Assembly: GCA_964471385.1 (NCBI GenBank)
Contig: CAYYFJ010000004.1
Span: forward strand, 1 to 33,880
From: an uncultured Candidatus Saccharibacteria bacterium
Lineage (GTDB): Bacteria > Patescibacteriota > Minisyncoccia > Minisyncoccales > UBA10102
Length of the DNA: 33,880 nucleotides
Direction of reading: 5' to 3'
Below, piece after piece: positions 1-33,880 of the stretch. How positions within the stretch are numbered: position 1 is the stretch's first letter; each line of letters begins with the position of its first letter. The notes below the pieces were generated by a model. That model was not told where the DNA came from and did no database searches. It was given only the letters and a program-made list of their open reading frames with translations. The position numbers were made by a program, and so were the translations under genes.

Positions 1-46
1 GAAGCATTTGACAAAGAACTTCAAGAAATTGTGAAGAAAGCGAAAT

Positions 47-104
47 TAAGGGAGACTAAGGGAGACTAAGGGAGACTAAGGGAGACTAAGGGAGACTAAG
101 GGAA
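47..104. repeat. Tandem 10-bp repeat GGGAGACTAA: 5 full copies (50-99) plus partial flanks
   Basis: Read directly: TAA GGGAGACTAA x5 GGGAA. Each unit holds a TAA stop next to an SD-like AAGGGAG. The unit length is not a multiple of 3, so stops fall in all three frames. Confidence 0.9.
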
Positions 105-148
105 TATAGAGGAAAACTAAGGGGAATCAATTAACTTATTTTATTTCT

Positions 149-2656
149 ATGCCTTCAAGAACAACACGCAGAGCAGAGTCTGTCGCGCGCGATACGGCAG
201 TGATTGGCGCGCCGATACAAGCGCCATTCAAACCGGAACAGGGTGCTGAAGAAAAAACCCCGTCACATTCGGCGCGGGGAATTGGAGAAAAAAAAGAAAC
301 CGCGTGGGCGCAAGCTTCGTGGCCCGAGAGAATCGCAAAAGCAAGCGTATGCCTGCTGGCGGCGTTATTGCCTTTGTGGTTTTTGCCGTTCACGCAGGAT
401 GTGCTGGCGTATCAAAAGCAGATATTGCTTTTGGCGTTTGTTGTCCTTGCTTCCATTGCGTGGCTCGCTGATAGTATTGGCAAGCAGGAAATTGTTTCTA
501 GAAGGCACGCAGTGCTCGGGTCTCTTGCTTTGCTGGTCGGAGCGGTCGGGATTTCTTCCGCGTTGTCATTGTGGAGCTACGGGAGTTTTTGGGGATTTCC
601 GTTGAACAGCACCGACAGCTTTGCGACTCTTTTTGGGTTTGCCATGCTGTATGTTTTAATCGTTCATGTCTATCGCGAGCCAAAAGAGCTCGCTCTGCCA
701 TACCTTTTGCTTGCAGGATCGCTTTTTCTCGGCACGGCGTTCGCTCTTCTTCAACTGCTCCAGCTTTATATCCTTCCGTTTGCGTTTGCCCGCGCGAGCG
801 TGTTTAACACACTGGGCAGTGTAAATAATATTGCGTTGCTTGCCGCGGCTTTTCTTCCCATGGTTCTCGCGCTTATGTCCGCCGCGCGCTCTTTCATGCG
901 GTGGGCGCTCTTTGGCATTATCCTTTTTTTTGCCGCGTTTCTTGTCCTTGTCAATTTTGCGAGCGCATGGATTGTTTTGCTGGCGGGATTGTCGGCGTTG
1001 ATTGTGTTCGGCATGTGGAATTCTCAAAAGCGGGTTGACTTTAGCCGCGTTTCTTTCCCCATTGTTCTTCTCGCGCTTGCCCTGTTTTTTCTCATGTTCC
1101 GCGTGGCAATTCCCTGGTCCCCGAATATTCCTCTTGAAGTGAGCCCAAGCTTTTCTTCTGAAGTTGAGATTGCAAAGAGCGTGTTGCAAGAGCGTCCCGT
1201 GACCGGATCGGGGCCCGGCACCTTTGTGTTTGATTACGCGAAGCATCATTCAGCGGCTCTGAACCAAACGGTGTTTTGGAGCACTCGTTTTGCTTCGGGA
1301 TCCTCGGAATTGTTTGACTGGGTTGTAACCAAAGGGGCGCTTGGCGCGCTTTCGCTTCTGCTTTTTATCGCGTTTACTTTGCGGCTGGGACTGAAAAATC
1401 TTTTGTCTTTGCCAGAGGATCAGGCAAGCCGGGCGGTAAGCCTGGGAAGTTCCGCGATGTTTGCGGCATTGTCCTTGTCGCTTGCGCTGTACCCCGCGTC
1501 TTTCATCACATGGTTTCTTTTTTGGGCGTCCGCGGCAGGAGTTTTTGCCGCATACGAAGGGCCCGCGCGCGTTTTTTCCATTGCTCCGCCCTCCCGGATT
1601 GCGCTTGCGATTTCATCCGCGTTTTTATTTGTCCTTATCTTCGGCATCGGCTTTTTCTATGTGCAGGGCCAGAAATACACGGCTGACATACGGTACACGC
1701 AGGGGCTTTGGGCGCTTCAAACGGGGAATAACGAAACCGCGATAGCGCGCATGTTTTCGGCAGTGAATCTTAATCCTTCCATTGATATCTATTGGAGGGA
1801 TTTGGCGCAGGTGTATCTTGCGCAGATAGGGCCGTCTTTCTCAAACGAGGCGTTTTCAAAAGAACAGCGCCAGCAGCAGGCGCAGAGCGTCATGGCAAAT
1901 GCTATTGCCGCGGCAAAACGGGCAACAGCGCTTTCACCAAACAATGTGGCAAACTGGAACGTGCTCGGTTTTGTGTACAGGAACCTTGTCGGCATTCCGC
2001 AGGCCGAAGAATTTGCGATATCCAGCTATGAAAAAGCCGCAGAGCTGGAACCGGCTTCCCCGTTTGCGTGGGCGGAAATGGGAAGAGTGTACGCGGCAAG
2101 CGGCCAGAATCTTTCCCTGAAGGGCGAAACAAAATCGCAAAGCGAGGCGGCATACGCAAAAGCGCTTGATGCGCTCGCGAACGCAACCGGCTTAAAATCA
2201 GATTACGCGCCCGCGCATTTTCTTATTGCCACGGTGTATGAAGGGCAGGGAAGGACAGGAGAGGCATCAAGGAAGCTGAAAGAAATTGCAAACATGAACC
2301 CAAGCGATACGGGAATCGCTTTTCAGCTTGGCGTGCTGTATTGGCAGAAAAAAGACATTGAAAGCGCGCAGAAAGAATTTGAACGCGCGAAAACTCTGAA
2401 TCCTTTGTACGCCAATGCGCGGTATATGCTCGGGCTTGTGTATGAAAAACAAGGCAGAATATCTGCGGCAAAGGAAGAATTTGAAGCGGTCTTGAGGCTA
2501 AACCCCAAGAATGAAGAAATAAAAAACATTCTCGCGAATCTTGAAGCGGGGAAGCCGGCTCTTGAAGGAATAGCGCCAAGCCAGCCCCCGGTTTCTGAAA
2601 ATCCGCCTGAAATAAAAACGCAGGAACCAGAACCCGCCCAAAAGAAAGAGAAATAA
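149..2656 (+). CDS. O-antigen-ligase-like polytopic membrane protein fused to C-terminal TPR repeats
   Basis: 835-aa ORF. The N-terminal ~470 aa are multi-pass hydrophobic and Wzy_C-like. The C-terminal ~300 aa are TPR repeats (e.g. NPLYANARYMLGLVYEKQGRISAAKEEFEAVLRLNP). The start codon is uncertain because there is no SD. Confidence 0.7.
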   Translation: MPSRTTRRAESVARDTAVIGAPIQAPFKPEQGAEEKTPSHSARGIGEKKETAWAQASWPERIAKASVCLLAALLPLWFLPFTQDVLAYQKQILLLAFVVLASIAWLADSIGKQEIVSRRHAVLGSLALLVGAVGISSALSLWSYGSFWGFPLNSTDSFATLFGFAMLYVLIVHVYREPKELALPYLLLAGSLFLGTAFALLQLLQLYILPFAFARASVFNTLGSVNNIALLAAAFLPMVLALMSAARSFMRWALFGIILFFAAFLVLVNFASAWIVLLAGLSALIVFGMWNSQKRVDFSRVSFPIVLLALALFFLMFRVAIPWSPNIPLEVSPSFSSEVEIAKSVLQERPVTGSGPGTFVFDYAKHHSAALNQTVFWSTRFASGSSELFDWVVTKGALGALSLLLFIAFTLRLGLKNLLSLPEDQASRAVSLGSSAMFAALSLSLALYPASFITWFLFWASAAGVFAAYEGPARVFSIAPPSRIALAISSAFLFVLIFGIGFFYVQGQKYTADIRYTQGLWALQTGNNETAIARMFSAVNLNPSIDIYWRDLAQVYLAQIGPSFSNEAFSKEQRQQQAQSVMANAIAAAKRATALSPNNVANWNVLGFVYRNLVGIPQAEEFAISSYEKAAELEPASPFAWAEMGRVYAASGQNLSLKGETKSQSEAAYAKALDALANATGLKSDYAPAHFLIATVYEGQGRTGEASRKLKEIANMNPSDTGIAFQLGVLYWQKKDIESAQKEFERAKTLNPLYANARYMLGLVYEKQGRISAAKEEFEAVLRLNPKNEEIKNILANLEAGKPALEGIAPSQPPVSENPPEIKTQEPEPAQKKEK

Positions 2657-2657
2657 T

Positions 2658-2712
2658 GAAATGTCAAATTCCAAAACCCAAATGCCAAATGAAATCCAAA
2701 GTTCAAATGACA
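2658..2712 (+). repeat. Left arm of the AAATGYC heptad-word inverted repeat; overlaps the start of the four-helix-bundle gene
   Basis: AAATGTCAAATTCCAAAACCCAAATGCCAAATGAAATCCAAAGTTCAAATGACAAA. By manual alignment about 41/55 positions are complementary to 3061-3114. Confidence 0.8.
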
Positions 2713-3065
2713 AAAAGTATAATTTAGAGGAACGTACGGCAACATTTGGGGAGCACATCATTGAGTTTGCAAAATCATTGCATCAGAATGCAGTTACTGC
2801 GTCGCTGATTAGTCAATTTGTTCGAGCAGGAACAAGCATCGGAGCGAACTACATGGAAGCAGATGGAGCAGAATCAAGAAGTGATTTTAGACATAAGATA
2901 GCGTTATGTAAGAAAGAATCAAAAGAAACGCGGCACTGGATACGAATGATAGCGAAAGCATGTCCCGAAAGTATCGTTGAATGCCGCAAACTTTGGCAAG
3001 AGGCAGATGAACTCACTCTAATATTCTCTTCTATCCTTCGTTCCAAGAAAAGTGAAAAAATTTGA
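2661..3065 (+). CDS. Four-helix-bundle protein (23S rRNA intervening-sequence protein family, Avd-like)
   Basis: 134-aa ORF. The core LEERTATFGEHIIEF...QFVRAGTSIGANYMEA...DFRHKIALCKKESKETRHWIRMI fits PF05635/TIGR02436-type proteins. The first ~17 aa (MSNSKTQMPNEIQSSND) are encoded by the repeat arm. An alternative start is M8 at 2682. Confidence 0.85.
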   Translation: MSNSKTQMPNEIQSSNDKKYNLEERTATFGEHIIEFAKSLHQNAVTASLISQFVRAGTSIGANYMEADGAESRSDFRHKIALCKKESKETRHWIRMIAKACPESIVECRKLWQEADELTLIFSSILRSKKSEKI

Positions 3066-3114
3066 CATTTGGACTTTGACATTCATTTGACATTTGAAAT
3101 TTGAGTTTTGACAT
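3061..3114 (+). repeat. Right arm of the heptad-word inverted repeat (GRCATTT words); contains the stop codon of the four-helix-bundle gene
   Basis: TTTGACATTTGGACTTTGACATTCATTTGACATTTGAAATTTGAGTTTTGACATT. The TGA stop at 3063-3065 is part of the first TTTGACA word. Confidence 0.8.
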
Positions 3115-3123
3115 TAGCGATTG

Positions 3124-3152
3124 TTGACATTCTTTTTATGATAGTGTACAAT
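3124..3152 (+). promoter_or_regulatory. Sigma70-type promoter upstream of rpoB
   Basis: TTGACA (3124-3129), 17-nt spacer, TACAAT (3147-3152). It would give a ~155-nt leader before rpoB. Confidence 0.5.
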
Positions 3153-3312
3153 GCAGTTCAGTGTCTTGGATGACTCTTTCTTTTGTTTCCGCGGACAAAC
3201 CATATCAATATTAAAACGCAAGTTTGACGCCTGCGATTTTTGATAAGCGTTACTAATTCATTTTGCAGACCCTGTTTTTTTGTGCGCCGGGGTCTTTTAA
3301 TGTTTACACGCT

Positions 3313-6300
3313 ATGATTCTTCAACGCCCTGTGAAGTCGTTCGCCCAATCAAAGCTTCAGTTTGCTCCCCCGTATCTTCTGGAGGTGCAGACTGACAGCT
3401 GGAGCGCGTTCTGGAGCCACTACCTCAAGGAGTTGCTTTCCGAAGTTTCGCCTATCAGAGACTACACAAAAAAAGAGTTTGAACTTTGGTTTTTGGATTA
3501 CAATCTTGGGGCGCCAAACCACTCCAACGATTTGGAAGCAAAAAACAATGACGACTCGTTTGAAGCTCCCTTGAGGGTGAAGGTCAGGTTGGTGAATCTT
3601 CGCACCAAAGAAGTGAAAGAGCAGGAAGTGTTCCTTGCCGATTTTCCTTTGATTACGGAACGGGGCACGTTTATTTTAAACGGAGTGGAGCGTGTCGCCA
3701 TTTCCCAGCTTATACGGTCCCCGGGCGCATTTTTCACCGCGCAGTTTTCAGGAGGCAGGCGTTTGTTCGGAGCGAAACTTATTCCGAACAGAGGGGCATG
3801 GCTTGAATTTGAAACAGAAAGTTCCGGATTCATCGGAGTTCGCATTGACCGGAAACGGAAAGCCGCCGCAACCACATTATTGCGCGCGTTTGGCATGGGA
3901 GAAGAAGAGGACATCAAAAAGGCGTTTGGCGACATTGACACGGGGAACATCAAGTATATTGAAGAAACGCTGAAAAAAGATTCCAGCAAAGATCAGGGAG
4001 AGGCGCTGGTGGAAATCTACCGCCGCTTGCGCCCCGGAGATTATGTGACGCCAGACACCGCCAAAGAGCTCATTTGGAACATGTTTTTCAATTTTGAGCG
4101 GTACGATATGTCCCGCGTGGGACGGTGGAAATCGCTTCAGCGGCTTCCCGAGCTCAAGGAAAAATTGAAAGCGCAGTATCCCGACATTGAAAGCGACATT
4201 GGAACCGAAGAGAGGATTCTGAAGATTGAAGACGTGATCGCCTGCTTGCGGGAAATCATACGGCTGAACAACACTCCGGGAGCCCAGCCCGATCAGATTG
4301 ACCACTTGGGAAACAGAAGGGTAAGAACGTTTTCCGAGTTTCTGCAAAACCGCATACGGGTCGGGTTTATGCGCATGGAGCGCATCATCAAAGACAGAAT
4401 GTCCACACTAGATCCTGCGACCATCACTCCTGCCCAGCTCATCAATCCGAGGCCGGTCATGGCGGTGATCAAGGAATTCTTTACGTCTTCCCAGCTTACC
4501 CAGTTTATGGACAATGAAAACCCGTTAGCCGAGCTTGAGCATAAGCGCAGAGTGTCGGCAACCGGCCCCGGAGGACTCACCAGAGAGCGCGCCGGATTTG
4601 AAGTGCGCGATGTCCAGCCGAGCCACTACGGGCGCATTTGCCCTATTCAGACACCAGAGGGTCCCAACATCGGGCTTGTGGGGCATTTGTCAACATACGC
4701 GAGAATCAATCAATTCGGATTTCTTGAAACTCCGTATTTCAAGGTGGACAAGGGCAGAGTGACAGATGAAATCAGATACCTTACTGCATACGAAGAAGAG
4801 CAGTTTGCCATTGCGCAAGCCGGCGTCCGGCTGGATGAAAAAGGAAAAATCACGGACGAACATGTGAACGCAAGAATTCATGGAGAACCGGGAGTCGCGC
4901 CGCGAGAGGACATTGATTTTATTGACGTGTCCCCCGAGCAGTTTATTTCCATAGCAACTTCGCTCATTCCTTTTTTGCGCAACGATGACGCAAACAGAGC
5001 GCTTATGGGGTCTAACATGCAGAGGCAGGCTGTGCCGTTGGTGAAACCCCAGGCTCCTCTGGTTGGCACGGGGCTTGAAGAGCGCGTGGCAAAAGATTCC
5101 GGACTTGCGGTGGTGGCGCAGGAGGATGGAATAGTTATGGAAGCTGACGCGGATCATATTACGCTGAAACTGAACAATCCCCAGCAGAACGTGAAAATCC
5201 GCGAACACCGATTAAAGAAATTCGTGAGAACAAACCAGTACACCTCGTTTCATCAAAAGCCGATCGTGTTTCCCGGAGACGCGGTGAAAAAGGGGCAGGT
5301 GGTAGCCGACGGCGCCGCGATTGACAACGGAAGGTTGGCTCTTGGCACAAACCTGATTGTCGCGTTTCTGCCTTGGAGAGGGGGCAATTATGAAGACGCA
5401 ATTATTCTTTCCGATCGGCTTGTGAAAGAAGATGTGTTCTCTTCCGTGCATATTGAAGATTTCAGCTGCGATGTGCGCGAGACAAAGCTGGGGCCTGAAC
5501 TCACAACCTCCGATATTCCGAATGTCGGGGAAGAAAAACTGAAGGATTTGGACGAAGAGGGAATCGTGCGCGTGGGCGCCGAGGTGGGGCCCAACAGTAT
5601 TCTTGTCGGGAAAATTTCTCCCAAAGGGGAAGCCGACCTTACGGCGGAAGAGCGCCTGTTGAGAGCTATTTTTGGAGAAAAAGCAAGGGATGTGAAAGAT
5701 TCGTCGCTTGGGGTTCCTCACGGGAAAAGAGGAAGGGTTGTGAATGTCCGCATTTTTTCAAGAGACGCGGGACACAAGCTGGAGCCCGGAGTGATCAAGC
5801 GCATTCACGTGGAAGTTGCGGAACTCCGCAAAATACAGCCCGGAGACAAGCTTGCCGGGCGGCATGGAAATAAAGGGGTCATCTCCATGATTCTTCCGCA
5901 AGAGGAAATGCCCTTTATGGCAGATGGCCGTCCTGTTGACATTGTGCTGAATCCCCTTGGCGTGGCGTCTCGCATGAACATCGGACAGATTCTGGAAACC
6001 CATTTGGGATGGGCCGCCCACGAATTGGGGTATCTTGCGCTTACCCCCGGGCTTTCGGGAGCAACGGAAGCTGACATTAAGGCGGAACTCAAAAAAGCCG
6101 GTCTTCCCGAAGACGGAAAGGTAACGCTGTATGACGGCAGGGACGGAATGCCTTTTCCCCAGAAGGTGACAGTCGGATATATTTATATGATGAAGCTGAT
6201 ACACATGGTGGAGGATAAAATCCATATGCGCTCCATAGGGCCCTATTCTTTGATTACCCAACAGCCCCTCGGAGGAAAGGCGCAGTTCGGTGGACAAAGA

Positions 6301-6561
6301 TTTGGGGAAATGGAGGTGTGGGCGCTTGAAGGGTATGGAGCGGCGCATATTCTGCAGGAGATGCTGACCATAAAGTCAGATGATGTGCCGGGACGCGCCG
6401 CCACATACGAGTCTATTTTGCGGGGCCAGCCCATACAGACTCCCAACCTTCCCGCTTCCTTCAATCTTTTGCTCAACGAATTGCGTTCGCTGTCTTTGCA
6501 TGTGGAAGTGAAAGAGAAAAAAGGACGGGAAGAATCGCGGCATTTTCAAAAAGAAGATTAG
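3313..6561 (+). CDS. rpoB: DNA-directed RNA polymerase subunit beta
   Basis: 1082-aa ORF with canonical RpoB blocks (FGEKARDVKDSSL, GRHGNKGVIS, GGQRFGEMEVWALEGYGAA). Confidence 0.97.
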   Translation: MILQRPVKSFAQSKLQFAPPYLLEVQTDSWSAFWSHYLKELLSEVSPIRDYTKKEFELWFLDYNLGAPNHSNDLEAKNNDDSFEAPLRVKVRLVNLRTKEVKEQEVFLADFPLITERGTFILNGVERVAISQLIRSPGAFFTAQFSGGRRLFGAKLIPNRGAWLEFETESSGFIGVRIDRKRKAAATTLLRAFGMGEEEDIKKAFGDIDTGNIKYIEETLKKDSSKDQGEALVEIYRRLRPGDYVTPDTAKELIWNMFFNFERYDMSRVGRWKSLQRLPELKEKLKAQYPDIESDIGTEERILKIEDVIACLREIIRLNNTPGAQPDQIDHLGNRRVRTFSEFLQNRIRVGFMRMERIIKDRMSTLDPATITPAQLINPRPVMAVIKEFFTSSQLTQFMDNENPLAELEHKRRVSATGPGGLTRERAGFEVRDVQPSHYGRICPIQTPEGPNIGLVGHLSTYARINQFGFLETPYFKVDKGRVTDEIRYLTAYEEEQFAIAQAGVRLDEKGKITDEHVNARIHGEPGVAPREDIDFIDVSPEQFISIATSLIPFLRNDDANRALMGSNMQRQAVPLVKPQAPLVGTGLEERVAKDSGLAVVAQEDGIVMEADADHITLKLNNPQQNVKIREHRLKKFVRTNQYTSFHQKPIVFPGDAVKKGQVVADGAAIDNGRLALGTNLIVAFLPWRGGNYEDAIILSDRLVKEDVFSSVHIEDFSCDVRETKLGPELTTSDIPNVGEEKLKDLDEEGIVRVGAEVGPNSILVGKISPKGEADLTAEERLLRAIFGEKARDVKDSSLGVPHGKRGRVVNVRIFSRDAGHKLEPGVIKRIHVEVAELRKIQPGDKLAGRHGNKGVISMILPQEEMPFMADGRPVDIVLNPLGVASRMNIGQILETHLGWAAHELGYLALTPGLSGATEADIKAELKKAGLPEDGKVTLYDGRDGMPFPQKVTVGYIYMMKLIHMVEDKIHMRSIGPYSLITQQPLGGKAQFGGQRFGEMEVWALEGYGAAHILQEMLTIKSDDVPGRAATYESILRGQPIQTPNLPASFNLLLNELRSLSLHVEVKEKKGREESRHFQKED

Positions 6562-6579
6562 TCAATATATCATCATATC

Positions 6580-6684
6580 ATCGGCGGATTAACGGATGAG
6601 CGGATTTTTGCTGAAGCGTACGCTCCGAGAACTTGCTCATTCTTTAATCCGTTCATTCTTTAATTCGTTAATTCTTTCATTTGC
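6580..6684. repeat. rpoB-rpoC spacer hairpin built from CGGATTAA-type words
   Basis: The left arm CGGATTAACGGATGAG (6585-6600) is 14/16 complementary to CTCATTCTTTAATCCG (6636-6651). The right side repeats a 16-nt unit (TTCATTCTTTAATYCG) about 3 times. The loop holds the palindrome AGCGTACGCT. Confidence 0.6.
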
Positions 6685-6688
6685 ATGT

Positions 6689-9600
6689 ATGAAAGTTATT
6701 GACCTTGAAGCCATACGCATCAAGTTAGCTTCCCCGGACGACATTCTTTTGTGGTCTCGCGGAGAAGTGACAAAGCCGGAAACCATCAATTACCGCACGC
6801 AGAGGGCTGAAAAAGACGGGCTTTTTGACGAGCGCATTTTCGGTCCCGAAAAAGATTATGAATGCTACTGCGGAAAGTACCGGAAGATACGGTACAAAGG
6901 AGTGGTGTGCGACCGGTGCGGAGTTGAGGTGACCAAGTCCTCCGTCAGAAGGGAGCGCATGGGGCACATCAAACTTGCGACGCCCTGCTCCCATATCTGG
7001 TATTTGCGCGGCATGCCTTCCCGCATGGGCATGGTGCTTGACATTGGGGCGCAAAGCATGGAGCGCGTGATTTATTTTGCCGCGTACATTATCACAAAAG
7101 TGAACGAAGAGGCGAAACAAAAAGCGCAAGAAGACATTGAAAATGAGTTTAAAAAGAAGGTGAGGGGGCTTTCAGACGAAGAAAAGCAAGCCGTAAAAGA
7201 GGCAAAAGACAAGGCAAAGGAAGAGCTCAATTCCGTTGCGCTCCTGCGCATTCTGAGCGAGGCTGAATACCAAAATTTGTCTCTGAAATTCGGACATATT
7301 TTTGAAGCCGGCACCGGATCTGAAACCCTGCGGAAAATTTTTGAGCAGGTTGACCTGAAAAAACTTGTTTCCAAGCTTCGTCCCGATATTGAGCAGGCAA
7401 CTCCCCAGACCAAGCGCCGGCTCATGGTTCGCTTAAAACTGATTCAGTCCATGCACGAGGCGAATGTGCGGCCCGAGTGGATGTTTTTGACCATGCTTCC
7501 CATACTGCCCCCTGATTTGCGGCCTATGGTCCAGTTGGACGGCGGACGGTACGCTTCTTCTGACTTGAACGATTTGTACCGAAGGGTCATCAACCGCAAC
7601 AACCGTTTGAAATATCTGCTGGAAATCGGAGCCCCCGACGTTATCGTGCGCAATGAAAAACGCATGTTGCAAGAAGCCGTGGATGCGCTGATTGACAACA
7701 ACATGAGAAAAGGGACGGTTACGCAGGCGACAACCGGAGGAAAGCGGCTCTTAAAATCGTTGGCCGACATGCTCAAGGGCAAGCAGGGAAGATTCCGCCA
7801 GAACCTGCTCGGAAAGCGCGTGGATTATTCCGGGAGATCGGTGATTGTCGTGGGGCCGGACCTGAACCTTAACCAGTGCGGATTGCCAAAGCGCATGGCG
7901 CTGGAGTTGTTCAAGCCGTTTGTCATCCAAAAGATTTTGGAAAAAGAGCTTGCGTATAATGTGCGGGGAGCTTCGCGTTTGATTGATCTTGAAACGGACG
8001 ATGTCTGGGCGATTTTGGAAGAGGTTGCCAAAGGAAAACTCGTGCTGTTGAATCGCGCTCCCACCCTTCACCGGCTTGGCATTCAGGCGTTTTATCCCGT
8101 GCTTATTGAGGGGGAAGCGATACGTTTGCATCCCTTGGTGTGCAGGGCGTATAACGCGGACTTTGACGGAGACCAGATGGCAGTTCATGTCCCTCTTTCA
8201 GACGAAGCGCAAAAAGAGGCAAGAGAGCTTATGCTTTCTTCTGTGAACCTTTTAAAGCCTGCAACAGGCCAGCCTGTTGTGTCTCCAAATCAGGACGTGG
8301 TGCTCGGATGTTATTATCTGACAGGCCTTGAACCGCAGGAAGAAGCAAAAACCCCGTTGAGATCTTTCAGCTCTCCCGAAGAGGCGGTTCTCGCTCTGGA
8401 ACATGGCGTGATTTTCTTGAGAGAAGTGATAAGGGTGCGGTTGGACGACGGGACGATCATAGAAACAACCGTAGGCCGTCTCATTTTCAACGACTCGCTT
8501 CCCAAAGGATATCTTTTTGTGAACGAGCAGATGAATTCAAAAAAACTGGAGCGGCTTATGGGAGACATGATCCGCAGATATTCGGGGCCTGAAGCCCATG
8601 CGGTTTTGGACCGGATAAAATCTCTCGGATTTGAATACGCGACAAAGTCCGGCATTACATGGGGCATGGACGACCTTGTGGTGCCGCAGGAAAAACACCA
8701 GCTTTTGGCGCAGGCGGAACAAGAGATTGAAACTCTTGACCAGCACTGGTCTCACGGGCTTCTTTCCAAAGAAGAGCGGTCAGCGAAGGTGATTGAAATC
8801 TGGACCCGCGTAAAATCTGCGGTTGAAAAGCTTGTTCCCAAAGCCCTGCCTTTGGGCGGGTCCGTCTTTTCCATTATTGATTCGGGATCCCGGGGTTCCT
8901 GGTCCCAGCCCGTGCAAATGGCGGGAATGAAGGGGCTTGTGATCAACCCTGCCGGGCGCACCATTGAACTTCCCGTCAAAAGCTCGTTTAAAGAAGGATT
9001 CGGCGTGCTTGAGTATTTTATTTCAACGCACGGCGCGCGAAAGGGAACTGCCGACACCGCGCTGAGAACTTCCACCGCAGGGTATCTGACGCGCCGCCTT
9101 ATTGATGTTTCCCACGACATGATTGTAACCGAAGAAGACTGCGGAGACGAGAAAGGAATCACGGTGCTGAAAAAAGAAGCAATGGAACTTGGCCAGAGTC
9201 TTGGCTTGAAAATCGCTGGCCGCATCGCGGCGGAAGCAATCGGCTCTTACGCGAAAAAAGGCCAGATGATTGACTTTGACGTGTTGCAGAAAATTTCAGA
9301 AGACGAAACAGTGCAGGCCTTGAAAATCCGTTCGTCCCTGTCATGTAAAACATTGCATGGCGTGTGTCAAAAATGTTACGGATGGGATTTGGGTTCCAAT
9401 ACTCTTGTCAGTTTGGGATCGGCCGTGGGCATTGTGGCGGCGCAGTCCATCGGAGAGCCGGGAACCCAGCTTACCATGAGGACGTTCCACACGGGAGGAG
9501 TGGCGTCGGCGGGCGACATTACGCAGGGTCTTCCGCGCGTGGAAGAAATTTTTGAAGGCAGAATACCGGGCGGCAAAGCGGCGGTGTCCGAAGTTGAGGG

Positions 9601-10288
9601 CATTGTGGAGGAAATCACCAAAGAGGGCGTTATCAAAGTGCGGGTGCAGAGTTCCGATGCTGAAGATCAAGAAGAGGAAACACCTCAAAAGAGCAAGGGA
9701 CGGGGAAAAAAGAAAAAAGTTTCCCCCGCAAAAACAGGGGATATTGTGGAATACGAGCTTCCGGCAAAGAAAGCCGTGTGGGTTCAGCAGGGGGACATGG
9801 TTTCCAAGGGACAGCAGTTGTGCGAAGGATCCCTTGATTTGAAAGAACTTTTTAAGGTGGCCGGCAAAGAACAGGCGCAAAAGTATGTCGTAAAAGAAGT
9901 GCAAAGAATTTATACCTCGCAAGGGGCCAGCATTCACGACAAACATATTGAAGTGATTACCCGGCAGATGTTTTCCAGAGTCCGCGTCAAAAACAGCGAA
10001 GATACCAGATTTGCGGAAGGAGAGGTGGCGGAACGCGGCACATTTCTTGAAGAAAACGCCCGCGTGAAAAAACTTGGAAAAAAAGGAGCAACGGCAAGCC
10101 AGCTTTTGCTTGGCATCTCCAAAGTCGCGCTGACCACGGAAAGCTTTTTGTCCGCCGCCTCGTTCCAGGAAACATCCCGCGTTCTCATTTCAGCTTCTCT
10201 GGAGGGCAAGGAAGACAAACTGCGCGGCCTGAAAGAGAACGTGATTCTCGGCAAACTGATTCCGGCCGGCACTGGATTTAAAAAATAG
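6689..10288 (+). CDS. rpoC: DNA-directed RNA polymerase subunit beta prime
   Basis: The ORF track opens at 6596, but those first 31 codons translate the spacer repeat. The conserved N-terminus [19 protein letters not shown] starts at ATG 6689. The NADFDGD catalytic motif is present. Confidence 0.95.
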
Positions 10289-10310
10289 AATACGCGAAAC
10301 AAAAACGACA

Positions 10311-10338
10311 AAAAGCGTGCATGCACGCTTTTTGTTTT
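10311..10338 (+). terminator. Rho-independent terminator after rpoC
   Basis: The palindrome AAAAGCGTGCATGCACGCTTTT is followed by TTTTGTTTT, 23 nt after the rpoC stop. Confidence 0.75.
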
Positions 10339-10347
10339 AGAGGAATT

Positions 10348-10356
10348 TGGTATACT
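10348..10356 (+). promoter_or_regulatory. Extended -10 element (TGgTATACT) immediately upstream of ftsK
   Basis: TGGTATACT lies at 10348-10356 and the ftsK ATG at 10363, i.e. 6 nt after the -10. No SD is present. Confidence 0.4.
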
Positions 10357-10362
10357 ACACAA

Positions 10363-12561
10363 ATGGCGAAAGTTAAAAAACACAAACATCTGAAACGCCG
10401 CGAAGATGGAACACCCCGCAGGTTTGGAGGAATTGCGCTTCCTGAAAGCGCTCTGCGCATGATATGGGGGATTGCGATGTTCACCGCCGCGCTTATTTTC
10501 GTGTTTGCGTTTTTTCAGAACGCGGGGATTGCGGGAGATTTTTTTCTTCGCACATTCCAGCTGTTTGTCGGAAAGGCGGCGTTTTTCGCCCCGTTTCTTT
10601 TTGTGCTTGCCGGAGCCGTGTTTTTCGGCATGAGGGAATTTAGCGTGTGGACCGTGTTCGCGACCCTGATTTTTCTGTTAGCTGGCATGAGCGGAATGTT
10701 CGCGGTGGTGGCGCGGGGCAATCATCTTGACATTCAGCAGGTGGCGGGACTTCTTGGATTTGCCGTGTCAGCTCCGATAGTGGGCGCGTTCGGCATCTGG
10801 GTGGGCGGCATCATCCTTGCCGCGACTCTCCTCGCTTCGTTAGCGGTGTTTTGGCATTTGATTGAACACGAGTACAGCGAAGGCTTGGGAGCCGCGGGAG
10901 GCGCGCAGGAAAAAATACGGAAAATTTTTGAGCCGAAGTTTGAGGTAAAAGAGTTAGAGCCCGAGCCTAAAATACGCAATGCCATGAGCGCGGAAGCGGA
11001 GAAGCCGCAGGCTCAAAAAACCGGATCGTCAAAACAAAAGAAATTTGAACCCATTCCCGCAATGGCCGGAGACTACAAGTTTCCCCCGGCCGATCTTTTG
11101 GAAGAGGACAAGGGCATTCCAAACGCGGGAGACATTAAAATTTATTCATCTATTATTAAGAAAACCCTCCAGCATTTTGACATTCCCGTGGAACTTTCAG
11201 AGGTGAACATCGGGCCTGCCGTCACGCAGTACGCCATAAAACCGGCAGAAGGGATTAAGCTTTCGCGCATCACCGCCCTGCAGGCGGATTTGTCTCTGGC
11301 TCTTGCGGCCCATCCCATACGCATTGAAGCTCCAATACCCGGCAGGGCTTTGGTTGGCATTGAAATTCCCAACAAGATCCGCGCCACCGTCAGGTTGCGG
11401 GGGCTCATTGAATCCCAGCCGTTTAAGGAATCGCATTCTTCTCTGCTGATTGCGCTGGGCAAAGATGTTTCAGGAAGCCCCATTTTTACCGACCTTGCGA
11501 AAATGCCCCACATGCTGGTGGCGGGCGCCACGGGATCGGGAAAAACAATCGGGCTGAACAATATTATTTTGAGCCTTGTGTACCGCAATTCTCCAAACAC
11601 CCTCCGGTTTATTCTCGTGGATCCCAAGCGCGTGGAATTCCCCGTGTACAACGACCTTCCCCATTTGCTTACCCCCGTTATTTTGGAGAACCAGAAGGTT
11701 CTTAATGTGTTAAAATGGCTGATCAAAGAAATGGAGCGGCGTTTTCAGGCGCTTTCTCAAGTAAGGGCACGCGACATTGGCAGTTATCATGCGCTGTACA
11801 GGGAAAAAGCAAAAGGAGCGGCGGGCGAGGACGAGTGGGAAACCATGCCCTATATCGTGGTTGTTATTGACGAGTTAGCTGATCTGATGGCTTCGCGCGG
11901 CAAAGAGCTTGAAGGCATGATTGTGCGTTTGGCCCAGATGGCTCGGGCCGTGGGCATTCATCTCGTGCTTGCCACCCAGCGCCCGTCTGTGGAAGTTATC
12001 ACCGGACTTATCAAGGCAAACGTAACCGCGAGAGTCGCTTTTCAGGTCGCTTCGCAGGTGGATTCGCGCACCATTTTGGATTCTGCGGGAGCTGAAAAAC
12101 TGCTGGGGCAGGGGGATATGCTCTTTTTATCCACGGAGTTTTCCAAGCCCAAGCGCGTGCAGGGAGCGTATGTGTCAGACAAAGACGTAAAGAAAGTTGT
12201 CGCTTGGATTGCGCAGGAAAACGAACGCGTGGCGCGCCAGGACATTGAGGAAGACGAGCTCTCTCAAAGCGCCATGGAGGGAATGGAAAATATCGGCGCG
12301 GGAGGGACCTCCGAAGAAGACGATCCGCTGTACGAGGAAGCAAAACATGTGGTTGTGGAGTCCAAGCGCGCGTCAGCTTCCCTTCTTCAGCGCCGTCTAA
12401 AGCTCGGATATGCCAGAGCCGCCCGCCTTCTTGACATGATGGAAGAGCGCGGTGTCGTGGGGCCCGGAGAGGGGGCAAAACCAAGGGAAGTGTATATGAA
12501 ATCGGGTCATGTGGAAGAGGAAGACGGAACCCAAAGCGAGTGGACAAGCCCGAAACTTTAA
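10363..12561 (+). CDS. ftsK: DNA translocase FtsK/SpoIIIE
   Basis: N-terminal TM helices, Walker A GATGSGKT, the VVIDELADLM motif and a C-terminal gamma/winged-helix domain (LLQRRLKLGYARAARLLDMMEERGVVG). The track start at 10321 lies inside the rpoC terminator, so ATG 10363 (MAKVKKHK) is preferred. Confidence 0.9.
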   Translation: MAKVKKHKHLKRREDGTPRRFGGIALPESALRMIWGIAMFTAALIFVFAFFQNAGIAGDFFLRTFQLFVGKAAFFAPFLFVLAGAVFFGMREFSVWTVFATLIFLLAGMSGMFAVVARGNHLDIQQVAGLLGFAVSAPIVGAFGIWVGGIILAATLLASLAVFWHLIEHEYSEGLGAAGGAQEKIRKIFEPKFEVKELEPEPKIRNAMSAEAEKPQAQKTGSSKQKKFEPIPAMAGDYKFPPADLLEEDKGIPNAGDIKIYSSIIKKTLQHFDIPVELSEVNIGPAVTQYAIKPAEGIKLSRITALQADLSLALAAHPIRIEAPIPGRALVGIEIPNKIRATVRLRGLIESQPFKESHSSLLIALGKDVSGSPIFTDLAKMPHMLVAGATGSGKTIGLNNIILSLVYRNSPNTLRFILVDPKRVEFPVYNDLPHLLTPVILENQKVLNVLKWLIKEMERRFQALSQVRARDIGSYHALYREKAKGAAGEDEWETMPYIVVVIDELADLMASRGKELEGMIVRLAQMARAVGIHLVLATQRPSVEVITGLIKANVTARVAFQVASQVDSRTILDSAGAEKLLGQGDMLFLSTEFSKPKRVQGAYVSDKDVKKVVAWIAQENERVARQDIEEDELSQSAMEGMENIGAGGTSEEDDPLYEEAKHVVVESKRASASLLQRRLKLGYARAARLLDMMEERGVVGPGEGAKPREVYMKSGHVEEEDGTQSEWTSPKL

Positions 12562-12653
12562 ATCAAATATCAAAAATCAAACATCAAAATCCAATGGAGA
12601 ATGCAAATTTTACATTTTGATATGTCATTTTTATATTTGATTTTTGATTTTTA
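12560..12653. repeat. AT-rich word hairpin (AAATCAA/ATCAAAA variant) in the ftsK-recA spacer
   Basis: Left arm AAATCAAATATCAAAAATCAAACATCAAAATCC. Right arm CATTTTGATATGTCATTTTTATATTTGATTTTTGATTTT. Complementarity is imperfect. Confidence 0.65.
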
Positions 12654-12663
12654 ATTTTTTACT

Positions 12664-13686
12664 ATGTCAAAGAAAAAACCTGAAAAAATTATAAGCGGCG
12701 ATCTCAAGGAAGCGATTGAAGAGATTAAAGAAAAATTCGGGGAGGGCGCCATTATGAAACTTAGCGATGCCACGAGCATGCAGGTGGAGGCCATACCCAC
12801 AGGTTCTGTTTCCATTGATATGGCGCTTGGAGTCGGGGGCGTGCCGAGAGGCAGGATTATTGAAGTGTACGGGCCCGAAGCATCGGGAAAAACAACGCTT
12901 GCCCTTCATATTCTGGCGCAAGCCCAAAAGGGCGGCGGAGTGGGAGCGTTTATAGACGCGGAGCACGCGCTGGACCCTGATTATGCAAAACGCATTGGAG
13001 TGAATGTGGAGGACCTGCTTATCTCACAGCCGGATTCCGGAGAGCAGGCGCTTGGGATTGTGGAAACCTTGGTGCGTTCGGGCGAGGTTGATGTGATTGT
13101 GGTGGATTCCGTGGCGGCTCTCACTCCGAGAAATGAAATTGCGGGAGAAATGGGAGAATTCCAGATAGGCCTGCAGGCGAGGTTGATGTCTTCCGCCTTG
13201 CGCAAGCTTTCCGCGATTGTAGCCAAAACAAAAACTTGCGTTATTTTTCTCAACCAGATACGCATGAAAATCGGCGTGATGTTCGGAAATCCGGAAACAA
13301 CGCCGGGAGGGCTTGCGTTGAAATTCTACGCTTCCGCGCGCATTGAATTAAGAAGAATAGCTCAAATCAAGCACGGGGAACAGATTACGGGATCCCGCGT
13401 GAGAGCAAAAATAGTGAAAAACAAAGTTGCTCCTCCTTTCCAAACCACAGAGTTTGATATTTATTACAACGAAGGAATTTCTTATGCGGCCGATCTCGTG
13501 AACGCCGGCCTTAAAGAGGGGATTTTGCAAAAATCAGGATCGTGGATTCAGTTTGAAGAAACAAAAATCGGCCAGGGCATGGAAGGGGCGCGGGCATTTT
13601 TGAAAGAGAACTTGCAAACTGCAGAGCAAATAAGGCAAAAGCTCTTTGAGCGCGCCCGCGTCTCTCTGCAAAAACAGAAAGAATGA
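12664..13686 (+). CDS. recA: Recombinase RecA
   Basis: 340-aa ORF with [12 protein letters not shown] Walker A and the typical RecA core ([18 protein letters not shown]). Confidence 0.97.
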
Positions 13687-13688
13687 GT

Positions 13689-13889
13689 TCAGTCCTTAGA
13701 AATGTGAGAGAGGAGCCCGATGTGGCGCGCCACTTTCACGGCCTTCGCGACTTTGCGCTGGTGAGTCGCGCACAAGCTTGTTTTTTCTTTGGACCTTATT
13801 TTTCCGAGACCGGAAAGGTAACGCCTAAGAATTTGCGTGTCTTTATGGTCAACTTCCTGAATATTTTTTTTGCAAAAATAGCAATCCAT
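13689..13889 (-). CDS. rpsR: 30S ribosomal protein S18
   Basis: 66-aa ORF (CYFCKKNIQEVDHKDTQILRRYLS...IRSKEKTSLCATHQRKVAKAVKVARHIGLL) in rpsF-ssb-rpsR synteny. Confidence 0.9.
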   Translation of the reverse strand: MDCYFCKKNIQEVDHKDTQILRRYLSGLGKIRSKEKTSLCATHQRKVAKAVKVARHIGLLSHISKD

Positions 13890-13898
13890 ATTTTACGT

Positions 13899-13984
13899 AA
13901 TGTCAAATGTCAAAATCCAAATGTCAAATGAATGTTTAAAATCCAAATACTCATTTGACATTTGAGCTTTGGCATTTGGATTTT
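13899..13984. repeat. AAATGYC heptad-word inverted repeat (hairpin) between ssb and rpsR
   Basis: Left arm AATGTCAAATGTCAAAATCCAAATGTCAAATGAATG. Right arm CATTTGACATTTGAGCTTTGGCATTTGGATTTT. The first 37 nt are identical to 32362-32398. Confidence 0.85.
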
Positions 13985-14471
13985 AGAAGGGGATATCTTT
14001 CACGTCAATTTCTTCGTCCTCCTCAATAATGGGAATTTCTTCCACCGATTCCTCTTTTGTCTCTTTTTGCTGGGGCGTTGTTTTGTTGTCCGCCTGAGGG
14101 GCGCGCCCCTCTTCTTTCACAAACGGGACCGATCCGCCTTCGCTTCCTTTGGGCCCTAACTGCAGGCGCTCTGCGATAATTTCGGTGCGGTATTTTTTTA
14201 CGCCTTGGGCGTCCTGCCATGATCGCGTTTCAATTCTTCCCTCCACATACACCAAGGACCCCTTCCTTAAATATTGGGACGCGATTTCGCCAAGCCGTCT
14301 CCATGCGATGACCGTATGGAATTCGGCTTTTGATTGCCTCTGATTGCCAGCGTCCGTCCACACCCTGTTTGTTGCCACGCGCAGATTGCACACGGTCTGA
14401 CCCGAAGGGGTTGAGCGCGTTTCAGGGGTGTCCACCACCCGCCCTATGAGCATGACTTTGTTTAAATCCAT
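13983..14471 (-). CDS. ssb: Single-stranded DNA-binding protein
   Basis: 162-aa ORF with an OB-fold N-terminus (MLIGRVVDTPETR...FHTVIAWRRLGE) and an acidic C-terminal tail ending DIPF. Confidence 0.95.
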   Translation of the reverse strand: MDLNKVMLIGRVVDTPETRSTPSGQTVCNLRVATNRVWTDAGNQRQSKAEFHTVIAWRRLGEIASQYLRKGSLVYVEGRIETRSWQDAQGVKKYRTEIIAERLQLGPKGSEGGSVPFVKEEGRAPQADNKTTPQQKETKEESVEEIPIIEEDEEIDVKDIPF

Positions 14472-14480
14472 AGTTTACCT

Positions 14481-14573
14481 AATGCCAAATATCAAAATCC
14501 AAAATCTCAATACTCATTTGACATTTGAACTTTAGATTTCATTTGACATTTGAGTTTTGGCATTTGGATTTTT
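14481..14573. repeat. AAATGYC heptad-word inverted repeat between rpsF and ssb
   Basis: Left arm AATGCCAAATATCAAAATCCAAAATCTCAATACT. Right arm CATTTGACATTTGAACTTTAGATTTCATTTGACATTTGAGTTTTGGCATTTGGATTTTT. Confidence 0.85.
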
Positions 14574-14578
14574 CAAAC

Positions 14579-15004
14579 CTAGGTTTCCTTGAAGATTTCT
14601 TCCAGCTTTTTGTCAATCTCGCCGATGTCCACCGGTTTTTCCTGTTCTTTTGCGATAGCGACGGGCTCTTGAAGAGCTGGCGGTTGAATGGCGGGGGACT
14701 GCTTTAATTTTCTGCTTTGTTTTGCCGGAGCTTCCATAATCATACTTCGGATCGCCGAGGATTCCCCGTTTACCCGTTTTTTCAGCGTTTCTATATTGTC
14801 GGGGCTGAACGAAAATGTAAGCGCGGCAAGCATGGCTTCTTTATTTTTTCCGGATCCGTGGAATGCCTTTTTACCCTTGATTTCCTGCGTTTCAAGCAAG
14901 CCTCCCTGATCTTGGATAAAAGAAACAAGCGCCCCCAAAAGATCAAGCAGGGCCGCTTCTTCAATCGCCGGATTCAACAGCAGATTTAACTCGTATCGTT
15001 TCAT
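14579..15004 (-). CDS. rpsF: 30S ribosomal protein S6 (divergent, with C-terminal extension)
   Basis: 141-aa ORF. The N-terminus MKRYELNLLLNP and the ...AIRSMIM motif are S6-like. It sits at the head of the rpsF-ssb-rpsR cluster. Confidence 0.75.
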   Translation of the reverse strand: MKRYELNLLLNPAIEEAALLDLLGALVSFIQDQGGLLETQEIKGKKAFHGSGKNKEAMLAALTFSFSPDNIETLKKRVNGESSAIRSMIMEAPAKQSRKLKQSPAIQPPALQEPVAIAKEQEKPVDIGEIDKKLEEIFKET

Positions 15005-15078
15005 GGTCTTTTTGTATCATAATTGCCTTTGTGCGTCAACCATTCCGTCGGGATAGAAAATGTGCTATCCTCTTCATT

Positions 15079-16491
15079 ATGGACATCAATCCTTCCATTT
15101 TTCATCCGTATGATATCAGGGGAAAATATCCGGAAGAAATCAATGAAGACGCCGCGTACCGGTTGGGCAGGGGATTTGTGAATTTCTTGCGGAAAAATGA
15201 CGAGTCCCGAATATTAACGATTGTCGCGGGGCGGGATTCCCGTTTGTCTTCCCCTTTGTTGTTTGCGTCATTCGCGAGCGGGGTGACTGACGAGGGATGC
15301 GATGTTGTTGACATTGGATTGGTACCCACTCCCATGCTGTATTATGCAGTCAGAACGTTTTCCTACGACGGAGGCGCCATGGTGACGGCTTCCCACAATC
15401 CGAATCCTTACAACGGGTTTAAGTTTGCGGGGGGAGAGGGCATCTCGCTTTCAGAAAATTCAGGGCTTGCATTGTTGAAAAAATATACGCTTTCCTATCC
15501 ATTTTTGCCGGGCGGCGCCATGGTTGCAGACCATGTCGGTCGCGCGCCAAAAGGCAAAGTGATCAAAAAAAATCTGGAGCGCGTATATGTGCAAAGCACA
15601 TTTGAATTGGCGAATGTCAAGCCAAAGGAATTGAAAGGCATTCGCGTTGCCGTGGATGCCGCTCACGGGTCGGGAGGCGCGGTGGTTATGCAAATCCTTG
15701 AAAAAGCCGGAGCCGAGATTATTTCTCTCTGCATGAAACCGGACGGCCATTTTCCCCATCATGTGCCAGACCCCGTGGCGCGGGGCAACCTTGACGACAT
15801 TGTCGCGTTTATAAAAGACGCAAAGCCGGTCATGGGTGTGGCGCTGGACGGGGACGCGGACAGAATCGTGTTCTTAGATGAGCGCGGAGAAACCGTTCCT
15901 GCCGACATTGTCACTGCCCTGTTTGCGGAAATGCTTTTGACTCAGCGCAAAGGCGGCAGGAAAAAAATCAAAATTTTGTATGATTTTCGGTCCAGCAATG
16001 TGGTTCCGGAAATTATCGCGCGCAACGGAGGCGTGCCGGTTCCCTACCGGGTGGGGCACAGCTACATACAGCGAAAAATGAAAAAAGACCGCATTCTGTT
16101 CGGGGGGGAACTTGTGGGGCACTATTATTGGGGAGACGGTTTATATTACGAAGTGCCCTTTGTCGTGATGCTGAAATTGATGCGTCTTTTGCATGAAAGC
16201 AAGGTGCCACTCTCGGAACTTGTTGCTCCCCTTCAGAAATATTTTCATTCAGGGGAAATCAATTTCAAAACGCAAAACTGGGAGCGCATCTCCGGACGGC
16301 TGGAGAAAAAATACGCGCAAGGCAAAAAGAACGCCAAAGACGGTCTGCGCGTTGATTTTCGCGATTGGTGGTTTCTTGTCAGGCCTTCCAATACGGAGCC
16401 CCTGATACGGCTTGTGGTGGAGGCGCATTCCAAAGAGAAAATGGAGAAAAAAAAGAAAGAGCTCAGTTCTCTCATTTCCTCTCTCGTTTAG
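15079..16491 (+). CDS. Phosphomannomutase/phosphoglucomutase family (alpha-D-phosphohexomutase)
   Basis: Active-site TASHNPNPYNGFK, metal loop DGDADR and C-terminal RPSNTEPLIR. The GTG at 15031 gives a non-conserved extension, so ATG 15079 (MDINPSIFHPYDIRG) is preferred. Confidence 0.9.
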   Translation: MDINPSIFHPYDIRGKYPEEINEDAAYRLGRGFVNFLRKNDESRILTIVAGRDSRLSSPLLFASFASGVTDEGCDVVDIGLVPTPMLYYAVRTFSYDGGAMVTASHNPNPYNGFKFAGGEGISLSENSGLALLKKYTLSYPFLPGGAMVADHVGRAPKGKVIKKNLERVYVQSTFELANVKPKELKGIRVAVDAAHGSGGAVVMQILEKAGAEIISLCMKPDGHFPHHVPDPVARGNLDDIVAFIKDAKPVMGVALDGDADRIVFLDERGETVPADIVTALFAEMLLTQRKGGRKKIKILYDFRSSNVVPEIIARNGGVPVPYRVGHSYIQRKMKKDRILFGGELVGHYYWGDGLYYEVPFVVMLKLMRLLHESKVPLSELVAPLQKYFHSGEINFKTQNWERISGRLEKKYAQGKKNAKDGLRVDFRDWWFLVRPSNTEPLIRLVVEAHSKEKMEKKKKELSSLISSLV

Positions 16492-16559
16492 CAAGTTTTT
16501 TTGCGAGCAAGTTTTTTCCGATCTCTCGCGGTCGCATGCGCGCCGATCTATGTTTCTTA

Positions 16560-17546
16560 TTAGGAAAGTTCCAAAAAACCGACTCGTTTTCTCACGTTTT
16601 CCATAGTGAACCTGGCAAGCGAGGCCGCTTTTGCCGAGCCCTTTTTGAGAATTTCTTTTATGTACACCTCGCGGTTTTCAAGCTCTTTTTTCTTCTTGCG
16701 AAATGGCTCCAATTTTTCAACAAGAAGATCGGCCAGCGCTTTTTTAAACCCGGCGTACCCGCTTGTTTTAAATTTTTTTTCAGCATCCTGCATTGCTATT
16801 TCTCCAAATAGCGAATAGATGGCGAGGAGATTGGAAATGCCCGGCTTTTTCACCGGATCATATCGTATTTCTTTTCCCGCGTCTGTGACCGCTCCCGATA
16901 TTTTTTTGCGAATGAGCGGAGGCTCTTCAAAAATTTTGATCTGGGATTCCGCGCTGTCGGACTTTGACATTTTCTTTTTCAGGTCTTCCAGCGACATAAT
17001 GCGCGCTCCAAGATCGGGCAGTACCGCTTTTGGTTCTTTGAAGGTGGCGCCGTAACGTCCGTTGAATTTTTTTGCCACCATGCGGGTAAATTCCAAATGC
17101 TGGTTTTGGTCTTCTCCCACGGGCACTGCTTCTGTCTGGTACAGAAGGATGTCGCTTGCCATTAATATCGGGTAGTTTAAGAGTCCGGCGTTCACGCTTG
17201 CCTTGTATTTTTTTGATTTATCCTTGTATTGCGTCATGCGTTCCAGCTCGCCCATGGGCGTTACGGTATTCAAAATCCATGCAAGCTCCGTGTGCTCTTT
17301 GACGTGGGACTGCACAAAAAGCGCGGACACTGAAGGGTCAATGCCGAGCGCCAGCAGTTCTATCACTTTTTCCATTGTCGTCTTTGAAAACATGCCGGGG
17401 TCTTGCGGAACGGTAATGGCATGAAGATCTACCACGCAAAACAGGCATTCATTGTGTTTTTGAAGTTCAACCCAGTTGCGCACTGCTCCCAGATAATTCC
17501 CAATGTGCATGGCGCCTGTCGGCTGTATGCCGCTGAATATACGCAT
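16560..17546 (-). CDS. trpS: Tryptophan--tRNA ligase
   Basis: Class I aaRS. GIQPTGAMHIGNYLG is the HIGH-type motif and KMSKS is present. ATG 17546 (MRIFSGIQPTG) is preferred over the TTG at 17564. Confidence 0.93.
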   Translation of the reverse strand: MRIFSGIQPTGAMHIGNYLGAVRNWVELQKHNECLFCVVDLHAITVPQDPGMFSKTTMEKVIELLALGIDPSVSALFVQSHVKEHTELAWILNTVTPMGELERMTQYKDKSKKYKASVNAGLLNYPILMASDILLYQTEAVPVGEDQNQHLEFTRMVAKKFNGRYGATFKEPKAVLPDLGARIMSLEDLKKKMSKSDSAESQIKIFEEPPLIRKKISGAVTDAGKEIRYDPVKKPGISNLLAIYSLFGEIAMQDAEKKFKTSGYAGFKKALADLLVEKLEPFRKKKKELENREVYIKEILKKGSAKAASLARFTMENVRKRVGFLELS

Positions 17547-17568
17547 ATAATGAATAACCAACAAATTT

Positions 17569-17622
17569 AAATATCAAAATCCAAATAGCCAATTTGACAT
17601 TTGAACTTTGGATTTTGGATTT
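17569..17622. repeat. Short AAATGYC-family hairpin between RNase J and trpS
   Basis: AAATATCAAAATCCAAATAGCC / AATTTGACATTTGAACTTTGGATTTTGGATTT. Confidence 0.75.
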
Positions 17623-17630
17623 ATATTTTA

Positions 17631-19334
17631 TTATACTTCAATTACCACGGGAATGACTATGGGTCTTCGCTGGGTTTTTTCAAACAGGAAATCTCCGATT
17701 TTATTGCGGATGCTTTCTTTTACGTACGACCAGTTCACGGCTCCGACCGATCCTGAAGATTTTTCCACAATGTCTATGGTTCTTTTTCTTACCTGGCGCA
17801 AAAGGTCTTTAGATTCTCTCAGATAAATGAATCCGCGCGAGATAATGTCGGGGGATCCTTTGACTCTTCCGGTCTGGCGATCCACCACGGCAATGACCAC
17901 AAACATGCCCCCCTGCGAAAGATTCTGCCTGTCGCGCAAGACGATTTCTCCCACATCTCCCACGCCCAGCCCGTCCACCATGACATAGTTTGAAGGAACC
18001 GGTTTTTTATCTATGGTAAATCCCTGTTTTGTCAGGTTTATGACCATGCCGTTGTCGGCCAATAAGATGTTTTTTTCTGGTATTCCTTCCCCTATTGCGA
18101 GTTTTTGATGGTTCACAAGCATGGAGTACTGGCCGTGCACGGGCATCAAAAATTTCGGCCTCATCAAATGGATCATCGCTTTCAGCTCTTCTTGGTTGCC
18201 GTGTCCGGAGGCGTGAATGTCCATCATTTTATAGTGGAACACTTCCGCTTTTTGGCGGTACAGCTGGTCTTTTACAAACTGCACGGTGCGCTCATTTCCC
18301 GGAATGACGGAAGAAGAAAATACCACCGTGTCTCCCTTCTGGATTTTCAGGATCTGATGTTCTCCGTTCACGATGCGCATGAGCACCGCCCGTCCTTCGC
18401 CCTGCGCTCCCGTGCATACCACCGTGATTTTTGAATCGGGATAGTTTCCGATATCCTTGGTTTTGATGATTGTTCCTTTTTGCGCCTTCAGATATCCAAG
18501 CTGTCGCGCGATTTCCGTGTTGGTCTTCATTGAGTATCCTTCAAACATAACTTTGCGGCCGTATTTTTCAGACAGCGTGATGATCTGCTGGACGCGGTTC
18601 AGCAGAGAAGCAAATGTTGCAATGATGAGGCGGCCCTGCGTCCGTTTAAACAACTCGTCAAGATTTTCCAGTATCGCTTTTTCTGAAAGCGAATGCCCGG
18701 GCTCCTGCGAGTTTGTGGAATCGGACATTAAAAGATGAATGTTTCTGTCCCCGATGCTCTGGAGCTTATTCAGATCCGTAGGGGGTTCGTTGACCGGGCT
18801 TTCGTCAAACTTAAAGTCTGACGTGTGGACAACGATTCCCACGGGGGTTTTTATCGCAAATCCGAAGTTGTCGGCAATGCTGTGGGTCTGGCGAAACGGC
18901 TCCACTTCAAAGGGTCCCAGCTTGAACCGTTTTCCGTTTTCAATGAGCACGACATTAAGTTTGGGCTGGTCCGGGAAATCTTCCTGGCGCTTGGTGATAA
19001 TCGCCCTTGAAAGCGCGCCCGTGTACACGACGGGATTTCCGATTTGCCCCATGATATAGGGCATGGCTCCAATGTGGTCGTAATGGCCGTGGGTGATAAG
19101 AACGCCGAGAATGTCTTTTTCCCGACCCTTCAGATACGCGGCGTTTGGAATGATAAAATCAATGCCCGGCATGTCTTCTTCTGGCATTCTAAATCCAATG
19201 TCAATAACGATGAGTTTTTCGTGAAAGGGAGAATGTTGGTCATGGTATTCCAAGACCGCCATGTTTCTGCCGACCTCCCCCAATCCTCCGAGAGGAATGA
19301 TTTTTACTGTCGGCTGAGATGTTTTTGCAATCAT
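17631..19334 (-). CDS. rnj: Ribonuclease J (metallo-beta-lactamase/beta-CASP)
   Basis: 567-aa ORF with the HGHYDH motif, beta-CASP region and C-terminal domain typical of RNase J. Confidence 0.92.
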   Translation of the reverse strand: MIAKTSQPTVKIIPLGGLGEVGRNMAVLEYHDQHSPFHEKLIVIDIGFRMPEEDMPGIDFIIPNAAYLKGREKDILGVLITHGHYDHIGAMPYIMGQIGNPVVYTGALSRAIITKRQEDFPDQPKLNVVLIENGKRFKLGPFEVEPFRQTHSIADNFGFAIKTPVGIVVHTSDFKFDESPVNEPPTDLNKLQSIGDRNIHLLMSDSTNSQEPGHSLSEKAILENLDELFKRTQGRLIIATFASLLNRVQQIITLSEKYGRKVMFEGYSMKTNTEIARQLGYLKAQKGTIIKTKDIGNYPDSKITVVCTGAQGEGRAVLMRIVNGEHQILKIQKGDTVVFSSSVIPGNERTVQFVKDQLYRQKAEVFHYKMMDIHASGHGNQEELKAMIHLMRPKFLMPVHGQYSMLVNHQKLAIGEGIPEKNILLADNGMVINLTKQGFTIDKKPVPSNYVMVDGLGVGDVGEIVLRDRQNLSQGGMFVVIAVVDRQTGRVKGSPDIISRGFIYLRESKDLLRQVRKRTIDIVEKSSGSVGAVNWSYVKESIRNKIGDFLFEKTQRRPIVIPVVIEV

Positions 19335-19347
19335 ATTTTTTAATTAG

Positions 19348-19434
19348 TGGTGCCCGGAGGGAGAGTTGAACTCCCAAGGGCTTGCGCCCACAGCGCCCTG
19401 AACGCTGCGTGTTTGCCAATTTCACCACCCGGGC
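19348..19434 (-). tRNA. tRNA-Leu (anticodon CAG), class II, CCA encoded
   Basis: The reverse complement folds by hand: acceptor GCCCGGG/TCCGGGC, anticodon stem CAGCG/CGCTG with loop TTCAGGG, long variable arm, T-arm GGGAG TTCAACT CTCCC, discriminator A plus CCA. Confidence 0.9.
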
Positions 19435-19442
19435 ATTGAGCT

Positions 19443-21539
19443 TCATTTGACATTTGGACTTTGGATTTCATTTGGCATTTGAGCTTTGGCATTTGGATTT
19501 TTCCATATTCTCCCTGTTCTTATATACCAGTCTGCAATGCCGGAGAACCTTTGGGAGGGGTCGGCGATTATCTGCTCTGTAATGCCGCGAATGTCGTCTG
19601 CCGCAATGTACACATAGTGGGTGTCATACAGAAAAATCGCGGGAATATCCTGCAGAAGCACATTCTGAAATTCTTCCAGTTTTTTATTTCTTGCTTCTTC
19701 GTCCAATTCTTTTCTTGCGGATTCAAGCAAAGCATCCGCTTTTTTATTTTCATATCCTGAAAGATTGAGCCCGGGATCCCGCTTTTGCGAGGAATGCCAG
19801 AAGGGAAACAAATCGGGTATTTTCCCGAGAATTTCTCCGAACAACAGCATCTGGAAATTTCTTGGTTTTATCACGTCGTGCTCAAGATCGGAAGGAGAGT
19901 ATGCTTGAACCTCCGCTTGAATGCCAAAATCTTTCCACTGGCCTGCGATTGCTTCCGCGATATCAAGCAGGGGCGGCTGGTTTACGGTCGCAATGCTCAC
20001 GCTCAGAGGAAGATTTTCTCGGCTTGTAAAGCAAAGCATGTTGAGTTTTTCTCTTGTCGCTCCCGCGACTTTTCCCGTGCCCTTGTTCAGCCCTTGGGGA
20101 GCCAGAATATCGTCCGCGTATTTTTCCTGGAAACGAATCACCGCTTCTTTGGTTGCCGCGTCAAACGTTCCAGAAATTTTTCCCGACGGATAGAGTTCCG
20201 CGTCTTTCGCGAGGCACTCCTGCAGTTTTTTCACGTCCGCGCTTTTATTTCCCTGAACCAGCGTGCTTTGTATGCCGTCCCCGCTTTTTTTTGCGGGAGG
20301 AAACCACATTCCATTCTCTTTTTTGTATCCTTTTGACAGCAGAATGCGCTCCGCGCGCTCAGTGTTTTTTGTCTGCAGGAGCGCCGGCTCTGCCAGTTTA
20401 AAAATGCCGGGCAATGCGGGGGACGAGACAATGCGGCCATGGTTTTTCAATATCGCGCTTGTCAAAGCTTCTTTGTCAATTGAGTCTGCGAGCGCCTGGC
20501 GCATGTCCCGCGACTTCACAATGTCCTGATCGTTCAGGGAGTTCAGGTTGAAAAAAATGGCAAAGTATCTTGGCAAAGAGAACGAATACACATTCAGCCC
20601 GTCTGTTTTTACCCGCTGGATATCCTGCACGGAGTGGATGGAAAAAACGTCCAGCAGTCCCTGGTTTGCCGCCGCGATCAGTTCTTTTTCATCGGGAAAA
20701 AAGCGGAACGCAGTTGACTGAATGTATGGTTTTTTCCCGTAGTATTCTTTGAATCCGCGCAGCCGAATTTCTTTGATTGCTCCCGTGCGTTCCTGGCTTA
20801 TGCCAGATACCCGGTACGGCCCCGTTCCCACAGGCTCAAGATTGTACATAGAAAGCGCGAAGTTCTCCGGAGCTACGGATTTCCAGATGTGAGAGGGAAG
20901 AATTTTGAGCGTGAGCCGTTCTAAAAACGGAGCGTAAGGTTCTTTGAGCTCAAAGCGGACACGATCATTTGTGATTTTTTCAGCCCTCACGCCAATCCAG
21001 TTCGTGCGTATGGGGCTTTTGTATTTTGGGTTCTGCACGGTTTCCACCGTGAAGATTACATCGTCTGCCGTGAACGGTTTTCCATCATGCCACACCGCTT
21101 CTTCTCTGAGGTTGAATTCAATCACCTTTCCTCCCTCTTCCACGGTGAAATCTTTTGCCAGATCCGGGACCAGCTTTCCCGCGTTGTCGTATGTAAGCAG
21201 TCCCGAATACACAAGCTGGACAAGATCGCGGTCTGCATCGTACGCATCCGCGTACAAGGGGTTGATATACCGTGGAAAGCCGACAATTCCTTCTGTGAAC
21301 GATCCCCCCTGCACGGGAATTTCTCTTGTGCTTGCGATGTACAGCCGTCCCAAAAGAAACGTGAAAGACGCGACAGACAGCGCAAGAAACAAAGAAAACA
21401 GTATTCTCTCTTTTTTTGACAACACAGATGGAAATTTTTTCCACTGGGCAAAGGTAGGAAATCTCTTTCCTTCTTTTAACTCGCCGTATTGTCTTTGTAA
21501 TTGTTTAATCCAGTCTTTCGCCTGTTGAAACGTAAACAC
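19443..21539 (-). CDS. Family-5 (peptide/nickel type) ABC substrate-binding protein with N-terminal membrane anchor and inserted peptidoglycan-binding-like domain
   Basis: 698-aa ORF with a GTG start. It has an SBP_bac_5-like core and a PG_binding_1-like segment (ADVKKLQECLAKDAELYPSGKISGTFDAATKEAVIRFQEKY). The last 19 codons are encoded by the heptad repeat. Confidence 0.75.
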   Translation of the reverse strand: MFTFQQAKDWIKQLQRQYGELKEGKRFPTFAQWKKFPSVLSKKERILFSLFLALSVASFTFLLGRLYIASTREIPVQGGSFTEGIVGFPRYINPLYADAYDADRDLVQLVYSGLLTYDNAGKLVPDLAKDFTVEEGGKVIEFNLREEAVWHDGKPFTADDVIFTVETVQNPKYKSPIRTNWIGVRAEKITNDRVRFELKEPYAPFLERLTLKILPSHIWKSVAPENFALSMYNLEPVGTGPYRVSGISQERTGAIKEIRLRGFKEYYGKKPYIQSTAFRFFPDEKELIAAANQGLLDVFSIHSVQDIQRVKTDGLNVYSFSLPRYFAIFFNLNSLNDQDIVKSRDMRQALADSIDKEALTSAILKNHGRIVSSPALPGIFKLAEPALLQTKNTERAERILLSKGYKKENGMWFPPAKKSGDGIQSTLVQGNKSADVKKLQECLAKDAELYPSGKISGTFDAATKEAVIRFQEKYADDILAPQGLNKGTGKVAGATREKLNMLCFTSRENLPLSVSIATVNQPPLLDIAEAIAGQWKDFGIQAEVQAYSPSDLEHDVIKPRNFQMLLFGEILGKIPDLFPFWHSSQKRDPGLNLSGYENKKADALLESARKELDEEARNKKLEEFQNVLLQDIPAIFLYDTHYVYIAADDIRGITEQIIADPSQRFSGIADWYIRTGRIWKNPNAKAQMPNEIQSPNVK
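19444..19502. repeat. Single (unpaired) GRCATTT arm of the heptad-word family, overlapping the 3' end of the SBP gene
   Basis: CATTTGACATTTGGACTTTGGATTTCATTTGGCATTTGAGCTTTGGCATTTGGATTTTT. I saw no opposing arm. It abuts tRNA-Leu. Confidence 0.8.
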
Positions 21540-21578
21540 TGTGCGAGATTTTTAGTTGTTGTAAAAGCAACAGCGCAA

Positions 21579-21656
21579 AGTATCCAGTATTGAGTATGCA
21601 GTATGCAGTATTCAGTATTCAGTATGCAGAATACTCTATACTGTATACTGAATACT
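21579..21656. repeat. Hairpin made of tandem CAGTATK heptamers and their complement
   Basis: AGTATCCAGTATTGAGTATGCAGTATGCAGTATTCAGTATTCAGTATGCAG followed by AATACTCTATACTGTATACTGAATACT. The right arm is about 23/27 complementary to 21586-21612. Confidence 0.8.
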
Positions 21657-21661
21657 AGAGT

Positions 21662-21904
21662 TCAGAAGCGGAGACTTGCTATAGAGAGTCCCGCGAAAAG
21701 AATCAAGAGAACAATGGTTGCCCAGAAAAGTTTTTCCTGAATACCCCTTCTTGTCGCGTAAAATCCGCTGTCTCCCCCCATGCCCAAACCCAAAGCGGTT
21801 CCCCTTTGCTGAAGAAGAATGGCAATAATCATGAGTGTGGCAGTTCCGATTTGGGCAATCGTCAAATACGTCATTGGAAACAAGAGAAAAAAGTTCAATC
21901 TCAA
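21662..21904 (-). CDS. secG: Preprotein translocase subunit SecG
   Basis: Two-TM small protein with ILLQQRGTALGLGMGG, the typical SecG loop. The true start may be M11 (21874). Confidence 0.75.
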   Translation of the reverse strand: MRLNFFLLFPMTYLTIAQIGTATLMIIAILLQQRGTALGLGMGGDSGFYATRRGIQEKLFWATIVLLILFAGLSIASLRF

Positions 21905-21907
21905 GAG

Positions 21908-22255
21908 TTATCTTCGCGCGCCCATCCTTCCAAAAAACGAGAGCACAATGCTTATGGCGGATACCGCGACTGCGGTCCAGACCATTGGCATTGTTCCTTT
22001 CACGGAAAATTCAGGGAAGAAAAGGCCCAACAGCCAGATTAACCCTATGCTTACTCCTATAAGCACAATGAGCCGAAAGATAAAAGTAATGAGGTTTAAA
22101 AGGGGACGGAGAAACGCGAGCACCAAGCCAAGCGCGGCTCCGGCAATCAGAAATATCTTCAGGGAACCGGTGAATTGGACCCCCTCAATGTAATGGCTTG
22201 CGACCCACAAACCAACAATGCCTCCCACAATGTCAAACAAAAGTATTGTGAGCAT
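21908..22255 (-). CDS. DUF360 / phage-holin-4_2 family membrane protein
   Basis: 115-aa protein with four TM segments. The pattern WVASHYIEGVQFTG...LRPLLNLITFIF...GLFFPEFSVKG resembles PF04020 members. Confidence 0.7.
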   Translation of the reverse strand: MLTILLFDIVGGIVGLWVASHYIEGVQFTGSLKIFLIAGAALGLVLAFLRPLLNLITFIFRLIVLIGVSIGLIWLLGLFFPEFSVKGTMPMVWTAVAVSAISIVLSFFGRMGARR

Positions 22256-22283
22256 GTGTTCAAGTTACGGATTGTATTGTCAT

Positions 22284-22312
22284 AGGATATCACGATGACA
22301 AAGTTAAGTCAA
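22284..22312 (-). promoter_or_regulatory. Possible promoter for DUF360-secG
   Basis: On the minus strand: TTGACT, 17-nt spacer, TATCCT. The -10 is weak. Confidence 0.3.
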
Positions 22313-22323
22313 CATGCCCTGCG

Positions 22324-22357
22324 CGGGGTCAGACCCCATCAACGGGGTCTGACCCCG
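22324..22357 (-). terminator. GC-rich twin palindrome (CGGGGTCAGACCCC-N6-GGGGTCTGACCCCG) downstream of uvrC
   Basis: It can form a 13-bp stem with a 6-nt loop, 14 nt after the uvrC stop. There is no clear U-tract. It contains two GGTCNGACC cores. Confidence 0.55.
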
Positions 22358-22370
22358 CGGGTCGCGCAGG

Positions 22371-23636
22371 TCACGGAAGCAGGTTTTTTCTGCGCAATAT
22401 TTTGTGGTATGAAATCGCAAAGCGGTGCGCCTCGTCTCTCATGCGCAAGAGAAAACGGCGCGCATCAAGAGGAAGATGTTCTCCCGCCGCGGATTCTTTG
22501 CGCCCGGGAAGAAAAAGCTCTGTTTTTCGTTTCGCAAGCGCCGCGATAAAAAACGGCGTTTTTTCTTCTTTATTCTGATACTGTGAAATTGCAGACAGGG
22601 CCGAACGCAACTGGCCTTTGCCCCCGTCAATAATCATGAGATCGGGGTATTTCCATTCAGGATGGCGCATTCTCCTTGAGATGATTTCTTTCATCATCGC
22701 AACGTCATTGGGTTTGGCTTCCGCGCGTATTTTGAACTTGCGGTAGAATTGCGGCGCGCGCCTGCCTTCAACAAACACAACCATGGAACCTGTTGCCGCG
22801 GTTCCTTGAATGTTTGAAACGTCAAATTCCTCAACGCGCGACATTGGCTTTGCCGTGTGAAATATTTTTTGCAGGGACTGTTCAACCGCTTTGTATTCCT
22901 GCTCATCTTCCAATTTTTCTTCTTTGATTTGGCGTGAAAACCGGTGTTTTGCAATGTTTTCCAGCGCAAAAACTTGGTCGCGCAGAATGCCTGCCCGTTC
23001 ATATTGTCTGTTTTTGGACAACAGCGCCATTTCTTTTTTGAGGCGCCGTATCACTGACGTTCTTTTTCCCTTGAGAACGCTCGCGAGATTTTGCAGATTC
23101 TTTTTGTACGCCGTGATGTCCGGAATTGGCCCCGGGCAGAGTCCCAAATGGCAGTATCCGCAGGGAAGAGGGGAATGTGTTGCCGCCGTATAATACGGAA
23201 AAATTTTCCGAAGATAGCGAAGCGTTAGCTTCAGCGATGTTCCGTCAACATACGGCCCAATCAGCTTTGCCTTTTTTTGCGATGAAGGCTGGTGCGTGAT
23301 AAGCACGCGCGGAAGCAAATCTTTTGTGATCGCCGCGTAAAAATACTTTTTGTCGTCTTTCCAGAATACGTTGTATTTTGGCTGATGTTTTTTAATCATC
23401 GCGGATTCCAGCAGAAGCGCGTCAATTTCAGAGGGCGTCTGTATGTATCCGATTTTCCGCACCTGATTCATAAACAATCCGTCTCTGTACGATGGTTGTT
23501 GAAAATGGTTTTTTACGCGTTCCCGCAGGTTCACCGCTTTTCCAATATATAAAATTCCTTCTTTATTCTTGAAGGCATACACGCCCGGAGTTTGCGGAAG
23601 ATTGAATGTATAATTTTTGCGCGTCGCGAATCTCAT
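22371..23636 (-). CDS. uvrC: Excinuclease ABC subunit C, short form lacking the C-terminal (HhH)2 domain
   Basis: GIY-YIG N-terminus (GVYAFKNKEGILYIGKAVNLRERV), UVR motif (QYERAGILRDQVFALENI) and an RNase-H-like domain ending RDEAHRFAISYH. It is only 421 aa. Confidence 0.88.
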   Translation of the reverse strand: MRFATRKNYTFNLPQTPGVYAFKNKEGILYIGKAVNLRERVKNHFQQPSYRDGLFMNQVRKIGYIQTPSEIDALLLESAMIKKHQPKYNVFWKDDKKYFYAAITKDLLPRVLITHQPSSQKKAKLIGPYVDGTSLKLTLRYLRKIFPYYTAATHSPLPCGYCHLGLCPGPIPDITAYKKNLQNLASVLKGKRTSVIRRLKKEMALLSKNRQYERAGILRDQVFALENIAKHRFSRQIKEEKLEDEQEYKAVEQSLQKIFHTAKPMSRVEEFDVSNIQGTAATGSMVVFVEGRRAPQFYRKFKIRAEAKPNDVAMMKEIISRRMRHPEWKYPDLMIIDGGKGQLRSALSAISQYQNKEEKTPFFIAALAKRKTELFLPGRKESAAGEHLPLDARRFLLRMRDEAHRFAISYHKILRRKNLLP

Positions 23637-23661
23637 AGCTTCTTTGTATTCCAGTTTTTAA

Positions 23662-23691
23662 GAAAAAAACAAGGGGGCAATGGTGTGCCCC
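23662..23691 (-). terminator. Rho-independent terminator after the AbrB/MraZ-like gene
   Basis: On the minus strand: GGGGCACACCATTGCCCC followed by CTTGTTTTTTT. Confidence 0.65.
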
Positions 23692-23709
23692 GTACAATAA
23701 TCCACAAAA

Positions 23710-24045
23710 TTAAAGTGGATTTTTTGTGATCAAAAACTTTTTGTCATCTTCCCGAATAAGCTCAATCTCTCCGTGTGACCCAAGCAGAAATGCGTCCCTC
23801 AGGGCAAGCGGAATGAGAATCCGCTTTTCTCCTCGGAGGTTTTTCTGCACGGGTTCAACAAAGACTCTATCTTTCGGGATATCTGCCGGAACTTTTCTCC
23901 TAATCCCGATCCTGATTCCTTCAGGATCTTTAATAAGGACGACTTTCTGGCGAAACAACGGAGAAATTTCTGCGGGGATGTAAAGACGTCCCTTGTCAAG
24001 TCTCCGTTTCCAGCTGTTCGTCTGCCGTCCTTGTCTTGGAGTCAT
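23710..24045 (-). CDS. SpoVT/AbrB-type DNA-binding protein with MraZ-like tandem architecture
   Basis: 111-aa ORF with two (D/E)KGR/KR-x-hydrophobic-IP motifs (LDKGRLYIPAEI and GEKRILIPLALRDAF), as in MraZ/AbrB swapped-hairpin domains. It has a strong SD (AAGGAGA) 8 nt upstream, plus its own promoter and terminator. Confidence 0.5.
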   Translation of the reverse strand: MTPRQGRQTNSWKRRLDKGRLYIPAEISPLFRQKVVLIKDPEGIRIGIRRKVPADIPKDRVFVEPVQKNLRGEKRILIPLALRDAFLLGSHGEIELIREDDKKFLITKNPL

Positions 24046-24092
24046 TTCCTCGTCTCCTTTGCCGGGAAAATGTCCTCTCCTATGTAGCGCTA

Positions 24093-24121
24093 TCTATACG
24101 CGCATTTCACAATTTTGTCAA
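24093..24121 (-). promoter_or_regulatory. Sigma70-type promoter for the AbrB/MraZ-like gene
   Basis: On the minus strand: TTGACA (24116-24121), 17-nt spacer, TATAGA (24093-24098). Confidence 0.55.
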
Positions 24122-24129
24122 AAATTGAT

Positions 24130-24161
24130 GAGACACACGGAGTGTGTCTCCGACACGAAAT
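24130..24161 (-). repeat. Left copy of a perfect 32-nt inverted repeat (ATTTCGTGTCGGAGACACACTCCGTGTGTCTC)
   Basis: The reverse complement of 24130-24161 is identical to 27623-27654. It is itself a hairpin (GAGACACAC-GGA-GTGTGTCTC). Confidence 0.9.
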
Positions 24162-24194
24162 CGAAAAAATGTCAAAAAAATTGAGTAAGTAAGT

Positions 24195-24224
24195 AAAAAA
24201 GAAGGCAGAACCTTGTGGTTCTGC
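24195..24224 (-). terminator. Rho-independent terminator after the small membrane ORF
   Basis: On the minus strand: GCAGAACC-ACAA-GGTTCTGC followed by CTTCTTTTTT. Confidence 0.7.
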
Positions 24225-24241
24225 TCTACAGCCTTTTCTAT

Positions 24242-24262
24242 CAACGGGGTCAGACCCCGTTG
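24242..24262. repeat. GC-rich palindrome CAACGGGGTCAGACCCCGTTG
   Basis: It shares the 18-mer CAACGGGGTCTGACCCCG (opposite orientation) with 22341-22358. It overlaps the stop of the small membrane ORF. Confidence 0.85.
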
Positions 24263-24504
24263 GTGCGGTTGCGGCGTTGTTTGATGCATACTTCCAGACT
24301 TCCTGTCGCCTGGAGACATGCTTTTTCTGTCTCTATATTGATAGCTGGCGGCTCCCATTCTTGTTCTTGAATAGTGGAGCCGTCTGCCATCCACGTCAAT
24401 GTGAGGAAGGTGATAATAAAAAATGCGGCGATGGCTACAGTGATCAGCAAAAAGAAAAGGCTTTGTTTCCATTCAACACACTGGTTGGGGGTGCTGTTCA
24501 TCAT
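24250..24504 (-). CDS. Small hypothetical membrane protein (one predicted TM helix)
   Basis: 84-aa ORF with the hydrophobic stretch SLFFLLITVAIAAFFIITFLTLTW. SD AAGGGGG lies 9 nt upstream. It has a consensus-like promoter and a downstream terminator. Confidence 0.55.
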   Translation of the reverse strand: MMNSTPNQCVEWKQSLFFLLITVAIAAFFIITFLTLTWMADGSTIQEQEWEPPAINIETEKACLQATGSLEVCIKQRRNRTNGV

Positions 24505-24535
24505 ATGTGGTTACCCCCTTTCGCAATCTGCCGCG

Positions 24536-24563
24536 ATTATACCCTTGCAACGTCCAAAGTCAA
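24536..24563 (-). promoter_or_regulatory. Sigma70-type promoter for the small membrane ORF
   Basis: On the minus strand: TTGACT (24558-24563), 16-nt spacer, TATAAT (24536-24541). Confidence 0.55.
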
Positions 24564-24569
24564 GCGACT

Positions 24570-24607
24570 GGTCAAGGTCCGACCTTGGCCAAGGTCCGAC
24601 CTTGACC
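24570..24607. repeat. 38-nt near-perfect palindrome with two AAGGTCCGACCTT units, in the divergent promoter region
   Basis: GGTCAAGGTCCGACCTTGG|CCAAGGTCCGACCTTGACC. The halves are reverse complements except at the central base of each unit. Confidence 0.9.
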
Positions 24608-24675
24608 ACTGCCTTGCGGGAAGCGTTTGCCATCGGTTGAAATTTTTGGGCAGATTGGGATATGTCTCTATACCA

Positions 24676-24704
24676 TTGTAAAACAAGCGGTGCGGGGGTA
24701 TAAT
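24676..24704 (+). promoter_or_regulatory. Sigma70-type promoter for uvrA
   Basis: TTGTAA (24676-24681), 17-nt spacer, TATAAT (24699-24704), 27 nt before the uvrA ATG. Confidence 0.5.
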
Positions 24705-24731
24705 ACGACCCCATAAGCGACAAAAAAGAGT

Positions 24732-27599
24732 ATGGATCAGACCATAAAAATTCGGGGGGCAAGGGTGCACAATCTCAAAAATATTGACGTTGACATTCCA
24801 AAAAACAAACTCGTGGTGTTCACGGGAATTTCGGGTTCCGGAAAAAGCTCCCTCGCCTTCGACACGCTGTATGCCGAGGGGCAGAGGCGGTACGTGGAAA
24901 GTTTGTCAGCATATGCGCGCCAGTTTTTGGGCGTTATGGACAAGCCCGATGTTGACAACATTGAAGGCATAAGCCCGGCCATTGCCATTGACCAAAGAAA
25001 AGGCGCCCATAACCCTCGTTCCACCGTGGGAACTGTGACGGAGATTTATGATTATCTCCGGCTTTTGTTTTCGCGCGCGGGCATTCCCCGCTGTCCCAAA
25101 TGCAAAAAAGAAGTGAAGCGGCAGAACGCGAGCCAGATAGCCGACCAGATTCTTCAGCTTCCCGTAGGTTCTGAAATTGCGATTTTAGGCCCTGTGTTGC
25201 GCGACCGCAAGGGGGAGCATCGCGGCATTCTGGAGGAAATCCAGAAAGGAGGGTTTGTAAGGGTGCGCGTGGACGGCACGGTGCATCGCGTTGAGGAGCT
25301 TCTTTTGCAGGAGCTTGACCGCAAGCGCAAGCATACCATTGAAGTGGTGGTGGACCGGCTGGTGATGGGGGAAGAACTGGACAGGCCGCGGCTTTCAGAT
25401 TCGGTGGAGACGGCGTTAAAACTGGGGAAAGGAACAGTCGTCGTTGCAACGACAAGTTCCAATAACCAAGAAACAATAACCAAGCAAATTCAAAATCACA
25501 AACTTCAAACGCAAAACGACATACTGTTTTCAGAGAAGTTTGCGTGCGAGGAATGCGGAATGAGTTTGCCTGAAATTGAGCCGAGATTGTTTTCGTTTAA
25601 CTCGCCTCACGGGGCATGCCCCTCCTGTCAGGGGCTTGGAGAAAAACTTGAGGTGGATCCCCAGCTTGTGATTCCAAATCCCCGTCTTTCCATTGGAGAG
25701 GGAGCGATTTTCCCTTGGGCGCGCGCTTCCCATAAAATTGGAAGGCAGGGATTTTTCTGGTGGAAGCTGGAAGAACTTGCAAAGCAAAACAATTTTTCTC
25801 TTTCAGTCCCTGTCAAAGATCTGCCCAAGAACATCCTAAATCTTATTTTGCGCGGCGACGGCAATTTTGAAGGAGTAATTCCGTGGCTTGAGCGCAGATT
25901 CCATGAAACCGATTCAGAATACGCAAGAGAAGAAATAGAGCAGTACATGGTGGAAAAAGTATGCGAACAGTGCAAAGGGAAACGGTTAAAACCCGAAGCT
26001 CTTGCCGTGACAGTCGCGGGAAAACAGATTGACGAAATTACTGGCGCTCAACTGAACGGCGCGCATGAATTTTTCCGCGCTCTTTCCCGGAAGCCAGACG
26101 AGAAAGACGGCACACGCAAAAAAACAGACTCATTGTCCGCGGGGGAATATAAAATCGCCCAGCCTATTGTGAAGGAAATTCTGAACCGCATCCAGTTTTT
26201 AATTGATGTGGGATTGGAATATCTGACGCTCGGACGCAAAGCAGGGACGTTATCTGGCGGAGAAGAGCAAAGAATTCGCTTAGCCACGCAGATTGGCTCC
26301 AAACTGACAGGCGTTCTTTATATATTAGACGAGCCTTCCATTGGTTTGCACGCGAGAGATCAGGGGCGGCTTATTAAAACGCTGAAAGAATTGCGCGACT
26401 TGGGCAACACGGTTGTCGTGGTGGAGCACGACGAGCAGACCATTCAGAATGCTGACTGGATTATTGACGTGGGGCCGGGAGCCGGCAAACACGGGGGGCG
26501 CGTTGTGTTTGCGGGCACGCCAAAACAGCTGGAAAAATCAGACACACTGACGGGAGAATATGTGTCGGGGAGGAGGAGAGTGGAGAGTAATTCAAAAGTG
26601 CAAGTCAAAATTCAAAAGTATTTGATCATTAAGGGGGCGAGGGAGAATAATCTGAAAAACATTGATGTGAAAATTCCTCTGGGGAAATTTGTGTGCGTCA
26701 CAGGAGTGTCGGGGTCCGGGAAAAGCTCGCTTGTGAATGATATTGTCGCAAAAGCTCTGCTGAAAAAGTTTTATCGCGCGAAAGAAACGCCGGGAGCGCA
26801 TAAAAATATCATAGGAACCGAGCATATAGACAAAGTGGTGCTGGTTGACCAGTCGCCCATAGGCAGGACGCCCCGCTCCAACCCCGCCACTTACACGGGA
26901 GCATTCACTGTGGTTCGCGATTTGTTTGTCGCGACAAGAGAAGCGAGGACGCGGGGATACGGAGCCGGACGTTTTTCTTTTAACGTGAAAGGAGGGCGGT
27001 GCGAGGCCTGCGAGGGGCAGGGGCTGAAGAAAATTGAGATGTATTTTTTGCCAGATGTATATGTGGAATGCGAGGAGTGCCATGGAACCAGATACACGAA
27101 AGAAGTTTTGGAGATTGAGTACAAAGAAAAAAACATTGCGCAGACGCTTGCCATGACTGTGGAGGAGGCGCTTGAATTTTTCAAAAACATTCCGGCTCTT
27201 GCCGCGAAACTGAAAACGCTCAACGATGTCGGGTTGGGATACGTCCAGTTGGGCCAGCCAGCTCCCTCGCTTTCAGGAGGAGAGGCGCAGAGAGTGAAGC
27301 TTGCAACCGAGCTTGCAAAAAAAGCAACCGGCAAAACGCTGTATATATTGGACGAACCGACAACCGGTCTGCATTTTGACGATGTGAAAAAACTTTTGCA
27401 CGTGCTTTCAGAGCTTGTTTCAAAAGGCAACACCGTGCTGGTGATTGAGCACAATATGGATTTAATCCGCAACGCCGACTGGATTATTGACCTTGGTCCC
27501 GAAGGGGGAGAAAAGGGAGGCTCTATTATTGCGGAAGGCGCTCCAGCGGACATTGCAAAAAACAAAAGGAGTTATACCGGACAATATCTAAACTATTAA
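24732..27599 (+). CDS. uvrA: Excinuclease ABC subunit A
   Basis: 955-aa ORF with two ABC ATPase modules ([12 protein letters not shown] and [11 protein letters not shown] Walker A; LSGGEEQR and LSGGEAQR signatures) and zinc-finger Cys clusters. Confidence 0.97.
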
Positions 27600-27622
27600 G
27601 AAAAATCTTTGACAGATAACCA

Positions 27623-27658
27623 ATTTCGTGTCGGAGACACACTCCGTGTGTCTCCGAC
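27623..27658 (+). repeat. Right copy of the 32-nt inverted repeat; forms a 13-bp hairpin 31 nt after the uvrA stop
   Basis: GTCGGAGACACAC-TCC-GTGTGTCTCCGAC (27630-27658). There is no U-tract, so a terminator role is uncertain. Confidence 0.9.
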
Positions 27659-27666
27659 CGGTGTTA

Positions 27667-27695
27667 TTGATAAAGAACATCCTGTGTTGTATAAA
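27667..27695 (+). promoter_or_regulatory. Sigma70-type promoter for the 96-aa ORF
   Basis: TTGATA (27667-27672), 17-nt spacer, TATAAA (27690-27695). Confidence 0.5.
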
Positions 27696-27756
27696 CAGAA
27701 TAGTTCATGCGTCCTTCCTTGTGTTTTGTGCACATTATTTTGAGGGAGGAAGACAT

Positions 27757-28047
27757 ATGAGTTTGGAAGAATGGGTTGCAGGGAAAAAGCTTTCTTTCCA
27801 TTCTGAAAACGGTGTTATAGCCGTTGAAGGTTCTATTTGGGAATGGCAAAATGTTCTTTGCAATCCGCCGCAACTGCCGCAATCAATAAAAAGCTTTCTG
27901 AAAAGTTTTGGTCTAACAGTTGTCATTCAGGGTTCCGAAAAAGAGCCTATAATGACCGTAAAAGGTCATATGAGATTGTGGGAGAATCTCTGCGGATTTT
28001 TGCAGGGTTCTTCCATAGTCTCCCGTAAAACAGCAAAGGGGGAGTAA
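27757..28047 (+). CDS. Hypothetical protein, 96 aa, no recognisable family
   Basis: ATG 27757 is preceded by GAGGGAGGA (27742-27750). It has its own promoter and its own terminator. The track start at 27628 is a GTG inside the hairpin and is rejected. Confidence 0.55.
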   Translation: MSLEEWVAGKKLSFHSENGVIAVEGSIWEWQNVLCNPPQLPQSIKSFLKSFGLTVVIQGSEKEPIMTVKGHMRLWENLCGFLQGSSIVSRKTAKGE

Positions 28048-28064
28048 TCTCCTCCTTTTGTTTT
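28038..28064 (+). terminator. Rho-independent terminator overlapping the stop codon of the 96-aa ORF
   Basis: GGGGGAG-TAAT-CTCCTCC (one G-U pair) followed by TTTTGTTTT. Confidence 0.6.
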
Positions 28065-28096
28065 CATAAAACTGGCGATGGCAATGAAAACAAGAA

Positions 28097-28118
28097 GGCC
28101 CCAAAATTATTTGGGGCC
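28097..28118 (-). terminator. Hairpin terminator for the 103-aa ORF
   Basis: GGCCCCAAA-ATTA-TTTGGGGCC. On the minus strand it is followed by TTCTTGTTTTC. Confidence 0.6.
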
Positions 28119-28135
28119 CTTGCGGCTTGCTAGAG

Positions 28136-28447
28136 TTACAGCGGAAATACACTTATTCTAAGGATCTGGGTCGTATGACACAGCTCCTCCACAATGCAGT
28201 AACACGCGCCATTTTCTGCAATGTAGAGGAAAATGCGCCGCACCCTCCCATAGAGGGGATCGTGCGGTGCGAGTTCGGGAAGCTGCAAGAAAATTCCTTG
28301 CAGTTTTTCGATTTCCGGGGGAATCTCAACCTCCCACCCCTTTGGTGCAATCCATTGTGGGGACGGGACCTCTTGCGGGATAAAGCGTGCCACTTCCCTT
28401 CGAGAAAGGGGTAGTGATGGCGTATGGACTCCGCTTCTCTGTTCCAT
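28136..28447 (-). CDS. Hypothetical protein, 103 aa, no recognisable family
   Basis: ATG preceded by AAGGAGGA at 7-nt spacing, a TTGACA-16-TACTAT promoter and a downstream terminator. It is convergent with the 96-aa ORF. Confidence 0.55.
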   Translation of the reverse strand: MEQRSGVHTPSLPLSRREVARFIPQEVPSPQWIAPKGWEVEIPPEIEKLQGIFLQLPELAPHDPLYGRVRRIFLYIAENGACYCIVEELCHTTQILRISVFPL

Positions 28448-28481
28448 AATGCGCTCCTCCTTATGTGAAAACTGTATGGCG

Positions 28482-28509
28482 ATAGTAAATTTTTAGCAGA
28501 AAATGTCAA
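28482..28509 (-). promoter_or_regulatory. Sigma70-type promoter for the 103-aa ORF
   Basis: On the minus strand: TTGACA (28504-28509), 16-nt spacer, TACTAT (28482-28487). Confidence 0.55.
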
Positions 28510-28538
28510 GGGCAATATAATATGCGCGGGGCGGGGTA

Positions 28539-28567
28539 TTGACAATATTTTTTGTCTCGCATAGATT
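28539..28567 (+). promoter_or_regulatory. Sigma70-type promoter for groES-groEL
   Basis: TTGACA (28539-28544), 17-nt spacer, TAGATT (28562-28567), just upstream of the CIRCE-like element. Confidence 0.55.
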
Positions 28568-28580
28568 ATGGTATATGAAA

Positions 28581-28607
28581 TTAGCAGTCAATGTGCTGGA
28601 CTGCTAG
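28581..28607 (+). promoter_or_regulatory. CIRCE-like inverted repeat (putative HrcA operator)
   Basis: TTAGCAGTC-N9-GACTGCTAG compared with the CIRCE consensus TTAGCACTC-N9-GAGTGCTAA. It lies between the promoter and groES. Confidence 0.75.
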
Positions 28608-28663
28608 CCGTTTAATACTATTTATAGCTAATCATAACTAAAGGTTCTTATCATTCAAAGCGT

Positions 28664-28957
28664 ATGACCATCAAACCATTGCGGGATCATGTGCTCATAG
28701 AGCCCCTCAAGCAGGAGGAAAAAACAAAGTCGGGCATTTTTCTGCCTGACACGGCAGACAAAGAAAAGCCCGAGCAGGGAAAAGTTATTGCCGTGGGAAA
28801 CGGCAAAAAAACAGAGAACGGAACAATTGTCCCCTTGGAAGTCAAAGCCGGAGACACGGTTCTGTTCACGAAATACGGCCCCAACGAGGTAAAGGTTGAC
28901 GGCAAAGAGTATCTCATCGCGAGAGAGGACGACATATTGGCAATCATAGAAGTATAA
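28664..28957 (+). CDS. groES: Co-chaperonin GroES
   Basis: 97-aa ORF ([12 protein letters not shown]...[10 protein letters not shown]...GKVIAVGNG...GDTVLFTKY). Confidence 0.96.
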
Positions 28958-28958
28958 T

Positions 28959-29069
28959 ACAAATCTACGAATTTTGTCCGAATACTACGAATAGCAAATC
29001 TACGAATGTACGGCAAAACTTATTCATAGCATTTGTAGATTCGGATATCATTTGCGGATTTGGATATTG
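28959..29069. repeat. groES-groEL spacer made of repeated words (AAATCTACGAAT x2; ATTTGNNGATTYGGA x2) with partial inverted complementarity
   Basis: AAATCTACGAAT occurs at 28961 and 28996. On the right side, ATTTGTAGATTCGGA is at 29031 and ATTTGCGGATTTGGA at 29050. AATCTAC pairs with GTAGATT, and TCCGAAT with ATTCGGA. Confidence 0.6.
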
Positions 29070-29070
29070 A

Positions 29071-30699
<1,629 letters not shown>

Positions 30700-30771
30700 A
30701 CATTGTTGTCATGACAATGTTTAGTCCTGAGCGTGGTTGAAGGACTCCTTTTTCAATAGGATAAAAAGCGC

Positions 30772-30806
30772 AAACCCGGCTTCAATGAACCGGGTTTGTG
30801 TTTTTT
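30772..30806 (+). terminator. Rho-independent terminator after groEL
   Basis: AAACCCGG-loop-CCGGGTTT followed by GTGTTTTTT. Two weaker hairpins precede it (30696-30722 and 30724-30745). Confidence 0.8.
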
Positions 30807-30817
30807 AGAGATTATCG

Positions 30818-30826
30818 TGGTATAAT
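30818..30826 (+). promoter_or_regulatory. Extended -10 promoter element (TGgTATAAT) upstream of lemA
   Basis: TGGTATAAT lies at 30818-30826, 40 nt before the lemA ATG. Confidence 0.5.
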
Positions 30827-30866
30827 AACGGTGTTTATAAATAATAAAGAATAAAGAACAAAAACC

Positions 30867-31421
30867 ATGAATACTTTTACAATTATTTTGGCCGCGTTCG
30901 GCGTTTTGGTTGCATGGGTTGTGCTTGCGTTTAACCGCCTTATTGCTTTGCGCAATCGCGTCAAGGAAGCGTTTGCCGACATTGAAGTGCAGTTAAAAAG
31001 GCGCTATGACATGGTTCCTAACCTTGTGAACACGGTGCAGGGATACGCGGCGCATGAGAGAGGAGTATTTGAGAAAGTGACAGAAGCAAGAGCAAAGGCA
31101 ATGGGCGCGACAAGCGTGGGAGATCGCGCGCAGGCGGAGAATATGCTCTCGCAAACCTTGAAAAGTCTGTTCGCGGTCGCGGAAAATTATCCCGACCTCA
31201 AAGCGTCCGACCGTTTTGGCCAGCTCATGGAGGAATTGCGGGACACGGAAGACAAAATTCAGGCGGCCCGCAGATTTTACAATACCAATGTGCTTGCGCT
31301 GAACACAGGGACGGAAACATTCCCGGCAAATCTTGTCGCCGGTTCGTTTGGGTTTAAGAAGGAAGCGTTTTTTGAAATTGAAGAACCTGCCGAACGCCAA
31401 GCCCCCAAAGTCAATTTCTAA
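30867..31421 (+). CDS. lemA: LemA family protein
   Basis: 184-aa ORF with an N-terminal TM helix and LemA-typical blocks (QLKRRYDMVPNLV, AENYPDLKA, ARRFYN). Confidence 0.9.
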   Translation: MNTFTIILAAFGVLVAWVVLAFNRLIALRNRVKEAFADIEVQLKRRYDMVPNLVNTVQGYAAHERGVFEKVTEARAKAMGATSVGDRAQAENMLSQTLKSLFAVAENYPDLKASDRFGQLMEELRDTEDKIQAARRFYNTNVLALNTGTETFPANLVAGSFGFKKEAFFEIEEPAERQAPKVNF

Positions 31422-31455
31422 TTTTCAATAATCAATTTTCAATAATTGAAAATTG
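31421..31455. repeat. AT-rich word hairpin in the lemA-htpX spacer
   Basis: Direct repeat ATTTTCAATAAT x2. A perfect 10-bp inverted repeat, CAATTTTCAA-TAA-TTGAAAATTG (31433-31455), ends 1 nt before the htpX ATG. Confidence 0.75.
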
Positions 31456-31456
31456 C

Positions 31457-32362
31457 ATGACGCTTTATTCTTATGCTGAATCCAACATCCGCAAAACGTG
31501 GCTGTATCTGGCAGGGTTTTTTGTCCTGCTGATTGGTTTGGGCTGGCTATTCAGCGCTTACTACAAGAGTCCAACGATTCTGTGGTTCGCGGTTTTGTTG
31601 AGCACGGCCATGAGCGTGGCGTCGTATTGGTTTTCAGATTCCATAGCGCTTTCCATGAGCGGAGCAAAGCCGATTAAAAAGGAAGACAATCCCGAGCTGT
31701 ACCGCATTGTGGAAAATCTTGCCATAACCGCGGGCCTTCCCACACCTGCTGTTTTCATTATTAATGATGCCCAACCCAATGCGTTTGCAACCGGCCGCGA
31801 TCCAAAGCACGCGGTGGTTGCCGTAACGACAGGACTATTGGAGCGATTGGAACGCGCGGAGCTTGAAGGAGTCATCGCGCACGAGTTTGCGCATATCGGA
31901 AACCGCGATGTTCTGCTTGCAACCGTTATTGTGGTTCTGGTCGGCATTGTCGCTTTATTGTCTGATTTCTTTTTCCGCATCACATGGTATGGCGGAAGGG
32001 GGCGTTCGCGCGACGACAACCGGGGACAGCTTGGCGTTCTATTGCTTGTCGTGTCCATTGTTGCCGCGATTGTAGCTCCGCTTGCCGCGAACCTGATAAA
32101 GCTTGCGATTTCGCGCAAGCGCGAGTTTTTAGCAGACGCTTCGGGCGCGCTTTTGACGCGGTATCCCGAGGGGCTTGCAAAGGCGCTGGAGAAAATATCC
32201 GCATTTTCCGGCCAATTGCGCGCCGCAAACCACGCGACCGCGCACTTGTACATTGCCAGCCCTTTTCGCGGCAAAGAATCCGTGGGCTGGTTTCAAAAGC
32301 TGTTCACGACCCACCCGCCCATTGCAGAGCGCATTGCCGCCCTCAGAGGAATGAAGATATAA
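31457..32362 (+). CDS. htpX: M48 family zinc metalloprotease HtpX
   Basis: 301-aa ORF with TM helices, the HEFAH zinc motif (IAHEFAHIGNRD) and C-terminal THPPIAERI. Confidence 0.92.
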   Translation: MTLYSYAESNIRKTWLYLAGFFVLLIGLGWLFSAYYKSPTILWFAVLLSTAMSVASYWFSDSIALSMSGAKPIKKEDNPELYRIVENLAITAGLPTPAVFIINDAQPNAFATGRDPKHAVVAVTTGLLERLERAELEGVIAHEFAHIGNRDVLLATVIVVLVGIVALLSDFFFRITWYGGRGRSRDDNRGQLGVLLLVVSIVAAIVAPLAANLIKLAISRKREFLADASGALLTRYPEGLAKALEKISAFSGQLRAANHATAHLYIASPFRGKESVGWFQKLFTTHPPIAERIAALRGMKI

Positions 32363-32473
32363 ATGTCAAATGTCAAAATCCAAATGTCAAATGAATGTCA
32401 AAGCTCAAAGTCAAAATAGCCCATTTGCCCATTTGTACTTTATTTGAAATTTGATATTGAGATTTTGGATTTA
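32361..32473. repeat. AAATGYC heptad-word inverted repeat between htpX and the zinc-ribbon gene
   Basis: Left arm AAATGTCAAATGTCAAAATCCAAATGTCAAATGAATGTCAAAGCTCAAAGTCAAAATAGCC. Right arm CATTTGCCCATTTGTACTTTATTTGAAATTTGATATTGAGATTTTGGATTT. Confidence 0.85.
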
Positions 32474-32480
32474 GTTATAT

Positions 32481-33011
32481 ATGGTTTGTCCCCTTTGCAA
32501 CATAAAACTTCATAATGCTTTGCTCTCGGGCGTGGACATTGACTACTGCCCGCGGTGTTACGGATTGTGGTTTGAGGAAGACGAGCTCCAGTCTGCAAAA
32601 GACGAGAAAGACAGAAATCTGCGCTGGCTTGACATTGATTTGTGGCGCGACAAAACCCGATTTCGCATTTCCCGCCAGCACAAACTCTGCCCTTTTGACA
32701 GAATGCCTTTGTACGAGGTACGGTATGGAGACTCAATCGTCAAAGTTGACGTGTGCAATCTTTGCCATGGCGTGTGGCTGGACAGGGGAGAATTCAAGGG
32801 AATTATTGCTTATCTTCAGGAAAAAGGAGAACATGCGACGCTGTATCATTATCTGCGCAATCTCAAAGAAGAGCTCTGGGAAGTTTTTTACGGCCCCGAA
32901 TTACTGCGGGAAGAATTGCTTGATTTCTTGACCGTGCTCAAGCTTTTGCGCTATAAATTCGCCGTGCAGTATCCCCATCTCTTTGAAGCAATCTCCCTGC
33001 TTCCGCGGTAA
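32481..33011 (+). CDS. Protein with two TFIIB-type zinc-ribbon domains (zf-TFIIB, PF13453-like)
   Basis: Two copies of CPxC...G..ID.CP.C.G.W.D..E (CPLCNIKL...DYCPRCYGLWFEEDEL and CPFDRMPL...DVCNLCHGVWLDRGEF), followed by a helical C-terminal half. Confidence 0.7.
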   Translation: MVCPLCNIKLHNALLSGVDIDYCPRCYGLWFEEDELQSAKDEKDRNLRWLDIDLWRDKTRFRISRQHKLCPFDRMPLYEVRYGDSIVKVDVCNLCHGVWLDRGEFKGIIAYLQEKGEHATLYHYLRNLKEELWEVFYGPELLREELLDFLTVLKLLRYKFAVQYPHLFEAISLLPR

Positions 33012-33020
33012 ACAAAACAT

Positions 33021-33075
33021 GGAGGGGTCGCATCCAGCCCGAGGCTGGTCGGCCTTGGGCCGAAGTGGCCTAGTG
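33021..33075 (+). pseudogene. Displaced 5' fragment of tRNA-Ser, interrupted by a 30-nt twin hairpin
   Basis: GGAGGGGTCGCAT + [CCAGCCCGAGGCTGG TCGGCCTTGGGCCGA] + AGTGGCCTAGTG. Without the bracketed insert it equals nt 1-25 of the tRNA at 33348. Confidence 0.75.
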
Positions 33076-33077
33076 AT

Positions 33078-33362
33078 ATGTATTATGTTTATATTATTCA
33101 AAGCACTCAAAATAAAAAACTTTATAAGGGAATAACAGAAGATTTGAGAAGTAGAATGCAAGAGCATAATCGTGGGTGTACGCTGTCAACGAAATCTGGT
33201 ATTCCTTGGAGGCTAGTTTATTATGAAGCATTTTTAAATAAAACTGATGCTAAGAGAGAGGAAATTTTTTTAAAATCTGGAAAAGGAAGAGAGCGCATTC
33301 ATTATTTGCTAAAGTATACTTTGAAAAAAGGAAATAGGGTCAATCATGGAGGGGTCGCATAG
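33078..33362 (+). CDS. Small GIY-YIG nuclease family protein (UPF0213/COG2827-like)
   Basis: 94-aa ORF (YYVYIIQS...KLYKGITEDLRSRMQEHN...WRLVYYEAF...A.REE..LKS). The segment is clearly more AT-rich than its neighbours. The last 5 codons plus the stop overlap the tRNA-Ser 5' end. Confidence 0.8.
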   Translation: MYYVYIIQSTQNKKLYKGITEDLRSRMQEHNRGCTLSTKSGIPWRLVYYEAFLNKTDAKREEIFLKSGKGRERIHYLLKYTLKKGNRVNHGGVA

Positions 33363-33434
33363 TGGCCTAGTGCGGTTGCTTGGAAAGCAACTATGTCCGA
33401 AAGGGCATCGCGAGTTCAAATCTCGCCCCCTCCG
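33348..33434 (+). tRNA. tRNA-Ser (anticodon GGA), class II, CCA not encoded
   Basis: Hand fold: acceptor GGAGGGG/CCCCTCC, anticodon stem GTTGC/GCAAC with loop TTGGAAA, long variable arm ATGTCC-GAAA-GGGCAT, T-arm GCGAG TTCAAAT CTCGC, discriminator G. Confidence 0.9.
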
Positions 33435-33600
33435 CAGTGAGCGAAGCGAACAAGGAAGAGGGAGTGGGCAAACTGCTTTGCCCACATTGGGATGAGAAGC
33501 CCGGAGCGATGAGCGAGTTCTCCCGAAGGAAGCCGAGGGAGAGGCGAGCGCCGCGAGGGCCGGTTCAGAGGAAATTGCCGTCAGGCAATTTACCGAAGGA

Positions 33601-33620
33601 AAATCTCGCCCCCTCCGCCA
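33601..33620 (+). repeat. Duplicated 3' end of tRNA-Ser (AAATCTCGCCCCCTCCGCCA), att-like direct repeat
   Basis: Its first 18 nt are identical to 33418-33435. This copy ends in CCA, whereas the intact gene continues GCAG. No T-stem partner lies upstream, so it is a fragment. Confidence 0.8.
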
Positions 33621-33880
33621 ATAGAAACTTCGCGATTTGAAAGAGCGGACATGCGCCGTGTGCCCATCACGGCGCGCGACAATTTCTCTCGCCGCAAAGC
33701 GGCGAATTGGCTCGGCGGGGGGAATTCAAAAAAGGCGGATTTGGTGGACAGAAAAGTCAGAAATCATCCATTGAAAAAATCGTAGATTTTTGCTATGCTT
33801 GTTTTGTGAGCAAAGAAAGCAATGACTCATATTTCTATACTATCAAAAGTAGCATACTATGGCAACTATATCACAGAACA

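Follow-up and report, generated by a model that had tools for sequence, protein, structure and literature searches.

Intervening sequences (IVSs) that carry an open reading frame (ORF) have been described in the 23S rRNA of Leptospira, Coxiella, Xanthomonas and Brucella, where they are 430-760 nt long and their 'S23p' ORF belongs to PF05635 (PMC4990558). The 23S IVS of Coxiella carries inverted repeats at its termini and an S23p ORF preceded by tandem GACAGAT heptamers; heptamer copy number differs among Coxiella strains, and RNase III cleaves the IVS stem (PMC4990558). The Xanthomonas S23p was described as a homopentameric toroid, and the sporadic distribution of 23S IVSs suggests horizontal transfer, their mobility having long been suspected (PMC4990558). 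Heptamer repeats have also been reported elsewhere: TAACTGA repeats in Beggiatoaceae, Cyanobacteria and Bacteroidetes are patchily distributed across distant phyla 'with no mechanism evident' (PMC4679880), and in Geobacter metallireducens hepta- and octanucleotide arrays are paired on opposite strands (PMC2700814). Text searches of the latter two papers returned no mention of PF05635 genes.

In the window, which is the whole 33,880-nt stretch of DNA analysed here, 7-nt words with a CAAA or TTTG core form 16 runs (at least three cores spaced 6-8 nt), compared with a mean of 0.435 and a maximum of 3 in 200 first-order Markov simulations, and a 22-nt degenerate family pattern has four matches, compared with 0.00 in 100 dinucleotide shuffles. 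A previous sequence-only reading had proposed a dispersed family of AT-rich heptad words; such words were found at every locus it named, and with counts so far above the simulations and shuffles the family is genuine rather than generic AT-rich low complexity. Multiple inverted-repeat pairings in the window bear out its statement that the stems pair in several registers, its description of elements that fill a spacer between stop and start codon, whichever strand is coding, holds, and the variant word it suspected at one locus is ATCAAAN (E2, Table 1). It had described all copies as inverted repeats; six loci fold better than shuffled sequences as hairpins (z -2 to -7), while the copy E6 shows no such fold. 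A CRISPR array was ruled out, there being no identical 24-40 nt direct repeats with unique spacers; as the same reading held, the family is distinct from CRISPR, its contiguous 7-nt units being degenerate and set in inverted arms. The elements E1 and E2 are unchanged in independent assemblies from the same population (L001-L006, 99.6-100% identical), so they are not assembly artefacts.

Table 1. Elements and associated features in the window. Folding z-scores are relative to 200 dinucleotide shuffles and are quoted for the + strand / the - strand.
Feature	Coordinates	Strand	Details
E1, complete element (left arm, PF05635 gene, right arm)	2660..3115	+	455 nt
E1 left arm	2660..2714	+	CAAA-cored heptad words; holds candidate start codons ATG 2661 and 2682
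Four-helix-bundle protein gene (PF05635 23S_rRNA_IVP; TIGR02436)	2661..3065	+	127-134 aa
E1 right arm	3061..3115	+	TTTG-cored words; overlaps the last codons and stop codon of the gene
E2, gene-less hairpin, word ATCAAAN	12560..12657	.	arms 31 nt, 87% complementary; z = -2.0 / -5.7
E3, gene-less hairpin	13899..13984	.	arms 34 nt, 82% complementary; z = -7.1 / -6.3
E4, gene-less hairpin	14481..14573	.	z = -3.7 / -3.9
E5, short gene-less hairpin	17569..17622	.	z = -3.5 / -3.1
E6, single arm, partnerless	19444..19502	-	z = -1.9 / -0.2, no fold above shuffles
E8, hairpin, different heptad word AGTATKC	21578..21660	.	arms 19-20 nt, 90-95% complementary; z = -4.6 / -4.5
E7, gene-less hairpin	32361..32473	.	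z = -2.9 / -3.0

The stretches 2658-2712 and 3061-3114, previously taken for two elements, are in fact the arms of the single element E1, which encloses a PF05635 gene. E1 follows the stop codon of a TPR-protein gene (ending at 2656) and precedes the rpoB promoter (TTGACA-17-TACAAT, about 3124-3152), and no such insert is present upstream of rpoB in the relatives L161 and L164. Its arms (55 nt, 78% complementary) have z = -8.6 / -9.8 when joined, and in a 476-nt RNA of E1 both the MFE and the centroid structure pair them (z = -3.1). The opening ~19 codons of the gene and its last few lie within the arms; the left arm encodes the N-terminal peptide MSNSKTQMPNEIQSSNDKK, and the database call of the gene starts at the second candidate ATG (127 aa).

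The E1 protein matches Pfam PF05635 (E = 1.1e-13, 51.7 bits with a cutoff of 33.8), TIGR02436 (69.3 bits with a cutoff of 24) and PDB 2RLD (E = 2.3e-12), the closest solved structure, which has five chains on record; 7,109 clusters at 50% identity match it. Homologues with 64-76% identity occur in MAGs named Nitrospirae, Proteobacteria, Actinobacteria and Patescibacteria. The arm-encoded N-terminus MSNxKAQMSNEIQSSNDKK is common to 23 of the 23 homologues inspected, and the DNA of L007, L011, L012 and L015, from genomes of 35-50% GC, has left and right arms as in E1; what looks like a conserved PF05635 N-terminus is in reality repeat DNA. PF05635 is the '23S rRNA intervening-sequence protein' family, to which Avd, the accessory protein of DGRs, also belongs. 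No transposase, integrase or reverse transcriptase was found in E1 or among the window ORFs scanned, the sole ORF of E1 being the four-helix-bundle protein, and we know of no catalytic activity for a 127-aa helical bundle.

The remaining copies in the window lack the gene. E2 fills the ftsK-recA spacer, beginning on the ftsK stop TAA and ending 6 nt before the recA ATG. E3 lies between ssb (13983-14471, minus), whose stop TAA overlaps the first word, and rpsR (13689-13889, minus; Ribosomal_S18 E = 6e-20). Because rpsR is on the minus strand, E3 is located inside the rpsF-ssb-rpsR operon and not between convergent genes; the plus-strand ORF 13683-13931 was rejected as spurious, the actual gene there being rpsR. 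E4, whose long arm is colinear with the left arm of E1, is found between rpsF (14579-15004, minus) and ssb, and E5 between the RNase J gene (17631-19334, minus) and trpS (16560-17564, minus). E7, flanked by the genes for an M48 peptidase (31457-32362) and a zinc-ribbon protein (32481-33011), has a stop codon TAA fused to its first word and a left arm identical to that of E3 over about 36 nt. E8, which was absent from the earlier list, shows the same architecture between secG (21662-21904, minus) and the solute-binding-protein gene. E6 lies within the 3' end of a solute-binding-protein ORF, at the stop codon, and abuts tRNA-Leu (19348-19434). Translation of E6 adds a tail of 18 aa, NPNAKAQMPNEIQSPNVK, whereas the solute-binding proteins of relatives end in ...WK, ...PK or ...AR where the window protein runs on into E6. 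The arms thus generate both spurious ORFs (13683-13931) and protein tails. The arms of E3, E4, E6 and E7 are colinear with those of E1, and the same holds for gene-less and gene-bearing copies in L007 and L015.

Oriented copies align to a single consensus of ~115 nt with the termini AATGTCAAA...TTTGACATT, about seven words per arm (mostly 6-7) and an irregular conserved 11-nt module mid-arm. The sequence-only reading had stated that the elements lack defined termini and fit no named class; the first statement fails on this consensus and the second on the PF05635/TIGR02436 gene of E1, whose architecture matches the ORF-bearing 23S rRNA IVS. That reading had overlooked the gene inside E1, the translated single arm E6 and the definable consensus and termini. 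Its expectation of further copies beyond the window was borne out, since a 29-nt family pattern matches no fewer than 118 stretches, spread over at least 70 genomes of about a dozen phyla, as assigned from MAG bins. Three of the matches are on closed chromosomes, which speaks against contamination as the whole story.

Among the matches listed, 122 of 124 have no adjacent gene of the E1-protein subfamily, and 109 paired hairpins were detected in their loci. Copies listed are more similar within a genome than between genomes (0.52 vs 0.38, p = 6e-12), and their context is mostly co-directional (84), less often convergent (12) and seldom divergent (3) or intragenic (1). Occupancy is depleted in divergent spacers, at 3/69 vs 73/561 (Fisher p = 0.047), and copies are nested inside one another in L057 and L066. 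Fourteen out of the 15 PF05635 genes inspected were flanked on both sides by short-word arrays, the word set differing from gene to gene; PF05635 genes of cyanobacterial plasmids are flanked by heptamer arrays, and in Pseudanabaena the flanking arrays are direct, not inverted. Inspection by eye of the aligned termini and of the L012/L013 junction revealed no evident target-site duplication; the exact ends are blurred by variable word number.

Four related Wildermuthbacteria loci (L161-L164) with conserved gene order, though only 79-81% RecA identity, were compared with the window, whose spacers measure 102 nt (ftsK-recA), 107 nt (rpsF-ssb), 66 nt (trpS-rnj) and 122 nt (SBP-secG). In all four, the ftsK-recA spacer (24-30 nt, the E2 site) and the rpsF-ssb spacer (11-21 nt, the E4 site) are hairpin-free. 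The trpS-rnj spacer (the E5 site) is 1-4 nt in L161 and L162 and 69 nt without a hairpin in L164, and in L163 it holds a PF05635 cassette with a different word vocabulary. The SBP-secG spacer (the E8 site) is 4-6 nt in L163 and L161, and 55-96 nt without AGTATKC-type words in L164 and L162. A TTTG/CAAA-type hairpin is carried by L164 in the rpsR-ssb spacer, the same site as E3, which could reflect shared ancestry there. A whole cassette is present or absent directly 3' of a TGA stop codon between L012 and L013. Judged from these comparisons, the window hairpins are insertions specific to this lineage, two being located within rpsF-ssb-rpsR, because relatives with the same gene order have hairpin-free spacers at most sites; ancestral hairpins deleted in several related lineages are unlikely. 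The insertions lie in transcribed spacers of essential operons, at or within a few bases of stop codons.

The reading we favour, at a probability of about 0.6, is that the copies represent a small, selfish, horizontally spreading insertion cassette of the IVS type, consisting of a gene and inverted arms, together with its miniature derivatives. The full form would be E1, with its PF05635 gene framed by inverted arms of about seven CAAA/TTTG-core words and an 11-nt module each, and the gene-less loci would be two arms back to back or truncated single arms, MITE-like with respect to the full element. The element would spread horizontally and amplify within genomes at the DNA level. Its arms might serve as terminal repeats or single-strand hairpins recognised, via the repeated words, by a trans-acting factor, for which the element-encoded, presumably nucleic-acid-binding four-helix-bundle protein is the obvious candidate. 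In transcripts the arms would pair in the manner of the ORF-bearing 23S rRNA IVS, whose stem is cleaved by RNase III; by that analogy, pairing and cutting would be a consequence that makes the insertions tolerable and not a host function.

A far-reaching extension of this cassette reading, which we consider improbable at present, is that PF05635 proteins, including Avd and the IVS proteins, are the trans-acting factor of a very large, hitherto unrecognised class of transposase-less mobile cassettes. An oligomeric PF05635 protein would read tandem heptads on single-stranded nucleic acid and recruit a host or co-resident enzyme, e.g. a DGR-type reverse transcriptase priming on the hairpin RNA, by which the cassette and its miniatures would be copied to new sites beside stop codons. 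If true, a single mechanism would lie behind the 23S IVS, the cyanobacterial STRR/heptamer repeats, the TAACTGA repeats and the 'regulator sites' of Geobacter.

The functional unit might instead be the word array and not the stem, an alternative compatible with mobility that we regard as possible but doubtful. A ring-shaped four-helix-bundle oligomer would bind tandem heptads in single-stranded RNA or DNA, which can be likened to TRAP on GAG repeats. The protein would then control its own translation, as the arms cover start and stop, and gene-less copies would affect neighbouring genes. Binding to nucleic acid and to a reverse transcriptase is known for the homologue Avd. Consistent with this alternative, the CAAA/TTTG cores do not vary and no covariation is seen at the three variable bases, and the arms of a copy are no more complementary to each other than to the arms of other copies, a comparison biased by the detection of elements through one arm. 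The word set differs from one protein subfamily to the next, the Pseudanabaena arrays are direct, and 2RLD has five chains on record. A homopentameric toroid has been reported for Xanthomonas S23p (PMC4990558). However, binding by the E1 protein is hypothetical and the arms mostly hold 6-7 words, not five. Moreover, co-inheritance of arm and gene explains the match between words and subfamily without recognition, and the link between protein and words may be co-inheritance only.

The hairpins could also be host regulatory RNAs (terminators, attenuators, mRNA-stabilising or processing stems) kept by selection. Their position downstream of genes in transcribed spacers, their rarity in divergent spacers, their closeness to the start codons of downstream genes and their folding above shuffles would agree with such a role. 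However, most of the same spacers in the four related loci lack hairpins and are often just 4-30 nt, and the same sequence is found in many phyla. RNAalifold gave a consensus energy of -3.67 kcal/mol with a covariation term of +0.65, pairing only the invariant CAAA/TTTG; as the stems show no compensatory change, 'hairpin' here denotes a geometry and not a demonstrated function. Sense and antisense strands fold equally (-31.4 vs -32.1 kcal/mol, p = 0.33, n = 72). An Rfam search of the window gave no match and no rRNA, and rRNA was also absent from the 13 related loci tested. E2-E6 and E8 are not among the terminator-like sites within 12000-22000, E3-E5 lie between genes of one operon or direction, and the genome uses ordinary terminators with a GC stem and a T-run (10310-10338, 30762-30807). 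A host RNA role is therefore unlikely.

Still less probable is that the copies are REP/REPIN-type elements mobilised by a RAYT, with the four-helix-bundle gene as an occasional passenger. Bertels and Rainey reportedly described REPINs in 2011 as inverted doublets of ~100 nt forming hairpins in extragenic space, which the copies resemble, and L163 encodes a Y1-transposase-like protein (REP_Tyr_transpos 39.7 bits, below the cutoff of 80); this ORF, however, does not adjoin arms. The window ORFs scanned include no Y1 transposase, the gene between the arms is consistently PF05635, and the arms are tandem words instead of one 20-30 nt palindrome. REPIN-RAYT systems are known to be inherited vertically and to be lineage-specific, whereas the sequence here is shared across phyla. 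Finally, there might be no discrete element at all, the sequences having arisen in AT-rich spacers through replication slippage and template switching. This would account for the tandem 7-nt units, the multiple pairing registers and the variable heptamer number in Coxiella (PMC4990558), but is very improbable given the ~115-nt consensus, 11-nt module and defined termini common to at least 70 genomes, the invariant element length in the window's own population and the 16 word runs where 0.4 are expected.

One cause may underlie the origin of ORF-bearing IVSs, the function of the very abundant 'four helix bundle protein' family and the patchy, cross-phylum intergenic heptamer repeats. ORF-bearing 23S rRNA IVSs have been suspected to be mobile since the early 1990s. 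The window offers a clean case of a reduced CPR genome that tolerates such insertions, both within rpsF-ssb-rpsR and immediately 5' of the rpoB promoter. The arms may also mislead guilt-by-association calls, an example being a PF05635 gene observed between cas6 and cas4, which could bear on a reported association with CRISPR adaptation modules.

Compared with known systems, the window element shares intergenic tandem 7-nt units with cyanobacterial STRR, TAACTGA and Geobacter arrays; the units reported there are mostly identical, form direct arrays and have been read as regulator binding sites, whereas those in the window are degenerate and form inverted arms. Like REP/BIME and REPINs, the copies are imperfect palindromic doublets of ~100 nt, extragenic, often 3' of stop codons and numerous per genome, but they differ from REPIN-RAYT in the lack of a linked RAYT in the window, word-array arms, sharing across phyla and a four-helix-bundle cargo. 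They resemble MITEs in that gene-less copies share the arms of the gene-bearing copy, are dispersed intergenically and outnumber it, and in presence/absence at orthologous sites and nesting (L057, L066). Unlike MITEs, the full-length partner has no recognisable transposase, no target-site duplication was seen by eye, and the terminal repeats are arrays of 7-nt words, not one unique sequence.

The 23S rRNA IVS lies in helix 25 or 45, whereas every window copy is found between protein-coding genes or at their ends, with no rRNA in the window; the element is accompanied by many gene-less miniatures, and its arms consist wholly of degenerate words. RNase III excises the 23S rRNA IVS, and its excision of the window element would be an extrapolation from that system. 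In other respects E1 matches the ORF-bearing IVS: its 455 nt fall within the 430-760-nt range, its terminal inverted repeats form a long stem around a PF05635 ORF, tandem heptamers lie 5' of the ORF next to or overlapping the start codon (the E1 left arm), the ORF has the same orientation as the host transcript and a Shine-Dalgarno sequence that is poor or lacking, and the distribution is likewise sporadic.

We conclude with high confidence that the CAAA/TTTG-word elements of the window (E1-E7) represent a discrete, horizontally shared insertion element, which exists in a PF05635-bearing form and as miniature derivatives. Each word is a 7-nt unit with a CAAA core in one arm or a TTTG core in the other, and gene-less copies consist of two arms back to back or of one truncated arm. 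With a GC content of 45-53%, the window is a compact stretch of bacterial chromosome, which encodes a TPR protein, then, after E1, rpoB, rpoC, ftsK, recA and rpsR-ssb-rpsF (minus strand); phosphoglucomutase, trpS, RNase J, tRNA-Leu, a solute-binding protein (SBP) and secG; and a holin-like protein, uvrC, uvrA, groES/EL, LemA, an M48 peptidase, a zinc-ribbon protein and tRNA-Ser. In the databases, the RecA entries identical or closest to that of the window are named Candidatus Wildermuthbacteria (Parcubacteria, CPR), and the region also occurs in NCBI MAG GCA_016188285.1 and on five Logan contigs (99.6-100% identity). In the MAG copy (L001, ~10340), 67 nt are absent, which alters how rpoC and ftsK are called in that copy; in the window, this stretch is complete. 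Within 34 kb, seven copies of the CAAA/TTTG family (one with the ATCAAAN variant) and one copy of another word set were found.

Coordinates of the heptad-word elements and other features of the window
Feature	Position	Strand	Description
E1	2660-3115		gene-bearing; arms 2660-2714 and 3061-3115
Promoter beside E1	~3124-3152		sigma-70-type, TTGACA-17-TACAAT, read from sequence
Stretch absent from MAG copy	10241-10307		rpoC end and stop codon
Terminator after rpoC	10310-10338		canonical GC-stem and T-run
E2	12560-12657		variant word ATCAAAN; ftsK-recA hairpin
Promoter-like match	12609-12637		TTTACA-17-TATATT (10/12), in right half of E2, just upstream of recA
ORF overlapping rpsR	13683-13931	+	product ends ...NVKCQNPNVK*
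rpsR	13689-13889	-	ribosomal protein S18, 66 aa
E3	13899-13984		in rpsF-ssb-rpsR operon
E4	14481-14573		in rpsF-ssb-rpsR operon
E5	17569-17622
E6	19444-19502		single arm
E8	21578-21660		word AGTATKC / GMATACT; between secG and SBP gene
Inverted repeat	22322-22359		perfect, 16 bp, GC-rich (CGCGGGGTCAGACCCC / GGGGTCTGACCCCGCG); between uvrC and holin-like gene
Palindrome	24561-24616		31 nt, 87% self-complementary (CAAGCGACTGGTCAAGGTCCGACCTTGGCCA...); 260-nt divergent spacer upstream of uvrA
Terminator after groEL	30762-30807		ordinary
E7	32361-32473
GIY-YIG-domain ORF	33078-33362		94 aa; abuts/overlaps tRNA-Ser
tRNA-Ser	33348-33435

The sequence-only reading had proposed a dispersed family of inverted repeats, and the word family is real: three or more CAAA or TTTG cores spaced at 6-8 nt formed 16 runs, and 200 Markov simulations gave 0.435 on average and 3 at most. 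These runs fall at the loci named in that reading, apart from a few short runs in coding sequence that we read as chance. The proposed arm-to-arm folding held above 200 dinucleotide shuffles for E2, E3, E4, E5 and E7 (z -2.0 to -7.1) and failed for E6, which has one arm only and no fold; the joined arms of E1 gave z = -8.6 / -9.8 against the same number of shuffles. E8 is an extra hairpin of the same design. On either strand, each window hairpin has CAAA-words on its 5' side and TTTG-words on its 3' side. The word set of E8 had no match in the other loci examined, and that of E2 matched only in L001 and in the foreign locus L069. The plus-strand ORF that overlaps rpsR is the longer of the two and is an artefact, which reads into the E3 hairpin arm. 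Beside the promoter-like match in E2, the -35 consensus TTGACA is found within the right-arm word TTTGACA; in DNA this AT-rich, chance may account for both. The palindrome upstream of uvrA could be an operator and has no relation to the heptad family, and the small GIY-YIG-domain ORF could be a homing-endonuclease-like remnant.

Both stretches that had been read as repeats at the E1 locus are arms, and the ORF that they enclose (127-134 aa) had been missed. This ORF matched PF05635 '23S rRNA-intervening sequence protein' (E = 1.1e-13), TIGR02436 'four helix bundle protein' (69 bits) and PDB entry 2RLD (E = 2e-12). The start codons lie in the left arm, which thereby encodes the first ~19 residues (MSNSKTQMPNEIQSSNDKK) of the protein; the right arm shares sequence with the gene's last codons and its stop. 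In the predicted fold of the 476-nt whole-E1 RNA, MFE and centroid structures both pair the arms into one long interrupted stem round the ORF. E1 is preceded by the TPR gene's stop codon and followed by a promoter, and a similar promoter is found upstream of rpoB in related loci.

In a search for contigs that encode the 127-aa database form of the E1 protein, matches were confined to the window's population (99.6-100% identity). About 2,900 word-sharing relatives were found, of which the best 120 are 64-76% identical and include MAGs labelled Nitrospirae, Proteobacteria, Actinobacteria and Patescibacteria; an exhaustive search gave 7,109 related clusters at 50% identity, 27 of them at E <= 1e-30. 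In 23/23 homologues inspected, the N-terminus is a variant of MSNxKAQMSNEIQSSNDKK, i.e., the translated left arm. In four unrelated contexts with a GC content of 35-50%, the gene was flanked, as in E1, by a left arm of CAAA-words and a right arm of TTTG-words. There it is co-oriented within operons, such as between T2SSE and T2SSF or between the genes of a histidine kinase and its response regulator. Two foreign loci also have gene-less hairpins of this vocabulary near gene-bearing copies (L007 8641-8748; L015 4127-4231).

Insertion was traced at orthologous sites in four related Wildermuthbacteria loci (RecA 79-81% identical), which share with the window the order rpoB-rpoC-ftsK-recA-rpsR-ssb-rpsF-...-trpS-rnj-tRNA-SBP-secG-...-uvrC-uvrA. 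The ftsK-recA spacer measures 102 nt in the window vs 24-30 nt in the relatives, and the rpsF-ssb spacer 107 nt vs 11-21 nt; the trpS-rnj spacer is 66 nt vs 1-4 nt in two loci and 69 nt without a hairpin in L164, and the SBP-secG spacer is 122 nt vs 4-6 nt in two loci and, in the remaining two, 55-96 nt that lack such words. Upstream of rpoB, the related loci have no four-helix-bundle gene. The window SBP ends ...RIWK-NPNAKAQMPNEIQSPNVK*, and the SBPs of the related loci stop there at ...WK*, ...PK* or ...AR*; therefore, the E6 arm replaced the stop codon and is translated. Since the trpS-rnj spacer of L163 holds a different PF05635 cassette (CGAAATN words) and the rpsR-ssb spacer of L164 a TTTG/CAAA-type hairpin, such spacers have been hit repeatedly, or else the L164 hairpin may be inherited. 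A clean case of whole-cassette presence/absence is provided by the foreign loci L012 and L013, where a 730-nt arm-gene-arm unit follows the TGA stop of a response regulator in one genome and three bases stand instead in the other. All window copies begin on, or at most ~6 nt from, the upstream stop codon, which may reflect survivorship rather than targeting, the spacers being this short.

The two relatives also presented features of their own. In L163 (7553-8566 and 21-725), the cassette between trpS and RNase J comprises, with its CGAAATN arms, the PF05635 gene and an extra 169-aa ORF without a family match; elsewhere on this contig, a Y1-transposase/RAYT-like protein is encoded, whose score is under the cutoff of the model. 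L164 carries heptad arrays (CAATTGA, CAAAAGT words) inside called ORFs, in rpoC (7095-7186) and in the uvrC call (19594-19672, 20345-20436); the rpoC array is translated in frame (...QATIDNLQLTIDKKNSRQKSKVKSQES...), and the same words recur within the called uvrC ORF.

A 29-nt degenerate pattern built from the arms, lengthened beyond 22 nt for this purpose and scanned over one genome per species, found at least 118 stretches, which come from 70 assemblies among the matches listed. The labels among the matches listed, which are MAG labels at phylum level, were Thermodesulfobacteriota / Deltaproteobacteria, Omnitrophota, Planctomycetota, Nitrospirota, Actinomycetota, Chloroflexota, Latescibacterota, Stahlbacteria, Aminicenantia, Gammaproteobacteria / Pseudomonadota and several CPR lineages; three of the matches listed are carried by closed chromosomes. 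CP066689.1 (Roizmanbacteria), CP070673.1 and CP070770.1 are examples of closed genomes with the family. Also among the matches listed, 109 paired hairpins were detected, and an adjacent gene of the E1 subfamily was absent in 122/124. Oriented copies gave a single consensus of ~115 nt with about seven words per arm, a short T-rich loop, a conserved irregular 11-nt module per arm (CAAATGAATGTCAAA or CAAATGAAATCCAAA; GGATTTGATTTGACA in the other arm) and the termini AATGTCAAA...TTTGACATT, which are the same in E1. Among the matches listed, copy similarity was 0.52 within genomes vs 0.38 between genomes (p = 6e-12), which fits amplification or homogenisation inside lineages. The innermost right-arm motif that spans the gene's stop codon was kept in 17/112 gene-less copies; because it is part of the innermost right-arm words, it is no proof alone of internal deletion. 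On viral contigs, a looser 22-nt pattern gave 27 matches, and 26 of them were chance hits in coding sequence (the exception being L017); therefore, the element is not evidently phage-borne.

Nested forms were also observed in foreign loci (L057 5330-5470; L066 1300-1560; L053 310-560), in which a CAAA/TTTG hairpin lies inside GTAGGCA / TGCCTAC arms or holds a hairpin of another word set in its loop. In L048 (1530-1860), L061, L067 and L073, from MAGs labelled Desulfobacteraceae, Anaerolineales and Pseudomonadota, the hairpin lies within a larger conserved unit, which looks like a composite repeat and had no Rfam match; L048 and L073 share ~110 nt of loop cargo and both flanks, and L061 shares the upstream flank and left arm only.

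With gene calls in foreign loci made by a simple longest-ORF heuristic, the hairpin contexts among the matches listed (118 loci) were 84 co-directional, 12 convergent, 3 divergent and 1 intragenic, and occupied spacers numbered 3/69 for divergent vs 73/561 for other spacers (Fisher p = 0.047). Among the matches listed, the pattern-bearing arm lay on the coding strand 49 times and opposite to it 34 times (p = 0.12); thus, gene-less copies are roughly orientation-neutral. Gene-bearing copies were co-oriented with their neighbours in ~12/14 clear cases, the exceptions being L094 and a Calothrix plasmid.

An HMM built for TIGR02436-type genes and run over ~960 kb of loci detected 13 distinct genes, the window's own included. 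Plasmids gave no tblastn match at E <= 1e-8 and three cyanobacterial genes at E <= 1e-3, and these three were examined together with 12 of the 13 (the window's and 11 others). Short-word arrays stood on both flanks in 14 of these 15 PF05635 genes, each with its own vocabulary: AGAGCAN (L012, second gene), AATTATG / ATTGATA (L011, second gene), GGTACAN (L060), AGTAGCN (L094), CTAAGCA / TTTAGGA (L119), CGTATCT (L132), CGAAATN (L163), AGCTAAN (Calothrix plasmid), GGGAAAA (Nostoc plasmid) and direct AAAAGCT / AAAAGCC arrays (Pseudanabaena plasmid). Where arms lie inside the called ORF, the automated duplex test is unreliable, and flanks were assessed by reading the sequences. More distant representatives often have N-terminal extensions that resemble translated word arrays. 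On the Pseudanabaena galeata plasmid (L166, NZ_CP112875.1, 46268-46627), the PF05635 gene is located between cas6 and cas4, and its flanks are long direct (AAAAGCT)n and (AAAAGCC)n arrays. A previous study reported '23S rRNA IVP' as statistically associated with CRISPR adaptation modules (PMC10910872), and insertions like that in L166 could contribute to this association.

A terminator function is rejected, as no window hairpin within 12000-22000 is terminator-like, and ordinary terminators are found elsewhere in the window, after rpoC and groEL. Tests for an RNA structure under selection were also negative. RNAalifold on 21 copies gave -3.67 kcal/mol, and its covariation term (+0.65) was unfavourable; in this alignment, pairing was consistent only at the invariant CAAA/TTTG cores, and changes at variable positions disrupt pairs about as often as they restore them. 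Sense and antisense strands folded equally (-31.4 vs -32.1 kcal/mol, p = 0.33; 72 copies in co-directional contexts). The G-U signature that selection for RNA structure on the transcribed strand would leave is absent, and Rfam had no family match. In the self-vs-cross arm test, a copy's own arms were less complementary than cross arms, a result uninformative on selection because copies were ascertained via one pattern-matching arm and the arms differ systematically. We found no sign of selection on the stem; the conserved part is the sequence of each arm.

For the insertion element, we hold with moderate confidence that movement takes place at the DNA level, with the word arrays as terminal recognition sequences. 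The four-helix-bundle protein is a plausible candidate reader of the words. By analogy with the rRNA intervening sequence (IVS), the RNA stem may plausibly be cut by RNase III, and such putative cutting would help explain the tolerance of insertions in essential operons.

Previous studies reported that intergenic heptamer repeats are common to Beggiatoaceae, Cyanobacteria and Bacteroidetes 'with no mechanism evident' (PMC4679880), and that in Geobacter metallireducens tandem hepta/octanucleotide arrays occur in pairs on opposite strands, under the annotation 'global regulator binding sites' (PMC2700814). A term search found no mention of PF05635 genes in these two papers, and a full-text search of incomplete coverage found no paper on their association with heptad arrays, which is absence of evidence. 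Gene-less copies resemble MITEs or REPINs, but no transposase and no RAYT was found among the window ORFs scanned. The Coxiella 23S IVS is 428 nt long, with terminal inverted repeats that form a 28-bp stem, an S23p (PF05635) ORF and, ahead of its start codon, tandem GACAGAT heptamers whose number differs between strains; its stem is cleaved by RNase III at the first heptamer, and ORF-bearing IVSs have long been suspected to be mobile, the ORF serving mobility (PMC4990558). Because the defining location in rRNA is missing, E1 is not filed as an IVS; the ORF-bearing 23S rRNA IVS is the closest described object to it, and the two have every structural feature in common except the rRNA location.

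Follow-up and report, generated by a model that had tools for sequence, protein, structure and literature searches.

An IVS-type S23p cassette with inverted heptamer arms between a TPR gene and rpoB of an uncultured Candidatus Saccharibacteria bacterium

The window analysed here is the whole stretch of 33,880 nt (positions 1 to 33,880, forward strand) of contig CAYYFJ010000004.1 from an uncultured Candidatus Saccharibacteria bacterium (assembly GCA_964471385.1). Between a gene for a membrane protein and the promoter of rpoB, the window carries a small four-helix-bundle gene enclosed by two arrays of imperfect heptamers, hereafter the 5' and 3' arms. The site is organized as follows.

149-2656, forward strand: upstream host gene, membrane protein with C-terminal TPR repeats (ORF and profile match)
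2656-2721, forward strand: 5' arm, the ordered array AAATGTC AAATTCC AAAACCC AAATGCC AAATGAAATCC AAAGTTC AAATGAC
2661-3065, forward strand: four-helix-bundle gene (S23p / 23S_rRNA_IVP / TIGR02436), 134 residues
3061-3120, forward strand: 3' arm, TTTGACA TTTGGAC TTTGACA TTCATTTGACA TTTGAAA TTTGAGT TTTGACA TT, complementing the 5' arm
3124-3152, forward strand: rpoB promoter, TTGACA-17-TACAAT, with 11 of 12 consensus matches, 4 nt past the 3' arm

Each arm consists of about seven imperfect heptamers, which follow the pattern CAAANNN in the 5' arm and its complement in the 3' arm. The unit lengths are 7, 7, 7, 7, 11, 7 and 7 nt in the 5' arm, and 7, 7, 7, 11, 7, 7 and 7 nt in the 3' arm. The initial annotation, made from the letters alone, had described two arms of about 75% complementarity over 55 nt (2658-2712 and 3061-3114) that bracket the 134-residue ORF exactly. 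Computation bears this out, with a 55-nt inverted repeat (2660-2714 and 3061-3115, 346 nt apart) that is 78% complementary, far beyond chance. Both ends of the gene indeed lie within arm words, the ATG at 2661 in gaaATGTCAAAT and the stop codon TGA (3063-3065) in TTTGACA (3061-3067), the first word of the 3' arm. A profile built from the arms of 79 other genomes matches the 5' arm with an nhmmer E-value of 4e-15 and the 3' arm on the minus strand with an E-value of 1.2e-11, scores that may be inflated by the low complexity of the arms (bias corrections of 10-16 bits). The word AAATGYCAAA occurs 21 times in the window compared to 0.77 expected and at most 4 in 100 dinucleotide-preserving shuffles. 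In addition, RNA folding pairs the two arms in both the minimum-free-energy and the centroid structures, with a z-score of -3.2.

The encoded protein belongs to the S23p family of four-helix bundles from 23S rRNA intervening sequences (IVS), as initially proposed; profile matches to PF05635 (E 1.1e-13, 51.7 bits against a cut-off of 33.8) and TIGR02436 (E 3.4e-19, 69 bits against a cut-off of 24), the AF2 model and Foldseek all agree. In the AF2 monomer model (pLDDT 85.9), residues 1-18 are disordered, and the folded core spans residues 22-127 (~2724-3041), with helices at residues 22-39, 46-68, 73-100 and 102-127. Foldseek revealed similarity to the S23p members 2RLD (E 4e-5, target-normalised TM-score 0.86) and 2GSC (target-normalised TM-score 0.83), and a PDB sequence search with the protein also retrieved 2RLD (E 7e-17). 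The relation to Avd that the initial annotation had drawn holds at a greater distance, as Avd (4DWL, 8UBE) is the third-best structural class, with TM-scores of ~0.55-0.75. The family motif R-x3-S-x3-N-x2-E is present as R55, S59, N63 and E66 in VRAGTSIGANYMEA; in the alignment of homologues (A1), N63 and E66 do not vary and R55 and S59 reach at least 90% conservation, and the leading G of the published form GxxRxxxSxxxNxxE (PMC3936711) is replaced by Q. S23p has been described as a homopentameric toroid, with pentamers for 2GSC (as cited in PMC4990558), and the structure of 2RLD contains five chains. By analogy with these solved relatives, the protein may form a homopentameric ring.

The first residues of this protein are of a different nature from the core. 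The 5' arm encodes residues 1-18 and displays no codon-position pattern, and the entropies at the three codon positions are 1.19/1.08/1.21 in the arm-encoded tail compared to 0.70/0.52/1.46 in the core. Sequence comparison thus indicates that the core evolves under purifying selection and that the first 18 residues do not, being merely translated arm. An alternative start at 2682 also lies within the 5' arm and gives a protein of 127 residues from M8, which is the version on record (P0001) from the gene caller; for this reason, an exact-sequence look-up with the 134-residue ORF returned no match.

Comparison with related genomes defines the edges of the unit. The TPR gene ends with TAA (2654-2656), 4 nt upstream of the four-helix-bundle ATG at 2661; with the profile coordinates (5' arm from 2656), this stop codon and the arm slightly overlap. 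At the other end, the promoter sequence is host DNA and marks the downstream edge of the insertion, since relatives have an equivalent promoter directly after the TPR stop codon. None of 80 rpoB loci from relatives has a four-helix-bundle gene nearby, and about 45 of the 80 show the TPR gene adjacent to rpoB without it, indicating a lineage-specific insertion here. The unit was thus inserted in the lineage of the window only, between the TPR stop codon and the rpoB -35 box and co-oriented with both genes. As the nearest available relatives share only 80% RpoB identity, the insertion is undatable and its junctions are unalignable. One NCBI MAG contig and five independent Logan assemblies contain the identical arrangement of TPR gene, four-helix-bundle gene and rpoB, which is therefore not an assembly artefact. 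In relatives, the same intergenic site harbours several kinds of small palindromic inserts, and in one of them (locus L094) it has an ORF-less heptamer hairpin. The promoter-adjoining position here and in L094 suggests that TTGACA (-35) boxes might serve as insertion targets.

Both the stem-plus-ORF layout outside rRNA and the systematic presence of inverted arms, on which the initial annotation had staked its proposal, turned out to be real and general. In 93% of 80 homologous loci from more than ten phyla, the bracketing arms exceed the 95th percentile of scores for 343 control ORFs taken from these loci (control score 8.3), and the outliers among the controls are mostly further PF05635 genes with their own words. 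Own arms score 18.3 compared to 8.1 for shuffled sequence. These 80 loci were ranked by a query that includes the arm-encoded N-terminus, which may favour loci with a 5' arm; the 3' arm and the set of cultured taxa are unaffected by this bias. The 3' arm is homologous to the reverse complement of the 5'-arm profile in 58 of the 80 loci, and more than 70 loci of many phyla show collinearity between the 5' arm and the conserved start of the gene. A lag of 7 nt gives the best periodicity in 65 of 80 5' arms and 61 of 80 3' arms, but in no ORF interior (0 of 80), and the order of words in the arms is conserved across phyla. A strict, word-agnostic lag-7 detector (at least 77% identity over 35 nt) missed imperfect arms and caught unrelated coding periodicity; the analysis therefore used bracket score and profile searches. 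Moreover, all 13 distant members from cultured taxa (Cyanobacteria, Bacteroidota, Chloroflexota, Firmicutes and Spirochaetes) have inverted lag-7 heptamer arms, made of other words. In Nostoc/Anabaena PCC 7120, (TTTTGAA)n flanks four-helix-bundle genes, and (TTTTGAA)3 accompanies genes such as recF.

The homologues share 54-76% protein identity across more than ten phyla, and reside in contexts that have only arms and ORF in common, as seen for two copies of one MAG (L030 and L053) and for L011 compared to L041, L015 and L073. Arms plus ORF are therefore the unit that recurs across unrelated contexts. In 69 of 76 loci, the gene upstream points the same way as the cassette (baseline 0.76, p 0.001), and about half of the 5' arms begin within 20 nt of the upstream stop codon. 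Two Planktothrix strains differ by 7-nt and 21-nt indels within the arrays, which indicates that arms evolve via gain and loss of 7-nt units. Rfam found only a tRNA and no rRNA in the window, and no rRNA context at 37 homologous loci. No vector for the horizontal spread was identified among phage genomes and plasmids: the former contain no close homologue and two weak partial matches, and the latter relatives of 30-38% identity only. No empty site was found on the Planktothrix plasmids, where all three strains carry the insert. Identical copies in Nostoc flagelliforme lie within a duplicated plasmid backbone, and are thus uninformative on transposition.

Besides the cassette, the window contains five hairpins without an ORF and one solo arm.

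12560-12657, no strand: ORF-less hairpin with degenerate arms, between ftsK and recA (inverted repeat; weak profile match)
13895-13986, no strand: ORF-less hairpin with arms back to back, between recA and ssb (DNA fold z -4.98; nhmmer E 7e-8 for the plus arm and 3e-6 for the minus arm)
14478-14574, no strand: ORF-less hairpin with a short A arm and a long T arm, between ssb and rpsF (nhmmer E 6e-13)
17563-17624, no strand: short ORF-less hairpin, between trpS and the RNase J gene (nhmmer E 8e-4)
19445-19504, reverse strand: solo arm with 90% complementarity to the cassette's 5' arm (nhmmer E 6e-14)
32359-32475, no strand: ORF-less hairpin, between htpX and a zinc-ribbon gene (nhmmer E 2e-9 and 2e-3)

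The solo arm forms the final codons of an SBP_bac_5 gene and adjoins tRNA-Leu. That these copies are homologous to the cassette arms, as initially suspected, is confirmed by the arm profile from other genomes, which matches them at E-values of 1e-13 to 1e-3, and this homology fits the suggested pattern of an ORF-carrying master copy with derivatives. In 19 cassette-bearing loci besides the window (~546 kb), 36 orphan-arm matches were found, compared to 4 in 710 kb of rpoB loci without a cassette. The polarity is always A-arm followed by T-arm, in 10 ORF-less and 34 ORF-bearing close pairs, with none reversed. The ORF-less hairpins and the solo arm of the window are thus probably arms-only, MITE-like derivatives of the cassette family.

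One expectation of the initial annotation did not hold, namely that the two arms of the cassette would be better partners for each other than for unrelated copies. Within this genome, the left arm is 90% complementary to foreign arms compared to 78% to its own partner. Across genomes, own arms outdo foreign ones modestly (z 0.82, Wilcoxon p 1.5e-7; in-register identity 0.665 versus 0.637), so that the locus-specific covariation between arms is significant but small. On the sense strand, G.U pairs are not overrepresented among the mismatches between arms (162 G.U versus 188 A.C). Neither this lack of G.U bias nor the better pairing with foreign arms supports selection for this particular RNA stem.

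Altogether, the element is an S23p cassette of the IVS type that lies outside rRNA. With modest confidence, we favour as the best explanation that positions 2656-3120 are one copy of a widespread, horizontally mobile S23p cassette with heptamer arms. No transposase was found in the window or recurrently among the 148 neighbours of the 80 loci, nor was a reverse transcriptase present in the window or recurrent among the neighbours; mobility is therefore deduced from distribution and not from mechanism. In addition, no target-site duplication is evident at the boundaries of L030, L053 or other copies, among which there is no alignable pair of filled and empty sites. An integron gene cassette was considered and rejected, as the arms flank the ORF on both sides (attC lies 3' only) and there is neither a cassette array nor an integrase.

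The distribution and the placement of the arrays could also be read as a regulon, with the protein as a host trans-acting regulator of heptamer arrays, its own arrays being autoregulatory and the orphan hairpins cis-regulatory sites. Orphan arrays in the window sit tightly between stop and start codons of housekeeping genes, and in Planktothrix the A-type arrays run right up to start codons and the T-type arrays set out from stop codons. Published arrays likewise lie just 5' of start codons, where translational control through a binding partner has been proposed (PMC4679880; 10.1101/2022.06.06.494920). The different words carried by paralogues within one genome, such as the CAAATGA words of L024 against GATGCAG words in its paralogue, and the purifying selection on the protein core would also suit a regulator. 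However, the gene is absent from this site in all 80 relatives, and the 54-76% identity across phyla of genes wedged in unrelated operons, with only arms and ORF in common between contexts, is the behaviour of a mobile element rather than of a vertically inherited regulator. We therefore regard the regulatory reading as unlikely, although it and the mobile cassette are not mutually exclusive.

Alternatively, the hairpins might be indigenous REP-like or terminator-like repeats of the host, and an unrelated small gene might have landed in the loop of one of them, the arms being target and not cargo. Within the genome, the cassette's own arms are indeed no more complementary to each other than to arms of other loci, and both the ORF-less hairpin of L094 at the identical site and the several palindromic insert types of relatives would fit such a history. 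Furthermore, rRNA insertions of CPR bacteria, including IVP-encoding ones, are found at the tops or bases of stem-loops (PMC11270868). This improbable alternative is contradicted, to the point of refutation, by the collinearity of 5' arm and gene start in more than 70 loci of many phyla. The profile of foreign arms recognises the hairpins of this genome, indicating that the arms travel with the gene, and arms are nearly absent from related genomes without the gene.

Very unlikely is a role of the protein as a component or modulator of defence systems. Genes of the family are often located in CRISPR-Cas, restriction-modification, BREX or DISARM loci. Members from cultured taxa do lie between cas2 and cas1, csx2 and cas1, hsdS and hsdR, and drmD and pglX, as well as between helicase and methylase genes and between DUF1156 and HEPN genes, and the family has been reported in cas loci (PMC3936711, PMC10910872). 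Nevertheless, the window contains housekeeping genes only and no PADLOC match, the 80 close homologues have diverse neighbours, most often pilin genes, and selfish insertion fits the wedging in operons equally well. A protein acting as the Avd of a former diversity-generating retroelement is still less credible, since the structural similarity to Avd is exceeded by that to 2RLD and 2GSC, and neither a reverse transcriptase nor a template/variable repeat pair exists in the window or among the neighbours. Chance similarity of low-complexity A/T-rich sequence, which the nhmmer bias corrections might suggest, is negligible in view of the word counts, the scores of shuffled and control sequences, the restriction of lag-7 periodicity to the arms and the word order kept across phyla.

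The mobile S23p cassette, as the preferred reading, allows a tentative model of how such a unit might persist. With no transposase, integrase or reverse transcriptase accompanying the cassette, movement must rely on host functions; candidate routes are arm-homology recombination into existing hairpins, or insertion at hairpin tips. We propose that the cassette, having no promoter of its own, would be transcribed by read-through from the upstream gene, whereupon pairing of the arms in the transcript would give an imperfect duplex of ~50 bp, with the ORF in the loop. The S23p-bearing intervening sequences of 23S rRNA have this geometry; their stem is cut by RNase III, and cutting of that type would detach the insert from the host transcript. 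We give this series of events an even chance. Such detachment would account for the tolerance of the cassette right after stop codons and within operons and rRNA.

The ring seen in solved relatives leads to a further, more doubtful step, for which the odds seem to us somewhat unfavourable: each subunit of the protein may bind one word of a heptamer array, be it in the cassette's own arms or in an orphan copy. The model is TRAP, a ring homo-oligomer that takes one short tandem repeat, in its case a triplet, per subunit from a single strand; the likeness is one of analogy only, with an unrelated fold, and binding is hypothetical here. Heptamer binding would explain why gene and arms stay together and why the words differ among paralogues. 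Extended to the family, and at slightly longer odds, the S23p/TIGR02436 pentamer could conceivably be the missing trans-acting partner of bacterial heptamer repeats (STRR, TAACTGA and GGGAATC), forming, together with its inverted arrays, a self-propagating cassette that seeds arms-only copies beside genes of the host. If this is true, a horizontally mobile protein-repeat system is present in most bacterial phyla, including rRNA (as IVS) and defence operons.

Among known systems, the S23p-encoding 23S rRNA intervening sequences of Coxiella burnetii, Leptospira and the Xanthomonas/Brucella type are close to the cassette in content. Both encode PF05635 proteins, with terminal inverted repeats around the ORF that make up a long stem, and both are sporadically and apparently horizontally distributed with no mobility enzyme encoded. 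The Coxiella element combines an S23p ORF with a terminal-repeat stem, at which RNase III cuts, and with tandem heptamers that lie, as in the cassette, immediately 5' of the ATG, with a copy number that varies among strains (PMC4990558). However, the copy in the window lies between protein-coding genes and not in a 23S rRNA helix (25 or 45), and has heptamer arrays of ~50 nt on both sides instead of a near-perfect stem of 28 bp. Part of its 5' arm is translated, the genome has scattered arms-only copies, and its protein shows purifying selection; the Coxiella ORF, in contrast, is in decay.

Heptamer repeats themselves are an older subject, the cyanobacterial STRR repeats reportedly going back to Mazel et al. 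1990. Later examples are TAACTGA in Beggiatoaceae, Cyanobacteria and Bacteroidetes (PMC4679880), and GGGAATC and GGGGATT in Xanthomonas and Nostoc (PMC4692102). Similar to the arms, such repeats are intergenic, comprise 3 to more than 10 imperfect 7-nt units often in inverted pairs, often abut start or stop codons, and use lineage-specific words with suspected horizontal spread. The arrays of the cassette differ in that they bracket one gene family in fixed polarity, with a conserved word order in the subfamily of the window. Neither of these two papers ties its arrays to a protein or gene; the terms S23 and four-helix are absent from both texts, and 23S is absent from that of PMC4679880.

In architecture, the cassette also recalls MITEs, REP/BIME, Correia/NEMIS, ERIC and Rickettsia palindromic elements (RPE), with which it shares imperfect terminal inverted repeats and many short non-coding intergenic copies beside gene ends. 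The solo arm extends the SBP gene much like RPE read-through into coding sequence, and, as in such elements, the outward-facing arm has TTGACA words beside a promoter. In contrast to MITEs and REP, neither the window nor the recurrent neighbours of the 80 loci include a cognate transposase or RAYT; the copies show no target-site duplication, the arms are 7-nt periodic, and the "master" encodes a non-enzymatic four-helix bundle. Avd, for its part, shares with the window protein the four-helix bundle and, in solved relatives, the pentameric barrel, and the RNA on which it acts loops out a central segment between flanks that pair with each other (10.1101/2023.10.23.563531). It differs from the present case, which has no reverse transcriptase and no template/variable repeat pair and is nearer to S23p in sequence and structure.

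The initial annotation had put the locus forward as an undescribed system, which stands in part. An S23p ORF within a stem and heptamers in Coxiella (PMC4990558), as well as IVP genes wedged in cas loci (PMC3936711), have been published. For the heptamer-arm architecture, no description was found in the searchable literature.

To our knowledge, decades of cataloguing heptamer tandem repeats, in Cyanobacteria and then also in Xanthomonas, Beggiatoaceae and Bacteroidetes, have established no function, partner or route of spread. Likewise, we know of no function for the S23p/IVP family, which has solved structures and occurs in rRNA intervening sequences and in CRISPR and restriction loci. The window joins an S23p gene and heptamer arrays, and the comparison set, in which the array words differ by lineage and paralogue and arms-only copies accompany the gene, makes this pairing the rule. 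The long-unexplained heptamer repeats of bacteria may thereby be linked to a protein, and the layout of the cassette suggests how S23p genes can sit harmlessly within rRNA and operons. For annotation, the "MSNxKAQMSNEIQSSNDKK" N-terminal tails of thousands of database proteins would be a translated repeat and not a domain.

Profile searches assigned the 134-aa ORF to the four-helix-bundle family, with matches to PF05635 (E 1.1e-13, exceeding the gathering score) and TIGR02436 (E 3.4e-19), and a repeat search of the window located the two inverted arms that bracket it:

2661-3065, plus strand: four-helix-bundle ORF, 134 aa
2660-2714 and 3061-3115: inverted arms, 55 nt, 78% complementary, 346 nt apart

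The layout proposed in the initial annotation is thus confirmed: ATG 2661 reads inside the arm word ATGTCAAAT and the stop codon TGA (3063-3065) inside TTTGACA, and the complementarity, put earlier at about 75% over 55 nt, is 78% over that length. Each arm is built of ordered 7-nt words and one 11-nt unit, which read AAATGTC, AAATTCC, AAAACCC, AAATGCC, AAATGAAATCC, AAAGTTC and AAATGAC in the 5′ arm, and TTTGACA, TTTGGAC, TTTGACA, TTCATTTGACA, TTTGAAA, TTTGAGT and TTTGACA in the 3′ arm. The window has 21 occurrences of the motif AAATGYCAAA, where 0.77 would be expected. Both candidate starts, 2661 and the gene caller's choice 2682, sit within the 5′ arm, which encodes residues 1-18 of the protein; AlphaFold predicted these residues to be disordered and residues 22-127 to form a confident four-helix bundle. 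Structural comparison of the predicted model revealed the S23p-family structures 2RLD and 2GSC as the nearest, followed by Avd, the accessory protein of diversity-generating retroelements (DGR). The stop codon of the TPR membrane-protein gene lies 4 nt upstream of ATG 2661, and the rpoB promoter TTGACA-17-TACAAT starts 4 nt past the 3′ arm, an arrangement on which six independent assemblies agree. In the RNA fold, the arms are paired with each other in the minimum-free-energy as well as the centroid structure (z -3.2). Upstream of the TPR gene, about seven tandem 10-mers, mostly AAGGGAGACT with variant end copies, occupy 38-107.

A protein search yielded 2943 relatives, the best 120 of which are 64-76% identical, with named sources among them in Nitrospirae, Proteobacteria, Actinobacteria and Patescibacteria. 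The N-terminus common to the best relatives, MSNxKAQMSNEIQSSNDKK, is the translated 5′ arm, and the C-termini of some run into the 3′ arm. A genome scan provided 80 homologous loci from more than 10 phyla, ranked by a query that included the arm-encoded tail. For these low-complexity arms, the score of the 5′ region against the reverse complement of its own 3′ region is 18.3, compared to 8.1 (maximum 12) for shuffled sequences and 8.3 for 343 other ORFs of the same loci. The question of whether the homologues are systematically flanked by arms could be answered positively, with 93% of the four-helix-bundle genes above the control 95th percentile. The control outliers are mostly extra, divergent PF05635 genes with different words of their own, such as GATGCAG in locus L024 and CTCAAAT in L076. 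At 58 of the 80 loci, a profile built from 5′ arms picked up a 3′ arm in reverse complement. The median stem has 49 aligned positions with 37 matches; its 5′ side spans the stretch 61-13 nt upstream of the conserved Tyr20 codon, and its 3′ side the stretch 7-56 nt past the stop codon.

Codon-position entropy in the protein core (0.70/0.52/1.46) bears the signature of purifying selection on the protein; the values for residues 1-18 (1.19/1.08/1.21) show them to be free of protein-level constraint. The expectation that a gene's own arms are more complementary than unrelated copies failed inside the window, where the left arm pairs 90% with foreign arms and 78% with its own right arm. Across genomes it held with a small effect: own pairing is better than foreign pairing (z 0.82, Wilcoxon p 1.5e-7), in-register identity is 0.665 for own arms versus 0.637 for permuted pairs, a value reached in 0 of 2000 permutations, and 26% of consensus deviations have their match in the own 3′ arm, versus 20%. 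Among the arm mismatches, a G.U bias on the sense strand is absent (162 versus 188). Because foreign arms pair better in the window and the G.U bias is lacking, the complementarity mainly reflects the consensus of the family; by analogy to the 23S rRNA intervening sequences (IVS), an RNA stem under selection is plausible.

A metagenome scan with RpoB gave 80 rather distant relatives (69-80% identity), and in none of them is a four-helix-bundle gene present at a distance of 4 kb or less. The TPR gene is directly upstream of rpoB in about 45 of the 80, in most of which a TTGACA-type promoter closely follows the TPR stop codon. Comparison of copies in unrelated contexts (L030 against L053 of one MAG; L011 against L041, L015 and L073) showed that nucleotide similarity sets in at the outer end of the 5′ arm and stops within or just after the 3′ arm, and no target-site duplication is evident at these boundaries. 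The window cassette is an insertion, and its unit comprises arms plus ORF. The upstream gene is co-oriented with the cassette in 69 of 76 loci (baseline 0.76, p 0.001), and about half of the 5′ arms begin no more than 20 nt from its stop codon. In the relatives, the TPR-rpoB site also carries small palindromic inserts of several unrelated kinds (ccccgttagaagtc elements at L099 and L146, ggaggtccgacctc at L161 and L166, further ones at L133 and L134). L094 has a heptamer hairpin lacking an ORF exactly where the window has its cassette, and upstream of rpoB lies a conserved leader hairpin, accctaaaa...ttagggt.

The neighbors of the homologous loci include no recurrent transposase or reverse transcriptase. 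The commonest neighbors of the close homologues are type IV pilin genes; by sequence reading without a profile search, pilin genes were assigned at 8 loci, usually downstream of the cassette, and PilC-like and PilT-like genes at 3 each. In cultured taxa, the gene is wedged into operons, mostly of defence, between cas2 and cas1, csx2 and cas1, hsdS and hsdR, drmD and pglX, or an RND adaptor and permease, in agreement with IVP genes published from cas loci (PMC3936711) and CPR rRNA insertions (PMC11270868). The distant plasmid-borne members (L167, L173, L175, L177, L169, L179 and L182) lie within defence operons, at the cas2/cas1, csx2/cas1, hsdS/hsdR and drmD/pglX junctions just named and also between helicase and methylase or DUF1156 and HEPN genes; the four-helix-bundle ORF of L177 is missing from the displayed plasmid gene table.

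When a profile was made exclusively of arms taken from 79 other genomes, it matched the dispersed repeats of the window, near full length and collinear:

19445-19504: E 6e-14
14515-14574: E 6e-13
32359-32409: E 2e-9
13895-13948: E 7e-8
13951-13986: E 3e-6
17592-17624: E 8e-4
32428-32475: E 2e-3

These matches fit the earlier proposal of a master copy with ORF-less derivatives. Orphan arms gave 36 matches in 19 cassette-bearing loci besides the window (~546 kb), compared to 4 in 710 kb of cassette-free rpoB loci, and the close-range polarity is always A-arm (AAA words) then T-arm (TTT words), never the reverse. The collinearity of the 5′ arm with the conserved 5′ end of the gene across phyla makes arms-only derivatives the best reading of the hairpins. 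Their A-arms start close to the end of a gene of the same orientation (ftsK, htpX, rpsF, RNase J; window positions 12559, 32360, 14579 and 17631), no more than about 10 nt from its stop codon, paralleling the cassette behind the TPR stop codon.

The solo arm 19445-19504 (minus strand) supplies the final ~19 codons of SBP_bac_5 (19446-21539, minus), and the resulting C-terminus, ...KNPNAKAQMPNEIQSPNVK*, has the peptide of the four-helix-bundle N-terminus; either truncation of a cassette or insertion of an arm at the gene end could explain the solo arm. On the minus strand, tRNA-Leu(CAG) (19348-19434) follows directly. A second, different heptamer hairpin (21576-21660; CAGTATG and CAGTATT, then CTGTATA and CTGAATA) lies between the SBP gene start and ORF 21819, with no four-helix-bundle gene nearby. 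Apart from the four-helix-bundle gene, only ssb (13983-14471, minus) is scored as bracketed in the window; a complete ORF-less hairpin lies at each of its ends (13895-13986 and 14478-14574). A 47-nt inverted pair (24130-24176 and 27608-27654, 87% complementary) brackets uvrA (24732-27599), both copies having the palindrome GAGACACACGGAGTGTGTCTC and a terminal TGTCAAA/TTTGACA word. A GIY-YIG ORF of 94 aa (33078-33362) overlaps the 5′ end of tRNA-Ser(GGA) (33348-33435).

Lag 7 is the self-identity peak in 65 of 80 5′ arms and 61 of 80 3′ arms, and never inside the ORF. Thirteen distant members (30-38% identity) from cultured Cyanobacteria, Bacteroidota, Chloroflexota, Firmicutes and Spirochaetota have inverted lag-7 arrays of other words on both sides:

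Nostoc flagelliforme: (AATTCAA)4 and (TTTTGAA)4
Planktothrix: AATCCCC and AATCGTA words plus their complement
Euhalothece: (TGGTCAC)6
Nostoc HK-01: GAGGTCG
Treponema: GAAAGNG

Two Planktothrix strains, ~97% identical over the aligned region, differ by 7-nt and 21-nt indels within the arrays. Like the window cassette, the 23S rRNA IVS of Coxiella has tandem heptamers at the 5′ end of its S23p gene: three just upstream of the ATG, varying in number by strain, the first being the RNase III cut site (PMC4990558).

Altogether, the window element is most likely an IVS-type S23p cassette outside rRNA, carried with heptamer-array arms of its own on either side and inserted downstream of a stop codon; the rival readings are a regulon, a host hairpin, a defence accessory, a DGR remnant and, finally, chance. 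We propose that read-through from the upstream gene would transcribe the cassette, that the arms might pair and be cut by RNase III as in rRNA IVS, and that the pentameric protein may bind the tandem heptamers. Full-text searches, with incomplete literature coverage, found no link of PF05635/TIGR02436/S23p to heptamer arrays beyond the Coxiella note, and the heptamer-repeat papers examined for the protein family do not mention it. That the four-helix-bundle protein is the partner of heptamer repeats is a tentative and rather doubtful idea. IVS-type S23p elements are already known, and the cassette outside rRNA with heptamer-array arms would represent a variant of them.

Follow-up and report, generated by a model that had tools for sequence, protein, structure and literature searches.

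A GIY-YIG nuclease gene, a DNA double hairpin and displaced tRNA ends: a putative selfish cassette at tRNA-Ser(GGA) in a candidate-phyla-radiation bacterium

Integrase-driven islands and prophages at tRNA genes are marked by an identity block that starts in the T-loop or anticodon loop and extends as far as the 3' end of the tRNA. Classical GIY-YIG homing enzymes require a DNA-binding domain, and one such homing enzyme, SegB of phage T4, is about 220 aa long. SegB and its homologues are encoded among or beside tRNA genes; the SegB target includes a conserved motif of these genes (the T-loop), the gene spreads together with the tRNA genes next to it, and SegB cleavage duplicates tRNA segments (PMC2330249, PMC13096335). 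Short palindromes of another kind are the Rickettsia palindromic elements (RPE), mentioned in PMC1779305. The locus that we describe comes from a candidate-phyla-radiation bacterium, and in it too a GIY-YIG gene lies beside a tRNA gene, which is accompanied by displaced copies of both of its own ends. All coordinates refer to “the window,” the whole 33,880-nt (34-kb) stretch of DNA that was analysed; the features lie at 33018-33620.

A tRNA-Ser(GGA) gene with displaced ends

A preliminary description of this DNA had proposed an intact tRNA-Ser(GGA) with displaced copies of both ends and a GIY-YIG gene between the 5' fragment and the intact tRNA, and ARAGORN, Rfam, Pfam and shuffled sequences all bear this out. 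The intact gene, on the + strand at 33348-33435 and without an encoded CCA, is found by ARAGORN and by the Rfam tRNA family (RF00005; 55 bits at 33348-33434). Upstream on the same strand, the 5' fragment begins with CAT (3 flanking nt) and tRNA nt 1-13 (33018-33033, the tRNA part at 33021-33033) and continues at 33064-33075 with tRNA nt 14-25 (12/12 matches, offset 0), where the tRNA homology stops. The whole copy (tRNA nt 1-25, at 33021-33075) is split after nt 13 by a 30-nt double hairpin, here called HH, which sits at 33034-33063, exactly between nt 13 and 14, and consists of CCAGCC-CGA-GGCTGG followed by TCGGCC-TTG-GGCCGA. The preliminary description was right about tRNA nt 1-25 and the 3 upstream nt but passed over this discrete insert, the hallmark of the family, as an ellipsis. 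The fragment starts 9 nt 3' of the stop codon (33009-33011) of a Zn-ribbon gene and occupies the ancestral position of the tRNA, which begins at the same point in relatives L082 and L083. A promoter and terminator scan of the + strand upstream of this stub gave nothing useful.

The GIY-YIG nuclease ORF has 94 codons (+ strand, 33078-33362; Pfam PF01541, E 3.8e-14). Its TAG stop codon (33360-33362) falls inside the tRNA D-loop, and its tail, NHGGVA*, is the translation of the tRNA 5' end. Within the window, G+C is 31-37% in the ORF region versus about 46-58% in the flanks; measured in the comparison across loci, it is 30% in the ORF of the window versus 48% in its flanks.

On the 3' side, a purine- and G+C-rich structured element (+ strand, 33436-33600) separates the intact tRNA from the displaced 3' end (+ strand, 33601-33620), which is identical from the T-loop to the discriminator (18/18) and continues with CA, so that CCA is encoded; at this end the sequence is ...CCGCCA in the outer copy but ...CCGCAG in the inner. 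This spacer measures 165 nt, not the 166 nt first given, but the 25-nt and 18-nt identities claimed at the same time hold: CATGGAGGGGTCGCAT-N(0-30)-AGTGGCCTAGTG is present at two places and no others (33018-33075 and 33345-33372; 0 expected, 100 shuffles), and so is AAATCTCGCCCCCTCCGC (33418-33435 and 33601-33618; 0 expected). A tRNA intron, group I or other, was rejected as an account of the intervening sequences: the locus has an uninterrupted tRNA, and Rfam offers no matching family; at E<=1 these sequences gave tRNA only, plus sub-threshold sX4 and plastid UTR matches.

Five relatives with GroEL-LemA-M48-Zn-ribbon synteny hold tRNA-Ser(GGA) with neither the ORF, the 5' fragment nor the 3' copy, the empty sites by which an insertion model could be checked, and they support the view that the arrangement in the window is a derived insertion state. 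The orthologous site is polymorphic for presence and absence, the compared genomes being different species and not alleles of one population. An exact-protein look-up of the window's Zn-ribbon protein returned no record. The body of the window tRNA agrees with its closest relative at 46 of 49 nt, and its 5' copies are identical to each other; the working 5' end may have been brought from outside or copied locally, since identical copies are compatible with either.

The 3' side had been attributed to a second, different element, and such an element was found. The covariance model R1 scores 103 bits in the window (33454-33619) and recognises additional copies that follow tRNAs for Arg, Glu, Leu, Ser and Asp; its matches lie directly 3' of the tRNA and end in a copy of the 3' end of the tRNA concerned, at times in tandem. 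The 165-nt element has a fold z-score of -3.96, shares motifs and helices with L061, L022, L055 and L077, and is bounded by two copies of the tRNA 3' part in direct orientation (18/18), a feature of the 3' element only; relatives L082 and L084 encode CCA like the window's outer copy. It matches no Rfam family, and known RNAs (tmRNA-like, Y-RNA-like, sX4) were set aside, the sub-threshold sX4 matches (27-35 bits against a cut-off of 70) being explained by the tRNA part. Neither a tyrosine nor a serine recombinase gene was found in the 165-nt insert, and the 5' cassette encodes the GIY-YIG protein only. The data support a separate family of structured elements, independent of the 5' cassette. 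The member in the window would have inserted at the T-loop, providing the inner 3' end and displacing the CCA-bearing original outward, and with this family another uncatalogued kind of structured element would be linked to the 3' ends of tRNAs. It had been thought unusual for one tRNA to have an element of each kind beside it; about 10 other loci have both.

The nuclease gene and the double hairpin at other loci

The ORF product falls in the GIY-YIG superfamily (PF01541, 53.2 bits; cut-off 22.6), and the catalytic residues Y5, Y16, G18, R26, H30 and E61/E62 do not vary among 30 sequences that include the window protein. Its conserved core spans approximately residues 1-83, the catalytic domain alone (about 80-84 residues); neither Pfam nor NCBIfam detects anything past about residue 83, and a C-terminal DNA-binding domain is absent. 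In profile comparisons with the PDB, the UPF0213 structures 1ZG2 (4.5e-11) and 1YWL (1.6e-6) came first, followed by SLX1 (2e-3 to 6e-3), and the protein has the form of a UPF0213/bacterial SLX1-like single-domain protein (about 80-100 aa, catalytic domain only, nearest to the BH0048/EF2693/SLX1 domain). As to a relationship of the SegB or I-TevI type, TIGR01453 gave 19 bits against a cut-off of 56, and tblastn against 50,697 phage records returned 12 weak matches only (31-36% identity), none of them in T4-like phages. Viral contigs held a single weak match to the ORF family, which is almost absent there, and on these grounds SegB homology and phage carriage were rejected. Family members are mostly 79-130 aa, and the homologues too terminate in ...HGGVA or GEVA. 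The ORF is under purifying selection, amino-acid identity between ORFs exceeding nucleotide identity (e.g., 0.90 vs. 0.80), and its G+C is 32% versus 42% in the flanks (78 loci).

A search for other GIY-YIG ORFs next to tRNA 5' ends, which the preliminary description had recommended, was productive: 78 of the 87 homologues precede a tRNA on the same strand, at a distance of about -4 to +127 nt, the partners being tRNAs for Ser (all four anticodons), Tyr, Cys, Thr, Asp, Glu and Trp. The proposed order (old 5' end on the left, ORF, working tRNA on the right) recurs in about 50 independent loci of 65, where local tRNA nt 1..x are followed by HH, by nt x+1..x+k in register (k = 2-12), by a leader, the ORF and the intact tRNA; x is 8, 12-14, 20-21, 34-36 or 58, and HH always occupies a single-stranded cloverleaf position. 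A displacement of the original ends around an incoming unit, also proposed, is visible in L088, where old acceptor strands (GGAGGCG/CGCCTCC) flank a cassette whose own tRNA has GGAGAGG/CCTCTCC, and in L064 and L070, where old 5' and 3' pieces likewise surround a cassette with its own tRNA; comparison of L049 with L064 shows a chimeric tRNA. Units without the ORF occur in L027, L141, L008 and L040. Duplication of the upstream flank is usually 0-6 nt and the long cases (L041, L045 and L072) are tandem arrays, so that classical target-site duplication was discarded. In species-representative genomes the ORF family has at least 546 loci, and 5127 clusters belong to it at E<=1e-10. Full-text literature searches found no prior description of the cassette, and the same design, apparently undescribed, recurs at hundreds of tRNA genes in this bacterial group.

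The HH module is common to 67 homologous loci, in which 600 of 600 base-pair cells are paired with 95 double compensatory changes, a level reached by 0 of 500 shuffles; across loci there are 183 HH modules versus 0.65 expected. G-T pairs occupy only 2 of the 600 cells, and this scarcity disfavours an RNA helix and points to a DNA palindrome. The window holds a single copy of HH, and an unbiased scan of 80 metagenome loci found 58 well-formed copies, about 50 of which lie away from a GIY-YIG ORF; 26 lie within ORFs and keep the reading frame (DnaJ, RecG, LigA and RtcA were confirmed with Pfam), and a tmRNA holds one. The flanks show a preference for T-Y|R-A, e.g., TTC|GAA, and insertion is exact, with neither loss nor duplication of the target (offset 0). 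With two adjacent compensated hairpins and dispersed copies, including copies within genes, that lack target duplication, HH has the features of a palindromic selfish repeat and is a widespread palindromic element.

How the arrangement may have arisen

The reading that we favour, and hold with moderate confidence, is that a single resident tRNA-Ser(GGA) gene received two small insertions independently of each other, of which the 5' cassette would be a self-healing, homing-like selfish unit. This cassette would comprise, in about 330 bp, the 30-bp HH, a short leader, a gene for an approximately 80-residue SLX1/UPF0213-type GIY-YIG protein and a copy of the tRNA 5' part; fuller forms elsewhere carry a whole tRNA. 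In the window it would have inserted at a single-stranded cloverleaf position (D-loop 13|14), its right end re-creating the tRNA so that the cell retains a working gene, with the old 5' end remaining upstream as a dead stub capped by HH. The tRNA promoter may drive the ORF, and RNase P may separate ORF from tRNA. Having no DNA-binding domain, the nuclease would recognise structure (the folded tRNA-gene strand and/or HH) and break unoccupied tRNA genes; repair would then copy the cassette from the occupied allele, the tRNA sequence serving as homology on both sides in a homing-like manner for which T4 SegB is a precedent (PMC2330249, PMC13096335). Its tie to an essential single-copy tRNA would make the cassette hard to lose. 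A GIY-YIG cassette with a tRNA 5' portion is, judging from the sequences compared here, plausible as the new insertion mode for this nuclease family that the preliminary description had envisaged.

Several further observations run counter to a homing-like cassette. The protein is a catalytic domain alone, with no sequence relation to SegB; the left homology arm in the window is only 13 nt; the 2-12 tRNA nt after HH are unexplained by simple homing; the stubs of L008 mismatch the downstream tRNA; and near-identical cassettes were not found in unrelated genomes, the best pairs (90-97% nucleotide identity) being probably sister genomes. In the window itself the two copies are identical and the tRNA body looks resident, so that the 5' end need not have been imported.

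Because most HH copies lie away from the ORF, HH could also have settled secondarily in tRNA stubs that were already dead, in which case the GIY-YIG gene would not have brought about its own insertion. Short partial duplications would come from breaks or slippage at tRNA genes, and SegB-type cleavage does yield segmental duplication of tRNA regions (PMC13096335); the stubs would be neutral landing pads with T-Y|R-A loops where HH gathers, and the ORF would reside in a safe, well-transcribed niche, possibly mobilising HH genome-wide as RAYT does REP. The in-frame and tmRNA copies of HH without an ORF and the flank preference fit such a course, as do the two hairpin insertions (HH or single modules) per stub in L059, L093 and L110 and the stub-plus-HH units without an ORF in L141 and L027. 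We nonetheless think it rather unlikely: HH keeps a fixed spacing (5-41 nt before the ATG in 83% of ORFs), the stub constantly ends 2-12 nt past HH, which is too regular for random colonisation, and the tandem, identical unit of L072 duplicates HH and ORF together.

The exactness of HH insertion could be read in yet another way, as the product of a small circular element that integrates site-specifically, an attP-like mimic of the tRNA loop ([x-k'..x][x+1..x+k]) recombining at x|x+1; HH would mark or mediate each joint, and a solo HH would reflect the same joining at a single break. The cassette ends in L064, L070 and L088 do bear tRNA nucleotides from across the cut (k nt after the left HH, k' nt before the right HH), and in L064 and L070 HH stands at the same loop position on both junctions. 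However, there is no recombinase, GIY-YIG enzymes to our knowledge hydrolyse and form no covalent intermediates, the right-hand HH is missing from most loci, no circular junction was seen, and the two HHs lie in different loops in L006 and L091, which makes such a circle quite improbable.

The purifying selection on the ORF and its tight linkage to tRNAs might instead reflect a host function. The small GIY-YIG protein would then be a housekeeping or repair factor linked to tRNAs and transcribed together with tRNA-Ser, HH a 5'-UTR stabiliser or terminator, and the stub a leftover of local duplication; a role in RNA metabolism is hinted at by a prokaryotic Slx1-like GIY-YIG domain that is fused to TrmH (PMC1564403). 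Such a role is very improbable in view of the five syntenic relatives that lack the ORF, the many different tRNA partners, the two or more copies that a locus can hold, the tandem and ORF-less derivatives, a composition atypical for the host and the near lack of G-T pairs in HH, which points to DNA palindromes. A chimeric read join at a repeated tRNA is hardly credible. It is true that tRNA repeats break assemblies, that L041 holds an N-run and that many contigs stop at these loci; but more than 60 independent assemblies, made in different projects, show the parts in the same order, and the locus is internally consistent, with ORF and tRNA both intact.

Beyond the self-healing cassette that we favour, we raise tentatively the possibility that HH and the mini GIY-YIG gene together form an unrecognised class of bacterial mobile DNA. 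A structure-specific, SLX1-like nuclease would cut T-Y|R-A where DNA is exposed or folded, as in the loops of tRNA genes, and every break would be sealed by a 30-bp HH patch; solo patches would be left across the genome (10 codons in frame in essential proteins, or in tmRNA), and the autonomous copy would split an essential tRNA gene and carry its replacement, a form of addiction.

If the cassette reading is correct, these units of about 330 bp would be among the smallest autonomous selfish elements known in bacteria, a bare catalytic domain would suffice, and the problem of insertion into an essential gene would be solved by rebuilding that gene. It would also join the biology of the ultra-small Patescibacteria to mitochondrial phenomena (GC clusters, double-hairpin elements, endonuclease ORFs with replacement ends) and to the in-frame palindromes of Rickettsia, and the parallel suggests that reduced genomes may have been colonised convergently. 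For annotation, these loci yield pseudo-tRNA stubs, ORFs that run into tRNAs and contig breaks, and the 10-residue SAQGGPASGW/PARGWSALGG inserts in conserved proteins should be recognised by annotators and structure predictors. The protein itself might interest biotechnology as a minimal nuclease with structure specificity.

Comparison with known systems

Bacterial REP/BIME repeats resemble HH in being dispersed hairpins, often in inverted pairs, with a dedicated enzyme gene, RAYT (TnpA-like), that is flanked by the repeat. RAYT, however, is an HUH/Y1 enzyme capable of strand transfer, whereas GIY-YIG enzymes hydrolyse only, and REPs are intergenic, neither in frame in genes nor linked to tRNAs as HH is. 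RPEs come closer in setting, as selfish palindromes that lie in frame in protein genes and also in RNA genes of a reduced genome, but they are about 100-150 bp long, unlike the 30-nt HH, and they are not known to have an associated nuclease gene or a tie to the reconstruction of tRNA genes. With integrase-driven islands the 3' element shares a direct repeat of the last 15-21 tRNA nt from the T-loop, a supplied inner copy with the original end displaced, and tandem arrays; it differs in its size of about 100-185 nt, its lack of an integrase and its conserved internal secondary structure. The 5' cassette departs from those islands in duplicating the tRNA 5' end and not the 3' end.

Among mitochondrial systems, Allomyces atp6/ORF is a case of an endonuclease ORF with a replacement gene end. 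The double-hairpin elements (DHEs) of Allomyces, the GC clusters of yeast and the palindromes of Neurospora, which flank tRNA genes (references as listed in PMC2800124), are like HH in being short, G+C-rich double hairpins or palindromes in an A+T-rich compact genome. These mitochondrial elements insert without target duplication, are tolerated in rRNA and protein genes without removal from transcripts, and occur at the junctions of mobile endonuclease ORFs; free-standing endonuclease ORFs bring a replacement gene end while the displaced original stays as a fragment, as at the present locus. The mitochondrial cases differ in being organellar, in replacing the 3' ends of protein genes, in their unrelated hairpin sequences and in their full-size LAGLIDADG or GIY-YIG endonucleases, unlike the protein of about 80 aa found here. 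T4 SegB, finally, lacks the hairpin module and the systematic architecture of 5' stub and intact tRNA; it is phage-borne and has a DNA-binding part, whereas here a catalytic domain of about 80 aa, from the UPF0213/SLX1 clade, is carried by cellular genomes.

The tRNA-Ser(GGA) locus and its empty relatives

The preliminary description of this locus held that an intact tRNA-Ser(GGA) is flanked by displaced copies of both its ends, with a GIY-YIG gene between the 5' copy and the tRNA, and all of these pieces are indeed there. ARAGORN places the tRNA at 33348-33435, and it scores 55 bits with the Rfam tRNA model. The 5' motif CATGGAGGGGTCGCAT...AGTGGCCTAGTG occurs twice in the window (33018-33075 and 33345-33372), as does the 18-mer AAATCTCGCCCCCTCCGC (33418-33435 and 33601-33618); neither repeat arose in 100 shuffles. 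One point needs correcting: the 5' copy is interrupted, with a discrete 30-nt insert (33034-33063) between tRNA nt 13 and nt 14. At the other end, CA follows the outer copy, completing a CCA that the inner copy lacks. The ORF at 33078-33362 encodes a GIY-YIG domain protein (PF01541, E 3.8e-14), its stop codon TAG does lie inside the D-loop of the intact tRNA, and G+C in its region is 31-37%, against about 46-58% in the neighbourhood. Just past the outer 3' copy are an inverted copy of the T-loop region (33631-33641; CGCGATTTGAA against TTCAAATCTCG, 10/11) and then a strong hairpin (GCGCCGTG-7 nt-CACGGCGC, 33653-33675); a second 3' element, degenerate, may begin here, or this may be the original terminator.

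Judged by homologues of its ORF and of the Zn-ribbon protein upstream, the window belongs to the Patescibacteria (CPR), near Candidatus Wildermuthbacteria. Comparison with five syntenic relatives (L081-L085) supplied the empty sites that the preliminary description had called for. The gene order GroEL-LemA-M48 peptidase-Zn-ribbon is kept in L082-L085; L081 is a 1.2-kb contig on which the Zn-ribbon gene (86% identical) and its downstream sequence are all that can be seen. Each of the five has tRNA-Ser(GGA) next after the Zn-ribbon gene or the pair described below, and all lack the GIY-YIG ORF, the hairpin module, the 5' stub (the displaced tRNA fragment) and the 3' copy; the contigs of L081 and L085 stop within the tRNA, so that only its 5' part is visible, without an ARAGORN call. 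The tRNA of L082 starts 14 nt past the Zn-ribbon stop codon, has an encoded CCA and stands ahead of a terminator hairpin; the arrangement in L083 is similar. The other three instead carry an RHH antitoxin and a RelE-like toxin between the Zn-ribbon gene and the tRNA (L081, 648-1155; L084 and L085, both 3606-4081), with the stop codon of the toxin abutting tRNA nt 1, which makes the 5' edge of the tRNA a hot spot for another kind of selfish module as well. The window's 5' stub starts 9 nt past the Zn-ribbon stop, the ancestral tRNA start position; thus the data show the window to be the insertion state, derived and doubly inserted.

A recurrent GIY-YIG-tRNA cassette

With each prokaryotic species represented by one genome, a scan turned up at least 546 loci for relatives of the ORF, and a profile search at E<=1e-10 gave 5127 clusters (50% identity representatives). 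The preliminary description had proposed looking for other GIY-YIG ORFs at tRNA 5' ends; among the 87 ORF copies in the best 80 loci plus the window, 78 have a same-strand tRNA immediately downstream, and most copies without one are at contig ends. The partners are mainly tRNA-Ser (68, with all four anticodons), the others being Tyr, Cys, Thr, Asp, Glu and Trp, and several of the homologous proteins have a C-terminus ...HGGVA or ...GEVA that is translated from the 5' sequence of the tRNA.

Almost always in these loci, a copy of the local tRNA's 5' end lies about 45-60 nt before the ATG. On inspection of the sequences, this copy proved to be split by a conserved double hairpin (HH) of 30 nt; in 66-68 loci HH precedes the ATG by 5-41 nt. 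The layout is systematic in about 50 of the 65 HH-bearing loci (stub, HH, k nt, leader, ORF, tRNA). To the left of HH the tRNA runs from nt 1 to nt 8, 12-14, 20-21, 34-36 or 58, exactly the unpaired positions of the cloverleaf; to the right the copy goes on in register for just 2-12 nt (12 in the window), followed by an A+T-rich leader, the ORF and the intact tRNA. The data show both that this architecture is conserved and that HH is placed exactly at tRNA loop positions. There is an N-run at about 2030-2040 of one locus (L041), and many of the at least 546 loci end within 300 nt of the ORF; evidently the cassette repeats are an obstacle to MAG assembly, and true copy numbers are probably higher.

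It had also been proposed that the ORF and the functional tRNA 5' end arrived as one unit and displaced the old 5' end. In the window the two 5' copies are identical and the tRNA body matches that of the closest relative at 46/49 nt, so this locus alone does not separate import from local copying. Variant loci support a stronger form of the proposal, in which a cassette supplies a working tRNA, or the 5' part of one, and the resident gene stays behind in pieces; in some of them, old tRNA halves surround cassettes with a tRNA of their own. The clearest case is L088, where the old tRNA (acceptor strands GGAGGCG...CGCCTCC) survives as a 5' stub, with HH at 13|14, and a 3' stub, with HH at the T-loop, around a cassette with its own tRNA (acceptor GGAGAGG/CCTCTCC) between short inverted repeats. 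An old 3' part is retained behind a second HH in L064 and L070. This right-hand HH is kept at only some loci; in L049, a sister of L064, it is missing and the tRNA is chimeric, as expected if direct tRNA repeats recombine. Stub and intact tRNA differ at acceptor positions in some loci (L003, L017, L006, L064). Both 5' stubs of L008 (2937-3329; GGAAGGGTGGCC type) are unlike the intact tRNA-Ser(GGA) behind them (GGAGACGTCGCAT): a stub may be able to move along with its cassette, or else it is the tRNA that was replaced. Elsewhere, two identical HH-ORF units stand in tandem ahead of one tRNA (L072), a second stub and HH occur without an ORF (L008, L040), or stub, HH, k nt and a short spacer precede the intact tRNA with the ORF absent (L027, L141). 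Inverted repeats of 8-12 nt flank the tRNA in own-tRNA cassettes (L006 3256-3367; L064 3262-3379; L070 3268-3376; L088, minus strand, about 779-869) and would extend the acceptor stem in the precursor.

The double hairpin and the 3' element

HH consists of two 15-nt palindromes of the form N3-GCC-NNN-GGC-N3'. Over 50 distinct sequences, standard pairs fill 600/600 pair cells; there are 95 double changes that compensate each other, and G-T pairs number only 2, which is more in keeping with DNA palindromes than with RNA helices. Where 0.65 modules would be expected, the loci hold 183. Scanning metagenomes for just the HH core gave 58 well-formed copies, of which only about 8 adjoin a GIY-YIG ORF and tRNA; 26 lie within long ORFs as in-frame 10-codon insertions, mostly SAQGGPASGW or PARGWSALGG. 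Conserved proteins are interrupted in this way at L136 889-1086, L101 3841, L120 1129, L099 520, L103 1166, L087 9575, L092 6669 and L157 5105; hosts assigned by Pfam include DnaJ (three copies in one gene), RecG, LigA and RtcA, and IleRS and a Clp-type ATPase were recognised by eye. A full-length tmRNA gene (L039 2658-3045; 131 bits, model positions 1-374) carries HH at 2948-2977. Scattered thus beyond the cassettes, HH is a general selfish palindromic element of these genomes. Its flanks prefer T-Y|R-A, no target duplication was seen at the flanks of the metagenome-scan copies, the 30 bp are inserted without flanking homology, and one dead tRNA piece can take two hairpin insertions (L059, L093, L110). 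The only consistent protein partner of HH is the GIY-YIG gene. The reading of HH as a secondary colonist we consider unlikely.

The spacer between the intact tRNA and the outer 3' copy (33436-33600) matches no Rfam family; it has motifs and helices in common with sequences behind other tRNAs, including the GCAAACTGCTTTGC hairpin, GCCGGAGCGATG and a GCGAGGCGGTGGC-like strand. With five members as its basis, a covariance model gives the window 103 bits and picks up strong further copies, sometimes in tandem, behind Arg, Glu, Leu and Ser tRNAs without a GIY-YIG gene; the copies end in an exact or decayed repeat of the preceding tRNA's 3' end, from the T-loop on. The 3' element is an independent element family, and the outer copy, the one with CCA, is best taken to be the original tRNA end, as first proposed. 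The repeats of the element are arranged like integrase att sites, but it has no recombinase. Tandem arrays behind one tRNA, each unit ending in a tRNA 3'-end copy, occur at L026 (394-528, 543-712), L022 (4575-4722, 4752-4861), L056 (3339-3671) and L152 (3201-3330), the last with a 100-nt unit that has HH in its T-loop copy. The Xanthomonas sRNA family sX4 gave repeated sub-threshold matches (27-35 bits against a cut-off of 70; window 33336-33497, L077 3321-3461) spanning the tRNA and the start of the 3' extension; the sX4 model may itself be a tRNA with a similar 3'-end element.

The nuclease, its possible spread and the nearest known systems

The window protein has all the invariant residues of its family, including the GIY/YIG tyrosines, Arg26, His30 and Glu61/62, and no DNA-binding extension was detected in it. 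Among solved structures, the nearest are two single-domain UPF0213 proteins, BH0048 and EF2693, with SLX1 next; sequence search found no relation to SegB, and the family is essentially absent from viral contigs. The ORFs are under purifying selection, since their amino-acid identity exceeds their nucleotide identity, and are foreign in composition (mean G+C 32% against 42% in the flanks, n = 78). Lineages with 86-90% protein identity occupy different Ser isoacceptors. Integration of the cassette as a circle, in the att manner, seems improbable, a host function for the gene appears very unlikely, and an assembly artefact is scarcely credible for an architecture that recurs in so many loci.

We favor a homing-like cycle. 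The ORF would be expressed from the tRNA promoter, RNase P would part the mRNA from the tRNA, and the bare GIY-YIG domain, acting structure-specifically, would cut unoccupied tRNA genes; the occupied allele could then template repair, with the tRNA itself as homology, and linkage to an essential tRNA would let the cassette persist.

A full-text literature search turned up no account from CPR of either GIY-YIG-tRNA cassettes or these hairpin elements. Among the nearest systems are the mitochondrial double-hairpin and GC-cluster elements, which come with endonuclease ORFs. Another is T4 SegB, a GIY-YIG enzyme that recognises the T-loop motif of tRNA and both spreads tRNA genes and amplifies them (PMC2330249, PMC13096335); Rickettsia palindromic elements, REP/RAYT and integrase islands at tRNA 3' ends are also close. 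The present system, which we classify as homing-like nuclease cassettes combined with selfish palindromes, has features in common with each of them, belongs to none, and stands a real chance of being new in its mechanism.
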